Assembly (NCBI GenBank): GCA_036376635.1 | Contig: DASUZY010000052.1 | Coordinates: forward strand, 7,905-71,904 | Direction of reading: 5' to 3' | Length of the DNA: 64,000 bases | Origin: Sphingomicrobium sp. | GTDB lineage: Bacteria > Pseudomonadota > Alphaproteobacteria > Sphingomonadales > Sphingomonadaceae | In this document: in pieces, positions 1 to 64,000 of the stretch | Layout of the letters: each line of letters begins with the position of its first letter | How positions within the stretch are numbered: the stretch's first letter is position 1 | The notes under the pieces: generated by a model | Databases searched by the model: none | The model's input: only the letters and a program-made list of their open reading frames with translations | What the model was told of the DNA's origin: nothing | Translations under genes and position numbers: made by a program

Positions 1-153
1 GATCACGTCGCCGAACAGGTAAGGAGCGGTGGTTCCAAGAGGAGTGAAGGCGGCCGGAACGACCATCGGGGGAGGCGCCGACGTCGAGCAGCCGGCGATC
101 ACTGTTGCCGCTAAAGCGACAATGCCCGCCTTGAACACAAGCCTGCAGACCAT
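1..153 (-). CDS. Lipoprotein, 5' part only (runs off the window edge)
   Basis: Own translation from ATG at 153: MVCRLVFKAGIVALAATVIAGCSTSAPPPMVVP...; signal peptide with IAGC lipobox; frame open to position 1. Confidence 0.6.
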   Translation of the reverse strand, partial: MVCRLVFKAGIVALAATVIAGCSTSAPPPMVVPAAFTPLGTTAPYLFGDVI

Positions 154-273
154 TCGACCAAGCTCCCCACTGCGAAACCATTGAAACCGGCGCCGTTATC
201 GATGGTTCCGCTGCTGTAAAGAGGCCCGGCTTGTTAACCGCGGCAAGACAAGGTTACATACCAAGCGCCGCCT

Positions 274-1608
274 ATGAGCGACCATATCTCCCCCATCCCC
301 TGGATCGACGTCCTCCTCCTCTTCGCGTTGATCTTCCTGAACGGCGTTCTCGCGCTGAGCGAGATGGCGATCGTCTCGTCGCGAGAGGCGCGGCTCAAGG
401 CGATGGCGAGGAGTGGAAGTGGCGGCGCCCGTTGTGCGCTCGATCTCGCAAGTGATCCGGGCCGCTTCCTCTCGACGGTGCAGAGCGGAATCACATTGAT
501 TGCCATTTTCGCCGGCGCTTTTTCAGGCGCGAGCCTGGGCGAGCCGGTTTCTGAGCGGTTTGAGGCGCTAGGGCTGCACCACGAAACGGCCCACACGATC
601 GGGACCGGCCTGGTGGTCGTGCTCACTACCTATTTTACGCTTGTCATCGGCGAGATCGTTCCCAAGCAGATTGCTCTTCGATCGCCGGAGCCACTGGCGA
701 CGATCATGTCACGGCCGATGCGCTGGCTTTCTGTCATTGTCGCGCCGTTCGTCTGGGTGCTGGAGCATTCGAGTTCGCTGATCCTGAAGCTGTTCGGTCT
801 CGACAAGGAATCGAGAAATCATGTCACTGCCGAGGAGCTGCACCTGGTCGTGGCCGAGGCGCAGACTGCGGGGGTGCTCGAGGAGGACGAGCGCGCGATG
901 ATCTCCGGTATCGTTCGGCTTGCCGATCGCCCGGTACGCGAGGTGATGACTCCTCGAACGGAGATCGACTGGATCGACGTTTCATCCACGCCCGAAGAGG
1001 TGCGGCAAGCCCTGCTCGATACGCCGCACAATCGAATTCCCGTGGCGGACGGCGACGTCGAGAACATCGTGGGAGTGATCCAGACCCGTGACGTGCTGGC
1101 CGCGGCGCTCGACGGCCAACCAATCGATCTGAAGCAGCTTTGCCGAACGCCGCCCGTAGTTCCCGATCTCATGGATGCGATGGACGCTTTGGCCGTTCTT
1201 CGCGCTGCCGACGTTCCACTGGCACTGGTCAGCGACGAATACGGCCACCTCGACGGCATAGTGACGCCGGGCAGCATCCTTGCCGCTCTCGCTGGAACAT
1301 TCGCGAGCGATGTCGACCAAAGCGATGAGCCCGCGCTCGTTGAACGCGATGACGGCAGTTTCATCGTTTCTGGAGCCGTGAGCGCGGATCTGCTCACCGA
1401 TCGCCTAGGAGTGAACCTTCCGGCCGACCGTGATTATTCGACCGTCGCGGGCTTCGCGCTGTCGGTGCTCAAGCATCTTCCCGAAACCGGCGAGAAGTTC
1501 CGCCATGACGGGTGGTCGTTCGAAGTTGTCGACATGGACGGCCGCAAGATCGACAAGCTCATCGCCTCTCGGTCTCGAAGAAAACCCGAGGAGAAAGGCG
1601 AGGTTTGA
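274..1608 (+). CDS. HlyC/CorC family (DUF21-CBS-CorC) membrane protein
   Basis: N-terminal TM block with NGVLALSEMAIVSSR, FLSTVQSGIT and GEIVPKQIA; tandem CBS region (VREVMTPR, DEYGHLDGIVT); CorC C-terminus (MDGRKIDKL). Confidence 0.92.
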   Translation: MSDHISPIPWIDVLLLFALIFLNGVLALSEMAIVSSREARLKAMARSGSGGARCALDLASDPGRFLSTVQSGITLIAIFAGAFSGASLGEPVSERFEALGLHHETAHTIGTGLVVVLTTYFTLVIGEIVPKQIALRSPEPLATIMSRPMRWLSVIVAPFVWVLEHSSSLILKLFGLDKESRNHVTAEELHLVVAEAQTAGVLEEDERAMISGIVRLADRPVREVMTPRTEIDWIDVSSTPEEVRQALLDTPHNRIPVADGDVENIVGVIQTRDVLAAALDGQPIDLKQLCRTPPVVPDLMDAMDALAVLRAADVPLALVSDEYGHLDGIVTPGSILAALAGTFASDVDQSDEPALVERDDGSFIVSGAVSADLLTDRLGVNLPADRDYSTVAGFALSVLKHLPETGEKFRHDGWSFEVVDMDGRKIDKLIASRSRRKPEEKGEV

Positions 1609-1744
1609 TCCGAATCGGATTCAAATCCGCATCGCACGCCGCTTCGCAAATCAGACCTTAACTCTTTGCGACGATGAATGTGGCAGGACAGAGTTTTCTC
1701 TCCGTCGCTGACTATGGCAACTCTGCGAGGATTGGCCGTCACAG

Positions 1745-2101
1745 ATGAGCGCATATTCGCCACCTGCGAATTGGAAGCGAGGGCGCATCCGCGCCGAACG
1801 GATGCGCGTTTCCATGGCAGCATCCGTCGTCACCATGAACGCGTACCAATTCCCTGAAATTGCCGACATCTCACAGACTGGCGCGAAATTGCGCGGTTCT
1901 CCGTTGCCCTCGAAGGGTGCAACCGCGTTGCTCAAGTCCGGGCCGCTGGAGGTGCTTTGCAGGGTGGTCTGGGTGAAAGGCGACGAGTGCGGATTGCGCT
2001 TCGACGAGATTGTATCACCCAGGATCCTGAAACAGATTCAGCTGGATGGAGCGGTGGAGCTTCAAACAGTCTCCGAGGTGACCTCCGACTCGGCGGAATG
2101 A
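1745..2101 (+). CDS. PilZ-domain protein
   Basis: RxxxR-like stretch followed by DISQTG (DxSxxG) and VVW...CGLRF. Start uncertain. Confidence 0.75.
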   Translation: MSAYSPPANWKRGRIRAERMRVSMAASVVTMNAYQFPEIADISQTGAKLRGSPLPSKGATALLKSGPLEVLCRVVWVKGDECGLRFDEIVSPRILKQIQLDGAVELQTVSEVTSDSAE

Positions 2102-2127
2102 GCTCTCGACTAGCCGCGCGACGTCGG

Positions 2128-2616
2128 TCAGAGTTTCCCAAACCGTTGCTCGAACCCGTCCGTGTCCCCTCGAGCGAGATAGTCCGCCTGCTCAACGATG
2201 CGGTCTCGAGATAGCCGGCCGCTGAAAGCTCCCAGCTGACCATCGATCCGTTCGATCTCCGTGGGAGTCAGGCTAGCGATCTGTTCGTAGCGCGAGAAGC
2301 CGATTGCATGCAGCGCGTCGGCGAACTTCGGGCCGACGCCTTTGAGCCGGCAGAGGTCGTCACTGGCTTCGCCCCCGCCATCGAGTGTCCGATGGACCGG
2401 CGCGCGGAGGATCTCTCCAGTCACGTCGCTTGCCGCAGCGGCAGCCTCGCCGGCAATGCCTCTGCCTTCCGACGGCGCGTTTCGTTGAACCATATGCGGC
2501 CGCACCGGCGCGCTGTCCGTGAGCGTCACGCGTTGCTTCGGCCTCATCAGGATGAAGGCCAGCACCAGCGCCACGACAATGACGATTACCCACCAATATT
2601 CGCGGATCAGATCCAT
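2128..2616 (-). CDS. Membrane-anchored protein with a C-terminal helix-hairpin-helix-like domain
   Basis: Start reassigned to ATG 2616 (MDLIREYWWVIVIVV..., one TM helix). DDLCRLKGVGPK...WVEQA-type HhH domain like those appended to NuoE and L21. Confidence 0.7.
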   Translation of the reverse strand: MDLIREYWWVIVIVVALVLAFILMRPKQRVTLTDSAPVRPHMVQRNAPSEGRGIAGEAAAAASDVTGEILRAPVHRTLDGGGEASDDLCRLKGVGPKFADALHAIGFSRYEQIASLTPTEIERIDGQLGAFSGRLSRDRIVEQADYLARGDTDGFEQRFGKL

Positions 2617-2623
2617 TCGTTTC

Positions 2624-3121
2624 TCACCAATTCCATTGCGAGTTGTAGCGACGCCGAAGCTCGACCAGATAGGCGAGCAGCAGTCCGAAAAGGAAGCCCG
2701 CGACCGAAACGGCCATTCCCTCGGCAATCAAAGGGGTGCCGCCCTTGGTCGACCAGGTGGCATCCTCGACGCCGGGAAGCTGATCCAAATATTCGATCAG
2801 GCCTTGTCGCTGGAAATCATCTGCGGGTCCCGAAAGCATGACCCGGCGAGTGAGAGGGCCTCTATGCAGGTGGGCCGTGACCTGGGTCATCTCGTAGTGG
2901 ACGAGCATGTCGTGAATGCTGAGCTCGACCTTGGCCGCAAATCGATCCGAACCTCCGAGCGGCCCGTGCCACAGAGCCGCAAGCCCCAATGCGAAGGCGA
3001 CACCCAAGGCCAAAGCAGAATTCCGCCTGGACCGGCGACGCCACGCGAAGCGGCCCGCGACGATACCGACGATCAAGCCGAACCCGAAGCACGGCCAGAA
3101 GTAAGACCAGAACGCGTTCAT
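2624..3121 (-). CDS. Hypothetical membrane protein (3 predicted TM helices, small soluble loop domain)
   Basis: 165 aa with hydrophobic segments; 4-nt overlap with the purD stop; 7 nt upstream of the next gene. Confidence 0.7.
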   Translation of the reverse strand: MNAFWSYFWPCFGFGLIVGIVAGRFAWRRRSRRNSALALGVAFALGLAALWHGPLGGSDRFAAKVELSIHDMLVHYEMTQVTAHLHRGPLTRRVMLSGPADDFQRQGLIEYLDQLPGVEDATWSTKGGTPLIAEGMAVSVAGFLFGLLLAYLVELRRRYNSQWNW

Positions 3122-4377
3122 GCGTTCTCCCGAGCGAGCTCACGCCAGCCGATGTCGCGCCGGTGGAACCCATCAGCGAAGTCGATTTGGTCGACTGCGC
3201 GATAGGCCCGGGCACGGGCATTGGCGAAGGTTTCGGCGACTGCGGTGACCGCGAGCACGCGTCCCCCCTTCGCGATCAACCCTTCCTGGCCGAGGGCGGT
3301 GCCCGCGTGAAAAACGCTCACGCCGTCGATCTGCTCTGCGGCTTCGATTTCCCTGATTGCCCCGCCGCTGGCAGGCGTGTCGGGATAGCCGCGGGCCGCC
3401 ATGATCACGGTCACAGCATGCTTGCCAGTGAGGTTCGGCAGCGCGATTTCATCCAATTGTCCGGTGGCGACAGCGCTCAGCAGCTCAGCGAAGTCGCCGT
3501 CGATTAGGGGCATGATCGCCTCGCACTCCGGATCCCCGAAGCGGACGTTATATTCGATCAGCTTGGGACCATCGGCGGTGAGCATCAGCCCAGCATAAAG
3601 CACGCCGCTGAATGGAGTCCCCGCAGCGGCCATCGCCCTCGCCGTGGGGACGATGATTTCGTCCATTGCGCGCTGTTGTAGCTCTGCCGTCAGAACGGGT
3701 GCGGGTGCGTACGCGCCCATGCCACCGGTGTTGGGGCCTGTGTCGCCCTCTCCGACCCGCTTGTGGTCCTGGGCCGAGGCTAGCGGCACTGCAAACTCGC
3801 CATCGATGAGAGCGAACAGGCTGGCTTCCTCTCCCGCCAGGAACTCTTCGATAACCAACGGTCCGTCGCCGGCCGCTTGGATCGCCGCCTCCGCTTCCTC
3901 CCGGGTGGTCGCGACGGTGACTCCCTTGCCGGCCGAAAGGCCGTCCGCCTTGATCACGACCGGGATCGAAAACCCTGAAAGCGCCGCATGGGCATCCGCC
4001 GCCAGCTCCACGCGAACATAATCCGCCGTTGGGATGCCCTGCGCTCGACAGAGATCCTTCGTGAACCCCTTGGACCCCTCCAGCCGGGCGGCTGTGGCGT
4101 TCGGTCCGAACACGGGAATCCCCGCTGCTCTCAGCCTGTCCGCAACACCAGCGACGAGAGGGGCTTCTGGCCCTACGACAACCAAGTCTGCCGCCTTGGC
4201 GTGGGCAAGCTCAACAACTGCATCGGCGTCGCACGGATCGATTGCGACGCACTCCGCCCATCGCGCGATGCCGGGATTGCCCGGCGCCGCGATGAGTTGG
4301 CCGCAGCTCGGCGATTGCCTAAGGCGCCACGCGAGCGCATCCTCACGGCCGCCCGAGCCCAGAAGCAGAATATTGAT
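3118..4377 (-). CDS. purD: Phosphoribosylamine-glycine ligase
   Basis: [66 protein letters not shown]. The start is either ATC at 4377 or GTG at 4395; the track's 4536 start is too long. Confidence 0.95.
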
Positions 4378-5758
4378 GGATCTTCCTGACGACACGCGTG
4401 CCGGCCTGTTAGCGAACGTCGCACCCGGCGACAATTCGCCAGCGCTCAGCGTCAGCGAATTATCGGGCGCGCTCAAACGGACGATCGAAAATGCCTTCGG
4501 CCAGGTCCGGGTGCGCGGCGAGATCAGCGGGTTCAAGCGCCACGCCTCCGGCCACTGCTATTTTACGCTCAAGGACGAGAATGCCTGCATCGATGCGGTG
4601 ATCTGGCGGACGAGCGCGGTCTCGCTTGCCTTCCGCCCGGAGGACGGCGCCGAGGTGATCGCGACCGGTAAGCTGACCACTTACCCTGGACGCTCGAAGT
4701 ACCAGATCGTCGTCGACCGCATGGAGCTGGCAGGGGAAGGGGCGCTACTCGCTCTTCTCGAGCGGCGGCGGAAGGCGCTCGCGGCGGAGGGCCTGTTCGC
4801 GCCCGAGCGCAAGCGGAAGCTGCCCTTCCTGCCGCGCGTGATTGGAGTGGTCAGCTCTCCGACAGGGGCTGTGATCCGCGACATCCTCCATCGGCTGGAA
4901 GACCGCTGTCCGACACGCGTTATCCTTTGGCCGGTACCTGTTCAGGGCGAGGGTTCAGCAACGAAGATCGCCGCCGCCATCCGCGCATTTCCTTCGCTCC
5001 AACCCAGGCCGGACCTGCTGATCGTCGCGCGCGGTGGCGGTTCGATCGAAGACCTGTGGGCGTTCAACGAGGAAGAGGTGGTGCGGGCGGCCGCGGAAAG
5101 TCCGATCCCGCTGATCTCCGCGGTAGGACATGAGACGGACACCACTTTGATCGACTTCGCGTCCGACCTGCGCGCGCCTACTCCGACGGCGGCAGCCGAG
5201 ATCGCCGTACCGGTGAGGGCGGAGCTGTTCGCTCAGCTCGGTGAGCTACAACACCGCGCGCAGCAGTGCCTGTCGCGGCGGGTAGAGCGTGGTCGGGAAC
5301 GGTTCGACCTCACGATCTGCCGCTGGCCGGAGCCACAGGCGATTTTCGCGCCGATGGCCCAGCGTCTCGATGAGATCGGCGAACGGCTGCCCCGGTCTCT
5401 GTCCGCACGTGCCGGGACGTCCCGCGCCGAGCTCAACCTGGTGGCCGGCCGGCTTCGGCGGGATGTGGTGGATCAACGGATTGCCCGTCTCACCGATCAG
5501 TTGGGCTCTCTCTGGAGGCTCGCAGAGCTGGCTCACCCCGACAAACCTCTGTCGCGGGGCTTCGCGCGGGTGACGAGCCGCGACGGCGAGACTTTAACGC
5601 ATGCACGCGCCGCGCGCGAGGCGCGGGGCCTGACCTTGCATTTCGCCGATGGGCCCGTCGATGCTTCGGTCGACGGTATTCGAACGCCGGTTGAGCAAAA
5701 GCGCCGCAAACCCTACATTCCTCCACAGCCGGGCCTGTTCGACCCGGCAGAGGATTGA
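4376..5758 (+). CDS. xseA: Exodeoxyribonuclease VII large subunit
   Basis: [62 protein letters not shown] at 4376 is the last usable start before the OB fold. Confidence 0.95.
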
Positions 5759-5762
5759 CGAC

Positions 5763-5969
5763 ATGCTGATGCAAGGCAGCGGCAAGGCCGCCCGCATTCA
5801 TTATCTGCCCGGCACCTTCCGGCTGTTGAGCGACGGAGATCACGTCGTGTGTGCCGTCACCGGCGCGCACATCCCGCTGCACGAGCTCAAATATTGGAGT
5901 GTCGACCGGCAGGAGCCATACGTCGACGCAGAAGCCAGCCTAAAGGCGGAGCAGCTCGGCCGGCGTTAG
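5763..5969 (+). CDS. DUF2093-like small protein
   Basis: GDHVVCAVTG-x-IPLHELKYWSVDRQEPY pattern; start reassigned to ATG 5763, just after the xseA stop. Confidence 0.8.
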   Translation: MLMQGSGKAARIHYLPGTFRLLSDGDHVVCAVTGAHIPLHELKYWSVDRQEPYVDAEASLKAEQLGRR

Positions 5970-6490
5970 TGAACGCGGCGGACGTGAACCCACTGCTGTC
6001 CGCCGATTTCCGCATAATAGCTGCCAAGGGCGCCGTGCTCGATCGTAACCTTGGCGCCAGCCTTGGGCTCGAATACCGACGAGCCTTCCGTGGATTCCCA
6101 GGTGGACTGGGGTTCAGTCAGCGTGAACTGGAAGAAGCCGTTAGCCAGCGGATGAAAGCTGCTTAGCGTCGAATCGATCTGCTTCGGCTCCTGATCTGCC
6201 GAACTCATTTTGGAATTCCCGAACAGGGCAATGCGAGGAAGTGAAAAGCCAAAGAGGGAGCGGCGTGTCTCGCGCACCTGTTCGCGATCGACGATCGCGA
6301 CGTCACCTCGATTGGTGGCTGTAACGAGCGCGGCCGCGGCGCGATCATAACAGGCGAGCCGCGCTGCGTTGTCCGCGATCGACTGGCAATTCTGAACTGC
6401 CTTGACGAGGCTCGATCCGGCGATTGCCGGGGCCGCTTGCTGAGGAGAAGTCGCCGCGGCGGCGGCTGCGAGAAGTAATGATCCGATCAT
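5966..6490 (-). CDS. Secreted hypothetical protein with a C-x2-I-x-D-x3-RLACYD motif
   Basis: Signal peptide (MIGSLLLAAAAAA); Cys pair in a helical N-domain; beta-rich C-domain; divergent from TBDR1. Confidence 0.75.
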   Translation of the reverse strand: MIGSLLLAAAAAATSPQQAAPAIAGSSLVKAVQNCQSIADNAARLACYDRAAAALVTATNRGDVAIVDREQVRETRRSLFGFSLPRIALFGNSKMSSADQEPKQIDSTLSSFHPLANGFFQFTLTEPQSTWESTEGSSVFEPKAGAKVTIEHGALGSYYAEIGGQQWVHVRRVH

Positions 6491-6717
6491 TCAAGAACCC
6501 CCAGCATCGGTCGCGATTTAGCACAGAAACTGGCACGCAACGACCGAACTTCAATCTGTGCCCCAAATGCAACACCCTTCAAACGTTATGCGAGTGGAGT
6601 AGTGGGCTTGATTGTCTCCCCTGTAATGTTTGGCCATAAACACCCTCTACTAAAGTGAAGCGGCCGCACGAGAGTTAGGGTGCGTGCCGCGGTTCCGTTC
6701 ATCCGAAGGGGAGAAAC

Positions 6718-9700
6718 ATGCGACTTTCCAGAACCGCTCTGCTCGCAACCACGTTGCTGTCGGGCGTTACCCTGGCTGGCCCTGCTTTTGCGCAGACCAC
6801 AACTACTGCGACGCCACCCACCCCGGCGCCAGCAACGCAGACCTGTGCTGACGGCACTGTGATTGCGGCCAGCGCAACTTGCACGGTCGCGCCGGCTCCT
6901 GCGTCCGTGGCACCCGCGACGCCAGCATCTTCCCAGGAGACGATTGTCGTCACCGGTTCGCGCATCGCGTCGCCGAACATCACGTCGCTCGCTCCGATCC
7001 AGGTCGTCGGTGAGCAGGAAATCAACCAGGCCGGCGCGGTCAACATTCAGGAAGTCCTGAACAACAACCCGGCGTTCGGTACGCCGGCCCTGTCAACGAC
7101 CACCACTGCGTTCCTGACCTCGGGCGCCGGTGTTGCGACCGTCAACCTTCGCCAGCTCGGTGAGAACCGCACCCTGGTGCTGATCAACAACCGCCGCGTC
7201 GTCGGCGGCCTCGCTGGTTCGCCGATCGTCGACTTGAACGACATCCCGACCCAGTTCCTCGAGCGCGTTGACATCCTGACCGGCGGTCAGTCGGCGTTGT
7301 ACGGCTCGGACGCCGTCGCCGGTGTCGTCAACTTCATCTACAAGCGCAATTTCGAGGGCCTACTGCTCGAAGGCCAGTACGGCCTGACTGAGCACGGCGA
7401 TTCGCAACGCTATCAGCTCAGCGCGACTGCCGGCGGCAACTTCGCCGACGGCCGCGGCAACATCATGGTCCACGTGGGCTATAGCTCCGACAAGGGCTTG
7501 CTCTCGCGTGAACGCAAGGACACGCGGGTCGATAACATCAGCCAGATGCAGTATTCGTACGATCCGGCTGATTATGCGGTGGCCCATACGCCGTTCCTGT
7601 CGAGCTATCCTCCGCAGGGCCGGTTCACGTCCGGCGGCATCACCTGGACCTACGGGCCAACGGGCCAGCTGCAGCCGTGCTTCACCACTAACGGCTCGAC
7701 CTGTAAGAGCGCGCTCGGCACGGGAACTGGACCGAACGGCTTTAACCGCCAGTTCTTCCGTACCCTGTCGACCCCGGTCGACCGCTATCTGTTCGCAGAG
7801 CGCAGCCACTTCGACATCACGGACAACATCAGCTTCGTGACCGAAGCGACCTATGCCAAGACGAAAGCGAGCTCGGATATTGAGCCGTTCCCGTTGGACT
7901 CGGTCAACATCAACCCGGTCGATGCAACCGTTCCGATCCAGCTGGTTCCGGGCGGCCCCTGCACCTTCTACACGCCGGCTCCGATCTGCGCCGCGGCTAC
8001 TGACTCGAACGGCGATGGCCTGAAGGACATAAGCTTCCGCAAGCGCTTGTCCGACGTTGGTGACCGTACGGCTACGGCCAATCGCGACTTCTTCCGCATT
8101 GTCGTGAGCCTCGAAGGCAAGCTGTTCCACGACCGGTTCAGCTGGGACATCGGCTACAATTACGGCTCGACCAGTGAAGCTCAGCACTCGACCGGGCAGG
8201 TCAACGTACTGAACTTCTACAACGCCCTTCAGGCAACGTCGGATGCAAACGGCAACCCCGTTTGCGCCAATCCGGTCGCGGTCGCCCAGGGCTGCGTCCC
8301 GCTGAACATCTTCGGCACCAACAGCATGACCCCGGCGATGCTCGCGTATATCAATGCCGACTCGCAGCATAACGTTCAGGTCAAGCAGCAGGTGTGGGAT
8401 GCCAACCTGTCGGGCAGCCTGTTCGATCTTCCCGCGGGTCCGCTCGGCATCGCCATCGGCGCCGAATACCGCAAGGAGTCCAGCACCGAGGACTGGGATG
8501 CGCTGACCAACGAGGGCCTGAACGGCGGCAACGTCCTTCCGGACACCTCGGGCCGGTTCAACGTCAAGGAAGCTTATGGCGAGGTCAACGTGCCGATCCT
8601 CAAGGATCTGCCGTTCGTCAAGCAGCTGAACGTTCGCGGCGCGGGTCGTATTTCCGACTATTCCACGATCGGTAGCGTCAAGACGTGGGAGGTCGGTGGC
8701 GACTGGGCCCCGATCGACGACATCCGCTTCCGCGCGACGTTGGCGAAGGCCGTCCGTGCGCCGAACATCGGCGAGCTGTTCACCGGCCTGTCGCAGACCT
8801 TCCCACTCGTTCGCGACCCTTGCCAAGGCATCGGCGCAACCGGTGGTGGAGCTCTCGGCGACAACTGCCGCGCAGCACCGGGTGTCGCTGCGAACATTGC
8901 GCAGAATGGAACGTTCACGCTGACGCAGGCTGACATCCAGGGTGTCAGCGGCTTCAACGGCGGCAACCCGAACCTCGGGCCGGAGACGGGCCGTACGTTC
9001 ACCGCCGGTGTCGTCATCGCGCCTCGGAACATCAGCTTCCTGCGCAATATGTCGCTCTCGGTCGACTACTGGCACATCAAGATCACCAACGCGATCACGA
9101 CGATCAGCCGTCAGCTGATCCTCGACCAGTGCTATCAGGACGGCTTGGCCAACGCCTGCTCGTTGATCACTCGTAACCCGACCCAGATCGGCGGTGCGAG
9201 CTCTGGTTCGATCAAGTTCGTGAACGACTTCGCGATCAACGCCGCGTCATCGACACGGTCGGGTATCGACGCTGTCCTGCAGTATCGCAGGGGTCTCGGC
9301 ACCTTGTTCGGCAGCCCGCTGAACATGAACGCCCGGATTGCCTACACGCACCTGTTGAAGGGCTACACGATCCCGCTTCCGGGTCAGCCGGCTGACCGTG
9401 TCGCGGGCGAAATCGGAACGCCGAAGGACAAGTTCAACGCAACTCTCGGTTTCGACAACCGCCAGTGGGGCTTGAACCTGACCGGGACATACATCGGCAA
9501 GTCGTACGAGGATGATCAGTTCCTGGACGCGTTCGGGCTCAACCCCGATGCGATCTCGATCAAGCCGATTTTCTACCTCGACGGGCAGCTCCGGTTCACG
9601 CCGGTGCGCAAGTTCGAGTTCTTCGTCGGCGTCGACAACATCACGAATGTGCAGGCTCCGGTCATCCTGTCCGGCTCGCCATTCAACACGACGGGTTCGA

Positions 9701-9768
9701 ACACCGACGAAGCGGTCTACGACGTGTTCGGCCGCCGCTACTACGCCGGTGCGCGCCTCCGCTTCTAA
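6718..9768 (+). CDS. TonB-dependent receptor (TBDR1)
   Basis: Signal peptide ending PAFA; TonB box ETIVVTGS; plug motifs LRQLGENRTLVLIN and YGSDAVAGVVNFI; terminal strand GRRYYAGARLRF. Confidence 0.95.
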   Translation: MRLSRTALLATTLLSGVTLAGPAFAQTTTTATPPTPAPATQTCADGTVIAASATCTVAPAPASVAPATPASSQETIVVTGSRIASPNITSLAPIQVVGEQEINQAGAVNIQEVLNNNPAFGTPALSTTTTAFLTSGAGVATVNLRQLGENRTLVLINNRRVVGGLAGSPIVDLNDIPTQFLERVDILTGGQSALYGSDAVAGVVNFIYKRNFEGLLLEGQYGLTEHGDSQRYQLSATAGGNFADGRGNIMVHVGYSSDKGLLSRERKDTRVDNISQMQYSYDPADYAVAHTPFLSSYPPQGRFTSGGITWTYGPTGQLQPCFTTNGSTCKSALGTGTGPNGFNRQFFRTLSTPVDRYLFAERSHFDITDNISFVTEATYAKTKASSDIEPFPLDSVNINPVDATVPIQLVPGGPCTFYTPAPICAAATDSNGDGLKDISFRKRLSDVGDRTATANRDFFRIVVSLEGKLFHDRFSWDIGYNYGSTSEAQHSTGQVNVLNFYNALQATSDANGNPVCANPVAVAQGCVPLNIFGTNSMTPAMLAYINADSQHNVQVKQQVWDANLSGSLFDLPAGPLGIAIGAEYRKESSTEDWDALTNEGLNGGNVLPDTSGRFNVKEAYGEVNVPILKDLPFVKQLNVRGAGRISDYSTIGSVKTWEVGGDWAPIDDIRFRATLAKAVRAPNIGELFTGLSQTFPLVRDPCQGIGATGGGALGDNCRAAPGVAANIAQNGTFTLTQADIQGVSGFNGGNPNLGPETGRTFTAGVVIAPRNISFLRNMSLSVDYWHIKITNAITTISRQLILDQCYQDGLANACSLITRNPTQIGGASSGSIKFVNDFAINAASSTRSGIDAVLQYRRGLGTLFGSPLNMNARIAYTHLLKGYTIPLPGQPADRVAGEIGTPKDKFNATLGFDNRQWGLNLTGTYIGKSYEDDQFLDAFGLNPDAISIKPIFYLDGQLRFTPVRKFEFFVGVDNITNVQAPVILSGSPFNTTGSNTDEAVYDVFGRRYYAGARLRF

Positions 9769-9793
9769 TCGAAGCCAGGTTGGTAAAGGACTT

Positions 9794-9826
9794 GGGCGGG
9801 GGCTTCGGCTCCCGCCCTTTTCTTTT
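9794..9826 (+). terminator. Intrinsic terminator of TBDR1
   Basis: gggcgggggc-ttcg-gctcccgccc hairpin followed by ttttctttt. Confidence 0.85.
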
Positions 9827-9849
9827 GTGCTTGGGGATGCCGAAGGTGG

Positions 9850-11652
9850 TTAGGGACGAAAGAGCGGCGCGTCGGGGTAGGAGTCCACGACGTCGCCCAA
9901 CGCGCGACGCAATGGCCCGAGCCACTGCTCGAAGTTCCGCCAATGATCGAGCCCAGCAAGGTTCATAGGGCGTCGAACTTGCTCGGAGCTAGGCGTCTTC
10001 ACTGCACGCTTGGTTTCGTGAAACCGAAGACAAGCTTCCTCGAACGGAAGCTCAAGATAGTCGAGGAGACTTCTAATCTCCTGCTCCGGTTCCCGGACCA
10101 GCTCCTCGTGAATGACACGGTGGACGCGACCGGGGAGCATCCGGTCCATGTGCTCCATCAGACGCACGTAGTCGCCGTAGTAACGCCCGAACCATTCGAG
10201 ATCGTAGCTGAAGGCCTGTCCGAAAACGAAATGCTGTTTGAAGTTCGAGAACCCGCAAGCCATCGGGTGCCGCCGCGCGTCAATGATCTTGGCGTTGGGC
10301 AGCATCAGGTGGATCAGTGGCGCCATCAGCCAATTGTTCGGCATCTTGTCGATGAAGCGCGGCTTGCCTTCGATGCGGAATGACTTCGTCTCATCGAGAT
10401 ATTGGGCCCCCATCGCCGCGAATTGTTCAGCGGGGAATGAGGCCAGTAGCTCCAGGAAATTTCGCTCCGCCCGCCCGGCATCACGAGCGACGGCCGACAG
10501 GTTGAGCAGTTCCATCGTCCCTTCGATTGCCGAATGACTCGCCAGGATTTGTTCGACCAACGTCGAACCGGCCCGTGGCATACCAAGCACGAAGACTGGT
10601 TCGCTGGATGGGTCGCCCCAACCTTCCCGCTCGCGGAAGAACTGCCCATCGAACATTGCGCAGAGTTCGTCGACTTCGGTCGTCACGTCGGCAGGATCAT
10701 AATCCAACGACTGCCTTCGGAGCGCATTTCCAGCTTCATAGTGCCGGAAGGCGGGCTCAAACTCGCCCGCATCTTCAAGCGCCTTGCCGAGCGCGAAATG
10801 CAGGTGGAAGCGGTTCTCAACCGAAACGTCGGGGTCACGTACCGCTGCTTCCATCTGGCGCAGGTCCTCGTCGGAAAAATCCGCAACCTTAAGGTTCGAT
10901 AAGTTCCACCATGCCGAGCCAGAAGCTGGTGCGATTTCGATCGCCGTGCGCATTGCCCGGCGACCTTCCTCGGAGCGCCCCACGGTCTTCAGCACATGTC
11001 CGTAGTTCGACCACAGCGTCGCATCGCGCGGCGCTTCCTGCAGGAGCTTCTCGTAAAGCGCGATCGATTCATTGTAGCGCGCGCCGCGGCTTAGCGCCTG
11101 GGCTTTGATTGACTGAGCCGCTCGGTTGGCCGGTTCCCTCTCGAGGATCCTATCGAGTTCCGCGATCGCTTCCAGCGGCCGATTTTGACGCTGTAGCTCC
11201 GAAGCGAGATCGAGTCGCCCGCCGTTGAACTGCGGTTGGAACTCCAGCGCAAGCCGAAGGAGCTGCTCGCATGCGTCATAGTAAGCGAGATCCCTAAGCA
11301 GTCTCGCCATCAATATAAGCGCATTCACGTCGGTCGGCCGCTGGATCAGCCTCTCGCGCAGAATTTTCTCGGCGGTTTCCAGGTCTCCGGCAGCAAGAGC
11401 GTCGGAGGCACGCATCAGCGGATGGTCGAAAGCTTGGACCGTGGTGCGCAGCTGCCCACCTGTCGCCGAATCCCTCTCCAACTGACCAAGCGCCTTCGCC
11501 AGTGTGCGATAGGCCGGGATGTTGAGGGGTTCGTCGGCGATTAGCAGCCGCAGCTCGTGGACAGCCGTCGTCGCGTCCGACCTTGCTTTCAGCTCAAGCT
11601 CGACCAGGCGCGGATCTTGCCGTGATTCTGTCATCTTCGTTTCAGCAGCCAA
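9850..11652 (-). CDS. TPR-repeat sulfotransferase family protein
   Basis: N-terminal TPR-like helical repeats; 5'-PSB motif GMPRAGSTLVEQIL; FIDKMPNN; RHPMACGFS (3'-PB region); VKTPSSEQVR. Confidence 0.92.
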   Translation of the reverse strand: MAAETKMTESRQDPRLVELELKARSDATTAVHELRLLIADEPLNIPAYRTLAKALGQLERDSATGGQLRTTVQAFDHPLMRASDALAAGDLETAEKILRERLIQRPTDVNALILMARLLRDLAYYDACEQLLRLALEFQPQFNGGRLDLASELQRQNRPLEAIAELDRILEREPANRAAQSIKAQALSRGARYNESIALYEKLLQEAPRDATLWSNYGHVLKTVGRSEEGRRAMRTAIEIAPASGSAWWNLSNLKVADFSDEDLRQMEAAVRDPDVSVENRFHLHFALGKALEDAGEFEPAFRHYEAGNALRRQSLDYDPADVTTEVDELCAMFDGQFFREREGWGDPSSEPVFVLGMPRAGSTLVEQILASHSAIEGTMELLNLSAVARDAGRAERNFLELLASFPAEQFAAMGAQYLDETKSFRIEGKPRFIDKMPNNWLMAPLIHLMLPNAKIIDARRHPMACGFSNFKQHFVFGQAFSYDLEWFGRYYGDYVRLMEHMDRMLPGRVHRVIHEELVREPEQEIRSLLDYLELPFEEACLRFHETKRAVKTPSSEQVRRPMNLAGLDHWRNFEQWLGPLRRALGDVVDSYPDAPLFRP

Positions 11653-11655
11653 AGA

Positions 11656-12396
11656 TCAGGGGCGATTGCCGATCGGGCCGGGTCGAGGGTCGGCCCGGAA
11701 CCAGCCGGTAACAGCCAAGCGCTCCGCGTTGACATAAGTCGATACCATCGAAACCGAATGAAGCTGCGGGATGGTGAAGATGTTCAGCGTATTGAACGTC
11801 GGCTTGAACGCCTCCTCGACGTTACCCTCTTTATCGAAGAACTGGAGAAATCCGCCCCAATCCTTGTCCCATACCGGCGACAAGTTCATCACATACGCTG
11901 CTCGCCGCCCCTCCCCACTATGTTCGTCGGTATGGGCCTTCAGGAAGTGCCCAGGCTTGTACCACGTCGCCTGAGCATCAGCCCATTTGATGTCATGGAG
12001 GCCAGTCACCTTGCGGATGAAATCAAGCACAGGCTCGCTGTTGATGAACTCGTAGAAGTCGAACACCGCGAAGCGCGGCGCGTCAGGTGAAAAGTAGGCG
12101 TTGAGGATCGGAAAGAACGAATAAATGAACTGATATTGCGTCCGCGCGCGTTCGCGGATGCCGGTCATAATCTGTGCGGCTTCTGTCTGCCCGAGCTGTG
12201 CCAGGTGCTCGGCGCTCAGCTGAACGACCTTGTCTCCATCATTGAAGGCCATTGCCCAAGGCAGCTGGTGAAGATCGGCGTGCACCTCTTCAGATGAGCC
12301 TTGAGCGAGGAAATCGTGGATCTGCAGCCGAAGCTTCTTCCGGTAATCGGCCGCGAGCGCGTCGGCATTCAGCGCAGGGTTCAGCAAGACTGACAC
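11656..12396 (-). CDS. 2OG-Fe(II) oxygenase, prolyl-4-hydroxylase/EGL-9-like
   Basis: ATWYKPGHFLKAHTD (HxD), WDKDWGGFLQF, distal His in QLHSV, and 2OG-binding Arg in ERLAVTGWF. No signal peptide. Confidence 0.88.
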   Translation of the reverse strand: MSVLLNPALNADALAADYRKKLRLQIHDFLAQGSSEEVHADLHQLPWAMAFNDGDKVVQLSAEHLAQLGQTEAAQIMTGIRERARTQYQFIYSFFPILNAYFSPDAPRFAVFDFYEFINSEPVLDFIRKVTGLHDIKWADAQATWYKPGHFLKAHTDEHSGEGRRAAYVMNLSPVWDKDWGGFLQFFDKEGNVEEAFKPTFNTLNIFTIPQLHSVSMVSTYVNAERLAVTGWFRADPRPGPIGNRP

Positions 12397-12469
12397 GTTG
12401 ACACCAACCTCCGGACTCAGGAACGTGCGCTGCGCCGCAGCACGCGGCTTCTAATGTTCAGAAGCGCCG

Positions 12470-13498
12470 ATGTCTTTGAAGAATGATGCCGCCCCGCTGA
12501 TTGCCGATCCGCAATGGTTTCCCTCCCGCTGGAATCCTCAGGATGGCACCATCCAGTTCGTCCGGCTGACGCGTGCCGAACATGACTCGGTCACCTTTCT
12601 CGGCGACGAATATCTGGCACCGCTGAACGCGCCGTCGACGATGCTTGCATTATCGGACGTTGCCAGGGCTTTGCCCCCGTCGCTTCCCTCACCGCAATAT
12701 ATCTTCCACTCCGCGTTCTGCGGCTCCACGCTATTGTCCCGCGCACTCAACGTGCCCGGCAGCGCGATGTCGCTGAAGGAACCCCAAATCCTGAATACGG
12801 TGACGGAAGCTGCCCGCTCGAATGCCTTGTCTCGTGAGACACTGCAGACGATCGTCGGGCTATTGGCGCGGCCGTTCGGTCCCAACGAGCGGGTCGTCAT
12901 CAAGCCAAGCAATGTCGTGAACCTGCTCGCCACCGGACTGCTCGAAATCGATTCCGGGTCGAACGCCATTTTCCTGTATGCGCCCCTGAACGGGTTTCTG
13001 CAGTCGATCGCGGACAAGGGCCTCTGGGGCCGGATCTTCGCTCGGCAGCTATTCCGGACGCTTCAGTCGGATACTGGCCTGACGTTCGGCTATTCGGTCG
13101 AGGAGACGCTCGATCTGACTGACCTTCAGGCGGCGGGCCTTGCCTGGCTGATGCACCACGCGCAGGCGGCGGCGCTGATGACGCGTTTGCCGGGTCGCGT
13201 ACGAACGCTCAACAGCGAGACCTTCCTCGCCCGTCGATCCGAGACAATCCTGGCGTCTGCGGCCCATCTTCGACTGGCAATCAGCGAAGCCAAAGCCGCG
13301 GAAATTGTCGACGGTCTGGTGTTTGCAACCCACTCAAAGCAGCTTGGGCAGGACTTCAACGAAGCCAAACAGCAATCGAAGTCGCGCGGCGCAATTGTAG
13401 ATGAAGAGATTGTAATGGTGGCAACATGGACGTCCGAAATGGCCAACCGGAACGGCCTGCCAATGCAGCTCCCGGCAGAGTTCCAGCTTATCCCCTAA
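12470..13498 (+). CDS. Hypothetical protein with a sulfotransferase-like P-loop
   Basis: IFHSAFCGSTLLSRAL, SLKEP and VVIKPS resemble sulfotransferase-fold elements, but the PSB Arg/Lys is missing. Confidence 0.65.
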   Translation: MSLKNDAAPLIADPQWFPSRWNPQDGTIQFVRLTRAEHDSVTFLGDEYLAPLNAPSTMLALSDVARALPPSLPSPQYIFHSAFCGSTLLSRALNVPGSAMSLKEPQILNTVTEAARSNALSRETLQTIVGLLARPFGPNERVVIKPSNVVNLLATGLLEIDSGSNAIFLYAPLNGFLQSIADKGLWGRIFARQLFRTLQSDTGLTFGYSVEETLDLTDLQAAGLAWLMHHAQAAALMTRLPGRVRTLNSETFLARRSETILASAAHLRLAISEAKAAEIVDGLVFATHSKQLGQDFNEAKQQSKSRGAIVDEEIVMVATWTSEMANRNGLPMQLPAEFQLIP

Positions 13499-13610
13499 GT
13501 GACGAAAAACTCATCGTAAGTTGTTAGAAAACCTATCTTTCGTTATTGTTACGGAATTACAACGGGCGGCCGAAGAAGTCGCTTCTGGAACATTACACCC
13601 GTTGTCGTTG

Positions 13611-13676
13611 CCCCTCTTTCTCTGATTAGTCTGCTCCCCGACACGAGGCGCCCATTCGTGTCGGGAGAAGAAGGGG
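13611..13676 (+). promoter_or_regulatory. Structured 5' leader of TBDR2 that can occlude the RBS
   Basis: Perfect 10-bp stem 13637-13665. An outer pairing of cccctctttctc with gagaagaagggg (11/12 pairs counting one G-U) covers the SD. Confidence 0.45.
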
Positions 13677-13684
13677 GATTCAGA

Positions 13685-16600
13685 ATGCAGAACCGTATTG
13701 GCGCCGTGCTGCGCTGTGGCAGCGCGTTCACCGCTATAGCGATTGCCGCAATGATGCCGACCGCGGCATCTGCAGCAGCTGCGGCCGATGCCGCACCGCC
13801 GGCCGATGCAACTCAGGCGGCGGCGCAGGCGGCAGCAACAACGCCAACCGGCACCAATGGCAATGAAATTGTCATTACCGGAACGCGCATCGCCGGCATC
13901 ACCAACGCCAACAGCCCGAGCCCGGTCTCGGTTACGACTAGCGAGCAGATCCAGCTTACCAAGTCGACCAGCGTTGAAGATGTCCTTCAACGCATGACGG
14001 GCCCTGACGCCAACGGCATATCGAACACCTCGAACAATGGCGGCACCGGCGTTTCCAGCGTCAGTTTGCGCAATCTCGGGCCGGCGCGAACGCTGGTCCT
14101 GATCGACGGCACGCGCCTGATCCCGAGCGGCGCTAACCAGTCGATCGTCGACATCAACTCGATTCCCGTCGCGATGATCGAGCGGATCGAAGTCCTCCGA
14201 GACGGTGCATCGTCCGTCTACGGTGCGGACGCGATTGGCGGCGTGGTCAACATCATTACTAAGCAGCACGCCAGTGGCGTTCACATCGAGGGTGGCGCGG
14301 GCGCCAGCCAACACGGCGGAGGCAACACCTACAACATCGCGGGTACGATTGCGGCCAATAGCGATGTTGCCAACGTCATCGTCGGATTCAGCTGGGATCA
14401 CCGCAATGCGCTGAATGGCTATCAACGCGACTGGGCCAACGATCCACACATCGGCGATCCAAACTATGAGGGTGGGTCCACCTATCGTACCCAGCTCGAT
14501 ACGCTTCAGTCCGAAGCGCCCGTCACGCTGACTAACGCGACGGTCGTGAACGGCGTGCTTCAGCCCGCTGGAACGACCATCTCCGGCCTGCTGGCGATTA
14601 ACGGGCAATTCTATACTCGGAAGAATCCGGCGGTGGCTGGCCTGCTGCCCAACACGGTGTTTCTCCCGGGACTTGGCGTCGTCAAGCTCAACGCAAACGG
14701 CAGCGCGAACGACCCGTACAACACGTTGTCCGGTTCGCTCGACCGTAAGGAGATCAACGCCGGAGCGCACTACGACATCAACGATAGTGTGACGGTATTC
14801 GCCGACGGTTTCTTCTCTCACCGCACATCGCAGCAGCTTCTCCGCCCGGAACCGCTGCTCGGTGATACAATCGGCAACTCGGTCTATCCGGGCTTCGCGG
14901 TGGCAGCGAACGCTCCTGGGAACTCAACCGGGACAGGCTACTTCGCCTATCTAACGCCAGATCAGTTCGGACCGAGAACTTATGATCAGTCGTCGGATAC
15001 CTGGCGCATCAGGGCCGGTCTGCGCGGCGACCTGTTTGGCGACTTCAAATATGAAGTTGCCGGCGTAGAGCAGCAGAACGACCAGCTTGTGCTGGTTCAC
15101 AACACCGGAAACTTCCTCCACCTGGGCGAGATGACCGGTCAGTTCCCGTGCCTCGACGTGCCGGGCGGCTGTACGGGCGGCGTGCCAACGACTCAGCCGA
15201 ACTGGTTCAATGGGCCTGAGAATATCTTCACCCCTGATCAGCTCGACTACGCCAAGTTCACCATGCAGAGCAGCCAGCATGCCTATGAGCGGTATGTCTA
15301 CGGCAACCTCTCCGGCTCCCTGTTCAGGCTTCCTGGAGGTGATGCGAAGATCTCCGTCGGCGGCGAGTATCGGAAGGAGTTCCTGAGCTTCCTGCCCGAT
15401 CAGCTTGAAAGCGAAGGGTTCGCTCCGAACCAGATCCAGCCGACTGCCGGCGGATATAACGTCAAGGGTCTGTACGGCGAATTGTACTTGCCGCTCATCA
15501 GCGATCGGCCCTTCTTCAAGGCATTCGACATCACGCCCAGCGGCCGTATCGACAAGTACAGCACGTTCGGCACGGCGAAGACCTGGAAGGTCGGTGCGAA
15601 CTGGGCATTGTCGGACGACATCCGCTTCCGCGGTGCATACGCGACCGGCTTCCGTGCGCCTCAGGTCACCGAGTTGTTCGGGGGCCAGGGTCTGTCGGAT
15701 CTGGGCGCGAGCGGTGATCCCTGCGAAACCAACCTGGCGTTGGCACCGGGCAACAGTAACGTCGGCAAGGGCTTGTTGGGCGCTGGTTCGCAGTGTTCCA
15801 AGGCAGTTGCTGGTGGCGCGGCGGTGACGACGTTCACTGATCCGCTCGACCAGATTGCCGGCAGCCAGGTCCAGGTTCTAATCGGCGGCAACCCCGCGCT
15901 GCAGCCCGAAAAGTCGCGCGGCTGGACTGTCGGCGGCGTGTTGACGCCCAGGTTCATGCCGGGCTTCTCGTTCGAGGCCGATTTCTATCGGACGAAGATC
16001 CGGAACCAGATTCTGACCGGCGGCGTCGCTACTGCGGTTGGCGCGGACTACGTCCTCCTCGACTGCTACGGTCCGAACCAGAATCCGGTGTCTTGCGCAC
16101 AGATCCAGCGTTCGGCGAACGGTGCAATCCTGCAGATCGACAGCCTTAACGACAATATCGGCACTCAGACCGTCAAGGGCTATGATCTCGAGCTAACGTT
16201 CGACACCGGCCGGGCGCACTGGGCCATGCCGATCCCGGGCTCGATCCGCCTCGATGCGCAATTGTCGCGGCTGATCCAGAACGACATCGTGAACGCCGAT
16301 GGCAGCGTGACGAGCTATGCGGGCACCTTCAACGTCAACAACGAGACGGTCTATCCAAAGTGGAAAGGCCTTATCAACATCGACTACGCGAACCGCGGCT
16401 GGGGTCTGCACTGGGATGCCCAGTACAGCTCGAAGCTCGTCAATGTTGATGGCTCGACGCCGGTGTACGGCAACGAAGTCCACGATCGCTGGATCCATTC
16501 AGCCAGCGTTTGGGTCGGACTGCATGACTGGGCGGGTCTGTCGCGAGCCCGGCTGGTGCTTGGCGTAGATAATGTCTTCGACAAGAACCCGCCGTTCATC

Positions 16601-16876
16601 GGCACCGACTCAATCTGTAAGTGCAACTCGATCGCGGGTCCGTACGACTTCACCGGAAGGATGTTCTACTTCCGGTTCTCGGCCGACATCGATCGTCACC
16701 GGCCGGTTGCGCCGCCGCCTCCGCCGCCACCCCCGCCGCCTCCGCCGCCTCCAGCGACAGTGACGTGCGAGTCCGGCGCGGTGATCACGGCTCCGGGCAC
16801 CTGCCCAGCTCCGCCGCCGCCTCCGCCTCCGCCTCCGGCCCCGCCGCCGCCGGCTCCGGCGCCCGAGCGCGGCTAA
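13685..16876 (+). CDS. TonB-dependent receptor (TBDR2) with a C-terminal polyPro/C-x11-C/PERG tail
   Basis: ATG 13685 after aggggg SD; TonB box NEIVITGT; LRNLGPARTLVLIDG; YGADAIGGVVNII; last strand GRMFYFRFSADI followed by a ~60-aa tail. Confidence 0.95.
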   Translation: MQNRIGAVLRCGSAFTAIAIAAMMPTAASAAAAADAAPPADATQAAAQAAATTPTGTNGNEIVITGTRIAGITNANSPSPVSVTTSEQIQLTKSTSVEDVLQRMTGPDANGISNTSNNGGTGVSSVSLRNLGPARTLVLIDGTRLIPSGANQSIVDINSIPVAMIERIEVLRDGASSVYGADAIGGVVNIITKQHASGVHIEGGAGASQHGGGNTYNIAGTIAANSDVANVIVGFSWDHRNALNGYQRDWANDPHIGDPNYEGGSTYRTQLDTLQSEAPVTLTNATVVNGVLQPAGTTISGLLAINGQFYTRKNPAVAGLLPNTVFLPGLGVVKLNANGSANDPYNTLSGSLDRKEINAGAHYDINDSVTVFADGFFSHRTSQQLLRPEPLLGDTIGNSVYPGFAVAANAPGNSTGTGYFAYLTPDQFGPRTYDQSSDTWRIRAGLRGDLFGDFKYEVAGVEQQNDQLVLVHNTGNFLHLGEMTGQFPCLDVPGGCTGGVPTTQPNWFNGPENIFTPDQLDYAKFTMQSSQHAYERYVYGNLSGSLFRLPGGDAKISVGGEYRKEFLSFLPDQLESEGFAPNQIQPTAGGYNVKGLYGELYLPLISDRPFFKAFDITPSGRIDKYSTFGTAKTWKVGANWALSDDIRFRGAYATGFRAPQVTELFGGQGLSDLGASGDPCETNLALAPGNSNVGKGLLGAGSQCSKAVAGGAAVTTFTDPLDQIAGSQVQVLIGGNPALQPEKSRGWTVGGVLTPRFMPGFSFEADFYRTKIRNQILTGGVATAVGADYVLLDCYGPNQNPVSCAQIQRSANGAILQIDSLNDNIGTQTVKGYDLELTFDTGRAHWAMPIPGSIRLDAQLSRLIQNDIVNADGSVTSYAGTFNVNNETVYPKWKGLINIDYANRGWGLHWDAQYSSKLVNVDGSTPVYGNEVHDRWIHSASVWVGLHDWAGLSRARLVLGVDNVFDKNPPFIGTDSICKCNSIAGPYDFTGRMFYFRFSADIDRHRPVAPPPPPPPPPPPPPPATVTCESGAVITAPGTCPAPPPPPPPPPAPPPPAPAPERG

Positions 16877-16898
16877 ACCTCGGAGCTGACCAACGAGA

Positions 16899-16928
16899 GG
16901 GGCGGTGCCTAGCACCGCCCCCTTTTTT
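16899..16928 (+). terminator. Intrinsic terminator of TBDR2
   Basis: ggggcggtgc-cta-gcaccgcccc followed by tttttt. Confidence 0.85.
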
Positions 16929-16951
16929 GCGCCCGAGCGAAGTGTCGGGTC

Positions 16952-16969
16952 TGTGACGCAATTGTCACA
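16952..16969. promoter_or_regulatory. Palindromic operator candidate TGTGAC-N6-GTCACA
   Basis: Perfect 6-bp arms between the TBDR2 terminator and the TBDR3 leader. Confidence 0.45.
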
Positions 16970-17102
16970 CCAGCATAACGAAAGATAACAGTCTTATCGG
17001 AGCGTGTTGCCTCCCACCCCCTTACTTTGGATAGGAGTCTGTTCGCGGGCCTCCGCGAATGGGGAGGGGTCGCGCCGGCTTGTCCGGCTGAAAGGGAGCG
17101 AC

Positions 17103-20100
17103 ATGACACTGACAAAATCGCGTATCGCCGCCGGTTGGCGGTGCGGAACCGCTGCGACGGCCATCGCCGTTGCCGCGATCGCCACGCCTGCTTTCGCGCA
17201 GGATCAAGGCGCCAGCAGCACTTCGACTGCGGCCAAGGACCAGAACCAGGGGACTGCAGCACCCCAGGTCGGAACGAATGCACCGGCTGTTCCTGTCTCG
17301 AACGTCAATCCAGGGGCGACGCCGAGCAACCAGGAAATCGTCATCACCGGCACGATGTTCCGGCGTACCAACACGGAGACGCCGTCTCCGGTGACCGTCC
17401 TCTCTTCTGAAACCCTGTCGAGGCGCGGCATCACCACTGTCGCGGACGCGGTTCGCTCGATCTCCGCTGACAATTCGGGCTCGGTTCCGACTGCCTTCTC
17501 CAACGGCTTTGGCAGCGGCGGCGCGGCCCCCTCTCTTCGCGGCCTGACGGTCAATTCGACGCTGGTGCTAATGGACGGCCAGCGCATCTCCATTTTCCCG
17601 CTCGCCGACGACGGCCAGCGCAACTTCGTCGACCTCAACACGCTCCCGCGCGTCGCGCTGGACCGTATCGAGGTGCTGAAGGACGGCGCATCGTCGACCT
17701 ACGGCGCAGACGCGATCGGCGGCGTGGTCAACCTCATCACGCGCAAGTCATTCAACGGTCTTGACGCCAACATTGAGGGCGGAATTACTCAGAAGGGCGA
17801 TGGCGCGCATTGGCGCGGTTCGTTCCTGGCCGGCACCGGCGATTACGACAATCGCGGGTTCAACATTTATGTTGGCGGCGAATATGAGCTGAACAAGGCG
17901 ATCTACACGGCGGATCGCGGATTCCCTTACAACACGGCGAACCTTTCGAACCTGCCGGGCGGACAGGACCTCAACTGGGGCACGTTCATCAATGGTTCGA
18001 GCTCACAGAGCCCGGTGTTCGTCACGGTTCCGGCTTCGCAATCCGATCTGACGGATCCGCGGACGGGGTCGATCATCTCCGGCGGCGCGTCAGTCATTCT
18101 CAACCCGTCCCAGTGCGGTGCGTTCAATGGATCGATCGTTCCGGGTACGAACGGCGGACAGACCTGCGAGATCAACCAGTATCTGATCAAGCCAGGCCTG
18201 ACGATCCAACCGAAGACCGTAAGGTACGGCGGCGTGGTTCGCGCGTCGGTTCGCGTTTCGGACAACAGCGAAGCCTATGTGATGGGCAGCTTCTATCGCA
18301 GCCAGGCGACAGTCTACCCGCTTGGCGCGCGCACTCGCTCGACCAACCCGATCAATACCACGAGCCTCGTTCTTCCGGCTTACCTAACAAACGGTTCGAT
18401 CGACCCCTACGATCCGTTCGCGTCGGCCGGGTGCGATGCGACCGACACGACGGCAGCCAACTACTGTCCGGCCGCGTTGCTTCGCTTCCGCTTTCCGAAC
18501 ATCGCACGTACGGCAACGGGAACCAGTAGCGTGTGGCGCATCGCGGCTGGCATCAACGGTGGGTTCGGCGATGCCTGGCACTACCAGGTGGATGCTACCG
18601 CATCGGCCAGCGACCTGCACCGCGTGTCGACCGGCAACATCTATTACCCGGCGCTCGCGAACGCGATCAACAACGGACTCTACAACTTCGCCGATCCGCT
18701 TGCGACACCGGCGAATGTCGTCAACGACATCCTGCGGACTGTCGACACCACGTCGCAGTCCCAGCTGTTCGGTGTGCAGGGCACCATCTCCCGGGCGCTG
18801 TTCCAGCTTCCGGGCGGACCGCTGCAACTCGGCGTGGGTGCTCAAATCCGCCACGAGGAGCTCGACAACCCGAACCAGAATCCGAACAACGACTTCATCG
18901 ACGTGAACCAGGTGTTCGCGAAGGGTCAGCGGACGGTCGAGGCCGGATATTTCGAAATCTCGGCGCCGATCGTGAAGCAGCTCGAGGTCGACGTTTCGGG
19001 CCGGTACGACCATTACTCGGCCGGATTCAGCGCGTTCTCGCCGAAGGCTGGGTTCAAGTTCACACCGATCCGCCAGCTGGCTTTCCGCGGAACATACTCC
19101 CGCGGTTTCCGCGCTCCTTCGTTCGCTGAGAGCGGCGGTGGTGTCATCGGCTTCACCACGGTTCGACCACCCTGCATCGTTCGAATCACGCACGGTGCGA
19201 CGGGCGATGCGGACAACTGCTCGGGCGGTGACAACTACGTCAATTCGCAGGCTCTCGGGTATAACTCCGCGGGTAACCCGAACCTGAAGCCCGAAAAGTC
19301 GCGTAACTTCACGCTTGGTGTCGTTGCCCAGCCGATTGCTCCGCTGAGCTTCACGTTGGACTATTACAACATCAAGAAGACCGACGTGATTACGCAAGGT
19401 CCGCTCGCCAATACGGCGATCGAGAACTTCTACGAAGGCTTGCCATTGCCGCCTGGTTATTCGGTTCAGACCTACCCGGCTGATCCGGATTTCCCGAACG
19501 GCATCCCGGTCGTGTCGATTGTGAACACGCCATATGTGAACGCGGCGTCGATCCAGACCTCGGGTCTCGACTTCTCGGCGCTGTTCCAGAAGCGGTTCTC
19601 ACCGTCTGTCCGGTTCTCGAGCACGCTCGAGGTCACCAAGATCCTGAAGTTCAACCTGACGCCGTGCGGCGGGTGCGCGGTTCAGCATTATGCAGGCACC
19701 TTGGGCCCGTACCAGCTGTCGTCGGGTGCCGGTACGCCGGACTGGCGCGGCAACTGGTCGAACAGCCTGGAGTTTGGCCGGGCTACGGTGACGGCGACCG
19801 CCAACTATATCGGCAGCTATTGGGACTACTCGGAGGACACGAGCGCTCTGCCGATTACCGACAAGTGCGTTGCGGCGGGCGATCTGTACGACTCGCACTT
19901 CTGCAAGACCAAGAAGTTCATCTGGGTTGACCTGGTCGGCAGCTTCAAGCTCAACGACAACGTCACGATTTACGGCAACGTGCTGAACCTGTTCAACGCG
20001 CATGCCCCGATCGAGCCGGCGAACTACGCCGGTGCGGCGGCCAACTACAACCCGACCTGGGACCAGGCGGGTGCAATTGGCCGGGCGTTCCGTTTGGGCG

Positions 20101-20297
20101 TGAACTTCAGCTTCCGCCCGCGTCCGTACGTTGCACCGGTCGCTCCGGTCATGGCTCCGCCGCCTCCGCCGCCCCCGGCGACGGTGACGTGCGAGTCTGG
20201 TGCGGTGATCACGGCTCCGGGTACCTGCCCGCCGGCTCCGGCGCCGCAGCTTCCGCCGCCGCCACCGCCGCCGGCGCCGGCTCCAGAGCGCGGTTAA
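17103..20297 (+). CDS. TonB-dependent receptor (TBDR3) with a C-terminal polyPro/C-x11-C/PERG tail
   Basis: ATG 17103 after agggag SD; TonB box QEIVITGT; LRGLTVNSTLVLMDG; YGADAIGGVVNLI; last strand GRAFRLGVNFSF followed by a 60-aa tail. Confidence 0.95.
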   Translation: MTLTKSRIAAGWRCGTAATAIAVAAIATPAFAQDQGASSTSTAAKDQNQGTAAPQVGTNAPAVPVSNVNPGATPSNQEIVITGTMFRRTNTETPSPVTVLSSETLSRRGITTVADAVRSISADNSGSVPTAFSNGFGSGGAAPSLRGLTVNSTLVLMDGQRISIFPLADDGQRNFVDLNTLPRVALDRIEVLKDGASSTYGADAIGGVVNLITRKSFNGLDANIEGGITQKGDGAHWRGSFLAGTGDYDNRGFNIYVGGEYELNKAIYTADRGFPYNTANLSNLPGGQDLNWGTFINGSSSQSPVFVTVPASQSDLTDPRTGSIISGGASVILNPSQCGAFNGSIVPGTNGGQTCEINQYLIKPGLTIQPKTVRYGGVVRASVRVSDNSEAYVMGSFYRSQATVYPLGARTRSTNPINTTSLVLPAYLTNGSIDPYDPFASAGCDATDTTAANYCPAALLRFRFPNIARTATGTSSVWRIAAGINGGFGDAWHYQVDATASASDLHRVSTGNIYYPALANAINNGLYNFADPLATPANVVNDILRTVDTTSQSQLFGVQGTISRALFQLPGGPLQLGVGAQIRHEELDNPNQNPNNDFIDVNQVFAKGQRTVEAGYFEISAPIVKQLEVDVSGRYDHYSAGFSAFSPKAGFKFTPIRQLAFRGTYSRGFRAPSFAESGGGVIGFTTVRPPCIVRITHGATGDADNCSGGDNYVNSQALGYNSAGNPNLKPEKSRNFTLGVVAQPIAPLSFTLDYYNIKKTDVITQGPLANTAIENFYEGLPLPPGYSVQTYPADPDFPNGIPVVSIVNTPYVNAASIQTSGLDFSALFQKRFSPSVRFSSTLEVTKILKFNLTPCGGCAVQHYAGTLGPYQLSSGAGTPDWRGNWSNSLEFGRATVTATANYIGSYWDYSEDTSALPITDKCVAAGDLYDSHFCKTKKFIWVDLVGSFKLNDNVTIYGNVLNLFNAHAPIEPANYAGAAANYNPTWDQAGAIGRAFRLGVNFSFRPRPYVAPVAPVMAPPPPPPPATVTCESGAVITAPGTCPPAPAPQLPPPPPPPAPAPERG

Positions 20298-20310
20298 GCG
20301 ATACACAAAA

Positions 20311-20372
20311 GGGGGAGGGCGCTTCGGCACCCCCCCCACCGACTCCAGAGGCGCCTTCGGGCGCCTCTTTTT
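20311..20372. terminator. Tandem UUCG hairpins; probably a bidirectional terminator between TBDR3 and clpB
   Basis: Imperfect gggggagggcgc-ttcg-gcacccccccc, then perfect agaggcgcc-ttcg-ggcgcctct followed by tttt. Confidence 0.8.
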
Positions 20373-22974
20373 ATTCCGCGGCCTCTCGCATTTCTGTCGC
20401 CGGCGTAAGCACGAGTTGCCCGTCGCCTTCATCGACACGCACCGTCGACCCATCGGCGATTTCGCCTGCCAGAATCCGATCGGCTAGTGGGTCCTGCAGA
20501 TATTTCTGCACCGCCCGCTTCAGAGGCCGTGCGCCGTAGATCGGATCATATCCGACCCTCCCAAGCCAAGCGCGAGCTGCGTCCGTGAGCTCGAGCCTGA
20601 TCTTGCGGTCATCGAGCAGCTTCTGCAGCCGCGCAACCTGGATATCGACGATCGGCCCCATGTGGCCGGCGCCGAGGCGGTGGAACAGGATGATCTCGTC
20701 TAGGCGATTGAGGAACTCAGGCCTGAAATGGCCGCGCACCACCTCCATCACCTGCGGCTCGGCCTTCTCGACCGGCTCGTCCTCGCCGAGCTGTGCCAGA
20801 TATTGCGAACCCAGGTTCGATGTCAGGATGATGATCGAGTTGGTAAAGTCGACCGTGCGGCCCTGACCGTCGGTCAGGCGGCCGTCGTCGAGTACCTGCA
20901 GCAGTACGTTGAACACATCGCCGTGCGCCTTCTCGACCTCGTCGAACAGGACGACCTGATAGGGCCGCCGCCGAACTGCTTCGGTCAGCACGCCGCCTTC
21001 CTCATACCCGACATAGCCCGGAGGGGCGCCGATCAGCCGGGCGACCGCGTGCTTCTCCATGAACTCGGACATGTCGATCCGAACCATCGCTGACGAATCG
21101 TCGAACAGGAATTCGGCCAGCGCCTTGGTCAGCTCGGTCTTGCCGACGCCCGTGGGCCCGAGGAACAGGAAGGAGCCGAGCGGCCGGTTCGGGTCCTGCA
21201 GGCCCGCGCGGGCGCGCCGGACGGCGGCGGATACGGCCTTCACCGCATCTTCCTGCCCGATCACCCGGGCGCCAATCGCACTTTCCATGCTCAGCAGCTT
21301 CTCGCGCTCGCCCTCCATCATCCGCTCGACCGGAATCCCGGTCCAGCGGCTAACGACGCCCGCGATATCCTGATCGGTAACCTCCTCGCGCAACATTGCG
21401 CCCTGTGAGGCGGCCTGCGCGTCGGCGAGTTGCTTCTCCAGCTGCGGGATGCGCCCATATTGGAGCTCACCTGCCTTCGCGAGATCACCGCTGCGCTGCG
21501 CCTGCTCGAGTTCCAGCCGGCACGCGTCGAGCTGCTCCTTGATCTTCGCTTCGCCGGCGATCTTCTCTTTCTCAGCCTGCCAGCGCGTGGTGAGCTCGGC
21601 GGACTGCTGCTCAAGATTGGCCAGCTCCTCCTCAAGCTTGGCGAGGCGGTCCTTCGACGCTTTGTCCTGCTCCTTCTTGAGCGCCTCGCGCTCGATCTTG
21701 AGCTGGATGATGCGGCGGTCGAGGTTCTCGATCTCCTCGGGCTTGGACTCGACTTCCATGCGGATCCGGCTTGCAGCCTCGTCCATCAGGTCGATTGCTT
21801 TGTCCGGCAGGAAACGGTCAGTGATGTAGCGATTGCCCAGCGTGGCGGCGGCGACGATCGCCGCGTCGGTGATCCGCACTCCGTGGTGAAGCTCGTACTT
21901 CTCCTTGAGGCCGCGCAGGATCGAGATTGTGTCGGGTACGCTGGGCTCACCGACGAACACCGGCTGAAAGCGCCGCTCCAGCGCTGCGTCCTTCTCGATA
22001 TACTTGCGATATTCATCGAGCGTCGTCGCACCGATGCAATGCAACTCGCCGCGGGCCAGGGCCGGCTTTAGCAGATTGCCGGCGTCCATTGCGCCCTCGG
22101 CTTTCCCGGCGCCGACCAGCGTGTGCATCTCGTCGATGAACAGGATGATGTCGCCCTCGGCCTGGCGCACCTCGTCGAGCACGCCTTTCAGCCGCTCCTC
22201 GAATTCGCCGCGATATTTTGCACCCGCGATCAGCGCGCCCATGTCGAGGGCGAGCAGCCGCTTGTCCTTGATGCCGTCGGGCACGTCGCCGTTGGTGATG
22301 CGCAGCGCGAGGCCCTCGGCGATAGCGGTCTTGCCGACGCCAGGCTCACCGATGAGCACCGGGTTGTTCTTGGTGCGGCGGGCGAGCACCTGGATGGTGC
22401 GCCGAATTTCCTCGTCGCGGCCGATGACCGGGTCGAGCTTGCCGTTGCGTGCGGCCTCGGTGAGATCGCGGGCATATTTCTTCAGCGCGTCGTAACGATC
22501 CTCGGCGCCTTGCGTGTCCGCTGTGCGACCACCGCGCAGTTGCTCAATTGCCGAGTTGAGATTCTGCGGCGTTAGCCCGGCCTTAGCTAGCGCATTACCA
22601 ACGTCGGTGCCCTTGGCCAGTGCCATCGCCAACAGGATGCGTTCGACCGTGACGTAGCTGTCGCCAGCCTTCTTCGCGACCTGCTCGGCCTGGTCGAGGA
22701 TCCGAATCGTATCGCCGTCGAGGGCCGGCGCCTGCGAAGCTCCACTACCGGTAACCGCCGGGATTTTTGCGACCAGCTGATCGACTTCGCGCTTGGCAGC
22801 TTTCGCATCGCCGCCGGCGGCGTCGATCAGGCTAGCGGCCATGCCCTGCTCATCGTCGAGCAGCGCCTTCAGCAGATGCGCCGGAGCGATGCGCTGATTG
22901 TTCTCGCGAACGGCAATCGTCTGCGCGGCCTGCAGGAATCCCCGCGCACGATCCGTCAGCTTTTCAAAATCCAT
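20371..22974 (-). CDS. clpB: ATP-dependent chaperone ClpB
   Basis: Two AAA+ modules (GEPGVGKT; GPTGVGKT), [11 protein letters not shown], a middle coiled coil and GARPLKR. Confidence 0.98.
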
Positions 22975-23038
22975 CGAGTCTTACCCCTCTTTCCTGGGGC
23001 CGATATGGTGTTGCATTAGGGCAACACAACCCCGAAGC

Positions 23039-23860
23039 TCAAGGTTTTGGCTGCACGGTTTGAACCGGTTGAGCAGATGGCGTGGTTATGGAAGCCGGAG
23101 TTGCAGTTGACTGCGCTGGGACCGGGCCGGGCGGTGCCGGGATTGGCTGTCCGATCGAGGCCGCGTCTTCCGGATGAACGATCGGTGGACATTCGGCGGC
23201 AACTGCCGGGTCCATATTCCAGCGACGGTATTTCATGCTGTCGATGTGGAAGCGCATGTAAGCATAGAAGCCGAGGCCGGCGTTGTAAGCTGCGCCATGT
23301 TCCGAGTGAGGGGCGCACAGCTTGCGCATCATCGTCACGCGGTCGATCGGAGTGAGCGGCACCATGTCGATCGCCGAATCCATCTTGTGCGCGCTCTCGG
23401 GCGCTCCTCCGGCACAGACGTTCAGCTGCGGATTGCGATAGACGGACACCGCTTCAACCGGCCCGATCGCTGGAACGACATAATCGCGCACGTACCGGAG
23501 CGTCTGCACCATGTGCGGCCACTCGCTGCTCGGCGGCACCTCGAACGGCTGCCCGCCGCAATCCTTCCATGCTGTCGCGGTGCGTAGGAGCTGCCACGTC
23601 GGAAGCACGCCGCCGGCGTCGGCGGCGACAAGATAATCGTTGAAAGCCTTGACCTGTCCGGCGCGCGCCGGATCGGCGAGGTACCAGGACCGGTAGCCGG
23701 GCTCGTCCTGCCCTGCAGTGATGTACGGCCCGACCGGGTCCCAAACGGCCGGTGCTGCTGCCACTGACGGAGCCGGTGCAGGCTGAACGGGAGGAGCGGA
23801 GGCGGTCTGCGCCACTGCTGGAGCGCAAAGCGCAGCCAGAGCCAGGAAAAGCGATTTCAT
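23039..23860 (-). CDS. Secreted peptidase M15 (D-Ala-D-Ala carboxypeptidase-like) with Pro-rich termini
   Basis: Start reassigned to ATG 23860 (MKSLFLALAALCAPAVA, signal peptide); SVYRN...SAH-x6-D; HID near the end of the domain. Confidence 0.8.
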   Translation of the reverse strand: MKSLFLALAALCAPAVAQTASAPPVQPAPAPSVAAAPAVWDPVGPYITAGQDEPGYRSWYLADPARAGQVKAFNDYLVAADAGGVLPTWQLLRTATAWKDCGGQPFEVPPSSEWPHMVQTLRYVRDYVVPAIGPVEAVSVYRNPQLNVCAGGAPESAHKMDSAIDMVPLTPIDRVTMMRKLCAPHSEHGAAYNAGLGFYAYMRFHIDSMKYRRWNMDPAVAAECPPIVHPEDAASIGQPIPAPPGPVPAQSTATPASITTPSAQPVQTVQPKP

Positions 23861-23924
23861 TGCCGACGATGATACTCGCGCGCTGCAGGTTGAAAAGCGC
23901 TGAACAGCCGCCGACATCGCGTAA

Positions 23925-24239
23925 ATGACTCAGCCCATCGACATCGATCTGCCCCACAACCTTGGCAAGGAAGAGGCCAGGCGCCGCATCGCCAACAACA
24001 TCCACAAACTGCAGGAGCACATCCCCGGCGGAGCGAGTGTTCAGTCCGGTTGGAGTGGAGACCAGCTTAACCTCCAGGTCAGCGCAATGGGCGAGGCGGT
24101 CAACGCCGCGATCGACGTGCAGGAGACGAAAGTGCACCTGAAAGTGCTTTTGCCCGGCATGCTCGGAATGTTTTCGGGCATCGTACAGGCGGCCCTGCAG
24201 AAGAAGGGCAGCGTCCTGCTGGAAGATCACCGCGAGTAA
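23925..24239 (+). CDS. Polyhydroxyalkanoic acid system family protein
   Basis: IDLPHNLGKEEARRRI N-terminus and ~100-aa size match this family. Confidence 0.8.
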   Translation: MTQPIDIDLPHNLGKEEARRRIANNIHKLQEHIPGGASVQSGWSGDQLNLQVSAMGEAVNAAIDVQETKVHLKVLLPGMLGMFSGIVQAALQKKGSVLLEDHRE

Positions 24240-24322
24240 TTCGTCATTGCGACGAGCGTAGGGACACGGCAATCCATTGTGGCGGCTGGATTGCGTCGCC
24301 GCGTCGCAAGGACGGAGGGTGA

Positions 24323-25621
24323 ATGCGGCACTTTGCGATTGTCGGTTCGGGCCCTGCCGGTTTCTACACGGCCGAGGCGCTCGAAAAGGCCTATGGCGAC
24401 CACGCGCGCATCGACATCCTCGACCGTTTCCCGGTCCCGTACGGCCTGATCCGCTTCGGTGTGGCGCCCGACCACCAGTCGTTGAAGGCGGTCAGCAAAC
24501 GCTACGACAAGGTTGCCGAGACGGCAGACGTCGATTTCATCGGCAACGTGACTGTCGGGCGCGACATATCGGTCGAGGAGTTGCTCGACCTCTATGATGC
24601 GGTGATCCTCGCCACCGGTGCACCGCATGACCGAAAGCTCGGCATTCCGGGCGAGGACCTGCCTGGCGTTGTGGGCTCGGCGGAGTTTGTCGGTTGGTAC
24701 AATGGCCATCCGGAGTTTGCCGATCTCGATCCATTTCTGGGTGGCTCGCACGCGGCCGTGATCGGCAACGGTAATGTCGCGCTCGATTGCGCGCGGATTC
24801 TGTCGAAGACGAGGCACGAGTTCGAAGGGTCGGACATCGTCAATCACGCGCTCGACGCGCTCGATAAGTCCGCGATCCGCACGGTCACGATCCTCGGCCG
24901 CAGAGGGCCGCATCAGATTGCGATGACTCCCAAGGAACTGGGTGAGCTTGGACATCTGGAAGCGGCGGTCCCGGCCGTCGAGGCCGCTGATTTTCCGCCA
25001 GTCGAGGCCGACGAGCCTCTCGAGCCGGGCTTGCGTAAATCTGTGAGCCTGCTGCGCGGTTTCCTCGATCTGGAAGCAACCAAGGCCAAGCGCATCGTCT
25101 TCGACTTCTTTGCCAAGCCAGTGGCTGTTGAAGGTAACGGCAAGGTCGAGCGGATCATCGTCGAGCGAACGAAGCTCGACGAGAGCGGCGCGGCGCGCGG
25201 CACGGGCGAGACGTATGAGGTGCCCGCATCGCTCGTGGTCTCCGCAATCGGTTATTCGACCTCGCCTATCCCCGAAGTCCCTTTCGAAGGTGGCAAGTTC
25301 GTCAACCAACAGGGCCGCATTGCTGACCGCCTTTACGCGGTCGGCTGGGCTCGGCGCGGCCCTAGCGGGACCATCGGCACCAATCGTCCTGACGGCTACG
25401 AGGTCGCCGACCAGGTTGCGGCGGCGATGCCTTCCGGAAGCGCAGGGGGCAAATCGGGCGCGGAGGGCCTGAAGCGCTTATTGGCGAGCCGCGAGGTGAT
25501 GGCGACCGACTATGACGACTGGCGTCGGATCGAGGAGACCGAGACCGCCAACGCCCGCCCCGGAAGTCCGCGCGAGAAGTTCGTCCGTCATGAACACTGG
25601 CTGCAGACGATCGGCCGCTGA
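24323..25621 (+). CDS. FAD-dependent ferredoxin-NADP+ reductase (adrenodoxin-reductase/FprA type)
   Basis: IVGSGPAGFY, PYGLIRFGVAPDH, VIGNGNVALD, GRRGP, GWARRGPSGTIGTN. Confidence 0.9.
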   Translation: MRHFAIVGSGPAGFYTAEALEKAYGDHARIDILDRFPVPYGLIRFGVAPDHQSLKAVSKRYDKVAETADVDFIGNVTVGRDISVEELLDLYDAVILATGAPHDRKLGIPGEDLPGVVGSAEFVGWYNGHPEFADLDPFLGGSHAAVIGNGNVALDCARILSKTRHEFEGSDIVNHALDALDKSAIRTVTILGRRGPHQIAMTPKELGELGHLEAAVPAVEAADFPPVEADEPLEPGLRKSVSLLRGFLDLEATKAKRIVFDFFAKPVAVEGNGKVERIIVERTKLDESGAARGTGETYEVPASLVVSAIGYSTSPIPEVPFEGGKFVNQQGRIADRLYAVGWARRGPSGTIGTNRPDGYEVADQVAAAMPSGSAGGKSGAEGLKRLLASREVMATDYDDWRRIEETETANARPGSPREKFVRHEHWLQTIGR

Positions 25622-25712
25622 TTGCGGCCTTGCGCTTGTCCCAACCCCCTTCTATCTAGCCGCGGCCTTGGCTCCCGCCGCGACCCAAAGTCGCACTCAA
25701 GCGGGTTCCGGT

Positions 25713-25789
25713 CGGGGAGTAGCTCAGCCTGGTAGAGCACTGTCTTCGGGAGGCAGGGGCCGGAGGTTCGAATCCTCTCTCCCCGACCA
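25713..25789 (+). tRNA. tRNA-Pro (anticodon CGG)
   Basis: 77-nt cloverleaf; anticodon loop TT-CGG-GA; GTTCGAATC T-loop; encoded CCA. Confidence 0.95.
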
Positions 25790-25870
25790 CTTAATTCGTC
25801 CGGTTTGATCGGCACGACTGATCCAAGTCAGTAGCCATAATCTTAACCCTAATTCCCTTAGGTTCGGCCC

Positions 25871-27157
25871 ATGGAAGGTGCCGTTCGACGCCTGCGTATT
25901 GGGCGCGCGATCCCGTTGGGCTGCGCGCTCGCGGCGCTATGGACCGCACCCGCTTATGCCGATTCCGATCTCAAGCTCTTCACGCTCAGTAATTTCGAAT
26001 TGAGCGGCGATGTCCGCGTCGCTGCGGTGAATGGCGAACAGAGCTGGGTCGACAGGGGCTTCGGCAAATTGCGTTCGGGAAGCGACGGCCACCTTAGCAT
26101 TGAGCCACAGCTGGGCAACGCGAGCCTCGTTTGGAAGCCGCAGTTCACCTGGTCGGTGGGCGCCGTGGTCGTTGGGCAAGTCGAAGGCGGGCAGCGCACT
26201 GAGGCTGGTCTCAGCCAAGCTTATTTCACCTACCGGCCCATGCGCAGCAGCAATATCGCGTTCTCGGCGCGAGCGGGACTGATGTGGCCACCGGTCAGCT
26301 TGGAGCACGAAGGAACGGACTGGCATGTCAGGGACTCAATCACTCCATCCGCCATCAACAGCTGGATCGGCGAAGAGGTGAAGCCGCTGGCCGCCGAAGG
26401 CACGATTGCCGCGAAATTGGCGGAGAACAGGATTCGCGCGACCGCCGCGATCATGGTTGCGAACGACACGGCGGGAACGTTGCTGACCTTCCGTGGCTGG
26501 GCCCTGCATGATCGGACAACGCTCGCATTTCGGGACGAGCCCCTCCCACCGATGGGAGTCTTCACGACCATCCAGGCGCCGGACACGCACCCGCTGAACG
26601 ACATCCACCGGGGCTTCGCCAGGCACCTTGGGTACTACGCAAAGCTCTCGTGGCAGCCGCCGGCGCCAATCCGCTTCGAACTCTTCCATTACGACAATCG
26701 CGCAAACCCGGAGGATTCCACGCCGCAGCTTGTGCCTGAGTGGGGATGGCGGACGCGGTTCACTGATCTGGGCGTAGTTGCCGACCTTGGATCGGGCCTG
26801 CAGCTAAAAGGTCAGGCATTGGAGGGTCGAACGCGGATGGGCTTTCCGATGCCGAGCCGCTGGGTCGATGAGCGATTTAGAGCTGCCTACCTGATGATCA
26901 CCCAATCCTTTGGGAGATTCGGCCTCGCGGCTCGGGCCGACGTATTCGGCACCGACAACCGTGGGAGCCTGTGGGATGCCGAATATGACGAGCATGGCTG
27001 GGCCGGCATGATCGCCGCGAAGCGCGATTGGTCTCACGTGACGACGCTTGTCGAACTGCTGAGGGTGAGGAGCTCAACGCCGGCGCGCGAGTATCTGGCC
27101 GAAGGTCCACAGCAGAGCCAAACGCAACTTCAGGCCGAAGTGCGAATGCACTGGTAA
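25871..27157 (+). CDS. Putative outer-membrane beta-barrel protein
   Basis: Signal peptide ending PAYA; amphipathic Trp/Tyr/Gly-rich strands; ends in an aromatic residue (EVRMHW). Confidence 0.7.
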
Positions 27158-27205
27158 CCATCGCGCGATGCAAGGCGTTTACCGTTTCGCGCTTAATTCT
27201 CACAT

Positions 27206-27829
27206 ATGCTGCGCAAGGCGATTCTCGCGTGCGCCCTCGCGGGGGCAGTGCAGCCGCTTTGCGCGGCTCCACTCACCGTTAGAGTCCTCGATACTGCGGG
27301 GCATCCCGTTCGGGATGCCATCGTTGCACTTTACCCTGTTGGGTCAGCTGCGCGCCCGGCGCGAGGCGGGGGCAAGTTCGTCGTGTCGCAGCAGAACCTG
27401 CAGTTTCACCCGTTCCTGACGATCATCCCCGTGGGGGCGGACGTGTCGTTTCCGAACCTCGATCCGACCAAGCACCACGTCTACTCTTTCTCGGCGGCGA
27501 AGAGGTTTGAGCTCAAGCTGTTTGCGAAGGATCAGTCGCGCACCGTTCACTTCGACAAGGCGGGTGTGGTGGCGCTCGGGTGTAACATCCACGACCAGAT
27601 GAGTGCGTTCATCTTCGTCGCGGACAGCGCCTGGACGGCGCGGACCAATGCTCAAGGCCTTGCGAACTTTGGTGATGCGCCCAACGTCCCGGGACGGCTA
27701 GTCGTGTGGCATCCATACCTGCGGGCTCCGGGAGGCGAACTGCAGCAGGCCATCAATCCGACGCAGCGTAGCGCGAGTTTCCAGCTTCGGCTTCGCCCGC
27801 CCCCCGCGATGCCGATGACGGATTATTGA
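27206..27829 (+). CDS. Periplasmic cupredoxin-like ('methylamine utilization') protein
   Basis: Signal peptide; FPNLD..HHVYSFS and GCNIHDQM give an H...C-x2-H-x2-M type-1 Cu-like ligand set. Confidence 0.8.
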   Translation: MLRKAILACALAGAVQPLCAAPLTVRVLDTAGHPVRDAIVALYPVGSAARPARGGGKFVVSQQNLQFHPFLTIIPVGADVSFPNLDPTKHHVYSFSAAKRFELKLFAKDQSRTVHFDKAGVVALGCNIHDQMSAFIFVADSAWTARTNAQGLANFGDAPNVPGRLVVWHPYLRAPGGELQQAINPTQRSASFQLRLRPPPAMPMTDY

Positions 27830-27833
27830 TCGC

Positions 27834-30173
27834 GTGCGCCCCTTCCGCTCCCTGAGCGCACGCCTCACCGTTCAATTTGCACTGCTATTCGCAGTCGCCA
27901 TGCTCGGCGTATCCGCGGCGCTATGGAGCTTCATCGCCGGCGCTGCGTCGCGAGAGGTTGAAGGACAACTGCAATCGAGCGGCGCAGTGTACGACCGCTT
28001 GTGGCAGCAGCGAGCACACGAACTGCAGAGTGCGGCGGAGCTGCTCGCGCGCGACTTCGGTTTCCGGGCAGCGGTCGCCAGTGGCGACCAGGCAACGATG
28101 CAATCGGCGCTGGGCAACGCGGCTCAGCGCCTGCGCGTCCGTAGCGCATTCATTGTCACCGCCGATGGCAAGATATCGAGCATTGACGGCACGGTTCCGG
28201 TCAGCGAGCCGACGGCCCTCTGGTCTCCGCTCGACGACGGACGCCTTGCGGGCGTCGCAGTCCTCGGCGGGCACCCGCGCCAGCTCGTCGCTGCTCCGAT
28301 CATGGCACCCACGCTAATCGGCTGGGTGGTCTTCGCGGCCGACCTTGACGGGCGTGAGATGCGGGGACTTGAGCGACTATCGGCGATACCGCTGCACGCG
28401 GCGGTGATTGCGAGCGACAAGGGCCGCTGGGCGGAGGCCTCCGGCAGCATGTCCGCGCTGGACGTGCCGTCCACCAGGCTTGCGGAAGCTCACGTCGGCA
28501 ATTCGGCTGCGTTCGAGATGAACGTGGGTGGCCGCGATTCAATAGCATTGGCCAAACCCCTTCCGACCTTCGCAGATCGTGATCGGGCAATCCTGCTATT
28601 GGCTTACCCCAAGGCACAGGCGCTTGCCGATGCCCGCAAGCTGCAGCTGGCGCTTGGCGTCATGACGCTGCTTGGCCTGATCCTCGTCGCGTTCGCCACG
28701 TGGCGCGCTGCCAGCCGCATTACACAGCCCCTCGCGCGGCTCGATGAAGCCGCCGGTCGTCTCGCTTCCGGCGAACCCGTCCAGGTGCGCGTGCGCGGCG
28801 AAGATGAACTCGCTCGGTTGGCAGAAAGCTTCAACGAGATGGTTGGCAAGATCGCCGAGCGCGAGCAGCGAATCACGCAACTCGCCTTCAACGATACGCT
28901 GACCGGCTTGCCCAACCGCACCATGTTCCAGCAGCAGCTCGATCACCTGTTTCGCGCATCGGAAGGCAACGGCAGCTTGTTCGCGCTGCACTGCCTCGAC
29001 CTCGACCATTTCAAGGTAATCAATGACACGCTCGGACACCCCGCGGGCGATGCGCTGCTGATCGAGGCAGCGCGCCGCGTCCAGCATGCTGCCCGAGGCC
29101 ACTTTGTCGCACGTCTTGGTGGCGACGAGTTCGTCGTGCTCCAGACGGTCGGGGAAGATCGGGACTCAATCGACCGATTGGCCCGGGACATCCTAGGTGA
29201 GATCCTCAAGCCGATAGCGCTCGACGGGAACGAGATTGTCCCTTCGACCAGCATTGGTATCGCCATTGCTCCGCAGGACGGAAGGGACAGCGGAACGCTT
29301 CTGCGTAGCGCCGACCTCGCACTCTACCGTGCCAAGGAGGCTGGGCGAGGCACCTATGCTTTCTTCGAGGAGAGCCTGAACGAGCGAGCGCAGCAGCGGC
29401 GGCAGATCGAGAGCGACCTTCGCCTGGCGCTGGATCGCGGCGAGTTCGAGCTTCACTACCAACCGCTATTCGATCTCGAGCAGAACCGCATTTGCTCCTT
29501 CGAGGCGCTTCTTCGCTGGCGTCATCCGGAACTCGGCCTCATTTCGCCTTCGGACTTCGTGCCCGTCGCGGAGGACACCGGGCTGATCGTTCCGATCGGA
29601 GCCTGGGTGGTTCGGGAGGCATGCGCTCGTGCTGCTTGTTGGCCCGAGCATATACGCGTGGCCGTGAACGTCTCGGCGGTGCAGTTTCACCGAGGCGTCA
29701 TGCACGAGACGATCCTGCGCTCCCTGGCGGACAGCGGGCTCACGCCAAACCGGTTGGAAATCGAGATCACCGAGTCGATCTTCCTCGAAGGCGGCGATAC
29801 GACGCTTCGGCTCCTCCATGCGCTGCGCGCGCTCGGCGTACGCATCGCCCTCGACGATTTTGGCACCGGTTACTCATCGTTGAGCTACTTGCAGAGCTTC
29901 CCGTTCGACAAACTGAAGATCGACCGCAGCTTCATTCAGAACCTGCTGACCCGCGACGGTGCCATCGCCATCGTCCATGCAATCACCGAACTCGCCAATG
30001 CGCTCGGCATCGAGACCACGGCGGAGGGCGTCGAGGAAACCGCGCAGCTGATGGAGCTTAGAGCCCACGGTTGCTCCTCGGTACAGGGTTATCTGTTCGC
30101 TGAGCCGATGTCTGCGGCGGACGTCGAACGACTATTCAGTGAGGGTAGCGAAACGCTTCAGAACGTTGCGTGA
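27834..30173 (+). CDS. Membrane sensor-HAMP-GGDEF-EAL protein
   Basis: Two TM helices around a periplasmic domain; HAMP (DELARLAESFNEM); DTLTGLPNR; intact GGDEF; EALLRW; DDFGTGYSS; KIDRSF; AEGVE. Confidence 0.93.
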   Translation: MRPFRSLSARLTVQFALLFAVAMLGVSAALWSFIAGAASREVEGQLQSSGAVYDRLWQQRAHELQSAAELLARDFGFRAAVASGDQATMQSALGNAAQRLRVRSAFIVTADGKISSIDGTVPVSEPTALWSPLDDGRLAGVAVLGGHPRQLVAAPIMAPTLIGWVVFAADLDGREMRGLERLSAIPLHAAVIASDKGRWAEASGSMSALDVPSTRLAEAHVGNSAAFEMNVGGRDSIALAKPLPTFADRDRAILLLAYPKAQALADARKLQLALGVMTLLGLILVAFATWRAASRITQPLARLDEAAGRLASGEPVQVRVRGEDELARLAESFNEMVGKIAEREQRITQLAFNDTLTGLPNRTMFQQQLDHLFRASEGNGSLFALHCLDLDHFKVINDTLGHPAGDALLIEAARRVQHAARGHFVARLGGDEFVVLQTVGEDRDSIDRLARDILGEILKPIALDGNEIVPSTSIGIAIAPQDGRDSGTLLRSADLALYRAKEAGRGTYAFFEESLNERAQQRRQIESDLRLALDRGEFELHYQPLFDLEQNRICSFEALLRWRHPELGLISPSDFVPVAEDTGLIVPIGAWVVREACARAACWPEHIRVAVNVSAVQFHRGVMHETILRSLADSGLTPNRLEIEITESIFLEGGDTTLRLLHALRALGVRIALDDFGTGYSSLSYLQSFPFDKLKIDRSFIQNLLTRDGAIAIVHAITELANALGIETTAEGVEETAQLMELRAHGCSSVQGYLFAEPMSAADVERLFSEGSETLQNVA

Positions 30174-31303
30174 CCGGTAGTTCCATCAAGGACTGACGCA
30201 CCGATCTCGTTGGTGCTTGTGCAGCCGGTAAGCGCCATCGCCACCCGCATCTCTGCCTCGATAAGCTTTAGTACGTGCGCGACGCCATCGCCGCCGCGCG
30301 CCGCGAGGGCATAGGCCCAGGCCCGGCCGAGCAGAACGAAGTTCGCGCCGAGCGCGAGCATCCGCACGACATCGAGGCCAGAGCGGATCCCACCATCGAC
30401 CAGCACCGGCAGGCGCCCGGCAATCGCGTTCGCGACTCCCGGAAGCGCCCGTGCGCTCGACAGGGTGCCATCGAGCTGGCGGCCTCCGTGATTGGACACA
30501 ACAATTCCATCGGCGCCGCTGTCCAGTGCGGCACGAGCATCCTCTGCATCGAGGATGCCCTTGATGATCAGGGGTCCGTCCCATTTGCCCCGCAGCCATT
30601 CGACGTCCTTCCAGCTGACTGAAGGATCGAAGTTGCGGTGAATCCAGGTCTGGAAGTCGCTTAGCGGCGCTCGTGCTCCGACGATGTCCTCAAGGTTGCC
30701 GAGGCTGATCGGCCGACCGCGGATCCCGACATCCCAGAGCCAATCCGGCCGTGACAGGAGCTGCGCCGTGCGCCGCGCTCCGCCTCCCGCTGCCCGGGCA
30801 TCACGATAGCGGGAACCGGGAACGGCAAGGTCGACGGTCAGAATGAGCGCGCCGCAGCCCGCCTCTTTGGCCCGGTCGACCATCCGTTCAACGAACTCCC
30901 GGTCCTTAACGAAATAGAGCTGGTACCAGGGGACATTGCCGGAGGCTGAAACCTCACGAAGCGAACAGCCGCCGACGGTCGAAAGTGCAAACGGCACATT
31001 CGCCGATGCAGCCGCGCGAGCCGCCTGAACTTCGCCTCGCCGAGCATAGAGGCCGGCAAGTCCCACAGGCCCTAATCCGACCGGCATGGCCCATCGTCTG
31101 CCAAACAGTTCGGCGGTGAGATCGATCGACGAAACGTCGCGCAGCACACGCTGCCTCAGCGCGATGAATTGCAGATCCTCGACGTTCCGCCGAAGCGTGA
31201 CCTCGTCGTACGAACCACCGTCCAGATATTCGAACAGGAAGTGAGGCAACCGCGCCTTCGCCAGCGCGCGATAGTCGGTGACGTTTGCGGCCTCCCGCGC
31301 CAA
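30158..31303 (-). CDS. lldD: FMN-dependent L-lactate dehydrogenase
   Basis: LPHFLFEYLDGG, GMYARRGE-like GLYARRGEVQAA, IIKGIL, SNHGGRQLD, DGGIRSGLD. Confidence 0.85.
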   Translation of the reverse strand: MAREAANVTDYRALAKARLPHFLFEYLDGGSYDEVTLRRNVEDLQFIALRQRVLRDVSSIDLTAELFGRRWAMPVGLGPVGLAGLYARRGEVQAARAAASANVPFALSTVGGCSLREVSASGNVPWYQLYFVKDREFVERMVDRAKEAGCGALILTVDLAVPGSRYRDARAAGGGARRTAQLLSRPDWLWDVGIRGRPISLGNLEDIVGARAPLSDFQTWIHRNFDPSVSWKDVEWLRGKWDGPLIIKGILDAEDARAALDSGADGIVVSNHGGRQLDGTLSSARALPGVANAIAGRLPVLVDGGIRSGLDVVRMLALGANFVLLGRAWAYALAARGGDGVAHVLKLIEAEMRVAMALTGCTSTNEIGASVLDGTTGHATF

Positions 31304-31304
31304 C

Positions 31305-32120
31305 TCAGCTCGCGAAGCTCGGATCGAGGCGATAAGCCTTTCGCTTCAACGCCGGCCAGGCGAGGAAATTGGCCGCCATCGGCAGTCCGACCGCGCCCTG
31401 CTGCGCCGTGATCTCCGGCGATCCTTGGGGCGGGTTGTTGATATTGTCGCCGGCCGAGAGGGCCATGATTTGCGCCTGGCACGCACGCTCGAGATAGTAG
31501 AGGCGAATGAAGCACTCTCCGACGTTCTTGCCGACTGCGAGCGTGCCGTGATTGCGAAGGATCATCGCGTTCTTCGTGCCGAGGTCGGCAACGAGCCTCT
31601 CGCGCTCATTCAGGTCGACGGCTACGCCTTCATAAACGTGGAAGGCGATCTCGCCGCGGATCAGCATTGCCGTCTGGGTCAGCGGCAGCAGGCCGTCGTT
31701 GTGCGCCGACACCGCTTGTCCAGCGGGCGTGTGCAGATGCATCACCGCATGGGCGTCGTCCCGGGCCATGTGGATGGCCGAATGGATGGTGAAGCCCGCC
31801 GGATTGGTGATGAATGGCGTCGGCTCGACCGGATTGCCGTTCACGTCAACCTTTACCAGCGATGAGGCGGTCACCTCCTCGAACATCAGATTGTACGGGT
31901 TCAGCAGGAAATGATGTTCGGGCCCTGGGATTCGCGCAGACAAATGCGTGAAAATGAGGTCATCCCAACCATAATAAGCGACCATCCGGTACGCGGCGGC
32001 GAGATCGACGCGGATCGCCCACTCGTCCTCGCTGACCTTTCCCTCCATCGAAGGAATTTCGACGGAATCCAGCGGCTTGAAATCGCTGACGCCGCGGTTG
32101 ATGGAATCGACCCTGTTCAT
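31305..32120 (-). CDS. Class II aldolase/adducin family protein
   Basis: DLIFTHLSAR, GFTIHSAIH, HLHT, ILRNHG. Confidence 0.9.
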   Translation of the reverse strand: MNRVDSINRGVSDFKPLDSVEIPSMEGKVSEDEWAIRVDLAAAYRMVAYYGWDDLIFTHLSARIPGPEHHFLLNPYNLMFEEVTASSLVKVDVNGNPVEPTPFITNPAGFTIHSAIHMARDDAHAVMHLHTPAGQAVSAHNDGLLPLTQTAMLIRGEIAFHVYEGVAVDLNERERLVADLGTKNAMILRNHGTLAVGKNVGECFIRLYYLERACQAQIMALSAGDNINNPPQGSPEITAQQGAVGLPMAANFLAWPALKRKAYRLDPSFAS

Positions 32121-32758
32121 GCCGGCACCTGCTGCCTGTCGGGATGGGCTGCTGCGAACCCTTCGAGCTTGTTGGCATTCTCTTCGGCTCGCAGCAATGT
32201 TGGATAGCCGTCCAGCGGCACGTCAAACCGCCGCGCGTTGTAGAGTTGAGGCACCAGGCAGACGTCGGCCCCGGTGGGTGCGTTGCCGAACAGGAACTTG
32301 CCTGCCTGCGGCGCTGCAAGCGCCTCGAGTGCGCCCAGGCCCTCGGTGATCCAATGCGCATACCAGCGGTCAACTTCGGGCTGGTCATGCCCAAGCTCGT
32401 TCTTGAGATACTTGAGTACGCGAAGGTTGTTGAGCGGATGGATGTCGCAGGCGACCGCCATCGCCATCGCGACGACGTGCGCCCGATCGGCGGCGGAAGC
32501 AGGGATCAGCGGCTGGTTCGGATACCGGATGTCGAGATAGTTGAGGATGGCGAGGCTCTGGGTCAGCCGGTGGCCGTCGATCTCCAGCAGCGGCACCAGG
32601 CCTTGCGGGTTGAGCTCAAGGAAATCCGCGGATTTCTGCTCGTCTTCACGAAGGTCGATCTCGCGACTCTCATAGTCGACATTCTTGAGTTTGAGGGCGA
32701 TGCGGACGCGGTAACAGGCGGACGACCGCCAGTAATCGTAGAGGATCGGCTTCGGCAT
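32117..32758 (-). CDS. maiA: Maleylacetoacetate isomerase (GST zeta class)
   Basis: YWRSSACYRVRIAL, NPQGLVP, LTQSLAI, ACDIHPLNNLRVL. Confidence 0.92.
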   Translation of the reverse strand: MPKPILYDYWRSSACYRVRIALKLKNVDYESREIDLREDEQKSADFLELNPQGLVPLLEIDGHRLTQSLAILNYLDIRYPNQPLIPASAADRAHVVAMAMAVACDIHPLNNLRVLKYLKNELGHDQPEVDRWYAHWITEGLGALEALAAPQAGKFLFGNAPTGADVCLVPQLYNARRFDVPLDGYPTLLRAEENANKLEGFAAAHPDRQQVPA

Positions 32759-32768
32759 GAGCCGCTGC

Positions 32769-33173
32769 TTACTCCGGCGTAACGAAGGGCGCTACGACTT
32801 CCGGCGGCACGCGGATGGGTCGCCCCAACGCTTTGTCGATAATTGCCCACTGAGTCGTCGAACGAACGCAAGTTTTCCCGTCGGCCCCGGTGAACTCCAC
32901 GATCCGGTCGAAGCGGGCGCCCCTCGGGGCCTCGCCGACCCAGGTGCGGGCGATGATAGTGTCGCCCTCGTGAGCGGGACGGAGGTAGTCGATCTCATGC
33001 CGCACGACGACCCAGAAATAGGTATCCTGGTGAGCCGGATTCGCTACCGACTCCCAATGCGCCACGGCCACCTGCTGGATCCACTGCACCCAGACGGCAT
33101 TGTTGACATGCCCAAGCTCGTCGATGTGCTCGGGGCGAGCGGTGAACGTGAGGGAGAAGGTGGGCCGGGTCAC
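32769..33173 (-). CDS. Acyl-CoA thioesterase (4HBT/YbgC-like)
   Basis: HIDELGHVNNAVW motif; start reassigned to GTG 33173, overlapping the upstream TGA by 4 nt. Confidence 0.85.
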   Translation of the reverse strand: MTRPTFSLTFTARPEHIDELGHVNNAVWVQWIQQVAVAHWESVANPAHQDTYFWVVVRHEIDYLRPAHEGDTIIARTWVGEAPRGARFDRIVEFTGADGKTCVRSTTQWAIIDKALGRPIRVPPEVVAPFVTPE

Positions 33174-35230
33174 TGCACCATCGTCAGAATGAACGCGTAG
33201 GTGTCCGCGACTTCGTGCAAGCGTTCCCAGCGGCCGGACTTGCCGCCGTGTCCCGCGCCCATGTTGATCTTCAGGAACAGGGCGTTCGGGTCGGTCTTGT
33301 TGGCGCGAAGCTTGGCCGCCCACTTCGCCGGCTCCCAATAGGTGACCCGCGGGTCGTTAAGTCCGCCCGTGATCAGCAGCGGCGGGTACTGCTGCGTCTT
33401 CACGTTGTCGTACGGCGAATAACTGCGGATCAGGTCGAACGCTGCCTTATCGGTGATCGGGTTGCCCCACTCGGGCCACTCACCGGGTGTGAGCGGCAGC
33501 GTATCGTCGAGCATGGTGTTGAGCACGTCGACGAATGGCACGTCGGCAACCGCCGCGCCCCATAGTTCCGGGTCGGAGTTCACCACAGCGCCCATCAGCT
33601 CGCCGCCTGCCGATCCGCCGTTGATCGCGATCCGGCCTGGGCGGGTGAACTGCTCTGCAACCAGTCCTTTCGCCACGTCGACAAAGTCGTTGAACGTATT
33701 CGTGCGCTTCGTCAGCTTTCCGTCGAGAAACCACTTGTAGCCGAGGTCATCGCCGCCGCGGATGTGGGCAATGGCGCAGGCCCAGCCGCGGTCGAGCAGG
33801 CTAATCCGGTTGGTATTGAACGTGGGCGGGATCGCCATCCCGTAGGCACCGTAGGCGTAGAGGAAAAGCTTGCCGTCGCCGTCCTTTTTGAAGCCCTTGG
33901 GGTAGACGACCGAAACTGGCACCTTCGCGCCGTCGCGCACTTCGATCAGCAGCCGCTCGGTCGCGTGTCTGGATGCATCGTAGCCGGACGGAACCTCCTG
34001 AACCTTGAGTACCTCCAGCGCGCCTGTGTCTGGGTGATAGTCAAAGACGGTCGTCGGCGTGACCATCGATGAGTAGCCGACTCGATAGGCGTCAGGCGCG
34101 AACTCGGGATTGCCCATGAAGAAGGCGCTATAACTTGCCTCCTCGAACGGGATGCGCGTTTCCTCGCCTCCATAGGTGCGCAGGATCAGCTGATCGAGGC
34201 CGTCGACCCGGCTGCTGATCGCCAGATGGTCGCGATAGGCGGTCGCACCGGTGAGATAGGTGCGATCGGAGCCCGGGATCACTGTCTTCCAAGCCTCCGG
34301 GTTCGCCGGATCTGCCACTGCGAGGCGGAAATTCACGTGATCGTCGTTGGTGAGGATCCACAGTTTCCCGTGCGCCGCGTCGACGTGATATTCGCGATTC
34401 GTCTTGCGCGCCGAGATAAGTTTCAGCTGCTCGGTTGGGTCGGACGCGGAAACGAAGCGCACCTCGCTGGTCGCATTATCTCCAGTCGAGATGAAGATGG
34501 TGCTCCGGTCGTGTGACTTGCCGATGCCGACACTGAAGCCCAGCTCCTCGGTCTCCTCATACAACGTGACATCGTCGGCGGTCGGCGCGCCCAAGCTATG
34601 GTATCGGGCACGATAGCTTCGCCAATTATCGTTCACCTCGGTGAACACGATGCCCTTGCTGTCGCTGGTCCATGCCGGCTGTCCGATCCCAACCCTGGTC
34701 ACCGTCTCAAGGTCTGTGCCGGTCGCAAGATCGCGAACGCGCAGCTCGAACCGTTCCGATCCGTCGTAGTCCGCCAGCGTCGCCAACAGCTTTCCGTCCG
34801 GGCTGACCTCCAGCGCTCCAAGGCGGAAATAGTCTCGTCCCTCGGCTTCTGCGGGTTCATCCAGAAGAATCTCGTCGGCACCGCCGCTAGCGGGCTTGCG
34901 GTACCATGTGCGGTACTGGGCCCCCGGCCTGAATGCCCACCAGTAGAGGAACTCGCCGTCGCGGAGCGGGACCGAGCTCTCGTCCTCCTTGATCCGCCCT
35001 TTCATCTCCTCGAACAGCTGATCGATCAGTCGTTGATGCTGATTCTTCCAGCCTTCAAAATAGGCATTCTCCGCCTTGAGATAATCGAGGACCGCCTCAT
35101 CCTCGACCTGCGGGTATTTCGGGTCGCGCAACCAATGCCACGGATCCTCGATCGTGACGCCGTGGCGTTCGTAGTTGTAGGGACGCTGCTCGGCTTGCGG
35201 TGGGGTGGGGACGCTGGCGGACTTTTCCAT
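33170..35230 (-). CDS. ptrB: S9 oligopeptidase B
   Basis: DPWHWLRD N-terminus; beta-propeller; GGSAGG nucleophile; DPRVTYWEPAKW; AGHGG. Confidence 0.88.
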   Translation of the reverse strand: MEKSASVPTPPQAEQRPYNYERHGVTIEDPWHWLRDPKYPQVEDEAVLDYLKAENAYFEGWKNQHQRLIDQLFEEMKGRIKEDESSVPLRDGEFLYWWAFRPGAQYRTWYRKPASGGADEILLDEPAEAEGRDYFRLGALEVSPDGKLLATLADYDGSERFELRVRDLATGTDLETVTRVGIGQPAWTSDSKGIVFTEVNDNWRSYRARYHSLGAPTADDVTLYEETEELGFSVGIGKSHDRSTIFISTGDNATSEVRFVSASDPTEQLKLISARKTNREYHVDAAHGKLWILTNDDHVNFRLAVADPANPEAWKTVIPGSDRTYLTGATAYRDHLAISSRVDGLDQLILRTYGGEETRIPFEEASYSAFFMGNPEFAPDAYRVGYSSMVTPTTVFDYHPDTGALEVLKVQEVPSGYDASRHATERLLIEVRDGAKVPVSVVYPKGFKKDGDGKLFLYAYGAYGMAIPPTFNTNRISLLDRGWACAIAHIRGGDDLGYKWFLDGKLTKRTNTFNDFVDVAKGLVAEQFTRPGRIAINGGSAGGELMGAVVNSDPELWGAAVADVPFVDVLNTMLDDTLPLTPGEWPEWGNPITDKAAFDLIRSYSPYDNVKTQQYPPLLITGGLNDPRVTYWEPAKWAAKLRANKTDPNALFLKINMGAGHGGKSGRWERLHEVADTYAFILTMVQ

Positions 35231-35445
35231 CCTTGCGCTCTTAGCGCGGCGGTCGGCGACGGAAAGGGTACATTCCGCGCTCTTTCAAATGTGAAATCCC
35301 CATCATTACCGCGATGTAATTTGCCTCAGTGTTCGATTTTTTGGCAGCGATGCCCCAGGTTGCGCAGGTGATGTAATAATATACCCTAGCGACCAGGCCT
35401 TCGTTTCGTTAACTGCCGCGACACCAGGCATGGAGTTGAACCAGG

Positions 35446-36933
35446 TTGCCCTCAGCACGATCGTCCGCAGTTGCACTTGCCGGGTCGATGATGGCGTCCG
35501 CTTGCGTCGTCGGTCCGAATTTCAAGCCGCCGGCGCCTCCAGCGGTGTCGACCTACACTGCGCAGCCGGCGCAGGCGACTGTCGCGACTCCTGGTGTAGT
35601 CGGTGGAGCGGCGCAGCGCTTCGTCACCGCCGCTGACATCCCGGCCGATTGGTGGACCTTGTTCCACTCCCGGGAGATGAATGCGCTGATCGCCGAGGCG
35701 CTCGCACACAATCCGGACCTCAAGGCGGCGCAGGCGGCGTTGCTGGTGGCGCACGAGAACACGCTGGGCCAGCGCGGGGCGTATGCGCCGAAGGTGACCG
35801 CTGGGGCGAGCATCACGCGAGAGAAGGATCCATCCGGGACCCTGGCGCCAGTGCCGAGCAACAACGCCTTTCTCTATACGCTGATCACCCCGCAGCTGAG
35901 CGTTTCCTATACGCCCGATGTGTTCGGCCTGACCAAACGGACGGTCGAGTCCGCCGCCGCTCAGGAGCAAGCGGCCCGCTATCAGATGATCGCGGTCGAT
36001 ATCACGCTCAGCGCGAACGTGGCTGCCGCGGTGATCCAGCTCGCTTCGATCCAGGATCAGATCGACGCAACCAACGATCTGATCGGGATCGACCGACAGA
36101 TGCTGAGCCTGCTGCAGTATCAGCACTCGAAGGGCTATGCTGCCGGGCCCGATGTCGCCGCCCAGCAAGCCCAACTGGAGCAGCTCGAGGCGACGCTGCC
36201 GCCGCTCCTGAAGCAACGCGATCAGCAGGAGCACCTGATCGCTGTCCTGACCGGACGCTTCCCGTCGCAGCTCCAGGCACAGAGATTCACGCTTGCGCAA
36301 CTGGCCTTGCCATCGGACCTGCCACTTAGCCTCCCGTCGGCCCTGGTTGCCCAGCGCCCCGACGTGCTTCAGGCCCAGGCGAACATGCATGCCGCAAGCG
36401 CGCAGATTGGCGTTGCTACCGCCAACCGGCTGCCGAACATCACGTTGAGCGGTAATGCCGGCAGCAATGCCCTTGCGATCGGCCAGGTGTTTGGGCCAGG
36501 CACCGGCTTCTGGAACATCGGGGCGGCGCTGCTTGCCCCGATTTTCGACGGCGGGACCTTGCTTCATCAGCAGCGAGGCGCGCGCGCCGCCTACCAGCAG
36601 TCCGCCGAGCAATATCGGAGCACGGTGCTGACTGCTTTTCAGAATGTCGCCGATACTTTGTCGGCGCTGGAACATGACGCCGAGGCCTTGAAGTCGACCG
36701 CAGCGGCGACGGACAGCGCAAAGACCAGCCTCGACCTTTCACGCCTTCGCTACAAGGACGGCTATGATGCTTATCTGGCCGTCCTGACCGCCGAGCAGAC
36801 GTATCAGCAGCAGCGGCTCAGCCTCGTGCAGGCGCAGGCCGCCCGTTTTGCCGACACGGCTGCTTTATTCCAGGCCCTCGGCGGAGGCTGGTGGCATCAA
36901 CCCGAACTTATGGCGGGCGCGAATGGGCAGTAA
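35446..36933 (+). CDS. Efflux outer-membrane factor lipoprotein (NodT/TolC family)
   Basis: Lipobox ASAC then VGPNF; WW..F; RPDVLQAQA; LFQALGGGW. TTG start after ggag. Confidence 0.9.
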   Translation: MPSARSSAVALAGSMMASACVVGPNFKPPAPPAVSTYTAQPAQATVATPGVVGGAAQRFVTAADIPADWWTLFHSREMNALIAEALAHNPDLKAAQAALLVAHENTLGQRGAYAPKVTAGASITREKDPSGTLAPVPSNNAFLYTLITPQLSVSYTPDVFGLTKRTVESAAAQEQAARYQMIAVDITLSANVAAAVIQLASIQDQIDATNDLIGIDRQMLSLLQYQHSKGYAAGPDVAAQQAQLEQLEATLPPLLKQRDQQEHLIAVLTGRFPSQLQAQRFTLAQLALPSDLPLSLPSALVAQRPDVLQAQANMHAASAQIGVATANRLPNITLSGNAGSNALAIGQVFGPGTGFWNIGAALLAPIFDGGTLLHQQRGARAAYQQSAEQYRSTVLTAFQNVADTLSALEHDAEALKSTAAATDSAKTSLDLSRLRYKDGYDAYLAVLTAEQTYQQQRLSLVQAQAARFADTAALFQALGGGWWHQPELMAGANGQ

Positions 36934-38065
36934 ACGCTTCAGTCGTTCAGCCGTGTTGGTCGCCGTGATGCTCGGTATCGGCGCATGTTCGTCCTCGCCC
37001 GATACCGAGAACAGCGCGACCCCGGTCGTCCCGAACGTACGTCTGACCAAGGCGCAGCTCGCGCATATCCAGCTCTACACCGTGGTTCCCACCGGATATC
37101 GCCAGACCGTCCAGGCGCCCGCGACAGTCGATTTCGACAATGACCAGGCGACGTCGGTTGTCTCGCCCTTCACGGGGCCCGTGACCCGAATTCTCGTGGC
37201 GATGGGGCAGCCGGTGACCAAGGGTCAGCCTCTGGCTCTGGTCCAGTCCGCTGATTACGCAGCCGCGATCGGGACGTACCGAAAGGCGGTCGTCACCGCT
37301 GCAAACGCGCGCAGGCTCGCCAACGCCGACAAGGACCTAGCCGCCCACAATGGAATCTCCGCGCGCGAAGCGGCCCAGGCGCAGACCGATGCAGCGAGTG
37401 CCGACGCCGATCGCGACGCGGCGCTTCAGAGCCTGCTGTCAATGGGAGTCGATCGCGGGACCGTCGCCAGGGCGCTTGCCGGCAACCCGGCTGCGGGAGC
37501 CGTCGGCGTCATTCGCGCTCCGGTTTCGGGCATCGTTGCCGATAAGCAGATCACGCCGGGCCAATTGCTGCAGGCGGGTTCGACGCCGGCCTTTACCGTC
37601 GCCAACCTTTCGCAAGTGTGGGTACTCGCACAGATCTCGCCTGATGATCTCGCATCAGTGGGTCTGGGCGACGTCGCACAGATCGATCCGGGCAACGGCA
37701 CCGGTCCTTTCCGCGGCACCGTCCAGAACGTGTCTCCGTCCGTCGATCCGAATACCCGCGCAATTGTGGCTCGGATCGTCGCCCCCAATCCCGGGGACCT
37801 CCTCAAGAAGCAGATGTACGTCCAGGTCTCCATCCAATCCGGCCGCGTCAGTACCGGGCTTCTGGTGCCCGTCTCCGCCGTGCTGCGGGACGATGAAAAT
37901 CTGCCCTTCGTCTACGTGGCCCTGCCCGACGGCAGCTTCGTCCGGCGTCACGTCACTCTGGGCTACCGGGACAGCCAAAACTTCGACGTGACCAGTGGCC
38001 TGCAGAGCGGTGACCGGGTCGTCGCCAATGGCGCAATCTTTCTTCAGTTCATGCAGAGCCAATGA
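36923..38065 (+). CDS. RND periplasmic adaptor (membrane fusion protein)
   Basis: Lipobox IGAC; RAPVSG; VDPNTR; GLQSGDRVV. Start reassigned to ATG 36923. Confidence 0.9.
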   Translation: MGSKRFSRSAVLVAVMLGIGACSSSPDTENSATPVVPNVRLTKAQLAHIQLYTVVPTGYRQTVQAPATVDFDNDQATSVVSPFTGPVTRILVAMGQPVTKGQPLALVQSADYAAAIGTYRKAVVTAANARRLANADKDLAAHNGISAREAAQAQTDAASADADRDAALQSLLSMGVDRGTVARALAGNPAAGAVGVIRAPVSGIVADKQITPGQLLQAGSTPAFTVANLSQVWVLAQISPDDLASVGLGDVAQIDPGNGTGPFRGTVQNVSPSVDPNTRAIVARIVAPNPGDLLKKQMYVQVSIQSGRVSTGLLVPVSAVLRDDENLPFVYVALPDGSFVRRHVTLGYRDSQNFDVTSGLQSGDRVVANGAIFLQFMQSQ

Positions 38066-41000
38066 GCGACGATTCCGCCCAGTCGCCGCGGACTGGCACC
38101 TCGTTCATCAATCGCATCGTCGCCGTAAGTCTTGAGCAGCGGGTGCTGATCATCCTGCTCACCATCTTGCTGATCGGCGCCGGAATACGGGCCTGGAACC
38201 GGCTTCCGGTGGACGCTTACCCAGATCTCTCGCCACCAATGGTCGAGCTCATTACGCAGTGGCCCGGCCATTCGGCGGAAGAAGTAGAGCGCCTCATCAC
38301 GGTACCGATCGAGCGTGAGCTCAACGGCATTTCAAAAGAGAACAACGTCCGGTCGATATCGCTTTACGCACTCTCCGACGTAAGCATCACGTTCGATCAG
38401 GATACCGATCGCCATTTCGCTCGGCAGCAGGTGTTCAACCGGCTTGGCGATATCAGTCTGCCGACGGGAATCAGCCCGTCGGTATCGCCGCTGACGTCTC
38501 CGTCGGGCCTCATTTACCGGTACACGCTGCAGAGCCCGGATCGCTCTCCCACGGAATTGAAGACATTCGAGGATTGGACGGTCGAGCCCGCCTTCCGGTC
38601 CGTCCCGGGTGTCGCGGATGACTCAGGCTTCGGCGGCGGGTCGATGCAGTATCAGGTCCTGCTCGACCAGTACCGGCTCGCCGGCGCCGGCCTCTCGCCG
38701 CAGCAGGTCGAAAGCGCGCTTACCGCGAACAACAGCAATGGTGGCGGCGGCTTCTATTCCGAAGGTGGGCAATTCTATTACGTCCGGGGGCTCGGCCGGC
38801 TTCAGTCGACCGACGACATCGGCAATGTCGTCGTTGGCGTTCACGACGGCATTCCGACATTGGTCAAGGACGTTGGCCAGGTCACCTTGGGCATCGCTCC
38901 GCGCCTCGGTCAGTTCGGCATCGGCAACCAGAACGACGCGGTCGAAGGCGTGATCATGTTGCGCACCGGTGACAAGACTCAGGAGGTGCTGAAGCGGGTC
39001 GAGGCCAAGACGCAGGAGCTCAACAGCAGCATTCTTCCCAAGGACGTGAAGGTCGTGCCGTTCTACGATCGCTCCGACCTCGTCCACGAAACGGTGCTCA
39101 CCGTCGAACGCAACCTCCTGCGGGGCATGTTGCTCGTCGTCGTGGTGCTGATCTTCTTCCTTTACGACGTGCGATCCGGGCTGATCGTCGCGGTCACCAT
39201 TCCGCTTTCCCTATTGTTCGCCTTTGCTTGCCTCGATCTCCAGGGCGCGTCGGCAAACCTGTTATCCATCGGCGCGATCGACTTCGGGATTCTGGTCGAC
39301 GCTGCGGTGATCATGGTCGAGAATATCTACCGAAGATTGGCCGAGGCCGAACAGGACGATTCGCCTGCACGGATCATGACGATCGTTCGTGATGCGGCGG
39401 CCGAGGTCGATCGGCCGCTGTTCTACTCGGTCATCGTGATCGTGGTGAGCTTCCTGCCGATCTACGTCCTGACCGGTCCATCGGGCGTCCTGTTCAAGCC
39501 GATGGCCGATACGATGATCTTCGCGCTGATCGCGTCGCTGATCGTTACCCTGACACTGCTTCCGGTGCTCTGCTCCTGGCTGATGCGAAGCGGTGTCCGG
39601 GAGCGTCGCAACGCGATCTTCGAGCGCATTCGGGGCGCTTATGTTCGTGGCCTCGACCCCTGCCTCGCCAAGCCGAAACGGACCGTGGCCGTGTCGGCGG
39701 TGCTGCTCGCTTTGTCCCTGCTGATTTCGGCGGATGTTGGCTCGGAGTTCATGCCCCATCTGGACGAGGGCGCGCTGTGGGTTCGAGCGACGATGCCCTA
39801 CACCATTTCCTTCGATGAATCGGCAAGGATCGTGCCGCAAATCCGGTCGATCATCGCTTCCTTCCCTGAAGTCACGACAGTCGGTTCGGAGCACGGTCGC
39901 CCCGACGATGGCACTGATCCGACGGGCTTCTTCAACGCCGAATTCTACGTCGGGCTTAAGCCCTATTCGGAGTGGCACGGACGCTATCACAACAAGGCGG
40001 AGTTGATCGCCGCGATAAACAGCAAGCTCCAGTCCTTCCCCGGCATCACCTTCAATTACACCCAGCCCGCCGAAGATGCCGTCGACGAAGCGGAAACCGG
40101 GCTGAAGAGCGCGCTTGCAGTCAAGATATTCGGGCCCGATCTCGACACGCTGCAGGCCAAGGGGAAGGCGATTAAGGGCGTGCTTGAGCACGTGCGCGGA
40201 ATCCGCGACGTGACGCTGGTCCAGGAGCTTGGCCAGCCGAGCCTGACGATCAAGATCGATCGGGCCAAGATCGCCCGCTACGGCGTCAACGTCGACGATG
40301 TGAACGGGCTGATCCAGACCGCGATCGGCGGCGATGTCGCGACCCAGGTCGTCCAGCAGGAAAAGGAATTCGACCTCGTCGTGCGCCTGGCCGGGCAGTA
40401 CCGCGACAACCCGGTGGCGATCGGCAACATCCTCGTCGCGACGCCTGGTGGTCAGCACATTCCATTGAAGGAACTGGCCGACATTTCGGTGAGCAACGGC
40501 GCTTCGTTCATCTACCGCGAAAACAACAGCCGGTTCATCGGCGTCCAGTTCTCGGTCGAAGGCCGCGATCTTGCGGGTGCGGTGCAGGAGGCGATGGGGA
40601 AGGTCTCGCAGAACGTTCAACTGCCGCAGGGTTACCGGCTCGACTGGGGAGGAGAGTATAGCGAATATACTGCTTCGAGAGCGCAGCTCGCGGGAATCGT
40701 GCCGATCACGCTGCTATTGATCTTCTTCCTGCTGTTCGTGCTCTATCGGAACATCAAATTCCCCGCGATCGCGCTTGCGGGGGTGCTGATGTCGGCCCCG
40801 GTGGGCGGGATATTGGCCCTGTGGCTTACCGGAACTCCCTTCTCAGTCTCGTCTGGAATCGGGTTTCTCGCCTTGTTCGGAGTCTCGGTGCAGACGGCGC
40901 TTGTCTACATATCCTACGTGAATGAACTCCGGCTGGCGGGGACCGCGCTTGGCCCGGCAATCCGGGAAGCGGCGATTCTTCGGCTTCGCCCGATCATGAT

Positions 41001-41187
41001 GACCGCGCTCGTCGCGGCACTGGGATTGCTTCCGGCGGCGCTTGCGACGGGCGTCGGAACTGACACCCAGCGGCCATTCGCTTTGGTGATCGTCAGCGGC
41101 CTGTTCGCCTGCCTGTTAATCACGGTGTTTCTGATGCCCGCACTCTACTCGCTGGTCGCGCGCGAAGGCGACCGTCTGGAGATCTGA
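38062..41187 (+). CDS. CusA/CzcA-family heavy-metal RND permease
   Basis: LPVDAYPD, GAIDFGILVDAAVIMVEN, RLRPIMMTA, TQRPFALV. Confidence 0.92.
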   Translation: MSDDSAQSPRTGTSFINRIVAVSLEQRVLIILLTILLIGAGIRAWNRLPVDAYPDLSPPMVELITQWPGHSAEEVERLITVPIERELNGISKENNVRSISLYALSDVSITFDQDTDRHFARQQVFNRLGDISLPTGISPSVSPLTSPSGLIYRYTLQSPDRSPTELKTFEDWTVEPAFRSVPGVADDSGFGGGSMQYQVLLDQYRLAGAGLSPQQVESALTANNSNGGGGFYSEGGQFYYVRGLGRLQSTDDIGNVVVGVHDGIPTLVKDVGQVTLGIAPRLGQFGIGNQNDAVEGVIMLRTGDKTQEVLKRVEAKTQELNSSILPKDVKVVPFYDRSDLVHETVLTVERNLLRGMLLVVVVLIFFLYDVRSGLIVAVTIPLSLLFAFACLDLQGASANLLSIGAIDFGILVDAAVIMVENIYRRLAEAEQDDSPARIMTIVRDAAAEVDRPLFYSVIVIVVSFLPIYVLTGPSGVLFKPMADTMIFALIASLIVTLTLLPVLCSWLMRSGVRERRNAIFERIRGAYVRGLDPCLAKPKRTVAVSAVLLALSLLISADVGSEFMPHLDEGALWVRATMPYTISFDESARIVPQIRSIIASFPEVTTVGSEHGRPDDGTDPTGFFNAEFYVGLKPYSEWHGRYHNKAELIAAINSKLQSFPGITFNYTQPAEDAVDEAETGLKSALAVKIFGPDLDTLQAKGKAIKGVLEHVRGIRDVTLVQELGQPSLTIKIDRAKIARYGVNVDDVNGLIQTAIGGDVATQVVQQEKEFDLVVRLAGQYRDNPVAIGNILVATPGGQHIPLKELADISVSNGASFIYRENNSRFIGVQFSVEGRDLAGAVQEAMGKVSQNVQLPQGYRLDWGGEYSEYTASRAQLAGIVPITLLLIFFLLFVLYRNIKFPAIALAGVLMSAPVGGILALWLTGTPFSVSSGIGFLALFGVSVQTALVYISYVNELRLAGTALGPAIREAAILRLRPIMMTALVAALGLLPAALATGVGTDTQRPFALVIVSGLFACLLITVFLMPALYSLVAREGDRLEI

Positions 41188-41188
41188 G

Positions 41189-41216
41189 GAGCGCCGCCCC
41201 TTTAACAACGGCGCTC
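41189..41216 (+). terminator. Hairpin after the RND operon
   Basis: 8-bp stem gagcgccg...cggcgctc; no U-tract, so termination is uncertain. Confidence 0.35.
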
Positions 41217-41250
41217 ATAAGACTAGCTGAGTCTTCAAGGGAGTTAGCGC

Positions 41251-43050
41251 ATGTCCAGTTACGCCGATCGCCTCGCCGCCCTTCGTGAACAGCTCAAGGC
41301 CGAGAAACTCGATGGCTTCGTCGTTCCGCTCACCGACGAACATATGAGCGAATATGTCGGGAGTTACGCGCAGCGCCTCGCCTGGTTGACCGGCTTCGAG
41401 GGCTCCGCTGGTTCGGCGGTGGTGCTTCCCGAGGAGGCCGCGATCTTCGTCGATGGGCGCTACACGCTGCAGGTCCGCCAGCAAGTGTCGCCGACCGAGT
41501 GGAGTTATCAGTCGGTGCCCCAGACGAGCACGACGCAGTGGCTCGAGGAGCATGCGCCGCAGGGTGGTCGCATCGGGTACGATCCCTGGCTGCATACCAG
41601 CGACTGGGTGAAGAAGGCGAAGGACGCCCTGGCGACCCGCAACGCCGAGCTGGTGCCGGTGCAGAAGAACCCGATCGACGAGATCTGGAAGGATCGCCCG
41701 GAGACCTCCAAGGCGCACCTCGTCATCCAGTCGGACAAATATGCCGGCAAGTCCGCGGCCGAGAAGAGGACCGAGATCGGAGACTGGCTCGGCAAGCACA
41801 ATGCCGATGCGGCGGTGCTGTCCGCGCTGGATTCCATCGCCTGGGCGTTCAACATTCGCGGCGCGGACGTGACCCATACCCCGGTCGCGCTGGCTTATGC
41901 GTTGGTCCACGCCGACGGGACGGCGGATTTGTTCGTTGCGTCGGAGAAGATCACGCCAGAGCTTCGCCAACACCTGGGCAACGGCGTTCGGCTGCACGAA
42001 CGATACGAGTTCGAAGGCGCGCTCTCGGAACTCAAGGGCAAGACGGTGGTCGTCGACCCCGAACGTGCCGTGGCCGCGATCTTCGAAGCGCTGGAGAAAG
42101 CCGGCGCCAAGGTGCTGGCGCTCCGCGATCCGACGATCCTTCCCAAGGCGATCAAGAACCCCGCAGAGATTGCCGGACAGAGGGCGGCGCAGACCCGCGA
42201 TGGAGCGGCGATCGTCAAGTTCCTCCACTGGATCGACGAGGAGGCGCCTAAGGGCGACGTCGATGAACTGAAGGCATCCGACCATCTCGAGGCGCTCCGC
42301 CGCGAGAATGCCGAGCTACGCGACCTGTCATTCGACAGCATATCCGGTGCCGGCCCCAACGGCGCTGTCGTCCATTACCGGTCGAGCGAAAAGACCAATC
42401 GCAAGCTCGAGCAGGGCACGCTGTATCTGATCGACAGCGGGGGCCAGTATATCGACGGCACGACCGATATCACCCGGACCGTGCCAATTGGCGAGCCGAC
42501 CGCGGAGATGAAGGACCGCTTCACCCGCGTTCTCAAAGGCCATATCGCCATTGCAACCGCCGTGTTTCCGAAGGGCACGCGTGGAACGCAGCTCGATAGC
42601 TTTGCCCGGCGCCCGCTGTGGGAAGCCGGGCTCGATTATGCGCATGGCACCGGGCACGGCGTTGGCAGCTTCCTCGCGGTTCACGAGGGGCCGCAGCGTA
42701 TTTCGCCTGCCGGAAGCTCGCAGAGCGGAGGCGACGAGCCGCTCGCCGAAGGCATGATCATCTCGAATGAGCCCGGTTACTACAAGACCGGCGAATACGG
42801 CATCCGCATCGAGAATCTGGTGCTGGTCGTTCCGCGCGAAATTGGCGGCGCCGAGAAGGAGATGCTCGGCTTCGAGACGCTGACCTTCGCGCCGATCGAT
42901 CGTCGGCTGATCGACGTCGAAATGCTGGAGCCCGAGGAAATCACGTGGCTCAACTGCTATCACGCGCATGTGCTGGCGAAGATTGGTCCCACGGTGAGCG
43001 GCGCCGACCTTGATTGGTTGCGGCAGGCCTGCGCGCCGATTGGCGATTGA
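41251..43050 (+). CDS. Aminopeptidase P family (M24B)
   Basis: DEHMSEYV, DGRY, DSGGQYIDGTTDITRT, HGTGHGVG, VHEGPQ, NEPGYY, GIRIEN. Confidence 0.93.
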   Translation: MSSYADRLAALREQLKAEKLDGFVVPLTDEHMSEYVGSYAQRLAWLTGFEGSAGSAVVLPEEAAIFVDGRYTLQVRQQVSPTEWSYQSVPQTSTTQWLEEHAPQGGRIGYDPWLHTSDWVKKAKDALATRNAELVPVQKNPIDEIWKDRPETSKAHLVIQSDKYAGKSAAEKRTEIGDWLGKHNADAAVLSALDSIAWAFNIRGADVTHTPVALAYALVHADGTADLFVASEKITPELRQHLGNGVRLHERYEFEGALSELKGKTVVVDPERAVAAIFEALEKAGAKVLALRDPTILPKAIKNPAEIAGQRAAQTRDGAAIVKFLHWIDEEAPKGDVDELKASDHLEALRRENAELRDLSFDSISGAGPNGAVVHYRSSEKTNRKLEQGTLYLIDSGGQYIDGTTDITRTVPIGEPTAEMKDRFTRVLKGHIAIATAVFPKGTRGTQLDSFARRPLWEAGLDYAHGTGHGVGSFLAVHEGPQRISPAGSSQSGGDEPLAEGMIISNEPGYYKTGEYGIRIENLVLVVPREIGGAEKEMLGFETLTFAPIDRRLIDVEMLEPEEITWLNCYHAHVLAKIGPTVSGADLDWLRQACAPIGD

Positions 43051-43103
43051 ATAGCGACGTTTGTTCCCATAATGTTCTCCACCCGACTCGGAGGAGGCAT
43101 GAC

Positions 43104-43478
43104 ATGATCGGCTATGTGACGCTCGGTACGAACGACCGTGAAAAGTCGTCGAAATTCTACGACGCACTTTGTGGCGAACTCGGTGTCGGCAGAATGATGG
43201 AGAACGAGCAGTTCATTGCCTGGGGCAAGCATGGCGGCGGTGCGGGCATCGGCATCACCAAACCGTTCGACGGCAATACGGCAACAGTCGGCAATGGGGT
43301 GATGGTCGCGCTCGAGGCGAAGGATCAGTCGCAGGTGCAGCGCCTCTACGATATCGCCCTTGCCAATGGCGGCACCGACGAAGGTGCGCCTGGTGATCGG
43401 GGCGGTGGTTTCTATGCCGGCTACTTCCGCGACCCGGACGGCAACAAGCTCAATGCTTTCACGATGGGGGCGGAGTGA
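43104..43478 (+). CDS. VOC/glyoxalase family protein
   Basis: MIGYVTLGTND...FYD...FYAGYFRDPDGNKL; ggagg SD; start reassigned to 43104. Confidence 0.9.
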   Translation: MIGYVTLGTNDREKSSKFYDALCGELGVGRMMENEQFIAWGKHGGGAGIGITKPFDGNTATVGNGVMVALEAKDQSQVQRLYDIALANGGTDEGAPGDRGGGFYAGYFRDPDGNKLNAFTMGAE

Positions 43479-43870
43479 CAACAAAGTCACTCTTCGATTA
43501 CCCGATCCACCTCGGGCGCGGCGCTCTCGCAGTTGAGGAGCCGAAGTTCACGGGCTTCGAGTGGTACGAGCAATATGTCGACCGCCACGCTGACGATTTG
43601 GACGAGGGCCGGCTCGTCTCGCTGTTCCGGTTCGAGGAGCCTTGGACCAGCTGGGAGGTTCATCCACACGGCGAGGAGGTCGTCTGTTGCGTGCAGGGCC
43701 ACATGACCCTTCGTCAGGAGCTGGCTGACGGCAGCGTGCAGTCCCATGAGCTGGGACCGGGCGATTATGCGATCAACCCGCGTGGCGTTTGGCATACCGC
43801 CGATGCAGACAGCCCGGTGGTGGCGCTGTTCATCACTGCCGGGAAAGGGACCGAGAACCGTCCAAGGTGA
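43475..43870 (+). CDS. Cupin-domain protein
   Basis: WEVHPHGEEVV...INPRGVWH; 4-nt overlap with the VOC gene. Confidence 0.85.
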   Translation: MTTKSLFDYPIHLGRGALAVEEPKFTGFEWYEQYVDRHADDLDEGRLVSLFRFEEPWTSWEVHPHGEEVVCCVQGHMTLRQELADGSVQSHELGPGDYAINPRGVWHTADADSPVVALFITAGKGTENRPR

Positions 43871-43961
43871 CCTGTCCGTCCCGTTATGTGACGAAATCGT
43901 CAGTTCCTATTAATTGCGTGTTTAATCCATTGTCGATAAAAGGAAATCACGGAGCTGATTC

Positions 43962-44090
43962 GTGATCAACGCACTTCAACTGGCCCTTGCCATCATTCTC
44001 CTGGGAGCCGTGATCTGGCTCGGCGACGCGATCGCCGGCGGGATCGACAGCGCGCTCGGTGAGAAGAAGATGCGCGACCGCGACGCCTGA
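43962..44090 (+). CDS. Small single-TM protein, 42 aa (not in the ORF track)
   Basis: Own translation MINALQLALAIILLGAVIWLGDAIAGGIDSALGEKKMRDRDA; ggag SD 7 nt upstream; AT-rich promoter region. Confidence 0.55.
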   Translation: MINALQLALAIILLGAVIWLGDAIAGGIDSALGEKKMRDRDA

Positions 44091-44092
44091 GT

Positions 44093-44215
44093 TCAATCCT
44101 CTCGGCGCCCCTTGTCGGCTGCGCCGATTTCACGCGACTGAGCTTTCCTTCGCCGCAGATTTTCGCGCAGCGCTGCCGCCAGCCGCTCGTCGCGTTCCTT
44201 GTCTTTCCCGGACAT
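44093..44215 (-). CDS. Small basic protein, 40 aa
   Basis: MSGKDKERDERLAAALRENLRRRKAQ...; the RLAAALRENLRRRK pattern is one I recall from small alphaproteobacterial hypotheticals. Confidence 0.6.
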   Translation of the reverse strand: MSGKDKERDERLAAALRENLRRRKAQSREIGAADKGRRED

Positions 44216-44329
44216 CTCGTCCACATGCCCGCCGCGCTTCACACCCGCAAGCATGCCCCAGTCATGCGCAAGGGACGGGTTGACGCACGCGGGGGCACCT
44301 TCCATAGGCGCGCCTCTCTCGGACAAAGT

Positions 44330-44404
<75 letters not shown>

Positions 44405-44466
44405 TTTTCGCCCTCATGAGGTCGTGAGGCATGGCGAAGCGGAAATTCCCGCGCTAGCGCGCAAGA

Positions 44467-45468
44467 ATGCGCTTCGTTTCCGACAATGCCGCCGCCGCGC
44501 ACCCCAAGGTTTTGGAAGCCATTGCCGCGGCCAACCGACCCGACGCCGCCTATGACGGGGATGCGCTGAGCAGGCAGCTGGACGGCGCCTTCTCCGACCT
44601 GTTCGGCAAGGAGGTCCGCGCCTTTTGGGTGACCACCGGCACCGCTGCCAACTGCCTTGCGCTAGCTGCGCTTTGCCCTCCCTATCGTGCAATCCTCTGC
44701 CACCGCGACGCGCACGTCGAGGTGGATGAAGCAGGAGCGCCGGGCTTCTTCACGGGCGGTGCCAAGCTTGTCTTGCTGGAAGGCAGGGGCGCAAAGATCA
44801 CTCCCGACGCAGTCACGGCCGCTTGCGATGGCATCCGCAAGGATGTGCACCAGGTCCAGCCAGCTGCCGTCACCATCACTAATGCGACCGAATACGGGCT
44901 CGTCTATCGCGCCAACGAGGTCGCTGCGCTGGGTGAGGTCGCCAGACAGCGAGGTCTCAACTTCCACATGGATGGCGCGCGGCTGGCCAACGCGCTGGCG
45001 AGCACCGGCGAGAGCCTTGCGGACGTGACCTGGCGTGCCGGCGTCGATGCACTGAGCTTCGGGTTCGTGAAGAACGGCGGACTCAACACCGAGTGCCTGA
45101 TCCTGTTCAGGCCGGAATTCGCCGACGAGATCGCGGTGCGCCGCAAGCGGGCGGGACATTTGCTGTCGAAGGGACGCTATCTCGCCGCGCAGATCCTTGC
45201 GATGCTCGACGGCGATCTCTGGCTTGAGAACGCGCGCGCGGCCAACTCCGCAGCCCGGAAACTGGCGGAGGCCGCACCGCACCGGCTGGTTTATCCGGCC
45301 GAGGCGAACGAGGTGTTCCTGAACGTGTCCCAGGACGAAGTAGCGTCGCTCCGGTCGCAGGGATTCGACTTCTACGAGTGGGGACCCGGTGAAATCCGGC
45401 TGGTGACGAGTTGGGATGACGGAGGTGAGGCGCTCGATCGGCTTGCGACTGCAATCGCCTCGCTGTGA
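44467..45468 (+). CDS. Low-specificity L-threonine aldolase family
   Basis: MRFVSDN, AAYDGD, TGTAAN, HMDGARLAN, SFGFVKNG. Confidence 0.88.
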   Translation: MRFVSDNAAAAHPKVLEAIAAANRPDAAYDGDALSRQLDGAFSDLFGKEVRAFWVTTGTAANCLALAALCPPYRAILCHRDAHVEVDEAGAPGFFTGGAKLVLLEGRGAKITPDAVTAACDGIRKDVHQVQPAAVTITNATEYGLVYRANEVAALGEVARQRGLNFHMDGARLANALASTGESLADVTWRAGVDALSFGFVKNGGLNTECLILFRPEFADEIAVRRKRAGHLLSKGRYLAAQILAMLDGDLWLENARAANSAARKLAEAAPHRLVYPAEANEVFLNVSQDEVASLRSQGFDFYEWGPGEIRLVTSWDDGGEALDRLATAIASL

Positions 45469-45547
45469 GGCGCATAAGCGCTGTTTATCGCCGCGCTCCC
45501 CGCATTGATTGGCGGGTCAGGTGACCGATCGCCTAAGACTCTCAGCG

Positions 45548-46513
45548 ATGAAGCCGCGCCATATCCTCGACGGCACCGAGCTGCACTCTGAACCGAGGCG
45601 CGGTGCGGCACCCTCGGTCGCCATCCCATTCATCATTTTCACGGCCATCTGGGGCTCGACCTGGATCGTGATCACCGGCCAGCTCGGGTCAGTTCCGCCC
45701 CAGTGGTCGGTGACCTACCGCTTCGCAATCGCGGCCGTCGCGATGGCGGCCCTTGCGAAGTGGAAGGGGGAGAGCCTCAATCTCGGGCCCAAGGGGCTTC
45801 TCCCCGCCGCTTTCCTGGGATTCTGTCAGTTCTGTGTAAACTTCAACGCGGTGTACCTCGCCGAACGGCACATCACGTCCGGCGTGGTGGCGACCGTGTT
45901 CGCCTTGCTGCTGATCCCCGCAACGTTGCTCGGCTGGCTGTGGCTCGGCCACAGGCCGAGCAAGCGCTTCGCCTGGAGCTCGCTGGTCGCGGTGAGCGGC
46001 ATCGTGCTGCTGTTCGTCCACGAATTGCGGGAGCACCCCGCGGAAGACCGTCAGATTATCGCCGGAATCGCGCTCACCTTCGTCGGCATGCTCGGCGCTG
46101 CAGTTGCGAACGTTGCCCAGGCAAGGCCGGAAATTCGCCGCTTTCCGCTGCTCGGCCTGCTCGCCTGGTCAATGGCCGCGGGCGCGATCATCGATGGCCT
46201 CATCGCTTTCGCGATGACGGGGGCGCCGGTGCTCGATCCACGTCCGGGTTATTGGCTGGGGGTGCTCTACCTGGCGCTATTTGCCTCGGTGCTGACGTTC
46301 AGCCTTTATTACCCGGTCGTCCGGCGGATCGGTCCAGGCAAGGCCGCATATTCGAGCGTCATCGTGCCGATCATCGCGATGGGCTTTTCGACCTGGCTTG
46401 AACATTATCGCTGGACCGGCGTCGCGGTGGCCGGAGCCGTTCTGGCTCTCGGCGGGATGGCGGCGGCGCTTGGCAGAGATCGCTCGGGGGTTCCGGCTCC
46501 GGACGCTGCCTGA
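45548..46513 (+). CDS. DMT/EamA family transporter
   Basis: IWGSTW, ~10 hydrophobic segments, YLALFASV, IGPGKAAY. Start 45521 or 45548. Confidence 0.88.
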   Translation: MKPRHILDGTELHSEPRRGAAPSVAIPFIIFTAIWGSTWIVITGQLGSVPPQWSVTYRFAIAAVAMAALAKWKGESLNLGPKGLLPAAFLGFCQFCVNFNAVYLAERHITSGVVATVFALLLIPATLLGWLWLGHRPSKRFAWSSLVAVSGIVLLFVHELREHPAEDRQIIAGIALTFVGMLGAAVANVAQARPEIRRFPLLGLLAWSMAAGAIIDGLIAFAMTGAPVLDPRPGYWLGVLYLALFASVLTFSLYYPVVRRIGPGKAAYSSVIVPIIAMGFSTWLEHYRWTGVAVAGAVLALGGMAAALGRDRSGVPAPDAA

Positions 46514-46527
46514 CGCGTTACTGGGAT

Positions 46528-46749
46528 ATGCCGTCAACCGTAATCCGCCGCTTCGTTTACGACGAGATGGAGGGGAACCTGTGGGTCGAGTTCACGACCG
46601 GCCGCCGCTACGTTTATTCCGAGGTGCCGCAGGAGGTGGCCGACGCATTTCGCGGGGCCTTTGCCAAGGGCGTTTACTTCAACACCCGCATTCGCGACCG
46701 TTTCCCGCATCGGGAAGTGACTCACTCGAACGCCGAAACCCAATCTTAA
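46528..46749 (+). CDS. KTSC-domain protein
   Basis: MPSTVI...YD...L-x-VEF..G..Y.Y..VP...F..A.AKGVYFN..IR. Confidence 0.88.
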   Translation: MPSTVIRRFVYDEMEGNLWVEFTTGRRYVYSEVPQEVADAFRGAFAKGVYFNTRIRDRFPHREVTHSNAETQS

Positions 46750-46772
46750 GCCGCATCGCCGACAATAAGGAC

Positions 46773-46931
46773 ATGTTCCCGTTCCGGCTGAGCACGATCT
46801 TCACCAACCGCTGGATGGCGATCCTGTGGGCGGCCGGGATCATCTGGTTCGCCTATGATTTCGCGGGCTCGATGCCCCAGGACGATAATTCGGATGCCAA
46901 TCAGGCGGCAGCAGCGTCCAACGCGCTTTAG
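46773..46931 (+). CDS. Small single-TM protein, 52 aa
   Basis: MFPFRLSTIFTNRWMAILWAAGIIWFAYDF...; aagga SD. Lies inside the track's 46398 ORF. Confidence 0.55.
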   Translation: MFPFRLSTIFTNRWMAILWAAGIIWFAYDFAGSMPQDDNSDANQAAAASNAL

Positions 46932-46934
46932 CCG

Positions 46935-47444
46935 CTATTTCCAGTCGATACGCTCGATATGCCAATGCCGCTGAGCTTCCGTTGATCCCGGCACATCATT
47001 GACTCTTCGCAACACGGCGTCGGCCGAGCGATCGATATGCTTGCCGTCCTGGTCGCCAGAGATCGTCAGCGGGACACTGACATAGATCGAGCCGGCAGCG
47101 CCTTCCTGGTCTCCCGCCGTTCCCTGACTTGCGTGAAGGTGCGAATAGCCATTGAACTGCTTGTCGAATTCCGATCGAGAGAGAGCATTCGGCCCAAGCA
47201 GCATGTAAGCGTCATCCAGCTTGCCGCTGTTGATGAGCGCGACGAAGCCGCGAACCAATTCCTCTGCCGCAGCACTGCTTTTGGGGTCGATTGTCGGCCG
47301 AGGTGTCGGCGGCAGGGGTGCAGGCGAGGGCACCCATTGGTTGATCGTTGCCGGTGCTTGGTTCCGCGGCGCTGGCGGCGCGGGTTTTGAACATCCGGCA
47401 AGCAGCGCCGAAACGCCAAGTGCGCAAATCAACCTGTTCATCAT
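46935..47444 (-). CDS. Lipoprotein of unknown function
   Basis: MMNRLICALGVSALLAGC lipobox; Pro-rich linker; C-domain GAAGSIYVSVP...LRRVNDVPGST...WHI. Confidence 0.8.
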   Translation of the reverse strand: MMNRLICALGVSALLAGCSKPAPPAPRNQAPATINQWVPSPAPLPPTPRPTIDPKSSAAAEELVRGFVALINSGKLDDAYMLLGPNALSRSEFDKQFNGYSHLHASQGTAGDQEGAAGSIYVSVPLTISGDQDGKHIDRSADAVLRRVNDVPGSTEAQRHWHIERIDWK

Positions 47445-47521
47445 CGCTTCTCCCATACGGAACCGCGCCAGCGGCAGTTCGTTCGTTTCGCCACAACAAC
47501 AGGGTTTAGGGAGAGTTTCCA

Positions 47522-47722
47522 ATGGCCGACGATCGCGACGACGTCGAACGCGAACATACGACCGTGGTGGAGACCGGCAGCGGAGGCGGAGGCGGCGTCC
47601 TTGCCGTGGTGCTGCTGATCATCATCGTGCTGGTTCTGCTCTACGTGTTTCGTGGCCAGCTTGGACTTACGCATTCCAGCGTCGTTCCAAGCACCGTGAA
47701 CATCAACGTCAATCATAGCTAA
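47522..47722 (+). CDS. Small single-TM protein, 66 aa
   Basis: Acidic N-terminus, Gly linker, strongly hydrophobic helix; ggagag SD. Confidence 0.7.
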   Translation: MADDRDDVEREHTTVVETGSGGGGGVLAVVLLIIIVLVLLYVFRGQLGLTHSSVVPSTVNINVNHS

Positions 47723-47763
47723 ACATCGAGCGCGGACGGGTTGCGAGTCCCTGTCCGCCGCGC

Positions 47764-47798
47764 GGGCGCGGTTCCCAACAGGGGCCGCGCCCGTTTGC
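47764..47798 (+). terminator. Probable terminator hairpin
   Basis: gggcgcgg...ccgcgccc stem followed by a short T-rich run. Confidence 0.45.
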
Positions 47799-47830
47799 TT
47801 GTGCAGCGCTGACGCTCTAACCGGCGGTGC

Positions 47831-49114
47831 ATGGCTGACTCGCTCCAATACATGACGGGTTTCGGCGCCCATTTCGAAACCGAAGCGGTGCCCGGCGCAC
47901 TCCCGAAGGGCCGCAATTCACCGCAGCGGCCGGCCTTCGGCCTCTATGCTGAGCAGCTGTCCGGCAGTAGCTTCACGTCCTCGCGTCATGAGAACCGCCG
48001 GTCCTGGCTGTACCGGATGCGCCCAACTGCGGATCACCGGCCTTACACCCGATACGACGGGGCGAAGCTCTTTGCGCCTGGAACCGTGAAGGAGCCGCTC
48101 GCTCCCAATCGACTGCGCTGGGATCCCCCCGGGGACCTGCCCCGAGATGCGGACTTCGTCGACGGCATGGTGACCATGCTGGCCAACCGCGATCCCGCCG
48201 ATCTCGAGGGCGTTGCGGTCCACGTCTATCGTGCCACCAAGAGCATGAAGCGCCGGGTCTTCGTTGACGCCGATGGTGAGCTGCTGATCATCCCCCAATC
48301 GGGCACACTACAAATCGCGACGGAGTTGGGCCGACTGGATGTTTCACCGGGAACCGTCGCCCTGATTCCCCGCGGCGTGAAGTTCCGGGTCGAGGTCGAG
48401 GGCGAAAGCCGCGGCTATGTCGCTGAGAACCATGGAGCGCCGTTGCGATTGCCTGAACTCGGACCGATCGGCTCAAATGGGCTCGCGAATTCGCGCGATT
48501 TCGAAACGCCGGTGGCCTGGTTCGAGGACAGGGATGAACCGACGGAGGTGATCCAGAAGTCGCTCGGCTCGCTGTGGACGACTATTCTCGATCATTCGCC
48601 GCTCGACGTGGTCGCCTGGCACGGCAATCTCGCGCCATACCGATATGATCTGTCGCGATTCAACGTGATCGGAACGATCAGCTACGATCACCCCGACCCA
48701 TCGATCTTCACCGTGCTTACGAGCCCAAGCGACGTGCCGGGACGGGCCAATGCCGATTTCGTCATCTTCCCGCCGCGCTGGATGGTGGGCGAGGACACGT
48801 TCCGCCCGCCCTGGTTCCACCGCAACGTGATGAGCGAGGCAATGGGGCTGATCTATGGCGCCTACGACGCCAAGGCTGATGGGTTTCAGCCTGGGGGCCT
48901 CAGCCTACACAATTTGATGAGCGGGCACGGTCCCGACGTGGAAAGCTGGCGCAAGGCGAGCGAGGCGGACCTCAAGCCCGTGAAGATCGAGGGAACAATG
49001 GCTTTCATGGTCGAGACGTGCTGGCCATATCGGCCGACGCAATTCGCGCTCGATCGCGCACAGCCAGACTACGACATGGCCTGGCATGGCTTTCCCAAGG
49101 CGAAGCTGCCGTGA
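47831..49114 (+). CDS. hmgA: Homogentisate 1,2-dioxygenase
   Basis: [54 protein letters not shown]. Confidence 0.95.
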
Positions 49115-50382
49115 GTGACCTTTTGAGCTGGTGCGAGAGCGCGCAGGGTGGCGACTTCCCGATCCAGAACCTGCCGCTGGGAATCTTCTCCGTCGGCGAG
49201 CGCAGGCGTCGGGTAGGGGTGGCGATTGGCGACTATGTGCTCGACCTCGTGGCCATCGCCGATTTGCTGGACGAGGAGTGGCGGGAGGATCTGTCCCAGC
49301 CGGTGCTCAATAGCTGGCTGGCGCGCGGGCATGATGCGCAAGAAGCATTGCGCCAGCGTTTGCAGGAATTGCTGTCCGACGAACGGTACCGCGACGACGT
49401 CGAGCCGCAGCTTGTCGGCCAGACCGAGGTTAGGCTGCACGTGCCGTGCCTCATCGGCGACTACACCGACTTCTATGTCGGCATTCACCACGCGACGAAT
49501 GTCGGCAAGCAGTTCCGGCCCGACAATCCGCTGCTGCCCAACTATAAATATGTGCCGATAGGTTATCACGGCCGGGCGAGCTCGGTGCGCGCTTCGGGCG
49601 AGCCGGTGATCCGTCCCAACGGGCAGCGCAAGGCGCCGGACGCCGACGCTCCCGAATATGGCCCGAGCCGGCGTCTCGACTACGAGCTCGAACTCGGCAT
49701 CTGGATCGGGGAGGGGAACGAGCTCGGCTCTCCTATCCCGATCGGCGAGGCCAACGGGCATATCGCCGGATATTGCCTGCTCAACGATTGGTCCGCCCGC
49801 GACCTTCAGGCGTGGGAATACCAGCCGCTTGGGCCCTTCCTGGCCAAGAATTTCCTGACCAGCGTCAGTCCTTGGGTGGTGAGCCCGCAGGCCCTAGCGC
49901 CATTCCGGAAACCGATGCCGCCGCGCGCGAGCGGTGACCCCAGGCCGCTGCCCTATCTGGATGACCCCTTGGACCGCGAGGGCGGCGCGCTCGGGATTCA
50001 GTTGGAAGTCACGCTGTCGACTGAAAGGATGCGCCAGGATGGCATTTCGCCCCACATGCTTTCCGAAGGCTCAGCGGATGCCGCAATGTATTGGAGTGCA
50101 GCGCAGATCGTCACCCACCACAGCTCGAATGGCTGCAACCTTCAGCCCGGCGACCTGATCGGAACTGGAACCCTCTCAACCGACCGCGCCGACGGGCTGG
50201 GCTCGTTGCTCGAGATAAGTCAGGGCGGCAGGCAGCCCATTCAGCTGCCGACGGGCGAGACGCGCGCTTTCCTGGAGGATGGGGACGAAATCACGCTCAA
50301 AGCATGGTGTGAAGGCGCGGGCGCGGTTCGCATCGGATTCGGCGAGTGCGTTGGCCGGGTCGTTGCTTCAGGCCAGTCCTGA
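49111..50382 (+). CDS. fahA: Fumarylacetoacetase
   Basis: [14 protein letters not shown]...[47 protein letters not shown] 49111 overlaps the hmgA stop. Confidence 0.95.
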
Positions 50383-51297
50383 ACTTTCCGCCATCAGCTT
50401 CGTCACCCCGTACAGGCGATCCAGCGCCGGGGTCGGAATATCATGATGTCGGGCGATCTCGCGCGGCGCTCCTAGGAGTGCCTCAAGCTCGATCGGGCGA
50501 CCCGCCTCGACATCCTGCAGCATTGAGGTCTTGAACGCGCCGAGTCGGGCAGTCACCGCCATCCGGTCCTCGCCGCTCTCGCTGATCGGACAGCCAACCG
50601 CGGCGCCGATCGCCGCCAGCTCGGCCATTCCCTCCAGCATCCACGCGCGGCACTCTGGGTCGGTGAGGATGCGGTCGCAGGTGGTCCTCACTAGCGCCGA
50701 GAGCGGGTTGATCGTCGCATTACCCCAGAGCTTGTACCAGATTGCCCGGCGGATGTTGCCGGTCAGGTCGGGACGCAAGCCGGCCCGGTCCAGCAAGCCG
50801 AAAAGGCGTGCCGAACGCTCGCTCGTCTCGCCGTCCGGCTCACCGATCAACAGCTTGTCGGTGTGATTGACGGTGATGCTGCCGGGGCCGGTCCTGCGGC
50901 AGGAGGCGTGAACGACGCATCCGACGATCCGCTCGAATGGCAGTGCCGTGGCGATGATGCCCTCCGGGTCGACCGAGCGCAGGTTCACGCCCTCGACGAA
51001 CCACCACGGGACGCCATTCAGCATGGGTACGACGAACGAGTCAGGTCCGATCAGACTTCTCGAAGCCTCGGCAGCGGACGCCAGCGCTGTGGCCTTTACC
51101 GCGACGATGAGCACGTCCGCCGAGCCCTCAAGACGGGCCAGCCTGGCATTGTGCGTGTCGTTACCTTCTGACAGGTCGATCGAGGTCAGCGGGCCGGAGC
51201 TGGTCAACGCCATCACGCGCTCACCGGCGAGCGCCAACCTCGCGGCCACCCAGCCGCCGATCGCTCCCGCGCCGACAACGCAAATGTTCATTGCCAT
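50368..51297 (-). CDS. panE: 2-dehydropantoate 2-reductase family
   Basis: VVGAGAIGG, AVKA, WYKLWGN, TSMLQD...E.E. Confidence 0.8.
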   Translation of the reverse strand: MAMNICVVGAGAIGGWVAARLALAGERVMALTSSGPLTSIDLSEGNDTHNARLARLEGSADVLIVAVKATALASAAEASRSLIGPDSFVVPMLNGVPWWFVEGVNLRSVDPEGIIATALPFERIVGCVVHASCRRTGPGSITVNHTDKLLIGEPDGETSERSARLFGLLDRAGLRPDLTGNIRRAIWYKLWGNATINPLSALVRTTCDRILTDPECRAWMLEGMAELAAIGAAVGCPISESGEDRMAVTARLGAFKTSMLQDVEAGRPIELEALLGAPREIARHHDIPTPALDRLYGVTKLMAESSGLA

Positions 51298-51340
51298 GCC
51301 GATGGGCTAAGAAGCAGCCTCCGGGCAAGGGGGTTGCCGA

Positions 51341-52048
51341 ATGATCTTCCGCCAATTGTTTGAGCCGCAATCGTCGACGTACACCTACCTGCTCGCCTGC
51401 GAGGAAACGCGCGAGGCAGTACTGATCGACCCCGTCGTCGAAGCCGTCGACCGCGATCTCGCGCTCCTCGCCCAACTGGGCTTGACGCTGAAATATACGC
51501 TCGAAACGCACATTCACGCCGACCACGTGACGGGCGCGGCCCGGCTGCGGGACGAGACCGGCAGCCAGGCTGGCGTTCCCGAGAGGAGTGGCGCGGACCA
51601 TGTCGACTTGCCGGTTCGCGAGGGTGAGTCGCTCAGGATTGGAAGCCTTGAGCTACAGCCGCTCTACACACCCGGTCACACGGACGACCATCACGCATAT
51701 CTCGTCCGGACTTCGGATGGAGCACGCGTCTTCACTGGCGATGCGCTCATGATCGATGGTTGCGGGCGCACCGATTTTCAGAACGGGGATGCGGCGACGC
51801 TCTATCGGTCCGTGCACGACAAGCTGTTCGGCCTGCCTGACGATACATTGGTCTACCCTGGACACGATTATCAGCAGCGCCGGGTCAGCAGCATCGGCCA
51901 GGAAAAGGCCCGCAATCCCCGGCTCGGCGCGGACAGGACCATTGAGGAATTCGTCGCAATTATGGAGGGGCTTAACCTGCCGCGGCCCAAAAAAATGGAC
52001 GTCGCCGTCCCCGCCAACCGTGAATGCGGGGAGGTCCAGACGGCCTGA
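51341..52048 (+). CDS. MBL-fold hydrolase, persulfide dioxygenase (ETHE1)-like
   Basis: SSTYTYLL, ETHIHADHVTG, TPGHT, GCGRTDFQ, YPGHDY, VPAN..CG. Confidence 0.88.
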   Translation: MIFRQLFEPQSSTYTYLLACEETREAVLIDPVVEAVDRDLALLAQLGLTLKYTLETHIHADHVTGAARLRDETGSQAGVPERSGADHVDLPVREGESLRIGSLELQPLYTPGHTDDHHAYLVRTSDGARVFTGDALMIDGCGRTDFQNGDAATLYRSVHDKLFGLPDDTLVYPGHDYQQRRVSSIGQEKARNPRLGADRTIEEFVAIMEGLNLPRPKKMDVAVPANRECGEVQTA

Positions 52049-52116
52049 ATCCGGTGAACCGCTAGTGAACGAAAGGTCATTGGCAGCGGGGTAGGTTTCG
52101 GATTAGCGGCAAGGAC

Positions 52117-55100
52117 ATGGCCGCCGACCGGCAGATATTCTACGATCCGTCCGGACGTCGGCGGAAGCGCTTCACGCTCGCGATCATCCTGTTCGCGGTG
52201 TTGATCCTTCTCAGCTCTGTCGCCCTGTTCGCGACAGTCTTCGTCGGTCCGGTCCAGCCGCCGTTGCCGGTCGCGCTCGAACATGGTCAGGCGCAGCGCC
52301 CGCCAACGACGACTTTGCTCGCCAGGACAAGCCGTCAACTGAACCTTGCCATCAGACGCTTCCTCGGGACCCAGCCGCCGAGCGCTCGAAGGGTCGGAGC
52401 GCGCAAAGCTACGGCCGTCGCTACCGCGATGAGCAGGCCGCTCTACGTTGGCTTTTACGGTCCGTGGGACGAAAGCTCGCGCGCCTCGCTGCAGCGGCAC
52501 ATCGGTGACCTCGACTGGCTTGCACCGGTGTGGGTCACGGTCACCGGCCCGACTCATCAGTTCGCGGTACTTCCCGACCCGAGCGGCCGGGCAATCATCA
52601 ACAGTGCTCAGCATCGGCCCCTGATCCTGCCGGTCGTGCAGAATTTCTCCAACGGGCAAGTCGACGCCACCGGTGCAGCCTCCCTGTTAGCCGACCCCCG
52701 CGCGCGGCGTCATTTTCTCGATCAGCTTGAGCCGTTCCTCGCCGCCAACAACGCGTCGGGCGCCGTGTTCGACTTCGAGCAGCTCGATGCGGTCGGACGG
52801 CAACATTACCTCGAGTTACTTCGAGAGGCCCGGCAGCGGTTCGCCAAGCACAACTGGCTGATCACCGTCGCGGTGCCGGTGGGGGAGCCGTGGGATTTGC
52901 GCCGGTTCGCTGCCGAGGCGGACAAGCTGTTCATCATGGCTTATGATGAACATTCGAACGACGGCCCGCCGGGCCCGATCGCTTCACAGCAATGGTGGGT
53001 AAGCGTCGTCGCTGCTGCAATGCGGCAGCTTCCGCGCGACAAGATCATCGTCACCATAGGCAACTATGGCTACGATTGGCACGACAATGGCGGTGATCCC
53101 GACGATGTCGAGGAGGCCTGGGTCGACGCGGGGGACAGCGACGCGCCGCCGGTCTTCGACCGCGTGTCAGGCAACAGTACTTTCGCTTATGACGACGAAA
53201 ACGGCCATTCGCACACCGTCTGGTTGCTCGACGCAATAAGCGCCTTCAATCAGCTGACCTTGCTTGATCGTGCCGGTATCCGCGACGTCGCGGTTTGGAA
53301 GCTCGGCTCAGAGGATCCGGGCTTGTGGTCGATCTTCGGGCGCAATGTTGCTCTGCCCCGAAATGCTGCCGGCCTCACTCACCTCGCGCAGGGCACCAAC
53401 GTCGATATCGAGGGCCCGGGGGAGATTCTTCGAGTCACCGCCCTTCCGACTCCCGGTGAGCGCCGCGTCACGCTTGGTGCGAACGGACTCATCTCAAATG
53501 TCGACTTCCTTCGAGTGCCACGACCGTGGACCATCGCTCGGAGCGGCTACAGGCCGGGCCTGGTCGCGTTGACCTTCGACGATGGACCAGACGCGCGCTG
53601 GACACCTCTGGTTCTCGACATCCTCAAGGCCAAGCACGTGCCGGCAACCTTTTTCATCGTCGGCGAGAATGCGCTAACCGAGCGGGGGCTGCTCCAGCGC
53701 ATGATCCGCGAGGGCCACGAAGTCGGCAGCCACACCTATACCCACCCCAATCTCGCGACCGTTGGCAAAACCCAGACGCTGTTTGAACTGAACGCCACTC
53801 AACGTCTGTTCGAGGCATTCACGGGTCACACGCTCAAGCTGTTCCGTGCGCCGTTTTTTGGCGACGCTGAGCCGACCACGGCAGATGAAATCCTGCCGGC
53901 CTGGGAGGCCCAGAATCGGGGTTACATCTCCGTTGGCCTGCACGTCGATAGCGAGGACTGGCAGCGACCGGGTGTTCCCGCGATCATCAACAACGTCCTC
54001 TCCCGCATCGAAAGCGCGCCCCCAGTCTGTAATGACGATTCTGATTCACAATGCAGCCGCAACGTCGTGCTGCTTCACGATTCCGGCGGCGACCGGAGTG
54101 AGACGATAGCCGCTCTGCCAATCCTCATCGATACCTTGCGCGCCAAGGGTTACCGGTTTGTAGCGGTGTCCGAACTCGCCGGATTATCGCCGAGCCAGGC
54201 GATGCCGCCTCTGTCACCGTCGGATCATCTCGCCGCCCGTGTCGACCTCGGTTTGTTCGAGTTCCTGTCCTTCCTGATCAAGGCGCTTGGCTTCCTGTTC
54301 GCGGCGGCAATCACGTTGGGAGTGGGCCGCGCTCTGGTGCTGACGGGCCTCGCGCTCGTGTCTGCGTGGAAGGAACTGCGTCAACAGCGGCCCCCGATCG
54401 ATCCCGAGACATTCGTGAGCGTCCTCATCCCCGCCTACAATGAAGAGCGGGTGATCGAGCGGTCGGTTTCCGGTGTGCTCGCGAGCGAGAATGTTCGCCT
54501 CGAAGTAATCGTCATCGACGATGGTTCAAAAGACCGCACATCCGAGATCGTGGAGCGACTGTTCGCGAACGAACCGCGAGTGCGCCTCATCAAGCTGGAA
54601 AACGGGGGCAAGGCGCGCGCGCTCAATCACGGTCTCGCGGTTGCGAAGAGTGACATTGTCGTCGCGCTCGACGCCGATACTCAGTTCGAGCCGAACACGA
54701 TCGCCCGGCTCGCTCGCTGGTTCGCTGCCGACGAGCGGCTCGCAGCCGTTGCCGGCAATGCCAAGGTTGGTAATCGAATCAATATCGTCACCAAGTGGCA
54801 GGCGCTGGAGTACATCACCGCCCAGAACCTCGAACGGCGCGCGCTGGCGAAGCTCGGCGCGATGACCGTAGTGCCGGGAGCCGTCGGAGCTTGGCGCAAG
54901 CAGGCGATCACGGAGGTTGGCGGCTATCCGCCGGAGACTCTTGCCGAGGACCAGGACCTGACCATCGCGGTCCAGCGTGACGGCTGGCATGTCGCATATG
55001 ACCAGAGCGCGGTCGCCTGGACCGAGGCGCCGCAGTCCTTCCGCCAGCTTGCCCGTCAACGATTCCGCTGGGCGTTCGGCACGATCCAATGCGTGTGGAA

Positions 55101-55545
55101 GCACAAGGCGATCATGGCCAAGGGGCGGCCTCGCGGGCTGGCCTTCATCGGACTGCCCCAGACCATCCTGTTCCAGCTGCTTTTCGCGCTCGTCTCGCCG
55201 ATCATCGATCTGGCTTTGTTCGTGAACATCTTTAGTACCGTGACGTCGATTCATGAGCACGGCTACACCGCCGTCAAAGGCGATCTGCATCGGGTTGCAT
55301 TGTTCTGGCTACTCTTCGCCGCGATCGACATCACGGCCGGCCTCATCGCCTTCGCGCTCGAGCGGCGCGAGAATTGGAAGCTGATGGTGTGGCTCGTGCC
55401 CCAGCGCTTCGGCTACCGGCAGGTGATGTATTACGTGGTGATCAAGGCGGTCATCCAGGCGCTTCGCGGCCCTCGGGTCGGCTGGTCGTCGGTGGCTCGC
55501 TCAGGCCAGGCCCTGGGGCCTGCGAAGGGGCGCAAGAAGGCCTGA
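52117..55545 (+). CDS. GH18-like / NodB polysaccharide deacetylase / processive GT2 fusion
   Basis: GH18-like VFDFE and IMAYDEH; NodB motifs TFDDGPD, HTYTHP, LLHD; GT2 DDGS, DAD, ED, QRFRW; C-terminal TM helices. Confidence 0.9.
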   Translation: MAADRQIFYDPSGRRRKRFTLAIILFAVLILLSSVALFATVFVGPVQPPLPVALEHGQAQRPPTTTLLARTSRQLNLAIRRFLGTQPPSARRVGARKATAVATAMSRPLYVGFYGPWDESSRASLQRHIGDLDWLAPVWVTVTGPTHQFAVLPDPSGRAIINSAQHRPLILPVVQNFSNGQVDATGAASLLADPRARRHFLDQLEPFLAANNASGAVFDFEQLDAVGRQHYLELLREARQRFAKHNWLITVAVPVGEPWDLRRFAAEADKLFIMAYDEHSNDGPPGPIASQQWWVSVVAAAMRQLPRDKIIVTIGNYGYDWHDNGGDPDDVEEAWVDAGDSDAPPVFDRVSGNSTFAYDDENGHSHTVWLLDAISAFNQLTLLDRAGIRDVAVWKLGSEDPGLWSIFGRNVALPRNAAGLTHLAQGTNVDIEGPGEILRVTALPTPGERRVTLGANGLISNVDFLRVPRPWTIARSGYRPGLVALTFDDGPDARWTPLVLDILKAKHVPATFFIVGENALTERGLLQRMIREGHEVGSHTYTHPNLATVGKTQTLFELNATQRLFEAFTGHTLKLFRAPFFGDAEPTTADEILPAWEAQNRGYISVGLHVDSEDWQRPGVPAIINNVLSRIESAPPVCNDDSDSQCSRNVVLLHDSGGDRSETIAALPILIDTLRAKGYRFVAVSELAGLSPSQAMPPLSPSDHLAARVDLGLFEFLSFLIKALGFLFAAAITLGVGRALVLTGLALVSAWKELRQQRPPIDPETFVSVLIPAYNEERVIERSVSGVLASENVRLEVIVIDDGSKDRTSEIVERLFANEPRVRLIKLENGGKARALNHGLAVAKSDIVVALDADTQFEPNTIARLARWFAADERLAAVAGNAKVGNRINIVTKWQALEYITAQNLERRALAKLGAMTVVPGAVGAWRKQAITEVGGYPPETLAEDQDLTIAVQRDGWHVAYDQSAVAWTEAPQSFRQLARQRFRWAFGTIQCVWKHKAIMAKGRPRGLAFIGLPQTILFQLLFALVSPIIDLALFVNIFSTVTSIHEHGYTAVKGDLHRVALFWLLFAAIDITAGLIAFALERRENWKLMVWLVPQRFGYRQVMYYVVIKAVIQALRGPRVGWSSVARSGQALGPAKGRKKA

Positions 55546-55555
55546 CTCAGCTGCT

Positions 55556-56572
55556 TCAGGCCGCCAGCCAGTGATCGAGGTCGCGTTTCACCAGCTGGGA
55601 TAACAGCGTCACGTCCTTGCGGAACATGTCACGCATCTCGCCGAGGACGCCCTTGCCGACCTTCGGAGTGGCGGCAGGGATGCGGTTCCAGTCGATGATC
55701 TTGGCGCGGATATCCATGATCTTGTCGAGCAGCGGGCTGGGCTTGCCGACGCCTTCGACCATGACCTGGAGATCCTCCGGATCGAACAGCCACATGGCGG
55801 CGCGCGGCGGACGCTTCATCAGGCGGTGGATCCAGGCGACCCGGCAATCCTTGCTCTCGGCATGCCGCTCGAAATCCGTGCGATTGTCGTCCGGCAGCTC
55901 CAGGAACTCGAGCACGCGACGATATTCCGCCCCCGGATCCTTCTTGAAATCATCGAAGATCGAGACGTGGCATCGCTCCGGACCGACAATCTCGAGGAAG
56001 CGCTCGAGGTGCTTCCCGAGCTGGCCGGCCTCCCAATAGTCGAGGAAACGCGGATCGATGCAGGTCCGCGGGATGGCCTCGCCCTTCCGCCGCTTTGGCA
56101 CCAGCGACCAGGCACGATCGAACTGCCGCTCGGTCTCATCGCCGTTGTAGAACAGGCGCTGATGGAGCGATGGCACCATCTGCAGCGGATTGCGCAGGCA
56201 GATGATGAACTTGGCGCGCGGCCACAGCCGAAGGATCGGCTCAAGCTGCTCGGGCCCGTAGAAATAACTGACCGAGCCTTCCGCGAGCAGCGAGTTCGGA
56301 GTGCGGTCGCGGAAATATAGATCGAGATACTTGCTCTGCACCGTCTGGCGAAGCTCGTCGATTGGCTGGCCGCGAAGGTCGTGACGAAGGAAGAAATGCG
56401 GTTCCTTCGGCGTCGAGAAGCAGATGTCGGGATGGCCGCGAAGATATTCGGACAGCGCGGTCGTGCCGCAGCGCGGCGCGCCGACAATGAACGCCCATCG
56501 CGAAGTTTCATCCAACCCGGGAGTTAAAGCCCACCGTTCCACCAAGACACCTCGTTCCCCAGATTTCGCCAA
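55556..56572 (-). CDS. Sulfotransferase family protein
   Basis: FIVGAPRCGTT, HPDICFSTPKEPHFF, EGSVSY, LRNP..MVPSLH. Start uncertain. Confidence 0.9.
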   Translation of the reverse strand: MAKSGERGVLVERWALTPGLDETSRWAFIVGAPRCGTTALSEYLRGHPDICFSTPKEPHFFLRHDLRGQPIDELRQTVQSKYLDLYFRDRTPNSLLAEGSVSYFYGPEQLEPILRLWPRAKFIICLRNPLQMVPSLHQRLFYNGDETERQFDRAWSLVPKRRKGEAIPRTCIDPRFLDYWEAGQLGKHLERFLEIVGPERCHVSIFDDFKKDPGAEYRRVLEFLELPDDNRTDFERHAESKDCRVAWIHRLMKRPPRAAMWLFDPEDLQVMVEGVGKPSPLLDKIMDIRAKIIDWNRIPAATPKVGKGVLGEMRDMFRKDVTLLSQLVKRDLDHWLAA

Positions 56573-56692
56573 TGCTTACAAGCTAAACTAAGGTTAATGT
56601 ACAGGACCCGGCCGCTCCATGTGACCGGATAATGGCATGACAATGGCGAACGGATGCGTTCGCGATCAAATCACCTCGACGAAGATATGGAG

Positions 56693-56768
56693 TGGTGCCG
56701 CTTGCGTGACTCGAACACGCGACCCCATCATTACGAATGATGTGCTCTACCAGCTGAGCTAAAGCGGC
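56693..56768 (-). tRNA. tRNA-Thr (anticodon CGT)
   Basis: 76-nt cloverleaf on the minus strand; catca-TT-CGT-AA-tgatg; encoded CCA. Confidence 0.95.
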
Positions 56769-56916
56769 TTGTTTCCCGGAAGGTGCGGCGCGCCCTATCA
56801 GCGCTTCACGACCCTCGCAAGCTTGGCCTTTTGGCTAACGGTTTATGCTTAACGCTTTGGTAACGCGGCTCCTCCATTTTCGCCGCGGGACTGGAGAGCG
56901 GGAACACGCCTAAACC

Positions 56917-58260
56917 ATGGATAGCTATCGCGAACATCCGAGCGACTACGACCTGCCGGCATCCGAGCCGTCGCAGGCGCCTGCCGATGTGTCCGCGGCC
57001 ATTGGCACCGATGAGCGCCGAATGCATGTCCGGGCCTACAATTACTGGGTCTCGCTACTCGACGGCCGCGACTTTCCATCCATCGAGGATTTGCAGCCGG
57101 CGGACGTCGAGGATTTCGCGGCGCACAGCGTACTGCTCGATTTCACCTGCGGGCGGGACAATCCCGCAATCCCCTATGTCGGCGGAGCAATCCGGGAGGA
57201 ATGCGCGCTCGACGAGACGATGGGGACCATCGCCGACGTGCCCAGCCGTTCGTTGCTGTCGCGGCTGACCGATCACTACATGCAGATCATCGCCAACCGG
57301 TCGCCCGTGGGGTTCGAGGCCGAGTTCGAAAATCCGATGGGAGATTCGATCTGCTACCGCGGGATCCTGATGCCGTTCTCGTCGGACGGCGAAGCCATCG
57401 ACTTCATCTACGGGGTGATCAACTGGAAGCGGGTCGATACCGAAATGCCTCCGGCCGCCGTGCCTCCGGAGACGCCGGCGATCGAGATTGCCGGGATCGA
57501 GGAGGTGCCGGCCGAAACCTACTCAGCCGATGAGACGCTCGAGCTGACCAACCCGTTCGTTCCGGAACCCGAACCTGCGGCCGAAGCGCCCGAACCCCAG
57601 CCGGAGCCGGTGCAAGCGGTCCACTTCTCGTGGGAAGACGCCCCGAGCGGCGATGACGAGGATGTCGCCGTGACCCTCGACGAGGATGCCGGCCTGGCCG
57701 ATCGCCTGTGGGCCGCACGCGAAACCGCGGAGTCTGTGAAGGCGGGCGAGGGCCGTACCCGTGCCGCGCTCTACAAGGCATTGTCGCTGGCATATGATTT
57801 CGCCGTCGCAGCCCAGCAGAACCCCGGCGAATATGCCGAGTTGCTCGAGGAATCGGGCGTGAGGGCGCAGGCCCGGGCTCCGATGACTCCGATCGTCAAA
57901 CTCGTCTTCGGAATCGACTATGACAAGGCGCGCTTGACGGAATTTGCGGCGGCGCTGTCCTATGCGCAGCGCCAGGAAGTCGCGCCTGGCGCGTTCCAGG
58001 ATTTCATCGAGAAACATGCCGGTGGGCTCAAGGGCCTGGTCTCGGCCGAGCGGCAGGCGCGCCGGCCAGAACCGAAGGCGGATTCGAAAGGCGAGATCGC
58101 ACGCAATCGACTGCGGGCGGCGCCTGTAGTCTCACTGAGCGAGGTTCAGGAGGAGTTCGCTCTCGTCGTCACCCGGCGGAACGCGGACGGCACCCATGAG
58201 CCGGTTGCGATCGTCGAAGACGAAGCGCTCGTCGAACGAGCCATTCGCCGCGTCGGCTGA
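56917..58260 (+). CDS. Hypothetical protein: N-terminal PAS-like domain, acidic linker, helical C-domain
   Basis: RAYNYWVSLLDGRDFPSIEDL...YRGILMPFSSDG...IYGVINW resembles PAS_5-type domains; Glu/Pro-rich linker. Confidence 0.7.
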   Translation: MDSYREHPSDYDLPASEPSQAPADVSAAIGTDERRMHVRAYNYWVSLLDGRDFPSIEDLQPADVEDFAAHSVLLDFTCGRDNPAIPYVGGAIREECALDETMGTIADVPSRSLLSRLTDHYMQIIANRSPVGFEAEFENPMGDSICYRGILMPFSSDGEAIDFIYGVINWKRVDTEMPPAAVPPETPAIEIAGIEEVPAETYSADETLELTNPFVPEPEPAAEAPEPQPEPVQAVHFSWEDAPSGDDEDVAVTLDEDAGLADRLWAARETAESVKAGEGRTRAALYKALSLAYDFAVAAQQNPGEYAELLEESGVRAQARAPMTPIVKLVFGIDYDKARLTEFAAALSYAQRQEVAPGAFQDFIEKHAGGLKGLVSAERQARRPEPKADSKGEIARNRLRAAPVVSLSEVQEEFALVVTRRNADGTHEPVAIVEDEALVERAIRRVG

Positions 58261-58343
58261 CTGCGGGGAGCGGGGTTGTCGCGCTGTTGAGGCCGGGTCT
58301 ATAGGCCCGCCGGTCTCACAGTTTCCCGGAGCTAATTCCCTTC

Positions 58344-61300
58344 ATGACGGCCCATACGCGCCTGGACCCGCCCTTGGTCGAGTCAATCAGAAAGGCGCTC
58401 ACAGGAAACGCGCTTCCCGGAGAAACCCAGGGACTCGGCCGGGACGATGAGCGACAGGCCGCGGAATTCCTCGCCGAGGTCGCGTCCAAGCGGAAGCGGG
58501 GCGAACTTGCGGTCTCGATCGAATCGATTGGCGGTGAGGCTGGCAACCGCCGGATGCGGATCGCCATCGTCAACGACGACATGCCCTTCCTGGTCGATTC
58601 CGTCGCCAATGCGGTCGCCGCTCGCCAGCTGACCATCCATCGTCTTCTTCACCCTGTGGTCTGCGTGACCCGGGATTCTTCTGGGGAGTTACAATCGGTC
58701 GAGCCTCTGTGCGGTGACAAGAACCGCCGGGAATCGATGATGTATCTCGAGCTCGATCGCGCCGATGCCCGCGGGCGGCAGGAACTCGCGGCGGATCTCC
58801 GCCGGGTGCTCGAGGACGTGCGGCTCGCGGTTCGCGACTGGGAATCGCTTCAGCGCCGGATGCGCGAGGACGCAAAGGCGATCGAGGAGCCCGAAGGCGC
58901 GGCGCTGCTCAACTGGTTCGCCGACGGCGCGATGACTCTACTCGGTTATCACGTGGAAAAGCCGACCGGCGCGCCGTCCGAGGCACTCGGCATATTCAGC
59001 GTACCCGGCGCTCCAACCGACGAAGGCGGAGCCATCGGCGCGATGCGCTATTTCGAGCGCGGCGGCGACGTTCCGCTGGTGGCGAAGGCCGAACGGATTG
59101 CAACGGTTCACCGCCGTGTGCCGCTCGACCTCGTGGTCGTGCCGATAAAGACGGGCAAGAAGGTGACCGCGATTGGCGTTCACGCGGGTCTGTGGACCAG
59201 CGAGGCCCTGCGCGTTCCGCCCGGCGGCGTTCCGGTTCTTCGCGAGCGGCTGAAGCAACTCGACAAGGACTTCGGATTCGATCCGAAGGGCCATTCGGGC
59301 AAGGCGCTGAGGCACGCAATTGCGTCGCTTCCGCGCGATCTCGTCATTGCCATCGACTATGATTGCCTGCGCGAGCTGGTGATGATGGCAATGTCGCTCG
59401 CCGATCGGCCGCGTCCGGCACTGGTGCAGGTCCGGTCGATCCTGAAGGCGCAGCTGTTCACCTTCGTCTGGTTGCCGCGTGAGGAACTCAGCACGACACG
59501 CCGCATGGCGATCGGGCAGCTGCTCGAAAACGAAGTCGGCAAGAAGATCACCAGCTGGTCAGTCGAGCTCGGCGATGCCGACCTCGCGCTGATCCGCTAC
59601 ACCCAATATATCGACGAAGACGCCCCGATGCCCGATGCCGAGGGCCTGGATGCGGCGGTTGTCGAAATGGTCCGCGGCTGGGCGCCGGCGGTTGAATCGG
59701 ACCTGATCGATGCCGCCGGGGCACCGCGCGCGACGCGCCTGGCGCTGACCTACATCAACAGCTTCCCTGACAGCTATCGCGCGCGAACGGCGCCGGAAGA
59801 GGGTGCCGCCGACATTCTCCGCCTTTGCGAGCTCGACGGCGAGAATGACCGCGCGGTCCGGATTTCCCGTTTTGATGCCGACGCTCGCGGGCAGCTTCGC
59901 CTGAAGACATATCGACGCGGCGGCCTGATCCCGCTGTCGGATGTCGTCCCGGTGCTGGAGAACTTCGGATTCCGGGTGCTCGAGGAATTTCCCTCGGCTT
60001 TGTCCGGCGGACTCGGATACATCCACGATTTCCGCGTGGAAGTCGGCGAAGAAGCCGACCTTAAGGCGATCCTCGCGCGAAGGGACGAAATCGAACGCGC
60101 CATCGCCAACGTCCTGTGCGGCACGGCGGAAGATGATGAGTTCAATCAGCTCGTGCTCTACGCTGGTCTCGACATGCGGCCCGTGGTCTGGCTCCGCTCC
60201 TGGTTCAGGTACCTTCGCCAGACCGGAAGCAGCTTCAGCCTGGTTACCGTCGTCGATGCGCTTCGCCGCGCGCCTAACGCCACCGCTGCGCTGATCGGCC
60301 TGTTCGTCGCGGCGCACGAACCCGCAGTGCAGGGCGGCGAAACCAATATCGAGAAGTTCGCTGATCAGCTCGACCGAAGCCTCGCCAAGGTTCGATCGAT
60401 CGACGACGACCGGATCCTCAGGCGACTGCGCGCGCTGATCGAGGCGATCGTACGGACCAACGCGTTCGCTCCGGCCGCCGAGGAAGCGCTGGCCTTCAAG
60501 ATCAATTCCTCGATGGTTCCCGGCCTACCGGCGCCAGTGCCGTGGCGCGAGATCTGGGTCTATTCGCCGCGCATCGAAGGTATTCACCTCCGTGGCGGAC
60601 CGGTCGCTCGCGGCGGCCTTCGCTGGTCGGATCGGCGCGACGACTTCCGCACCGAAATCCTGGGCCTGATGAAGGCGCAGGTCGTGAAGAACGCGGTCAT
60701 CGTTCCGACCGGCGCAAAGGGCGGTTTCTATCCCAAACAACTTCCGCCTATCTCGGATCGCGACGCGTGGCTGGCGGAGGGTACAGAAAGCTACCGGATC
60801 TTCATCCGGTCGCTGCTGTCGGTGACCGACAATCTGGTGAACGACAAGGTCGTTCATCCGGAACGCGTCGTCATTCTGGACGGTGACGATCCATATTTCG
60901 TGGTGGCTGCCGACAAGGGCACTGCAACCTTCTCCGATGTCGCCAACGAAATCGCGCTGTCGCGCAATTTCTGGCTCGGCGATGCGTTCGCCAGCGGCGG
61001 TTCGCACGGATACGACCACAAGGCGATGGGCATCACCGCCAAGGGTGCCTGGATCTCCGTCCAGCGGCATTTCCTCGAAATGGGCGTCGATGTTCAGAGC
61101 GACGATGTGACGGTCGCCGGCTGCGGTGACATGTCGGGCGATGTGTTCGGCAACGGCATGCTGCTGTCGAAATCGATCCGGCTGCTCGCAGCATTCGATC
61201 ACCGCCACATCTTCATCGATCCCAACCCGAATGCCGCAGCCAGCTGGAAAGAGCGCAAGCGGATGTTTGAGCTGCCGCGCTCTAGCTGGGACGAGTACGA

Positions 61301-62984
61301 CAAGAAGCTGATCAGCAAGGGCGGCGGGGTGTGGCCACGCACCGAGAAATCGATTCCGCTTAGCGCCGAAGCACGCGAGGCTCTCGGGATCGAGGCCAAG
61401 GCGCTCGACCCCGCGAGCCTGATCAACGCCATCCTAAAGAGCCCCGTCGATCTTCTGTGGTTCGGCGGAATCGGCACCTATGTGAAGGCTTCGAACCAGA
61501 GTCAGGCGGATGTTGGCGACCCATCCAACGACGCACTCCGAGTCAGTGCCGACGAGCTTCGCGCAAAGGTGATCGGCGAAGGCGCCAACCTCGGCATCAC
61601 CCAGGCCGCGCGCATCGAGTTCGCCGAGCGTGGCGGACGCATCAACACGGACTTCATCGACAATAGCGCAGGCGTCGATTGCTCGGACAATGAGGTGAAC
61701 ATCAAGATCCCGCTCAATCGGGAGATGCGCGAGGGGCGGCTCGATTTCGACAAGCGCAATGCCTTGCTCGCAAAAATGACCGAAGATGTCGCCGAGATCG
61801 TGCTTGAGGATAATCGCCTGCAAACGCTCGCGCTGTCGATCGCCGAGGCGGGGGGAGCGACCATGCTTCCGGCGAACGTCCGTACGATCGAGTTGCTCGA
61901 GGCTTCCGGCCGGCTCGATCGCAAGGTGGAAGGGCTTGGCACCAGCGAAGAGCTGTTGCGCCGTTCCCAGGAAAATCGCGGCCTGACCCGTCCCGAGTTG
62001 GCCGTCGTGCTCTCTGTATCCAAGCTCGTGCTTCAGGATGCCGCCGAGGAGCTTGAGCTCGCCGAGGACGCAATCGTCGGGCCGCAGCTGTTTGACGCAT
62101 TCCCAAGGGCAATGCGGAAGACCGAGGCTGACGCCATCCGCGCACACCGGCTGCGCAACGAGATCGTCGCGACCAAGGTCGCGAACCGCCTCGTCAACCG
62201 CCTGGGTCCTGGCGTGGCTTACGACCTGGTCGAAGAAGAAGGCGTTTCACTGCAGCAGGTGGTCGCCGCGTTCCTCGTTGCAGAACGCCTCCTCAATCTC
62301 GACGCCCTGTGGTCCGAGATCGAAAAGGACGAACTTCCTGAGACCGTCCGCATCGAGCTCTTCTCGATCGCCGCCGCGAGCGTTCGGGCGCATTTGTCCG
62401 ACATCATCCGGGCTGGCGGTGGCGAGACCAGTGTCGAGAAGCTTTGCGCTCTGCTCGAACCGGGGGTCCGCAAGATTTCGGCCGCGGCGGCAAAACTGAT
62501 CCGCTCCGAGGTGAAGAACGAAGCCACCGCGCGCCGCGACCGGCTGATCGCGCTTGGCGCGAACGAGGACATCGTCCGCGGCCTCGTTCGGCTGTTCGAG
62601 CTCGACGGCGTGTTCGGCGTTGCCGCGCTTGCTGCACACAACAAGCTCGATGAGTTCGAGGCGACGCGTGCTTACACACGGCTCGGTGAGGCGCTCGGGC
62701 TCGACTGGGCGCAGCAGCAGGTTGCCCGCTTCGTCCCGGCCGATCAGTGGGAGCGTCTGCTGACCGCCGGCCTGGCGCGTGATTTCGAGCAGCTTCGAAT
62801 TGAGTTTCTCGGACGTTGCCGTGGCAAGCAGGTCGATGAAGGCGTTGAGGACTGGGTCGGCAAGCACGGCGAGCGCATTGCCCAATTCCGCGATCTCATC
62901 GCGCGGGCGCGCAGCGAGGGCCATGTCAGCGCCCCGATGCTGGCACAGATCGCGGGGCAGGCGCGCATCCTTCTCACGCGATGA
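58344..62984 (+). CDS. gdhB: Large NAD-specific glutamate dehydrogenase
   Basis: 1546 aa; RGGLRWSDR, KNAVIVP.GAKGGF, YFVVAADKGTATFSD, GDMSGDVFGNG, NTDFIDNSAGVDCSD. Confidence 0.93.
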   Translation: MTAHTRLDPPLVESIRKALTGNALPGETQGLGRDDERQAAEFLAEVASKRKRGELAVSIESIGGEAGNRRMRIAIVNDDMPFLVDSVANAVAARQLTIHRLLHPVVCVTRDSSGELQSVEPLCGDKNRRESMMYLELDRADARGRQELAADLRRVLEDVRLAVRDWESLQRRMREDAKAIEEPEGAALLNWFADGAMTLLGYHVEKPTGAPSEALGIFSVPGAPTDEGGAIGAMRYFERGGDVPLVAKAERIATVHRRVPLDLVVVPIKTGKKVTAIGVHAGLWTSEALRVPPGGVPVLRERLKQLDKDFGFDPKGHSGKALRHAIASLPRDLVIAIDYDCLRELVMMAMSLADRPRPALVQVRSILKAQLFTFVWLPREELSTTRRMAIGQLLENEVGKKITSWSVELGDADLALIRYTQYIDEDAPMPDAEGLDAAVVEMVRGWAPAVESDLIDAAGAPRATRLALTYINSFPDSYRARTAPEEGAADILRLCELDGENDRAVRISRFDADARGQLRLKTYRRGGLIPLSDVVPVLENFGFRVLEEFPSALSGGLGYIHDFRVEVGEEADLKAILARRDEIERAIANVLCGTAEDDEFNQLVLYAGLDMRPVVWLRSWFRYLRQTGSSFSLVTVVDALRRAPNATAALIGLFVAAHEPAVQGGETNIEKFADQLDRSLAKVRSIDDDRILRRLRALIEAIVRTNAFAPAAEEALAFKINSSMVPGLPAPVPWREIWVYSPRIEGIHLRGGPVARGGLRWSDRRDDFRTEILGLMKAQVVKNAVIVPTGAKGGFYPKQLPPISDRDAWLAEGTESYRIFIRSLLSVTDNLVNDKVVHPERVVILDGDDPYFVVAADKGTATFSDVANEIALSRNFWLGDAFASGGSHGYDHKAMGITAKGAWISVQRHFLEMGVDVQSDDVTVAGCGDMSGDVFGNGMLLSKSIRLLAAFDHRHIFIDPNPNAAASWKERKRMFELPRSSWDEYDKKLISKGGGVWPRTEKSIPLSAEAREALGIEAKALDPASLINAILKSPVDLLWFGGIGTYVKASNQSQADVGDPSNDALRVSADELRAKVIGEGANLGITQAARIEFAERGGRINTDFIDNSAGVDCSDNEVNIKIPLNREMREGRLDFDKRNALLAKMTEDVAEIVLEDNRLQTLALSIAEAGGATMLPANVRTIELLEASGRLDRKVEGLGTSEELLRRSQENRGLTRPELAVVLSVSKLVLQDAAEELELAEDAIVGPQLFDAFPRAMRKTEADAIRAHRLRNEIVATKVANRLVNRLGPGVAYDLVEEEGVSLQQVVAAFLVAERLLNLDALWSEIEKDELPETVRIELFSIAAASVRAHLSDIIRAGGGETSVEKLCALLEPGVRKISAAAAKLIRSEVKNEATARRDRLIALGANEDIVRGLVRLFELDGVFGVAALAAHNKLDEFEATRAYTRLGEALGLDWAQQQVARFVPADQWERLLTAGLARDFEQLRIEFLGRCRGKQVDEGVEDWVGKHGERIAQFRDLIARARSEGHVSAPMLAQIAGQARILLTR

Positions 62985-63847
62985 CCCGCATCGCCGTTCT
63001 CGTGCCCGATCCGGATTATCCGGAGCCGTGGCGCTGGACTTACGACCCGCAGGCCAAGGCACTGCAGGCTGTAGGCGCGGACGTCGAGCCGATCGCCTGG
63101 ACGGGCATAGGGGATGTCTCCGCTTTCGATCTGATCCTGCCGCTGGTCGCGTGGGGCTATCATACCGACTATCCGCGCTGGCTCGCGCTTCTCGATCGTG
63201 CCGAAGCCGAGCGCTGGCCGATGATCAACCCGCCGGAATTGCTTCGGTGGAACGGCGACAAGGCTTACCTTGCCGAGCTCGCCAGCCTCGGCGTTTCGAC
63301 CGTTCCTACGCTTGCCGTGGAATCCTGCTCTGACGCCGACCTTGAGCAGGCGCGGCGCGAGTTCGGAACCGATTGGCTGGTGATCAAGCCGCCCGTCTCG
63401 GCGAGCGCCATGGGCACGCACCGACTGGGGCCAAGCGATGATTTGCCGAAGGACAGCGCGCGCCGTCCGATGATCGTCCAGCCGTTGCTCGAGGAGATCG
63501 GCCGGACCGGCGAGTTTTCCCTGATGCTGTTTGGCGGCGACTACAGCCATGCAGTCGTCAAGCGTCCCAAGTCGGGCGACTTCCGAGTTCAGGAATATCA
63601 CGGCGGGGTGACGACAGCCTGCAACGCTCCGCCGGCTGGCGCCATCGAGCTTGCGCAGCAGGCGCTTGCGGCGGCTCCGGCGAGAGCAACCTACGCTCGC
63701 GTCGACATCGTTCCGGACGACGGGGGCACCTTGCGGATCATGGAGCTGGAGCTGATCGAGCCCTCACTCTTCCTGGACCAGGTTCCCGCGGCTTCGGCGG
63801 CCTTCAGTCGGGCGATCCTGAGCTCCGCTCGAACAGCCACTGCCTGA
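62981..63847 (+). CDS. ATP-grasp (RimK/glutathione synthetase-like) protein
   Basis: RWNGDKAYL, VIKP.VSASA, GDFRVQ, YARVDIV, MELELIEPSLF; 4-nt overlap with the gdh stop. Confidence 0.82.
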   Translation: MTRIAVLVPDPDYPEPWRWTYDPQAKALQAVGADVEPIAWTGIGDVSAFDLILPLVAWGYHTDYPRWLALLDRAEAERWPMINPPELLRWNGDKAYLAELASLGVSTVPTLAVESCSDADLEQARREFGTDWLVIKPPVSASAMGTHRLGPSDDLPKDSARRPMIVQPLLEEIGRTGEFSLMLFGGDYSHAVVKRPKSGDFRVQEYHGGVTTACNAPPAGAIELAQQALAAAPARATYARVDIVPDDGGTLRIMELELIEPSLFLDQVPAASAAFSRAILSSARTATA

Positions 63848-64000
63848 TCGCTGAAGTGAGGTTGGGCGGCTCACTTGCATCGAGCCGGAGGACGTCGATC
63901 TCGGCGACCAGCGCGTTCAAAGGGCAACCTCGCTCGCGCGCGGCGGCGTCAAGGGCGCGCCAGAACATCGGCTCCAGGCTGATCGAGGTCTGGTGCCCGG
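63804..64000 (-). CDS. Ribbon-helix-helix (RHH_4-like) protein, 3' part only (not in the ORF track)
   Basis: Own translation GHQTSISLEPMFWRALD...LNALVAEID...NLTSAIRQWL...stop at 63804. Confidence 0.8.
   Translation of the reverse strand, partial: GHQTSISLEPMFWRALDAAARERGCPLNALVAEIDVLRLDASEPPNLTSAIRQWLFERSSGSPD

Follow-up and report, generated by a model that had tools for sequence, protein, structure and literature searches.

The locus described here spans positions 5966-20372 of the window (the whole 64,000-nucleotide stretch of DNA that was analysed, from Sphingomicrobium sp., a soil-type sphingomonad) and is flanked by housekeeping genes, with purD and xseA on one side and clpB on the other. 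The gene order and domains that a sequence-only reading had assigned to this interval agreed with our ORF and domain searches, which yielded the following features.

5966..6490, minus strand: cys174, 174 aa, hydrophobic N-terminus, Cys pair C35/C47
6550..6630: two conserved non-coding blocks between the divergent cys174 and TBDR1 genes
6718..9768, plus strand: TBDR1, 1016 aa, Plug and barrel, core TonB-dependent receptor of the module
9794..9817: stem-loop terminator (GC-rich stem of 10 bp, then a run of T) where the TBDR1 and TPR-sulfotransferase genes converge
9850..11652, minus strand: TPR-sulfotransferase, 600 aa, TPR plus Sulfotransfer_3 (Pfam, E 5e-43), TTG start
11656..12396, minus strand: PHD/P4H-like Fe(II)/2OG oxygenase, 246 aa, 2OG-FeII_Oxy_4/3 (PF13661 and PF13640)
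12452..12466: TAATGTTCAGAAGCG (reverse complement: CGCTTCTGAACATTA), between the divergent oxygenase and p342 genes
12470..13498, plus strand: p342, 342 aa, unannotated, predicted sulfotransferase fold
13534..13595: two elements shared with other intergenic regions, upstream of TBDR2
13658..16876, plus strand: TBDR2, Plug and barrel, likely start ATG at 13685
16899-16921: terminator of TBDR2
17004..20297, plus strand: TBDR3, likely start ATG at 17103
20347-20368: terminator of TBDR3

These genes are arranged in five or more transcription units. The oxygenase and TPR-sulfotransferase genes are probably co-transcribed, given the 3 nt between the end of the former and the TTG start of the latter, and TBDR1 is convergent with this enzyme operon and not co-transcribed with it. 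Glycoside hydrolases, sulfatases, siderophore genes, sigma/anti-sigma pairs and inner-membrane transporters are all absent from 5966-20372, so the earlier view that this is neither a CUT/PUL nor a siderophore locus stands. Neither a scaffold gene (NRPS, PKS or RiPP precursor) nor an exporter lies in or beside the locus, and searches for a riboswitch, a Fur box (best candidate, 10-11 of 19 matches) and a precursor ORF found none, the last as the first reading had stated. Because three of the approximately 13 TBDR genes in the 2.46-Mb genome fall within these 14 kb, and 3/3 of its TPR-sulfotransferase genes lie within 7 kb of a TBDR, the clustering of enzymes and receptors at the locus is far from chance.

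Judging from their intact active-site motifs, the oxygenase and the TPR-sulfotransferase both look active. The oxygenase carries the triad H155-x-D157...H213 plus R226, kept in 50-51 of 53 homologs, and a PDB sequence search identified OGFOD1 (E 6e-8), Pseudomonas PPHD (E 2e-5) and EGLN1 as its nearest solved relatives; many of its paralogs lie among housekeeping genes and have no TBDR within 10 kb of them. In the TPR-sulfotransferase, a TPR array (approximately residues 80-260) is followed by the Sulfotransfer_3 domain (352-539), which contains the 5'-PSB loop PRAGST (359-364) and the 3'-PB region RRHPMACGFS (460-469). Its PDB sequence matches were OGT-type TPR proteins and, for the catalytic domain, TPST and CurM ST, and the suspected kinship of these enzymes to protein modifiers was thereby borne out for the sulfotransferase domain (TPST), the TPR array (OGT) and the oxygenase (OGFOD1/PPHD/EGLN1). 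With no signal peptide or hydrophobic segment in the oxygenase, the TPR-sulfotransferase or p342, all three enzymes look cytoplasmic. The PAPS-synthesis genes cysD and cysNC were not found in this assembly; their presence in 19/19 relatives, together with the lack here of any counterpart to the whole 6-kb region that surrounds them in same-genus genome G149, conserved ferredoxin gene included, points to an assembly gap. In same-genus genome G140, a CysNC-like APS-kinase gene lies directly beside the TPR-sulfotransferase gene at the clpB site. The third TPR-sulfotransferase paralog of the present genome sits in a GlcNAc/PTS uptake locus.

The p342 protein matched no Pfam or NCBIfam model, and its family, which comprised 2,706 representative clusters in a profile search, has no model in the libraries searched. 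A Foldseek PDB search with its AF2 model (pLDDT 92.4) returned sulfotransferases for all of the top 50 matches, led by CurM ST (E 1.7e-6) and followed by TPSTs and Teg14, and the label "sulfotransferase-like" given to it earlier thus appears sound at the level of the predicted fold. Its P-loop, HSAFCGST, is non-canonical and lacks the Lys/Arg of canonical sulfotransferases. Across genomes, p342 is a constant neighbour of hydroxylase genes and TBDR1-type receptors: it adjoins an oxy2OG-type hydroxylase in the window, L003, L134, G037 and G109, a TPR-AspH-type hydroxylase in L139, L145, L147, L148 and L151, and a YbiX-type hydroxylase on this genome's own contig C140 and in L143. Its position beside three hydroxylase families (PHD-like, AspH-like and YbiX-like) supports a working pair of hydroxylase and sulfotransferase-fold protein. 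Furthermore, a natural fusion (P0252) joins p342 to a TPR-Sulfotransfer_3 protein; solitary family members occur in L136 and L154. The earlier proposal of hydroxylation followed by sulfation is therefore retained in part, since the pairing recurs with three hydroxylase families but the constant partner is p342, not the TPR-sulfotransferase.

Among the three receptors, only TBDR1 is core. It has a normal C-terminus (...ARLRF) and a C-x11-C loop that is flanked by Pro and specific to the genus (residues 43-55, nt 6844-6882); orthologs with 62% identity occupy the same position in L001 and L003, and receptors of this type with 28-33% identity adjoin the enzymes across the order. The divergently transcribed cys174 is a small periplasmic partner of TBDR1-type receptors, lying divergent from a TBDR in L003, L115, L119, L131, L135, L136, L139, L147 and L149. 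Its N-terminal helical hairpin holds the Cys pair, and a flexible linker containing the motif RRSLFGF joins this hairpin to a small C-terminal beta barrel (AF2 model, pLDDT 74.8); a PDB fold search with this model gave no significant match. No Pfam domain was found in its homologs (0/333), among which C35, C47, R76-F82 and W131 vary little or not at all.

The neighbourhood comparison confirmed that the enzymes are conserved TBDR partners. In 64/71 loci encoding a TPR-sulfotransferase paralog of approximately 50% identity, a co-oriented TBDR begins less than 400 nt after it; the 71 are those with enough sequence, from Sphingomonadales, Caulobacterales, Solilutibacter and gammaproteobacterial MAGs. 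Moreover, an island between xseA and clpB with a TBDR1-type receptor, the Cys-pair protein, p342, a hydroxylase and TPR-sulfotransferases recurs across one order. Downstream of clpB, a TBDR1-type receptor, TPR-sulfotransferase and hydroxylase persist in at least two families of the order despite rearrangements, and metagenome contigs carry clpB islands with the same gene classes. Species within a single genus do not all carry the same set of enzymes, as is typical where a diffusible product is being tailored. The locus is thus one variant of a widespread, variable module around a TBDR1-type receptor and cys174.

TBDR2 and TBDR3, by contrast with this core, are lineage-specific additions with their own terminators: Sphingomonas hankyongi (L003), the closest syntenic genome, has the same locus without them. 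The grouping of three TBDRs into one system accordingly holds for TBDR1 but not for the other two. In correction of the first map, TBDR2 and TBDR3 are each transcribed as a unit of their own, and their likely starts are now placed at 13685 and 17103. Beyond its barrel end (...FYFRF), TBDR2 bears a 65-aa Pro-rich Cys-loop tail (nt 16679-16873), and the DNA encoding the 60-aa tail of TBDR3 (nt 20115-20294) is 84% identical to it over 120 nt. Such tails occur on at least eight proteins of this genome and are a genus-wide outer-membrane-protein feature; they are present in two same-genus genomes without the oxygenase and absent from two oxygenase-bearing genomes. The co-occurrence of the enzymes with tailed TBDRs, which the first reading had asked about, was consequently not observed for the oxygenase, and because oxygenase-free genomes have the tails, these do not mark receptors as substrates. 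Inspection of the N-termini of enzyme-linked receptors identified no clade-specific candidate site (Tyr, Pro or Asp). The suggestion that the receptors, and especially their tails, are substrates was not supported, in view of the number of tailed proteins and their lack of co-occurrence with the oxygenase.

Several non-coding elements are shared within or beyond the locus. Between cys174 and TBDR1, the blocks TTCAATCTGTGCCCCAAATGCAACAC (6550-6575) and TGTAATGTT (6622-6630) are probably promoter or operator elements, and the first (reverse complement TGTTGCATTT..CACAGATTGAA) is also found upstream of cys174 homologs in L001, L003, L135 and L139. Upstream of TBDR2, TATCTTTCGTTAT (13534-13546) has an inverted copy upstream of TBDR3 (16975-16987), and its 12-mer core ATCTTTCGTTAT occurs in the genome only at these two sites. 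A second element there, CGCTTCTGGAACATTA (13580-13595), is near-identical to one in the oxygenase/p342 intergenic region, suggesting possible co-regulation of oxygenase/p342 and TBDR2 through a common 15-16 nt element. AACATTA is found at 11 intergenic sites in the genome, three of them in this locus; this shared 7-mer alone is possibly due to chance after multiple testing, and only the 15-16 nt match is strong.

Among described systems, CciT-CciO of Caulobacter crescentus, Fiu-YbiX of E. coli and PiuA-PiuC of Pseudomonas likewise place a TonB-dependent transporter gene beside that of a soluble cytoplasmic Fe(II)/2OG dioxygenase of the P4H superfamily; CciT function strictly needs CciO although CciT is still made without it (PMC12004947). 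Here, however, no Fur box was seen, TBDR1 (1016 aa) is another receptor type than Fiu/PiuA, the oxygenase has no BLASTP similarity to YbiX (E 0.77), and sulfotransferases, TPR scaffolds and a periplasmic partner protein are added. Two true YbiX homologs (33% identical, E 2e-38) are encoded in this genome, in an operon with a p342 paralog. Using comparative genomics, Iyer, Abhiman, de Souza and Aravind (NAR 2010) came upon the same neighbourhood type; they described TonB-receptor/2OG-dioxygenase/sulfotransferase neighbourhoods with or without tryptophan halogenase and SapC and predicted hydroxylation followed by sulfation, methylation or acylation of a peptide-derived product; halogenase, SapC and NRPS are absent here, and the consulted passages of that paper do not describe the p342 family, cys174 or the TPR-sulfotransferase-TBDR operon (PMC2938197). 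In sequence, the oxygenase and the TPR-sulfotransferase resemble animal protein prolyl hydroxylases and tyrosine sulfotransferases. Of the proteins with solved structures, TPST1/2 and tick TPST come closest in sequence to the Sulfotransfer_3 domain (E 4e-8 to 1e-3), with TPSTs also among the top fold matches of p342. The PHD/OGFOD1/PPHD hydroxylases belong to the same Pfam families as the oxygenase and are its best PDB sequence matches, and its HxD...H...R site is intact. This likeness is, however, confined to a catalytic core of approximately 95 residues, and unlike single-copy translation-factor hydroxylases the family forms tandem arrays in some relatives. Xanthomonas RaxST-RaxX provides a precedent for sulfation of a peptide in the bacterial cytoplasm, but RaxST is not known to have a TPR array, a RaxX-like precursor gene and RaxABC-type exporter are absent here, and tyrosine sulfation requires no prior hydroxylation.

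Collectively, the enzymes and the TBDR1-type receptor very probably constitute a real functional unit. For its function we tentatively propose a mechanism that, taken as a whole, we rate somewhat short of an even chance: cytoplasmic enzymes would hydroxylate and sulfate a peptide-like or amino-acid-derived molecule made by the cell itself, to be taken up via TBDR1. The oxygenase would add the hydroxyl group, O-sulfation with PAPS would fall to p342, to the TPR-sulfotransferase or to both, and the TPR array would hold the extended substrate; the product would exit the cell and re-enter through TBDR1, either by itself or bringing a scarce nutrient along, and cys174 would act in the periplasm. 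If so, receptor function would depend on cytoplasmic enzymes, a dependence that has been demonstrated genetically for CciT-CciO and is "model 1" of that study (PMC12004947). We regard a peptide-like receptor ligand as more likely than a modification made to the receptor. Against tailoring of this kind, we counted the separate transcription of TBDR1, nearest solved enzyme relatives that modify proteins and not metabolites, the missing scaffold gene and exporter, the missing cysD and cysNC, the unusual P-loop and solitary relatives of p342, and the housekeeping contexts of oxygenase paralogs.

Part of this evidence bears on an alternative, in line with the first reading, that we consider unlikely, in which TPR-guided enzymes hydroxylate and O-sulfate unfolded TBDR1, cys174 or another envelope precursor before Sec export and the receptor needs these marks. 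The solved relatives (TPST, OGT-type TPR, OGFOD1, PPHD and EGLN) are protein-modifying, scaffold gene, precursor and exporter are all absent, and CciT is made but inactive without CciO (PMC12004947). Moreover, TPR or Sel1 repeats are fused to almost every module enzyme in relatives, and the invariant RRSLFGF in the low-confidence flexible linker of cys174 could be a recognition or modification site. However, we know of no precedent for such cytoplasmic modification of Sec substrates, no Tyr, Pro or Asp site conserved in a clade-specific way was seen in the N-termini of enzyme-linked receptors, tails and oxygenase do not co-occur, L136 has the TBDR/cys174 pair without any of the enzymes, and close relatives keep similar receptors yet differ in enzyme set.

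We are similarly doubtful that TBDR1 imports an external peptide, amino-acid derivative or aromatic that the enzymes then hydroxylate and sulfate for nutrient release, detoxification or upkeep of the uptake gradient (model 3 of the CciT-CciO paper; PMC12004947). Spending PAPS on an imported nutrient would be costly and has no known bacterial precedent, the locus has no inner-membrane transporter, and TPR scaffolds and PHD-like oxygenases would be unusual as catabolic enzymes; nevertheless, 17 paralogous operons run TPR-sulfotransferase, TBDR and APC-family amino-acid permease, thus providing an outer- and inner-membrane import route plus a cytoplasmic enzyme, the third paralog lies in an uptake locus, and receptor genes usually cluster with cargo-handling enzymes. 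It appears more improbable still that there is no functional unit and that the xseA-clpB interval is an accessory-gene hotspot, co-inherited by synteny with no common substrate, even though island content varies among same-genus species, a large part of the conservation concerns a single chromosomal site, the genes form several transcription units and chance proximity is frequent in TBDR-rich genomes. The same gene classes recur regardless of exact family or orientation, they recur away from the clpB site (64/71 operons across orders, C140, L131 and L146), and a p342/TPR-sulfotransferase fusion protein exists.

The gene order read from the sequence alone was reproduced by our ORF list together with Pfam and NCBIfam scans, which recovered Plug and barrel domains in all three TonB-dependent receptors and left one ORF without a family match.

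Genes of the module in the window
5966-6490, minus strand: cys174, a 174-aa protein with a Cys pair
6718-9768, plus strand: TBDR1, TonB-dependent receptor
9850-11652, minus strand: TPR plus Sulfotransfer_3 protein, 600 aa (TPR-sulfotransferase)
11656-12396, minus strand: 2OG-FeII_Oxy_4/3 protein, 246 aa (oxygenase)
12470-13498, plus strand: p342, 342 aa, ORF without a family match
13658-16876, plus strand: TBDR2, TonB-dependent receptor
17004-20297, plus strand: TBDR3, TonB-dependent receptor

The locus is flanked by purD and xseA on one side and by clpB on the other. Only 3 nt separate the oxygenase stop from the sulfotransferase start, and stem-loop terminators 3′ of TBDR1, TBDR2 and TBDR3 indicate at least five transcription units. 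The receptors TBDR2 and TBDR3 likely start at the ATG codons at 13685 and 17103, respectively. What lies between xseA and cys174 is probably coding sequence and no intergenic gap, as 5649-5969 (plus strand) holds a candidate small protein that overlaps the cys174 stop by 4 nt, where relatives carry a 69-aa DUF2093 gene. The longest ORFs of purD (3118-4536, minus strand) and xseA (4034-5758, plus strand) overlap by about 500 nt; since the Pfam matches begin at PurD residue 55 and XseA residue 138, both true starts probably lie further downstream.

The linkage of the enzymes to receptors, a check called for by the sequence-only reading, was borne out across relatives. More than 567 relatives of the TPR-sulfotransferase were found in species-representative genomes; of 80 loci fetched, 71 had enough sequence, spanning Sphingomonadales, Caulobacterales, Solilutibacter and gammaproteobacterial MAGs, and in 64 of these 71 a receptor gene started less than 400 nt after the 3′ end of the TPR-sulfotransferase gene. 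Three loci (L001-L003) are syntenic orthologs of the window locus, and the others carry a paralog of about 50% identity, in which clustering of neighboring ORFs placed an 810-aa receptor directly downstream of the TPR-sulfotransferase, often followed by an APC-family permease. Within the genome itself, all three TPR-sulfotransferase genes lie less than 7 kb from one of about 13 receptor genes. The order in Sphingomonas hankyongi is clpB, p342, oxygenase, TPR-sulfotransferase, TBDR1, cys174, xseA, purD, an arrangement that matches the window except that TBDR2 and TBDR3 are missing; the idea that the three receptors form one system was not supported by this comparison. Another family of the order has at its clpB island a cys174 homolog, TPR-AspH, a TBDR1-type receptor, TPR-sulfotransferase, oxygenase, TPR-2OG-FeII_Oxy_5 and a second receptor, sometimes with a methyltransferase at the end. 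Metagenome contigs recovered through p342 and cys174 homologs showed the same xseA-clpB island with either a PHD-like or a TPR-Asp_Arg_Hydrox hydroxylase, and the enzyme content of the island differs among three genomes of the genus. We conclude that the module is real and conserved, and that it is probably peptide-directed.

The TPR-sulfotransferase matched PF13469 over residues 352-539 with 148 bits, well past the curated Pfam cut-off of 27. It carries PRAGST at 359-364 and RRHPMACGFS at 460-469, which we take to be the 5′-phosphosulfate-binding P-K/R-x-G-S/T-T motif and the 3′-phosphate-binding R...S motif of the family. Comparison with solved proteins gave protein-tyrosine sulfotransferases and the CurM sulfotransferase as the nearest sequence relatives of the catalytic domain, and showed that the TPR array is similar to that of O-GlcNAc transferase. 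The oxygenase matched PF13661 (80 bits) and PF13640 (65 bits), and its H155-x-D157, H213 and R226, the triad and the 2OG-binding Arg, are kept in 50-51 of 53 homologs. Its nearest solved relatives are OGFOD1, Pseudomonas PPHD and EGLN1, and by this homology it is a putative protein prolyl hydroxylase. Assignment to the YbiX/PiuC/CciO dioxygenases was rejected (BLASTP against E. coli YbiX, E 0.77); as a positive control, a protein from contig C140 of the genome matched YbiX over its full length at E 2e-38. The oxygenase, p342 and the TPR-sulfotransferase have no hydrophobic segment (maximum 19-residue Kyte-Doolittle mean at most 1.31), and all three look cytoplasmic.

The description of p342 as sulfotransferase-like held for the fold and failed for sequence membership. 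Its AlphaFold2 model, built on 38 homologs, reached pLDDT 92.4 and pTM 0.91, and the best 50 Foldseek matches in the PDB were all sulfotransferases (TM-scores 0.42-0.55), led by the CurM ST (E 1.7e-6) and followed by TPSTs and Teg14. At the sequence level, p342 matched no Pfam or NCBIfam family, and homology to the local sulfotransferase domain by profile was rejected as too weak (hhalign E 0.043, probability 1.2%), the match being limited to a C-terminal ...PGRV...E.L...P motif; one distant family member reached PF00685 at E 4e-4. At least 379 close homologs are all unnamed and without Pfam domains, and a profile search of 1.84 billion representatives returned 2,706 clusters, of which 933 scored at least as well as E 1e-30. 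In the P-loop HSAFCGST, S86 and T87 never vary, and the position corresponding, by sequence spacing, to the canonical 5′-PSB Lys/Arg lacks a basic residue, so the chemistry of p342 may differ from that of canonical sulfotransferases. An 839-aa protein of the representative library (P0252) has a p342-family domain at 5-340 followed by TPR repeats and Sulfotransfer_3, and may be a natural fusion or result from gene calls that were merged. The p342 family has no model in Pfam or NCBIfam, and as a recurrent neighbor of hydroxylases or receptors it is a concrete new handle.

Genes of this family adjoin hydroxylase genes of three unrelated families.

Hydroxylase genes beside p342-family genes, by locus (L), genome (G) or contig (C)
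PHD-like: window, L003, L134, G037, G109
AspH-like: L139, L145, L147, L148, L151
YbiX-like: own contig C140, same-genus G149

On C140, a p342 paralog shares an operon with two YbiX homologs in tandem; the YbiX-type dioxygenases of this operon and its G149 counterpart are 33% identical to E. coli YbiX. In two bacterial families, high-scoring p342 orthologs are oriented convergently to a TBDR1-type receptor, with a TPR-AspH gene divergent on their other side. Adjacency of p342 to the PHD-like oxygenase as a general rule was rejected, occurring in about 4 of 22 genomes having both; the general rule is that p342 lies beside some hydroxylase or a TBDR1-type receptor. The adjacency to three hydroxylase families, the P0252 architecture and a CysNC-like neighbor of the TPR-sulfotransferase in the same-genus genome G140 support a PAPS-dependent working pair of hydroxylase and sulfotransferase-fold enzyme, and the p342 family connects YbiX/CciO-type dioxygenases with a sulfotransferase-fold partner. 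One or two YbiX/PiuC/CciO-type dioxygenases followed by a p342-family gene were located at C140:657-2997 (minus strand) and at L143:3542-5211 in G149. The G149 operon lies directly downstream of clpB and adjoins a TPR-sulfotransferase; it also stands beside a TPR-2OG-FeII_Oxy_5-like and a probable TPR-AspH protein, both named from sequence resemblance.

Regarding PAPS supply, no homologs of APS kinase (PF01583), CysD or CysNC were found in the assembly (146 contigs, 95.7% completeness), and all are present in 19 of 19 relatives; this absence bears on any claim of PAPS-dependent sulfation for the organism. The assembly has nothing that corresponds to the whole 6-kb cysDNC region of G149 (L142, G149:C1:1141500-1147500), in which a conserved ferredoxin gene also lies, and since the genes flanking cysDNC in G149 are absent as well, a missing contig or assembly gap is the likeliest cause. 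In G140, the gene next to the TPR-sulfotransferase at the clpB site encodes a CysNC-like APS kinase, which would give the transferase a dedicated PAPS-synthesis paralog as its neighbor. The order there (L144, G140:C1:476000-484000) is a 281-aa protein, the CysNC-like protein with its APS-kinase domain and the TPR-sulfotransferase; by eye, the N-terminus of the 281-aa protein resembles that of a methyltransferase at locus L119.

The sequence-only reading had named the receptors themselves as candidate substrates, which was not borne out. TBDR1 ends in ...RLRF; TBDR2 and TBDR3 lack the terminal aromatic, as their barrel ends (...FYFRF and ...NFSF) precede tails of 65 and 60 aa. Over 120 nt, the DNA of the two tails is 84% identical, whereas the barrels share only 25-30% protein identity. 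Pro-rich tails with a C-x11-C loop and an ...ERG end occur in at least eight proteins of the genome, and the tail-coding pattern TGYSCNGAYGGNWSNGTNATH does not track the oxygenase: G140 and G149 have the pattern without the enzyme, and G070 and G077 the enzyme without the pattern. The tails were therefore rejected as enzyme substrates and are a general outer-membrane-protein feature of the genus. At the opposite end, the N-termini of enzyme-linked receptors showed no clade-specific motif or site except the usual TonB-box region. The tail module, C-terminal on several outer-membrane barrel proteins, reads polyPro, (T)QTC(P/A)DGSVI..(A)T..CP, polyPro, ...(AP)ERG-COOH.

Sites of the tail or Cys-loop module
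16679-16873, 20115-20294 and 6844-6882: in the window
C18, C29, C66, C94, C97, C110: other contigs of the genome

A lipoprotein on C66 carries the module three times, TBDR1 has the Cys loop N-terminally instead, and among 8 genomes tested the coding pattern occurred only in the three of the genus. The cys174 family consists of unnamed periplasmic proteins in which a Cys pair and, in a flexible linker, the motif RRSLFGF are invariant; the cys174 model combines a helical hairpin with a small beta barrel, and its fold search against the PDB gave no significant match (best E 0.035, an unrelated OB-like domain).

Several elements recur between the genes. The sequence CGCTTCTG(G)AACATTA is found both between the divergent oxygenase and p342 genes and 5′ of TBDR2, and AACATTA itself has 50 sites in the genome, 11 of them intergenic, of which three lie in the locus and point at cys174, the oxygenase and TBDR2. 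Upstream of TBDR2 there is also TATCTTTCGTTAT, with an inverted copy upstream of TBDR3, and these two sites are the only ones in the genome with its 12-mer core ATCTTTCGTTAT. Allowing for the manner of discovery, the 7-mer on its own could have recurred by chance; for the 15-16 nt match this is unlikely. Judged from these repeats, co-regulation of the locus genes is possible. A block upstream of cys174 is kept in four other loci. The sigma-70 promoter scan was uninformative (2 sites against 2.9 expected), and no riboswitch or known RNA was found in the locus, all four Rfam matches falling far below gathering scores.

The earlier judgment that this is neither a CUT/PUL nor a siderophore/iron locus stands: 5966-20372 contains no glycoside hydrolase, inner-membrane transporter or CUT/PUL regulator, the locus has no NRPS or NIS genes for siderophore synthesis, and the four intergenic regions hold no convincing Fur box (best 10-11 of 19 matches to the 19-nt consensus). 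We likewise agree that no small precursor gene is visible, the intergenic regions offering only unsupported ORFs of 27-38 aa. Of features of the RaxST-RaxX type, the locus has no supported precursor gene and no ABC or T1SS genes.

TonB-dependent receptors are a main nutrient gate of Gram-negative bacteria and an entry route of siderophore antibiotics. Finding the substrate would bring one of three novelties to light: a class of sulfated, hydroxylated bacterial ligands, a post-translational modification of envelope proteins in bacteria, or a handling of imported compounds. Our literature searches on TPR-sulfotransferases, and on sulfotransferases with TonB-dependent receptors, returned nothing relevant in the library searched except Iyer et al. 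2010 (PMC2938197), which lists neighborhoods combining TonB-like receptors with classical 2OG dioxygenases and sulfotransferases and predicts a peptide-derived product that is hydroxylated and then sulfated. A second precedent is the Caulobacter receptor CciT, which needs the adjacent cytoplasmic YbiX-type dioxygenase CciO and is still made without it, for which three models were offered (Hernandez-Ortiz et al. 2025, PMC12004947). In comparison with CciT-CciO, the module described here is a larger, widespread relative, extended by sulfotransferases, TPR scaffolds and a periplasmic partner.

Among the possible readings we tentatively favor one in which the enzymes tailor a self-made, peptide-like ligand of TBDR1, as in the hydroxylated and sulfated product predicted in 2010; the locus itself supplies no supported precursor gene. 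Modification of a protein by the module enzymes before its export is unlikely by our estimate, and we rate processing of a compound after its import the same. A specific form of protein modification, slightly more doubtful still, is a cytoplasmic system for TonB-dependent transport in which TPR-guided PHD-, AspH- and YbiX-type hydroxylases, paired with sulfotransferase-fold enzymes including the p342 family, would hydroxylate and O-sulfate a receptor precursor or cys174, for example at the RRSLFGF linker, the receptor being inactive when unmarked. If true, this would also account for CciT's need of CciO. That the genes are merely co-located seems improbable, given a receptor 3′ of the TPR-sulfotransferase in most loci. 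The oxygenase family as a whole, with homologs in 52 of 151 genomes of the order, is less tightly receptor-linked, since some of its paralogs lie among housekeeping genes or in tandem arrays, away from any receptor gene.

Further copies of these genes were noted outside the module. On contig C16 (14979-19290, minus strand), a second TPR-sulfotransferase, 48% identical, is in an operon with an 857-aa receptor, and in loci L004-L080 genes for an APC-family amino-acid permease and for a TetR regulator often come after such a pair. A third, 28% identical, lies on C81 (32000-47000) among apparent carbohydrate-uptake genes, identified by eye (only the sulfotransferase was Pfam-scanned) as a receptor end and hexosaminidase-like, PTS EI-like, EIIC-like, GH3-like and LacI-like genes. 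In G026, which belongs to a family with small genomes within the order, paralogs of the oxygenase form tandem arrays of three (C15:5078-7239, C94:28885-31212; L116:9974-12669). One array of this type, with no receptor within 10 kb, adjoins two Sel1-repeat proteins, of which the one scanned against Pfam is fused to 2OG-FeII_Oxy_3.

Follow-up and report, generated by a model that had tools for sequence, protein, structure and literature searches.

A polyproline tail ending in Glu-Arg-Gly on outer membrane proteins of Sphingomonadaceae: a candidate periplasmic tether

Introduction

Proteins of the OmpA family share a plan in which an eight-strand barrel is followed by a proline-rich hinge and by the peptidoglycan-binding OmpA_C domain (PF00691). 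Enterobacteria, with the enzymes LdtA/B/C, have Braun's lipoprotein Lpp, a small outer membrane lipoprotein that serves as a stiff ruler about 8 nm long and is attached to the wall at its very C-terminus (reviewed in PMC12729407). Barrels tied to peptidoglycan via a terminal periplasmic motif have also been described, namely Legionella pneumophila Lpg1810 and, linked at the N-terminus, Omp25 and BbpA/B of Brucella and Coxiella (PMC12729407). These barrels belong to the few known answers to wall attachment without Lpp, and all of them rely on amine acceptors.

The present work concerns 64,000 nucleotides of a Sphingomicrobium sp. genome (assembly GCA_036376635.1, contig DASUZY010000052.1, positions 7,905 to 71,904; hereafter the window), in which three TonB-dependent receptors (TBDR1, TBDR2 and TBDR3) carry a short C-x11-C module, here called the bead. 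Bead and tail are two separate things, and an undescribed polyproline tail ending in Glu-Arg-Gly (ERG) is the more notable feature. It bears on how the outer membrane is kept at the wall in bacteria that lack Braun's lipoprotein; to our knowledge, Sphingomonadaceae also have no LPS.

Periplasmic extensions of the three receptors

All three receptors are encoded on the forward strand and give matches above the cut-offs to PF07715 and PF00593, as expected of an N-terminal Plug and a 22-strand TonB_dep_Rec barrel. The positions previously reported for their beads were confirmed by translation. TBDR1 (6718-9768, 1016 aa; ORF and translation, Plug and TonB_dep_Rec_b-barrel domains) ends canonically in ..ARLRF, with no C-terminal tail and no ERG end; its terminal barrel aromatic is the C-terminus of the protein, which is not the case in TBDR2 or TBDR3. 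The bead of TBDR1, ATQTCADGTVIAASATC (6832-6882; Cys codons 6844-6846 and 6880-6882), is located between the signal peptide (..GPAFA/Q) and the TonB box ETIVVTGSRI (6937-6966), in an N-terminal periplasmic extension (6811-6933) composed of TPPTPAP, the bead and TVAPAPASVAPATPASS and closely followed by the box. This copy scores 34 bits with the motif profile.

TBDR2 (13685-16876, likely start ATG 13685) reaches the end of its barrel, ..FYFRF, at 16664-16678 and continues for 65 residues (16679-16873, stop codon 16874-16876). This C-terminal tail begins with SADIDRHRPVA and runs through 14 prolines (16712-16753), the bead ATVTCESGAVITAPGTC (16754-16804) and a Pro-rich spacer of 20 aa (16805-16864) to ERG (16865-16873); its proline codons are mixed (CCG 8, CCT 3, CCA 2, CCC 1) and the tail profile matches it with E = 6.8e-14. 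TBDR3 (17103-20297, likely start ATG 17103) is built alike: beyond the barrel end ..GVNFSF (20097-20114) there are 60 residues (20115-20294, stop codon 20295-20297) consisting of RPRPYVAPVAPVMA, seven prolines (20157-20177), the bead ATVTCESGAVITAPGTC (20178-20228), a 19-aa Pro-rich spacer (20229-20285) and ERG (20286-20294), with E = 2.6e-15.

TBDR2 and TBDR3 are only 28% identical as whole proteins. Their beads are nevertheless identical over 17 residues and share 47 of 51 nucleotides, and the four differences (ACA/ACG, TCC/TCT and twice GGC/GGT) are all synonymous, exactly as reported before, which speaks for selection on the protein sequence. The two tails are near-identical in DNA and the similarity stops at the stop codon. 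They have a private variant in common which, given the divergence of the proteins, fits an exchange of the tail between both genes and thereby the former suggestion that the module moved between receptors.

The earlier note had placed the module at opposite ends of three receptors, always between Pro-rich flanks and on a polyproline stalk. The stalk was found in TBDR2 and TBDR3, whereas the flanks in TBDR1 are rich in Pro, Ala and Thr and are not polyproline. The N-terminal copy is a one-off, missing from all five TBDR1 orthologues found, and the framing by opposite ends is consequently abandoned.

Anatomy of the tail and its tip

Tail statistics were obtained from 124 distinct candidate tails, about eight of which are spurious frames. 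The general layout comprises the barrel end, a polyproline run of about 17-20 residues, the bead, a second run of about 10 prolines and x-E-R-G-COOH, with a tail length of 50-65 residues. This length is constrained: in 95 of the 124 tails 17-19 residues lie between the second Cys and the C-terminus, and 114 of them close with ERG plus 0-2 residues. In about a third of tails ERG is succeeded by a single variable residue, hence a free Gly carboxylate is not strictly needed. Neither a conserved Lys nor a free amine was found at the tip in the 124 tails, and upstream of it Lys is not conserved either.

ERG is invariant over at least seven genera, and its codons are not: Glu is encoded by GAG (73) or GAA (41), Arg by CGC (94), CGG (10), CGT (6), CGA (3) or AGG (1), and Gly by GGC (78), GGT (23), GGG (7) or GGA (6). 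The stop codon of the tail varies too. The terminal ERG, which is also present on proteins without a bead, is the element of the tail that behaves like an address. The tripeptide had been mentioned before in passing only.

The bead as a linker element

The consensus of the bead is A-T-Q/K-T-C-P-D/N-G-S-V-I-x-A-T-x-x-C-P. A profile of 19 motif columns finds it far above chance at 10 sites in this genome (per-genome E 2.6e-10 to 1.4e-5), and just one other strong site was recovered across 400 genomes of the class. Both cysteines are invariant in all 124 candidate tails; counted from the first of them, Cys1, Gly4 and Cys13 are invariant, Pro2, Asp3, Val6, Ile7, Ala9 and Thr10 are conserved at about 80-90%, and the loop residues 8, 11 and 12 are free to vary. 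In the AlphaFold2 model the bead forms a small beta-hairpin (strands 253-255 and 261-263, pLDDT about 80), while pLDDT is 76-90 over most of the tail and about 65 in the last five residues. The invariant cysteines and the predicted hairpin are in line with the disulfide closure proposed earlier, and the bead is probably a small disulfide-stapled beta-hairpin.

The bead is not specific to TonB-dependent receptors, and its framing as a receptor feature is not supported; it is a generic building unit of extended linkers, periplasmic or extracellular. It is found within the proline linkers of sphingomonad OmpA-type proteins, in pairs in the TonB spacers of several Sphingomonadaceae genera, and in a tiny lipoprotein. 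Tandem arrays of 3-11 beads, one of them from a betaproteobacterium, join unrelated domains in unrelated secreted proteins. This pattern of occurrence fits a structural spacer better than the docking tag previously suggested. What the earlier note said of a portable periplasmic module in proline-rich stalks, under selection as a protein, is borne out, and its mention of ...TCPDG.VI...C...PERG tails in Sphingomonadales proved correct. Pfam and NCBIfam hold no model for the bead, isolated tails give no match even at E <= 10, and for proteins with as many as 11 beads in tandem Pfam gave no model across the repeat region. In public records the proteins with bead or tail are named only 'hypothetical', 'opacity protein-like' or 'outer membrane beta-barrel protein'. 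As an unannotated linker repeat, the C-x11-C bead merits a profile-HMM family.

Hosts and distribution

This genome has seven tails, carried by five TonB-dependent receptors and two eight-strand OMP_b-brl barrels; in other genomes autotransporter beta-domains carry them as well. The tail of fixed geometry is modular and transferable over at least three barrel architectures. A similarly built version with two beads makes up a minimal lipoprotein: an ORF of 100 codons encodes about 88 residues consisting only of a lipobox, polyproline, two beads and ..GERG, and it is conserved in three other genomes. The tail profile detects tails in all 31 genomes sampled from Sphingomicrobium (GTDB genus). Tails are also present in at least six further genera of Sphingomonadaceae, and more than 1,500 public protein clusters match the tail region.

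ERG ends without a bead occur on M28, S9, M3 and GH3 hydrolases, a TolC-like protein and a Gly-zipper lipoprotein, all of which have signal peptides (the four hydrolases among them) or lipoboxes. The hydrolases have short Ala/Pro linkers without polyproline. Within the genus the ERG end is kept in 9 of 11 M28 orthologues, in 4 of 10 S9 orthologues and, besides this genome, in 4 of 9 M3 orthologues; none of the M3 orthologues sampled from other genera has it, and the ERG end of the TolC-like protein was seen in this genome only. Even-stranded barrels and TolC have the C-terminus in the periplasm. Together with the signal peptides of the soluble hosts, this topology places the C-terminus of every host in the periplasm.

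One OmpA-type protein, L073, has a barrel 48-54% identical to the barrels of ERG type. Both kinds share the same run of 19 prolines and nearly the same bead, after which L073 goes on into OmpA_C and the others into polyPro-ERG. In one homologous barrel family polyPro-ERG stands at the position of the peptidoglycan-binding domain. No OmpA_C (PF00691) was detected in the tails by Pfam/NCBIfam at E <= 10, the domain being present only in the OmpA-type relatives (L014, L071, L073 and L194). There are only two OmpA_C proteins and no barrel-OmpA_C fusion in this genome; in other families of the order the copy number is 3-9. The OmpA-type protein persists beside the tails in some genomes of the genus, so the tail is not a clean replacement.

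Possible functions of the tail

It is tentatively proposed, at a little under an even chance, that the tail is a periplasmic tether in which the ERG tip serves as address and the bead as structural spacer. The polyproline rods and the bead would set the reach of the tether, about 10-12 nm if a fully extended polyproline-II helix is assumed, and the tip would bind, or be joined to, a target in the periplasm, for which the peptidoglycan layer or a protein associated with the wall are the likeliest candidates. The tail would then do the job that OmpA_C does in homologous barrels, and ERG would also keep the tagged periplasmic hydrolases in place.

PDZ domains are known to read C-terminal tripeptides, and ERG could instead be a signal for a C-terminus-binding periplasmic protein, such as a PDZ protease or chaperone of the Prc/CtpA or DegP/DegQ type, which steers turnover, processing or delivery with no mechanical tether. 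The tag does lie at the C-terminus or at most 1-2 residues from it, its envelope hosts are mixed and include soluble hydrolases, and the extension shifts the barrel beta-signal away from the C-terminus. Such a signal is nevertheless rather unlikely, as it explains neither the conserved geometry of two rods and a bead, nor the tight spacing of 17-19 residues, nor a lipoprotein made of linker and tip only, nor polyPro-ERG at the position of OmpA_C.

The proposal of the earlier note, in which the bead, closed by a disulfide, would be the functional tag and offer a docking site on its polyproline stalk to the wall, a modifying enzyme or some partner protein, appears quite improbable. Strong conservation, an ordered predicted hairpin and the vicinity of the wall-binding domain in OmpA-type proteins agree with it; yet bead arrays link unrelated domains in unrelated bacteria, beads are also found in TonB spacers, ERG-tagged hydrolases do without a bead, the TBDR1 copy is missing from all five orthologues found and three loop residues vary freely.

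It is highly doubtful that the tail is a passive spacer in which ERG merely caps the polyproline, for example against a C-terminal Pro at translation termination or against tail-specific proteases. Rods of constrained length, predicted with high confidence by AlphaFold2, and a bead that is a generic linker element would suit a spacer, but a cap needs no invariant E-R-G held through synonymous codon change in at least seven genera and would be unexpected on hydrolases that lack polyproline.

As to the manner of attachment of the tether, the known L,D-transpeptidase route has the protein as acceptor and cannot apply as it does to Lpp, since a conserved Lys or free amine is missing from the tip. 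One YkuD enzyme of this genome has a phyletic pattern which does not track the tail-bearing genera. Without an amine the protein can only be an acyl donor. It is a long shot that ERG(-X)-COOH mimics the end of a stem peptide (D-iGlu, meso-DAP, D-Ala, with or without the second D-Ala) and that a periplasmic transpeptidase uses the tail as acyl donor, cleaving after Arg or Gly and joining the tail to the amine of meso-DAP. A variable residue tolerated after Gly is what would be expected of a leaving group. An ERG tag common to unrelated envelope proteins also agrees with a donor role. If it were true, barrels, the minimal lipoprotein and periplasmic hydrolases would be covalently fixed to the wall in bacteria without Lpp, a Gram-negative counterpart of sortase anchoring.

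A functionless tail, spread by gene conversion after CCG slippage or kept as an in-frame DNA element (terminator, recombination site), is largely refuted by the codon data and is extremely improbable: the near-identical tail DNA of the divergent TBDR2 and TBDR3 does indicate that DNA exchange between genes happens, in a region that is GC-rich and repetitive, but the proline codons are mixed, the ERG and stop codons vary synonymously, the DNA similarity ends at the stop codon, and frame, both cysteines and spacing are kept in more than 100 distinct tails from at least seven genera.

Should the tether hold, polyproline rods would make a new envelope-spacing device and ERG a candidate periplasmic address tag. 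The editable rod length would offer a handle on the width of the periplasm in cultured strains, e.g. Sphingomonas daechungensis JCM 17887.

Relation to described envelope systems

Like LPXTG/sortase, PEP-CTERM/exosortase and GlyGly-CTERM/rhombosortase signals, ERG is a short C-terminal motif common to many unrelated secreted proteins of one genome. Those signals, however, precede a transmembrane helix and a basic cluster and are cleaved, whereas the protein here ends 0-2 residues beyond ERG, with no match to an NCBIfam sorting-signal model; a signal of this kind was rejected. The spacer of TonB is likewise an extended proline-rich rod that spans the periplasm, with two beads in some sphingomonads. 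Nevertheless TonB has an inner membrane anchor and a folded end that binds the TonB box, while the tails extend from the outer membrane and finish with a tripeptide.

The sphingomonad mini-lipoprotein follows the same overall logic as Lpp. Its predicted rod would be a polyproline-II helix with two putative disulfide beads in contrast to the trimeric coiled coil of Lpp, and its tip is ERG instead of the C-terminal Lys on which the known chemistry depends. Lpg1810, Omp25 and BbpA/B resemble the tailed barrels as outer membrane barrels with a terminal periplasmic motif, although a wall link of the sphingomonad tails is only proposed. Their acceptor for an L,D-transpeptidase is a Lys or an N-terminal amine on a short extension, and the tails are 50-65 residues long, of structured geometry and with no amine at the tip.

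The OmpA family is related as well. The tailed eight-strand barrels belong to the same barrel family (PF13505), with structural matches to the OmpA transmembrane domain, NspA and Ail; they share the polyproline run and bead with L073 and have the same periplasmic topology. Unlike OmpA, they carry about 10 further prolines and ERG-COOH instead of OmpA_C, and the same tail has also been grafted onto TonB-dependent receptors, autotransporters and lipoproteins.

Tail architecture in the receptors and in the genome

Translation returned the three C-x11-C stretches named in the earlier note, ATQTCADGTVIAASATC at 6832-6882 in TBDR1 (6718..9768, +) and ATVTCESGAVITAPGTC at 16754-16804 in TBDR2 (13685..16876, +) and 20178-20228 in TBDR3 (17103..20297, +), and their hosts were rightly taken for TonB-dependent receptors, with Plug and barrel domains in each. 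The 17-residue motif (hereafter the bead) of TBDR1 is placed after the signal peptide and ahead of the TonB box. The other two receptors have theirs 30 (TBDR2) and 21 residues (TBDR3) beyond the last barrel strand, and past the usual terminal Phe these proteins run on for 65 and 60 residues respectively to the common end ..APAPERG. The nucleotide comparison of the two beads was also reproduced (4 of 51 positions differ, all four synonymously). DNA similarity of the two genes spans the bead as well as the terminal ..PPPPAPAPERG stretch and is gone past the stop codon, and the bead variant CESGAVITAPGTC is private to this adjacent pair among all tails sampled. Given also an identity of only 28% between the whole proteins, exchange of the tail between these neighbouring genes is probable, and, as every change is synonymous, the tail may since have been kept under purifying selection.

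Between TBDR1 and TBDR2 (9850-12396, minus strand; 12470-13498, plus strand) are encoded a TPR-plus-sulfotransferase protein, a 2OG-Fe(II) oxygenase and a 342-aa protein without Pfam match, possibly a substrate-processing cluster for the receptors. The oxygenase (11656-12396) was considered as a tail hydroxylase and dropped, as it has no signal peptide and no link of these genes to the tails was seen.

A search of all six reading frames of the assembly (2.46 Mb in 146 contigs, about 96% complete) brought out seven proteins, five TonB-dependent receptors and two small OMP_b-brl barrels, that share one layout: barrel end, polyproline, (A)T-Q/V-T-C-x-x-G-x-V-I/V-x5-C-P, polyproline and x-E-R-G-stop. 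No Pfam or NCBIfam model covers this tail, whether isolated tails or whole hosts are scanned, and literature searches for C-terminal extensions of polyproline or proline-rich type (Sphingomonas, OmpA, TonB-dependent receptors) gave nothing relevant. A profile of the seven tails matched in every genome drawn from the same genus, 19/19 in one sample and 12/12 in another (both tool-drawn subsets of the available genomes), with no match in genomes of the order's other families. Judged by named records, the tail-bearing genus is GTDB Sphingomicrobium, including NCBI 'Sphingomonas' arvum, arenae, daechungensis and sp. URHD0057; the 80 named loci are a biased set, since the search pattern favours near-identical tails. 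Complete ERG tails on eight-strand barrels or TonB-dependent receptors occur in at least six further Sphingomonadaceae genera, so that of 112 genera sampled in the family at least 7 are positive. In a collection of 5.8 billion proteins the tail region is matched by over 1,500 clusters (160-520 aa), named just 'opacity protein-like', 'OmpA-OmpF porin' or 'outer membrane beta-barrel protein', and the tail is also carried by autotransporter beta-domains (proteins of 2,000-2,500 aa).

Constraint and predicted structure of the tail

The tail set comprised 124 distinct candidates, about 8 of which are spurious frames. Both Cys and the Gly are invariant, and 114 of the 124 have ERG at the end: in 77 it is the exact terminus, in 36 it is followed by a single variable residue (Q, L, F, N, R, H and others) and in one by two residues. 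Codons of this tip vary synonymously: GAG 73 and GAA 41 for Glu; CGC 94, CGG 10, CGT 6, CGA 3 and AGG 1 for Arg; GGC 78, GGT 23, GGG 7 and GGA 6 for Gly; all three stop codons are in use. The longest proline run has a median of 16.5 residues ahead of the bead and 10 behind it, and in 95/124 tails the C-terminus is 17-19 residues away from the second Cys. The invariant residues, synonymous ERG codons and narrow spacing show that selection acts on the protein and that tail geometry is constrained. A DNA-level element (repeat, terminator or slippage artefact) is rejected in view of mixed proline codons, synonymous ERG and stop codons and the loss of similarity after the stop.

In an AlphaFold2 model of an eight-strand host (21 aligned homologues, mean pLDDT 85), most of the tail has pLDDT 76-90, falling to about 65 in the last five residues, and the bead is predicted as a two-strand hairpin (T-Q-T, turn C-P-D-G-S, V-I-L). 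The barrel of this host is similar in structure to NspA, Ail and the transmembrane domain of OmpA. Abundant outer membrane proteins with tails contain 14-24 consecutive prolines, for example at 16712-16753, written in mixed codons and not as a pure CCG repeat; translation of these genes is therefore expected to depend heavily on EF-P.

The ERG terminus without the bead

The survey of ERG ends covered 17 long open reading frames of this genome, 13 of which encode envelope proteins: each has a signal peptide or a lipobox, and a Pro/Ala-rich linker leads up to its tip; the remaining four look like spurious frames. Six of the 13 are bead-less: Peptidase_M28 (C80:2558-4330), Peptidase_S9 (C94:30493-32664), GH3 (C96:8815-11163), Peptidase_M3 (C126:15223-17481), a Gly-zipper lipoprotein (C119:7203-7856) and a TolC-like OEP protein. 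The four hydrolases, which have signal peptides, and the Gly-zipper lipoprotein end in [KPG]-x-E-R-G after a short Ala/Pro linker. Within the genus the tip is present in 9/11 M28 orthologues (..KGERG), in 4/10 of S9 (..PERG) and, besides this genome, in 4/9 of M3 (..KGERG, KTERGS/Q, RGERGR); none of the M3 orthologues sampled from other genera ends in ERG (about 28 loci read, 43 genera with a match). The TolC-like end ..SSPERG belongs to this genome's copy only among genus orthologues. The TolC-like orthologues L157-L166 carry a C-terminal extension of 60-90 residues, which in most genomes ends in another conserved motif, ..GVT(x)PPQ/R, and their gene always adjoins that of the S9 peptidase. 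From these comparisons the ERG tip is seen as a feature separate from the bead. It might be recognised by a C-terminus-binding protease or chaperone, which we regard as rather unlikely.

A fourteenth ERG-ended envelope protein, below the length cut-off of the survey, is a mini-lipoprotein (L022) encoded outside the window at C66:1113-1415 (+) by a 100-codon frame, with a product of about 88 residues. It consists of lipobox (LAAC), polyproline, bead, polyproline, bead, polyproline and RRAGERG, with nothing else, and is kept in at least three other genomes of the genus (L221-L223). By analogy it looks like a minimal Lpp-style ruler made of polyproline. Its flanking genes (the end of the ribosomal/rpoA operon and permease-like genes) offer no functional clue.

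The bead as a linker element

With a motif-only profile the bead was found in 13/112 Sphingomonadaceae genera, and essentially no matches were obtained in 400 genomes from 308 genera of the class. The only strong match outside Sphingomonadaceae in that class-wide sample is L024, of a genome from a different family (G284), a Cys-rich secreted protein of 558 aa with one perfect bead, TTQTCPDGSVIPVSSNCPP. In other Sphingomonadaceae genera the bead stands, usually twice, in the barrel-to-OmpA_C linker of OmpA-like proteins and in the proline-rich spacer of TonB ahead of its C-terminal domain. Just 298 clusters match it among 1.84 billion representative proteins; in the best 150 of these, 76 have one copy (67 with C-terminal tail geometry, 3 N-terminal), 19 have two and 55 have 3-11 in tandem. 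Such arrays (P0124-P0134, P0141, P0146, P0178), with a period of about 19-20 aa, join unrelated domains (Calx-beta to DUF1996, lipobox to subtilase, CHAT to OmpA_C); one array protein also has a PASTA domain, one is betaproteobacterial (Giesbergeria), and no model covered the repeats when the tandem-bead proteins were scanned against Pfam. In other genomes of the genus a DUF4139-related protein of about 550 aa (L020, L021) has an internal polyPro-bead-polyPro insert, directly followed by a TonB-box-like ..IMVTGSRV.. segment.

The N-terminal copy of TBDR1, the sole such case in the assembly, did not prove to be conserved, as 0/5 orthologues found (44-64% identity) have it. Two of these, L217 and L220, carry N-terminal extensions without the bead and with other Cys pairs, C-x9-C and C-x12-C respectively. 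The bead had been proposed as a specific docking tag; arrays between unrelated domains, the OmpA and TonB linkers and the absence from TBDR1 orthologues are better explained by a structural spacer, and docking is therefore considered improbable.

The link to OmpA_C is seen in L073, an OmpA-type protein of a Sphingomonas MAG, whose barrel is 48-54% identical to ERG-type barrels, as close as these are to one another, and which shares with them a 19-proline run and a near-identical bead. After the bead it continues into the peptidoglycan-binding OmpA_C domain, where ERG-type barrels have about 10 prolines and ERG. Only two OmpA_C proteins, both of about 210-230 aa, and no barrel-OmpA_C fusion were found in this genome; in other families of the order there are 3-9 such proteins, among them the usual fusions of 365-400 aa. 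A clean replacement of OmpA_C by the tail holds only in part: in some genomes of the genus an OmpA-type copy persists, so both forms coexist.

A possible periplasmic tether and known wall links

The C-termini of all tail hosts are periplasmic. Should the rods adopt the polyproline-II helix, with a rise of about 0.31 nm per residue, a reach of roughly 10-12 nm would follow for the tail. We therefore read the tail, tentatively, as a periplasmic tether, in which polyproline rods and bead would fix the reach and the ERG tip would be an address whose most likely target is the wall or a protein associated with it; the bead would have come from the linker repertoire of OmpA and TonB. That the tail is a passive spacer appears distinctly improbable, and that it has no function hardly credible.

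In all known protein-wall links the protein supplies an amine: Lpp and OutB are joined via a C-terminal Lys, Lpg1810 by Lys-Thr, and Omp25 and BbpA/B through their N-termini (PMC12729407). No ERG-type attachment is listed in that review of LD-transpeptidases (PMC12729407). This genome encodes three YkuD (L,D-transpeptidase) proteins; orthologues of the single enzyme compared are found outside the tail-bearing genera too, and several tail-bearing genera have a weak match or none, a pattern that speaks neither for nor against an L,D-transpeptidase partner. Unlike the amine-bearing Lpp, OutB, Lpg1810, Omp25 and BbpA/B, the ERG tip has no such amine, and any covalent link to the wall would therefore require a new reaction in which the protein donates the acyl group; for this, the boldest of the readings, we see little likelihood. 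The reach assumed for the putative tether is similar to or beyond the outer membrane-wall gap of E. coli, ~8.5 nm (PMC12729407).

Follow-up and report, generated by a model that had tools for sequence, protein, structure and literature searches.

A lineage-specific polyproline, hairpin and ERG module at the C-termini of outer-membrane proteins in Sphingomicrobium, a candidate periplasmic tether

TonB-dependent receptors and their tails

The window, by which we mean the whole 64,000-nucleotide stretch of a Sphingomicrobium sp. contig that was analysed, encodes the TonB-dependent receptors TBDR1, TBDR2 and TBDR3, the last two of which carry a C-terminal tail (Table 1). TBDR1 ends normally, in agreement with the first-pass annotation, while TBDR2 and TBDR3 do continue past their last aromatic strand (…FYFRF and …VNFSF, respectively) to a common PAPAPERG-stop, with proline runs of the lengths first given (14 and 9 in TBDR2, 7 and 7 in TBDR3). 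That annotation understated the likeness of the two tails by confining it to the terminal residues: an 18-residue core, ATVTCESGAVITAPGTCP, is also identical in both, so that the common unit is the whole tail and not its last 7-8 residues. The tails differ at 11 of 102 aligned nucleotides, all third-base synonymous changes with 0 non-synonymous; outside the tail, plug and barrel are only 28% identical. The tails of TBDR2 and TBDR3 are copies of a lineage-specific module. The mature N-terminus of TBDR1 bears the same kind of Cys loop without ERG, set in a Pro/Ala/Thr-rich stretch with the signal peptide on one side and the TonB-box region on the other.

Table 1. Receptors, tails and tail elements in the window
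Feature	Position	Strand	Description and basis
TBDR1, TonB-dependent receptor	6718..9768	+	canonical C-terminus …GARLRF-stop; ORF translation, NCBIfam TonB-receptor match
TBDR1 N-terminal Cys-Cys loop CADGTVIAASATC	6844..6882	+	translation; tail HMM positions 5-55 only, E 4.7e-8
TBDR2, TonB-dependent receptor with C-terminal tail module	13658..16876	+	ORF; NCBIfam TonB-receptor matches; first start GTG 13658, likely signal peptide start near 13685
TBDR2 tail DRHRPVA-P14-ATVT-[CESGAVITAPGTC]-PA-P9-APPPPAPAP-ERG-stop	16691..16876	+	translation; tail HMM E 2.9e-16
TBDR2 13-residue Cys-Cys loop, predicted disulfide beta-hairpin	16766..16804	+	translation; hairpin in AF2 model of C29 homologue
TBDR2 terminal ERG box and TAA stop	16865..16876	+	translation; E, R, G invariant across all tails
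TBDR3, TonB-dependent receptor with same tail module as TBDR2	17004..20297	+	ORF; NCBIfam TonB-receptor matches; first start GTG 17004, likely true start ATG 17103 (MTLTKSR…)
TBDR3 tail RPRPYVAPVAPVMA-P7-ATVT-[CESGAVITAPGTC]-PPAPAPQL-P7-APAP-ERG-stop	20115..20297	+	translation; tail HMM E 2.1e-17
TBDR3 13-residue Cys-Cys loop	20190..20228	+	translation
TBDR3 terminal ERG box and TAA stop	20286..20297	+	translation

Anatomy, carriers and range of the module

The module, ~56-60 residues long in TBDR2 and TBDR3, consists of a polyproline run (~20 residues), a 13-residue Cys-Cys hairpin (consensus ATQTC-PDGSVILATDT-C-P), a second polyproline run (~10 residues) and ERG-stop. An initial description of the tail as a linker with a four-residue signal overlooked that a disulfide hairpin is conserved and that the rods are nearly constant in length: the loop spans 13 residues in 105/105 tails, and the distance from the second Cys to ERG has a median of 14 (IQR 14-14). 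AF2 models the C29 homologue as a barrel up to residue 239, then an extended tail in which the loop forms a hairpin. The module is attached after the last aromatic-ended beta-strand of a barrel or after the lipid-modified Cys of a lipoprotein, and since barrels have their C-termini, and the lipoprotein its body, on the periplasmic side, the whole module is periplasmic.

E, R and G are each invariant across all tails compared and lie at the C-terminus itself or one residue upstream. The terminus, first described as fixed, is so in the source genome but not elsewhere: 59 of the 99 other-species tails end in ERG, and 40 add one variable residue (L, Q, F, K, R, S, N or H; Leu or Phe in 19/40). What stands of the proposed PERG-COOH signal is that exported and outer-membrane proteins end in a functional motif under selection; the motif itself is ERG, preceded at position -4 by P or G, with a few other residues there in other-species tails. 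Among 40 orthologous small OMPs, the barrels are 50-58% identical and the tail is essentially invariant. The ERG box shows synonymous codon variation, can be closed by any of the three stop codons and is followed by unrelated DNA.

The extra residue bears on whether ERG is a ligand for a PDZ-containing or tail-specific periplasmic protease (Prc/CtpA/DegP/DegS type) acting in quality control, processing or stress signalling. C-terminal peptides are classic PDZ ligands, and ERG is found strictly at the C-terminus or close to it. PDZ recognition, however, depends on the free carboxylate and on a constant spacing to it, and this register is broken by the one-residue shift of ERG in 40% of tails and by the variable last residue. 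No PDZ gene was noticed beside tailed genes in a non-systematic inspection of ORFs, nor is a degradation tag likely to sit on abundant structural barrels or to be conserved beyond the barrel. We consider this option, raised in the first-pass annotation, very improbable.

In the source genome, the full module is found on 8 ORFs: 5 of ~22 TonB receptors, 2 small barrels and 1 module-only lipoprotein of ~70 aa (mature), which comprises a lipobox, 2 loops, 2 polyproline runs and GERG and is conserved in 5 genomes. Six further exported proteins have a Pro/Ala linker and a [PG]ERG ending without the loop. A genome-wide count of such termini, suggested at the outset, gave 12 [PG]ERG endings against 0.19 expected (2,354 long ORFs; Poisson P about 4e-18), all on proteins judged by inspection to be exported; this enrichment is not due to chance. 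Carrier types overall are TonB receptors, small 8-strand barrels (PF13505), autotransporter-like barrels and lipoproteins.

Several soluble hydrolases also end in ERG, which could favour a signal directing proteins to the surface or medium, or marking the terminal Gly for conjugation. Short C-terminal tags sort proteins elsewhere, namely PEP-CTERM (exosortase), GlyGly-CTERM (rhombosortase) and LPXTG (sortase), and the ERG box resembles them in being a short conserved signature that recurs on numerous unrelated exported proteins within one lineage and whose distribution parallels that of a dedicated enzyme family. Those tags comprise a signature, a hydrophobic helix and a basic tail, whereas ERG is followed by 0-1 residues, with no transmembrane helix or basic cluster, and no sortase-type enzyme is implicated. 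The main carriers, moreover, are integral outer-membrane barrels with periplasmic C-termini. Against conjugation, ATP for activating Gly is not available in the periplasm, and a single residue of any type can follow ERG; tolerance of this extra residue implies that a free Gly-COOH is not required. We give the sorting and conjugation readings scarcely any credence.

The module was present in every Sphingomicrobium-genus genome tested (25/25 and 19/19 in two surveys), the carriers being Sphingomicrobium MAGs and the cultured 'Sphingomonas' sediminicola, daechungensis, arvum, hankyongi and URHD0057. Searches returned 0/16 genomes in other families of the order and 0/400 in other Alphaproteobacteria; a survey of 87 genera of the order gave two marginal matches, and a second genus (G239) has one ERG-ended relative.

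An OmpA-type hinge and an expanded transpeptidase family

The small tailed carriers are homologous to the 8-strand barrels of OmpA and OprF (PF13505; AF2 model), in which the barrel leads through a Pro-rich hinge, with cysteines in OprF, to an OmpA_C domain that binds peptidoglycan. The tailed proteins differ in lacking OmpA_C, in a hinge lengthened to two long polyproline runs with an ERG end, and in that copies of this hinge have also spread to TonB receptors, autotransporter-like barrels and lipoproteins. In a sister genus (G197), a homologous barrel (…TFNF) continues into two Cys loops with polyproline and then into an OmpA_C domain, which occupies the place of ERG in the Sphingomicrobium proteins. 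Because this homologue combines the same hinge with OmpA_C, the comparison shows the tail to be an elaborated OmpA-type hinge that has lost OmpA_C and has ERG in its position. ORFs of barrel-plus-OmpA_C size were seen in almost every other genus of the family and in 0 of 8 genus genomes. Lpp (PF04728) was absent from 9 genus genomes, with a positive E. coli control.

In three genus genomes, the gene after the tailed small OMP lies on the same strand and encodes a separate exported OmpA_C protein; a single Cys loop opens two of these proteins. This arrangement resembles a split OmpA gene and suggests non-covalent docking, whereby the hairpin and/or ERG would bind a periplasmic partner (a stand-alone OmpA_C-type protein, the scaffold domain of a neighbouring L,D-transpeptidase (LDT) or peptidoglycan itself), a split OmpA held by protein-protein contact; LDT neighbours would then be coincidental or only recruited. 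There is precedent in the outer-membrane protein AtaA, which docks on the separate periplasmic OmpA_C protein TpgA (PMC12523085). The ERG-less hairpin of TBDR1 also suggests a binding role of its own, and the tails lack an amine for known covalent chemistry. However, the partner is not universal, as the only two OmpA_C proteins of the source genome are lipoprotein or Pal-like and loop-less, and docking leaves unexplained the genus-specific LDT subfamily, its several adjacent arrangements and the invariance of the exact E-R-G 0-1 residues from the end. We regard docking as a possible but unlikely account.

The LDT family is expanded in the genus, with 3-16 YkuD copies per genome versus 1-3 in other families and, within the family, 1-5 in 12 other genera; complete genus genomes of 2.2-2.9 Mb have 5-12 LDTs. 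A search for a co-distributed enzyme, as first proposed, found a YcbB-type LDT subfamily only in ERG-bearing genomes. These OMP-adjacent enzymes have Scaffold and YkuD domains, no PG_binding_1 match and an SNGC motif. As E. coli YcbB carries SSGC in the equivalent position, this motif does not testify to new chemistry. Close homologues of the OMP-adjacent LDT (35-51% identity) are confined to the genus (8/8 genomes) and to G239, the single non-Sphingomicrobium genus with an ERG-ended tail. The two may be sister lineages, in which case the co-distribution may reflect a single evolutionary event.

An LDT is present at 43/80 loci, ~38 of them convergent and 105-190 bp apart. Divergent OMP-LDT pairs are also seen, as are co-directional orders of LDT then OMP (G239) and of GERG lipoprotein then LDT (source genome). 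Among 7 complete genomes, 6/35 module matches lie within 3 kb of an LDT by our tally, and no LDT gene adjoins TBDR2 or TBDR3. Within the genus, LDT number does not track module number. Much of the LDT adjacency is one orthologous OMP-LDT pair kept by synteny.

A putative tether to the cell wall

Peptidoglycan tethering through LDTs, one of the options originally listed, is the one favoured by the comparative evidence, namely the LDT expansion, the co-distributed subfamily, the varied gene adjacency, the replacement of OmpA_C and the module-only lipoprotein. From these sequence comparisons, we put at about even the chance that the module is a periplasmic outer-membrane-to-peptidoglycan tether, probably LDT-dependent. 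The rods would be stiff spacers ~100 Å long, the ERG box would fasten the outer-membrane protein to the peptidoglycan layer, and the YcbB-type subfamily may recognise or process this box, as co-distribution and adjacency suggest. The tails usually have no primary amine and so cannot be acceptors like Lpp or Brucella OMPs. Speculatively, P/G-E-R-G(-X) might instead imitate the stem peptide L-Ala-D-iGlu-mDAP-D-Ala(-D-Ala) and act as acyl donor in a sortase-like reaction, releasing Gly or Gly-X and transferring the Arg carbonyl to the mDAP amine. In stereochemistry, however, alpha-linked L-Glu and Arg match gamma-D-iGlu and mDAP only poorly, which speaks against such chemistry. Every known LDT protein substrate uses Lys or a free N-terminal amine (PMC12274547, PMC12729407), and an LDT role for tails without these would need chemistry never demonstrated. 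Further points against the tether are the possible single event behind the co-distribution, the synteny behind much of the adjacency, the missing correlation of LDT and module numbers and the lack of an LDT gene beside the two window receptors. The loop-less ERG ending of the S9 peptidase, too, is not retained in 8 other genomes of the genus, so the box may be of little importance on soluble enzymes.

The rods could also be spacers only, with polyproline and hairpin serving as bumpers or rulers of the outer membrane-wall distance or as periplasm filler, and ERG as a polar cap shielding the unstructured end from tail-specific proteases. Rod lengths are indeed tightly conserved, polyproline is intrinsically stiff, and Prc-type proteases are drawn to non-polar C-termini. 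Yet the Leu or Phe at the end of 19/40 extra-residue tails is the opposite of a protective polar cap, the invariance of E, R and G each far exceeds a need for polarity, and ERG is also found on proteins without rods or loops; we hold the spacer-only reading to be quite improbable. TonB and TolA use Pro-rich rods (PMC12204202). They share with the tails long Pro-rich segments as stiff periplasm-spanning spacers but project outward from an inner-membrane anchor, contain Glu-Pro/Lys-Pro repeats and have a folded domain at the C-terminus, whereas the ERG-tail rods extend from the outer membrane, consist almost entirely of polyproline and finish in a three-residue box.

Among known systems, Braun lipoprotein Lpp is one of the closest to the putative tether. 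The Lpp box (E. coli; Dickeya OutB) is likewise a short C-terminal motif of an OM-anchored rod-like protein that can be carried by unrelated proteins, functioning both in OutB and in a beta-lactamase reporter (PMC12274547), and is associated with L,D-transpeptidases, here of the LdtA/B/C type, which attach it. The module-only lipoprotein even shares the plan of the 58-aa Lpp, that is, lipobox, rod and terminal box. The tails have no sequence homology to Lpp (PF04728 absent), however, and the Lpp rod is a trimeric coiled coil rather than polyproline with disulfide hairpins. The Lpp box ends in …[RK]K, whereas the ERG box, E-R-G(-X), has no Lys, so the known chemistry, in which the Lys epsilon-amine attacks enzyme-bound mDAP, cannot apply.

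Beta-barrel proteins joined covalently to peptidoglycan in Alphaproteobacteria (Brucella, Agrobacterium), Coxiella and Legionella similarly serve as wall tethers in Lpp-less bacteria, and this linkage accompanies large LDT repertoires, with 10-11 in Coxiella and Legionella (PMC12729407) compared to 5-12 in Sphingomicrobium. A further likeness is that the Legionella barrel Lpg1810 is joined via a C-terminal Lys-Thr, with one residue beyond the linking one (PMC12729407). Attachment in these bacteria is through an N-terminal Ala/Gly amine or a barrel-near Lys side chain, whereas the candidate site here is an amine-less C-terminal ERG on a ~56-residue rod.

Neither the family models nor the papers searched include a description of the tail module. 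Its presence on TonB receptors and further outer-membrane proteins of the genus, with genes for cell-wall cross-linking enzymes often nearby, points to a so far undescribed fastening of the outer membrane to the cell wall. If the tether reading is true, the module would be a substitute outer-membrane-to-wall tether in a genus without Braun lipoprotein or barrel-OmpA_C fusions.

The tail module in the window and in the genome

Translation of the window bears out the first-pass annotation on its three TonB-dependent receptors (TBDR1, TBDR2 and TBDR3): the first ends normally, whereas the other two are extended and both end in PAPAPERG-stop. The likeness had been understated, as the two tails share an identical 18-residue core, ATVTCESGAVITAPGTCP. 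Each tail runs 60-65 residues beyond the last aromatic strand and consists of a polyproline run, a 13-residue loop between two cysteines, a second polyproline run (14 + 9 prolines in TBDR2 versus 7 + 7 in TBDR3) and the terminal Glu-Arg-Gly, which we call the ERG box. The 11 differences among 102 aligned nucleotides of core and terminus are all third-base and synonymous, while plug and barrel are only 28% identical, a pattern that identifies the tail as a separate module constrained at the protein level and not the end of a recent duplicate. A similar loop, TQT-CADGTVIAASATC, lies without ERG at the mature N-terminus of TBDR1.

Features of the window and of the other contigs discussed in the text
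Feature	Coordinates	Strand	Remarks
TBDR1	6718-9768		canonical aromatic C-terminus, …GARLRF
TPR + sulfotransferase protein	9850-11652	minus	between TBDR1 and TBDR2
2OG-Fe(II) oxygenase	11656-12396	minus	PF13661/PF13640; between TBDR1 and TBDR2
342-aa protein	12470-13498	plus	no Pfam match; between TBDR1 and TBDR2
TBDR2	13658-16876		aromatic strand …FYFRF internal, then tail
TBDR3	17004-20297		aromatic strand …VNFSF internal, then tail
L,D-transpeptidase adjoining a tailed barrel	C29:13620-15005		Scaffold (PF20142) + YkuD (PF03734); no PG_binding_1 match
254-aa ORF of this genome	C86:69216-69978	plus	ends …PPPPPPPSAVPEPNTWALMLVGFGLVG
323-aa ORF of this genome	C141:2682-3651	minus	repeated GNGNPCNGNNGNG… blocks
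Two autotransporter-like barrels of another genome of the genus (G022; L106, L107)	C1 ~381500-385000 and 30000-42000		tailed

Several NCBIfam models of TonB receptors, which combine a plug with a 22-strand barrel, match TBDR2 and TBDR3 (E 1e-19 to 1e-40), and since the scores fall under the equivalog cut-offs, we regard both as generic TonB receptors. Neither has the C-terminal beta-signal at its protein end; the ~17 other receptors of the genome are almost all canonical. TonB receptors thus tolerate ~60 residues past the beta-signal. No TBDR2 orthologue above 35% identity was found in the eight complete genomes of the genus, distant homologues end canonically, and different species carry tails on different receptors. 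The neighboring 2OG-Fe(II) oxygenase was rejected as a general prolyl-hydroxylase of the tails: its patchy distribution (one of eight complete genus genomes, and two of 13 other genera, both tail-less) does not track the polyproline tails.

The whole assembly (2.46 Mb, 146 contigs), in which the window occupies C52:7905-71904, was translated, and the full module, polyPro / [A]TQTC-x-DGSVI-x-AT-xx-C / polyPro / [PG]ERG-stop, was found in eight ORFs. These comprise five of ~22 TonB receptors, two small 8-strand barrels (PF13505) and an 88-aa lipoprotein made of two loops, two Pro runs and GERG, and nothing else. Six further long proteins (M28, S9 and M3 peptidases, a GH3 glycosidase, a TolC-like efflux protein and a glycine-zipper lipoprotein) end in [PG]ERG after a Pro/Ala-rich linker without the loop, and all have a signal peptide or lipobox. 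Among 2,354 long ORFs, 12 end in [PG]ERG, where the internal frequency of the motif predicts 0.19 (P ~4e-18). The terminal motif is genuine and under selection. The tail is not covered by any model in Pfam or NCBIfam, and no description of such a tail was found in the family libraries and literature searched.

ERG on soluble enzymes was rejected as a conserved feature, as S9 peptidase orthologues in eight other genus genomes lack it. Only three loop-less ERG endings were seen in ~1,000 other long ORFs of the genus. Orthologous ~900-1,030-aa proteins of two other species (L077 and L089) end in …SQTERG and …AQTERG after an Ala/Pro-rich stretch with the loop absent, an ending kept between species. 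The 323-aa ORF on C141 encodes a further unusual low-complexity protein rich in Pro and Cys, with repeated blocks between runs of 9-10 prolines, and no ERG ending was seen there. The 254-aa ORF on C86 ends in a PEP-CTERM-like sorting signal, which makes it probable that the organism has an exosortase system too, separate from the ERG tails.

Anatomy of the tail

Statistics from ~100 tails across species describe a module of nearly fixed proportions. The loop is 13 residues long in every tail (consensus ATQT-C-PDGSVILATDT-C-P), the second Cys is followed by ERG at a median of 14 residues (IQR 14-14), the last aromatic barrel residue precedes the first Cys by a median of 25, and the tail in its entirety has a median length of 56 residues. 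Glu, Arg and Gly are invariant, and the preceding residue is P or G in nearly all. ERG codons differ synonymously among tails, as do those of the Pro runs, any of the three stop codons may follow, and the DNA beyond is unrelated; a DNA-level cause of the likeness (shared terminator, repeat or slippage) was therefore rejected. Among 40 orthologous small barrels, identity to the query is 50-58% over the barrel, while the tail (positions 247-297) is almost wholly invariant.

An AF2 model of a small tailed barrel (mean pLDDT 85.7, barrel >90) ends the barrel at residue 239 (…IYNF) and continues into an extended tail in which the loop is predicted to form a two-stranded hairpin with its turn at PDG. 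The known topology of lipoproteins and of barrels with an even number of strands leads us to infer that the tail is periplasmic in all carriers. Autotransporter-like barrels carry it in G022, another genome of the genus. One belongs to an ORF of ~3,020 aa and has behind it a second, orphan copy of the loop that ends …PEPKCG, and the other has an apparent frameshift inside the polyPro run separating barrel and tail. Tailed genes (e.g., L024-L103) have up to ~20 consecutive prolines and probably encode abundant outer-membrane proteins. Their Pro runs use CCG (67%), CCT (19%), CCA (9%) and CCC (5%), and their translation should depend strongly on elongation factor P.

The first-pass annotation had read a fixed PERG-COOH as a terminal recognition or sorting signal, with peptidoglycan tethering by L,D-transpeptidases (LDTs), a PDZ or protease ligand and conjugation at the terminal Gly as its options. 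A selected terminal motif survives from that reading, and tethering through LDTs is its best-supported option. The fixed terminus does not survive: ERG is the very end in 59 of 99 tails, 40 of 99 carry a single further residue (L, Q, F, K, R, S, N or H), some end in ERGERG, and G may replace P before ERG. The same one-residue shift in register from the C-terminus contradicts a PDZ or protease ligand. The extra residue also speaks against conjugation at Gly, and a sorting or conjugation signal of any kind finds no support in a motif with no hydrophobic helix after it, carried by integral barrels into a periplasm without ATP. The idea that the tail is a spacer and ERG a protective polar cap is contradicted by the Leu and Phe that often follow ERG.

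Distribution and OmpA-type origin

All 25 genomes of the genus match the tail profile, with 1-14 copies each, and the 16 genomes that represent nine other families of the order give no match. Across 301 genomes of the order (87 genera), it recovers all 19 of the genus plus two marginal matches outside, and 400 other genomes from the class yielded no match. Scanning species-representative genomes gave at least 473 confirmed tail loci, of which the best 80 are nearly all labeled Sphingomicrobium, 'Sphingomonas' or, more coarsely, Alphaproteobacteria, Pseudomonadota or Sphingomonadales. Cultured carriers among them include 'Sphingomonas' sediminicola DSM 18106 (complete genome), S. daechungensis, S. 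arvum, S. hankyongi and URHD0057.

Homologues of the small barrel in two other genera of the family connect the module to OmpA-type proteins. In one (G197), a barrel ending …HSLLGTLTFNF leads into two Cys loops and polyPro runs like the module's, and then into OmpA_C, a peptidoglycan-binding domain; in the other (G239), the homologue ends P19-QTKTCPDGSVVGVMQNC-…-TGERG. Nearly all other genera of the family have ORFs of barrel-plus-OmpA_C size (~365-440 aa, with a PF00691 match), and none was found in eight genomes of Sphingomicrobium. In three genomes of the genus (G215, G157 and G247; loci L108-L110), a separate exported small OmpA_C gene lies directly downstream of a tailed small barrel, and two of the three OmpA_C proteins start with a single Cys loop (CADGRIPTKDGSC and CADDRIVASPAIC), an arrangement that looks like an OmpA-type gene split in two.

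These split pairs favor the strongest rival to a wall anchor, namely that the tail docks non-covalently on a periplasmic partner, for which AtaA-TpgA offers a precedent (PMC12523085). Against it, such a partner is absent from this genome, whose only two OmpA_C proteins are both unrelated lipoprotein or Pal-like proteins. A stand-alone OmpA_C partner was accordingly rejected as a universal second half.

Set beside known tethers, the module resembles each in part. The small carriers share the 8-strand barrel of the OmpA family (PF13505; AF2 model), but the C-terminal OmpA_C is missing, with no PF00691 match on the tailed proteins of the genome. No Lpp homologue (PF04728) was detected in nine genus genomes, with a positive E. 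coli control. The module-only lipoprotein, and that carrier alone, shares with Braun lipoprotein its small, rod-like build and a lipobox at the N-terminus (L[AS][AS]C followed by Ala at +2, conserved in five genomes). The Lpp box is a portable C-terminal motif (PMC12274547), but its linking C-terminal Lys is absent here: the tails end in ERG or ERG plus one residue, and most have no Lys in their last 15. Alphaproteobacterial outer-membrane proteins linked to peptidoglycan N-terminally open, once mature, with a few periplasmic Ala/Gly(-Asp) residues ahead of their first strand. The predicted mature N-termini here, with cleavage sites read by eye, are …AFA|TPNTPYVG and …AMA|RDGAIYVG and would show no Ala-Asp or Gly-Gly start. 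PEP-CTERM, GlyGly-CTERM and LPXTG signals combine a signature with a transmembrane helix and a basic cluster, whereas ERG proteins end 0-1 residues on, and no NCBIfam sorting-domain model matches the tails.

Taken with the G197 and G239 homologues, the missing barrel-OmpA_C ORFs and the split pairs, the absence of Lpp and the conserved module-only lipoprotein indicate that the tail is an elaborated OmpA-type hinge, in which ERG occupies the place of its relatives' peptidoglycan-binding domain. We read the module as a candidate variant among outer-membrane-to-wall tethers.

L,D-transpeptidases and a possible wall anchor

Attachment of outer-membrane proteins to the wall elsewhere accompanies many LDTs, and a Legionella barrel is linked via a C-terminal Lys-Thr (PMC12729407). 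YkuD LDT domains number 3-16 per genome in the genus versus 1-3 in other families of the order; elsewhere in the family, twelve other genera have 1-5 and G239 has 7. This genome, of 2.46 Mb, encodes seven long YcbB-type paralogues and one short YkuD protein, and such a strong expansion in the small genomes of the genus is unusual for the order, in which most sampled genomes have 1-3. Among genomes of the genus, the number of modules bears no evident relation to the number of LDTs.

The LDT on C29 has the His…Cys motif as YLHDT…SNGCVR, and its catalytic domain aligns to E. coli YcbB (6NTW, E 1e-44). Homologues of 35-51% identity to this LDT occur in all eight complete genus genomes and in G239, and the other 12 genera, including G197 with its loops but OmpA_C, have matches of at most 33% identity or none. 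If the two ERG-bearing genera are sisters, as they may be, this co-distribution could represent a single event. An LDT gene is present in 43 of the best 80 loci, ~38 of them convergent and 105-190 bp from the stop of the tailed barrel, and divergent pairs also occur. In G239, the LDT and the tailed protein are co-directional and overlapping, and on C119 of this genome an LDT gene directly follows, in the same orientation, the gene for the GERG-ended glycine-zipper lipoprotein. In seven complete genomes, 6 of 35 module copies lie within 3 kb of an LDT domain (~2% expected each; the cases are not independent). The adjacency is mostly one syntenic pair of outer-membrane protein and LDT.

SNGC replaces SHGC in 42 of 46 neighboring LDTs, and in LdtMt2 the SHGC His helps position the donor. 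As a sign of altered donor chemistry, SNGC was rejected, since E. coli YcbB has SSGC there; it is kept as a subfamily signature only and is no evidence for the scheme below.

Known LDT protein substrates are all amine acceptors, through a C-terminal or internal Lys or the N-terminus (PMC12274547, PMC12729407), and the tails mostly lack a primary amine. For these reasons we propose, as speculation, that P/G-E-R-G(-X) might instead serve as acyl donor. The ERG box would imitate the stem peptide L-Ala-D-iGlu-mDAP-D-Ala(-D-Ala); the dedicated YcbB-type subfamily would cut the Arg-Gly bond, releasing Gly or Gly-X, and transfer the Arg carbonyl of the tailed protein to the free amine of wall mDAP, while the fixed-length polyproline/hairpin rods would determine how far the outer membrane lies from the wall. 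Such a reaction would ligate proteins to the wall in the periplasm of a Gram-negative bacterium, sortase-like and independent of ATP, with roles reversed relative to every known case, and it would account for tails in which Gly is followed by 0 or 1 residue. Against it, alpha-linked L-Glu and Arg imitate gamma-D-iGlu and mDAP poorly. We consider the full scheme unlikely, and the chance that a categorically new transpeptidase chemistry is involved modest.

Attachment of the outer membrane to the wall in bacteria without Braun lipoprotein is only partly known. Here, a whole genus has dropped barrel-OmpA_C fusions and spread instead one compact module of rods, disulfide hairpin and ERG box over small barrels, TonB receptors, autotransporter-like barrels and a mini-lipoprotein, together with an expanded, lineage-specific LDT subfamily. 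As the module is present in cultured strains with complete genomes, including DSM 18106, its role is directly testable. If the ERG box is a wall anchor, it would represent a new anchoring motif, possibly with new transpeptidase chemistry. It would likewise offer a natural polyproline ruler that measures out the gap from outer membrane to wall, as well as a transferable tag for immobilizing proteins in the periplasm.
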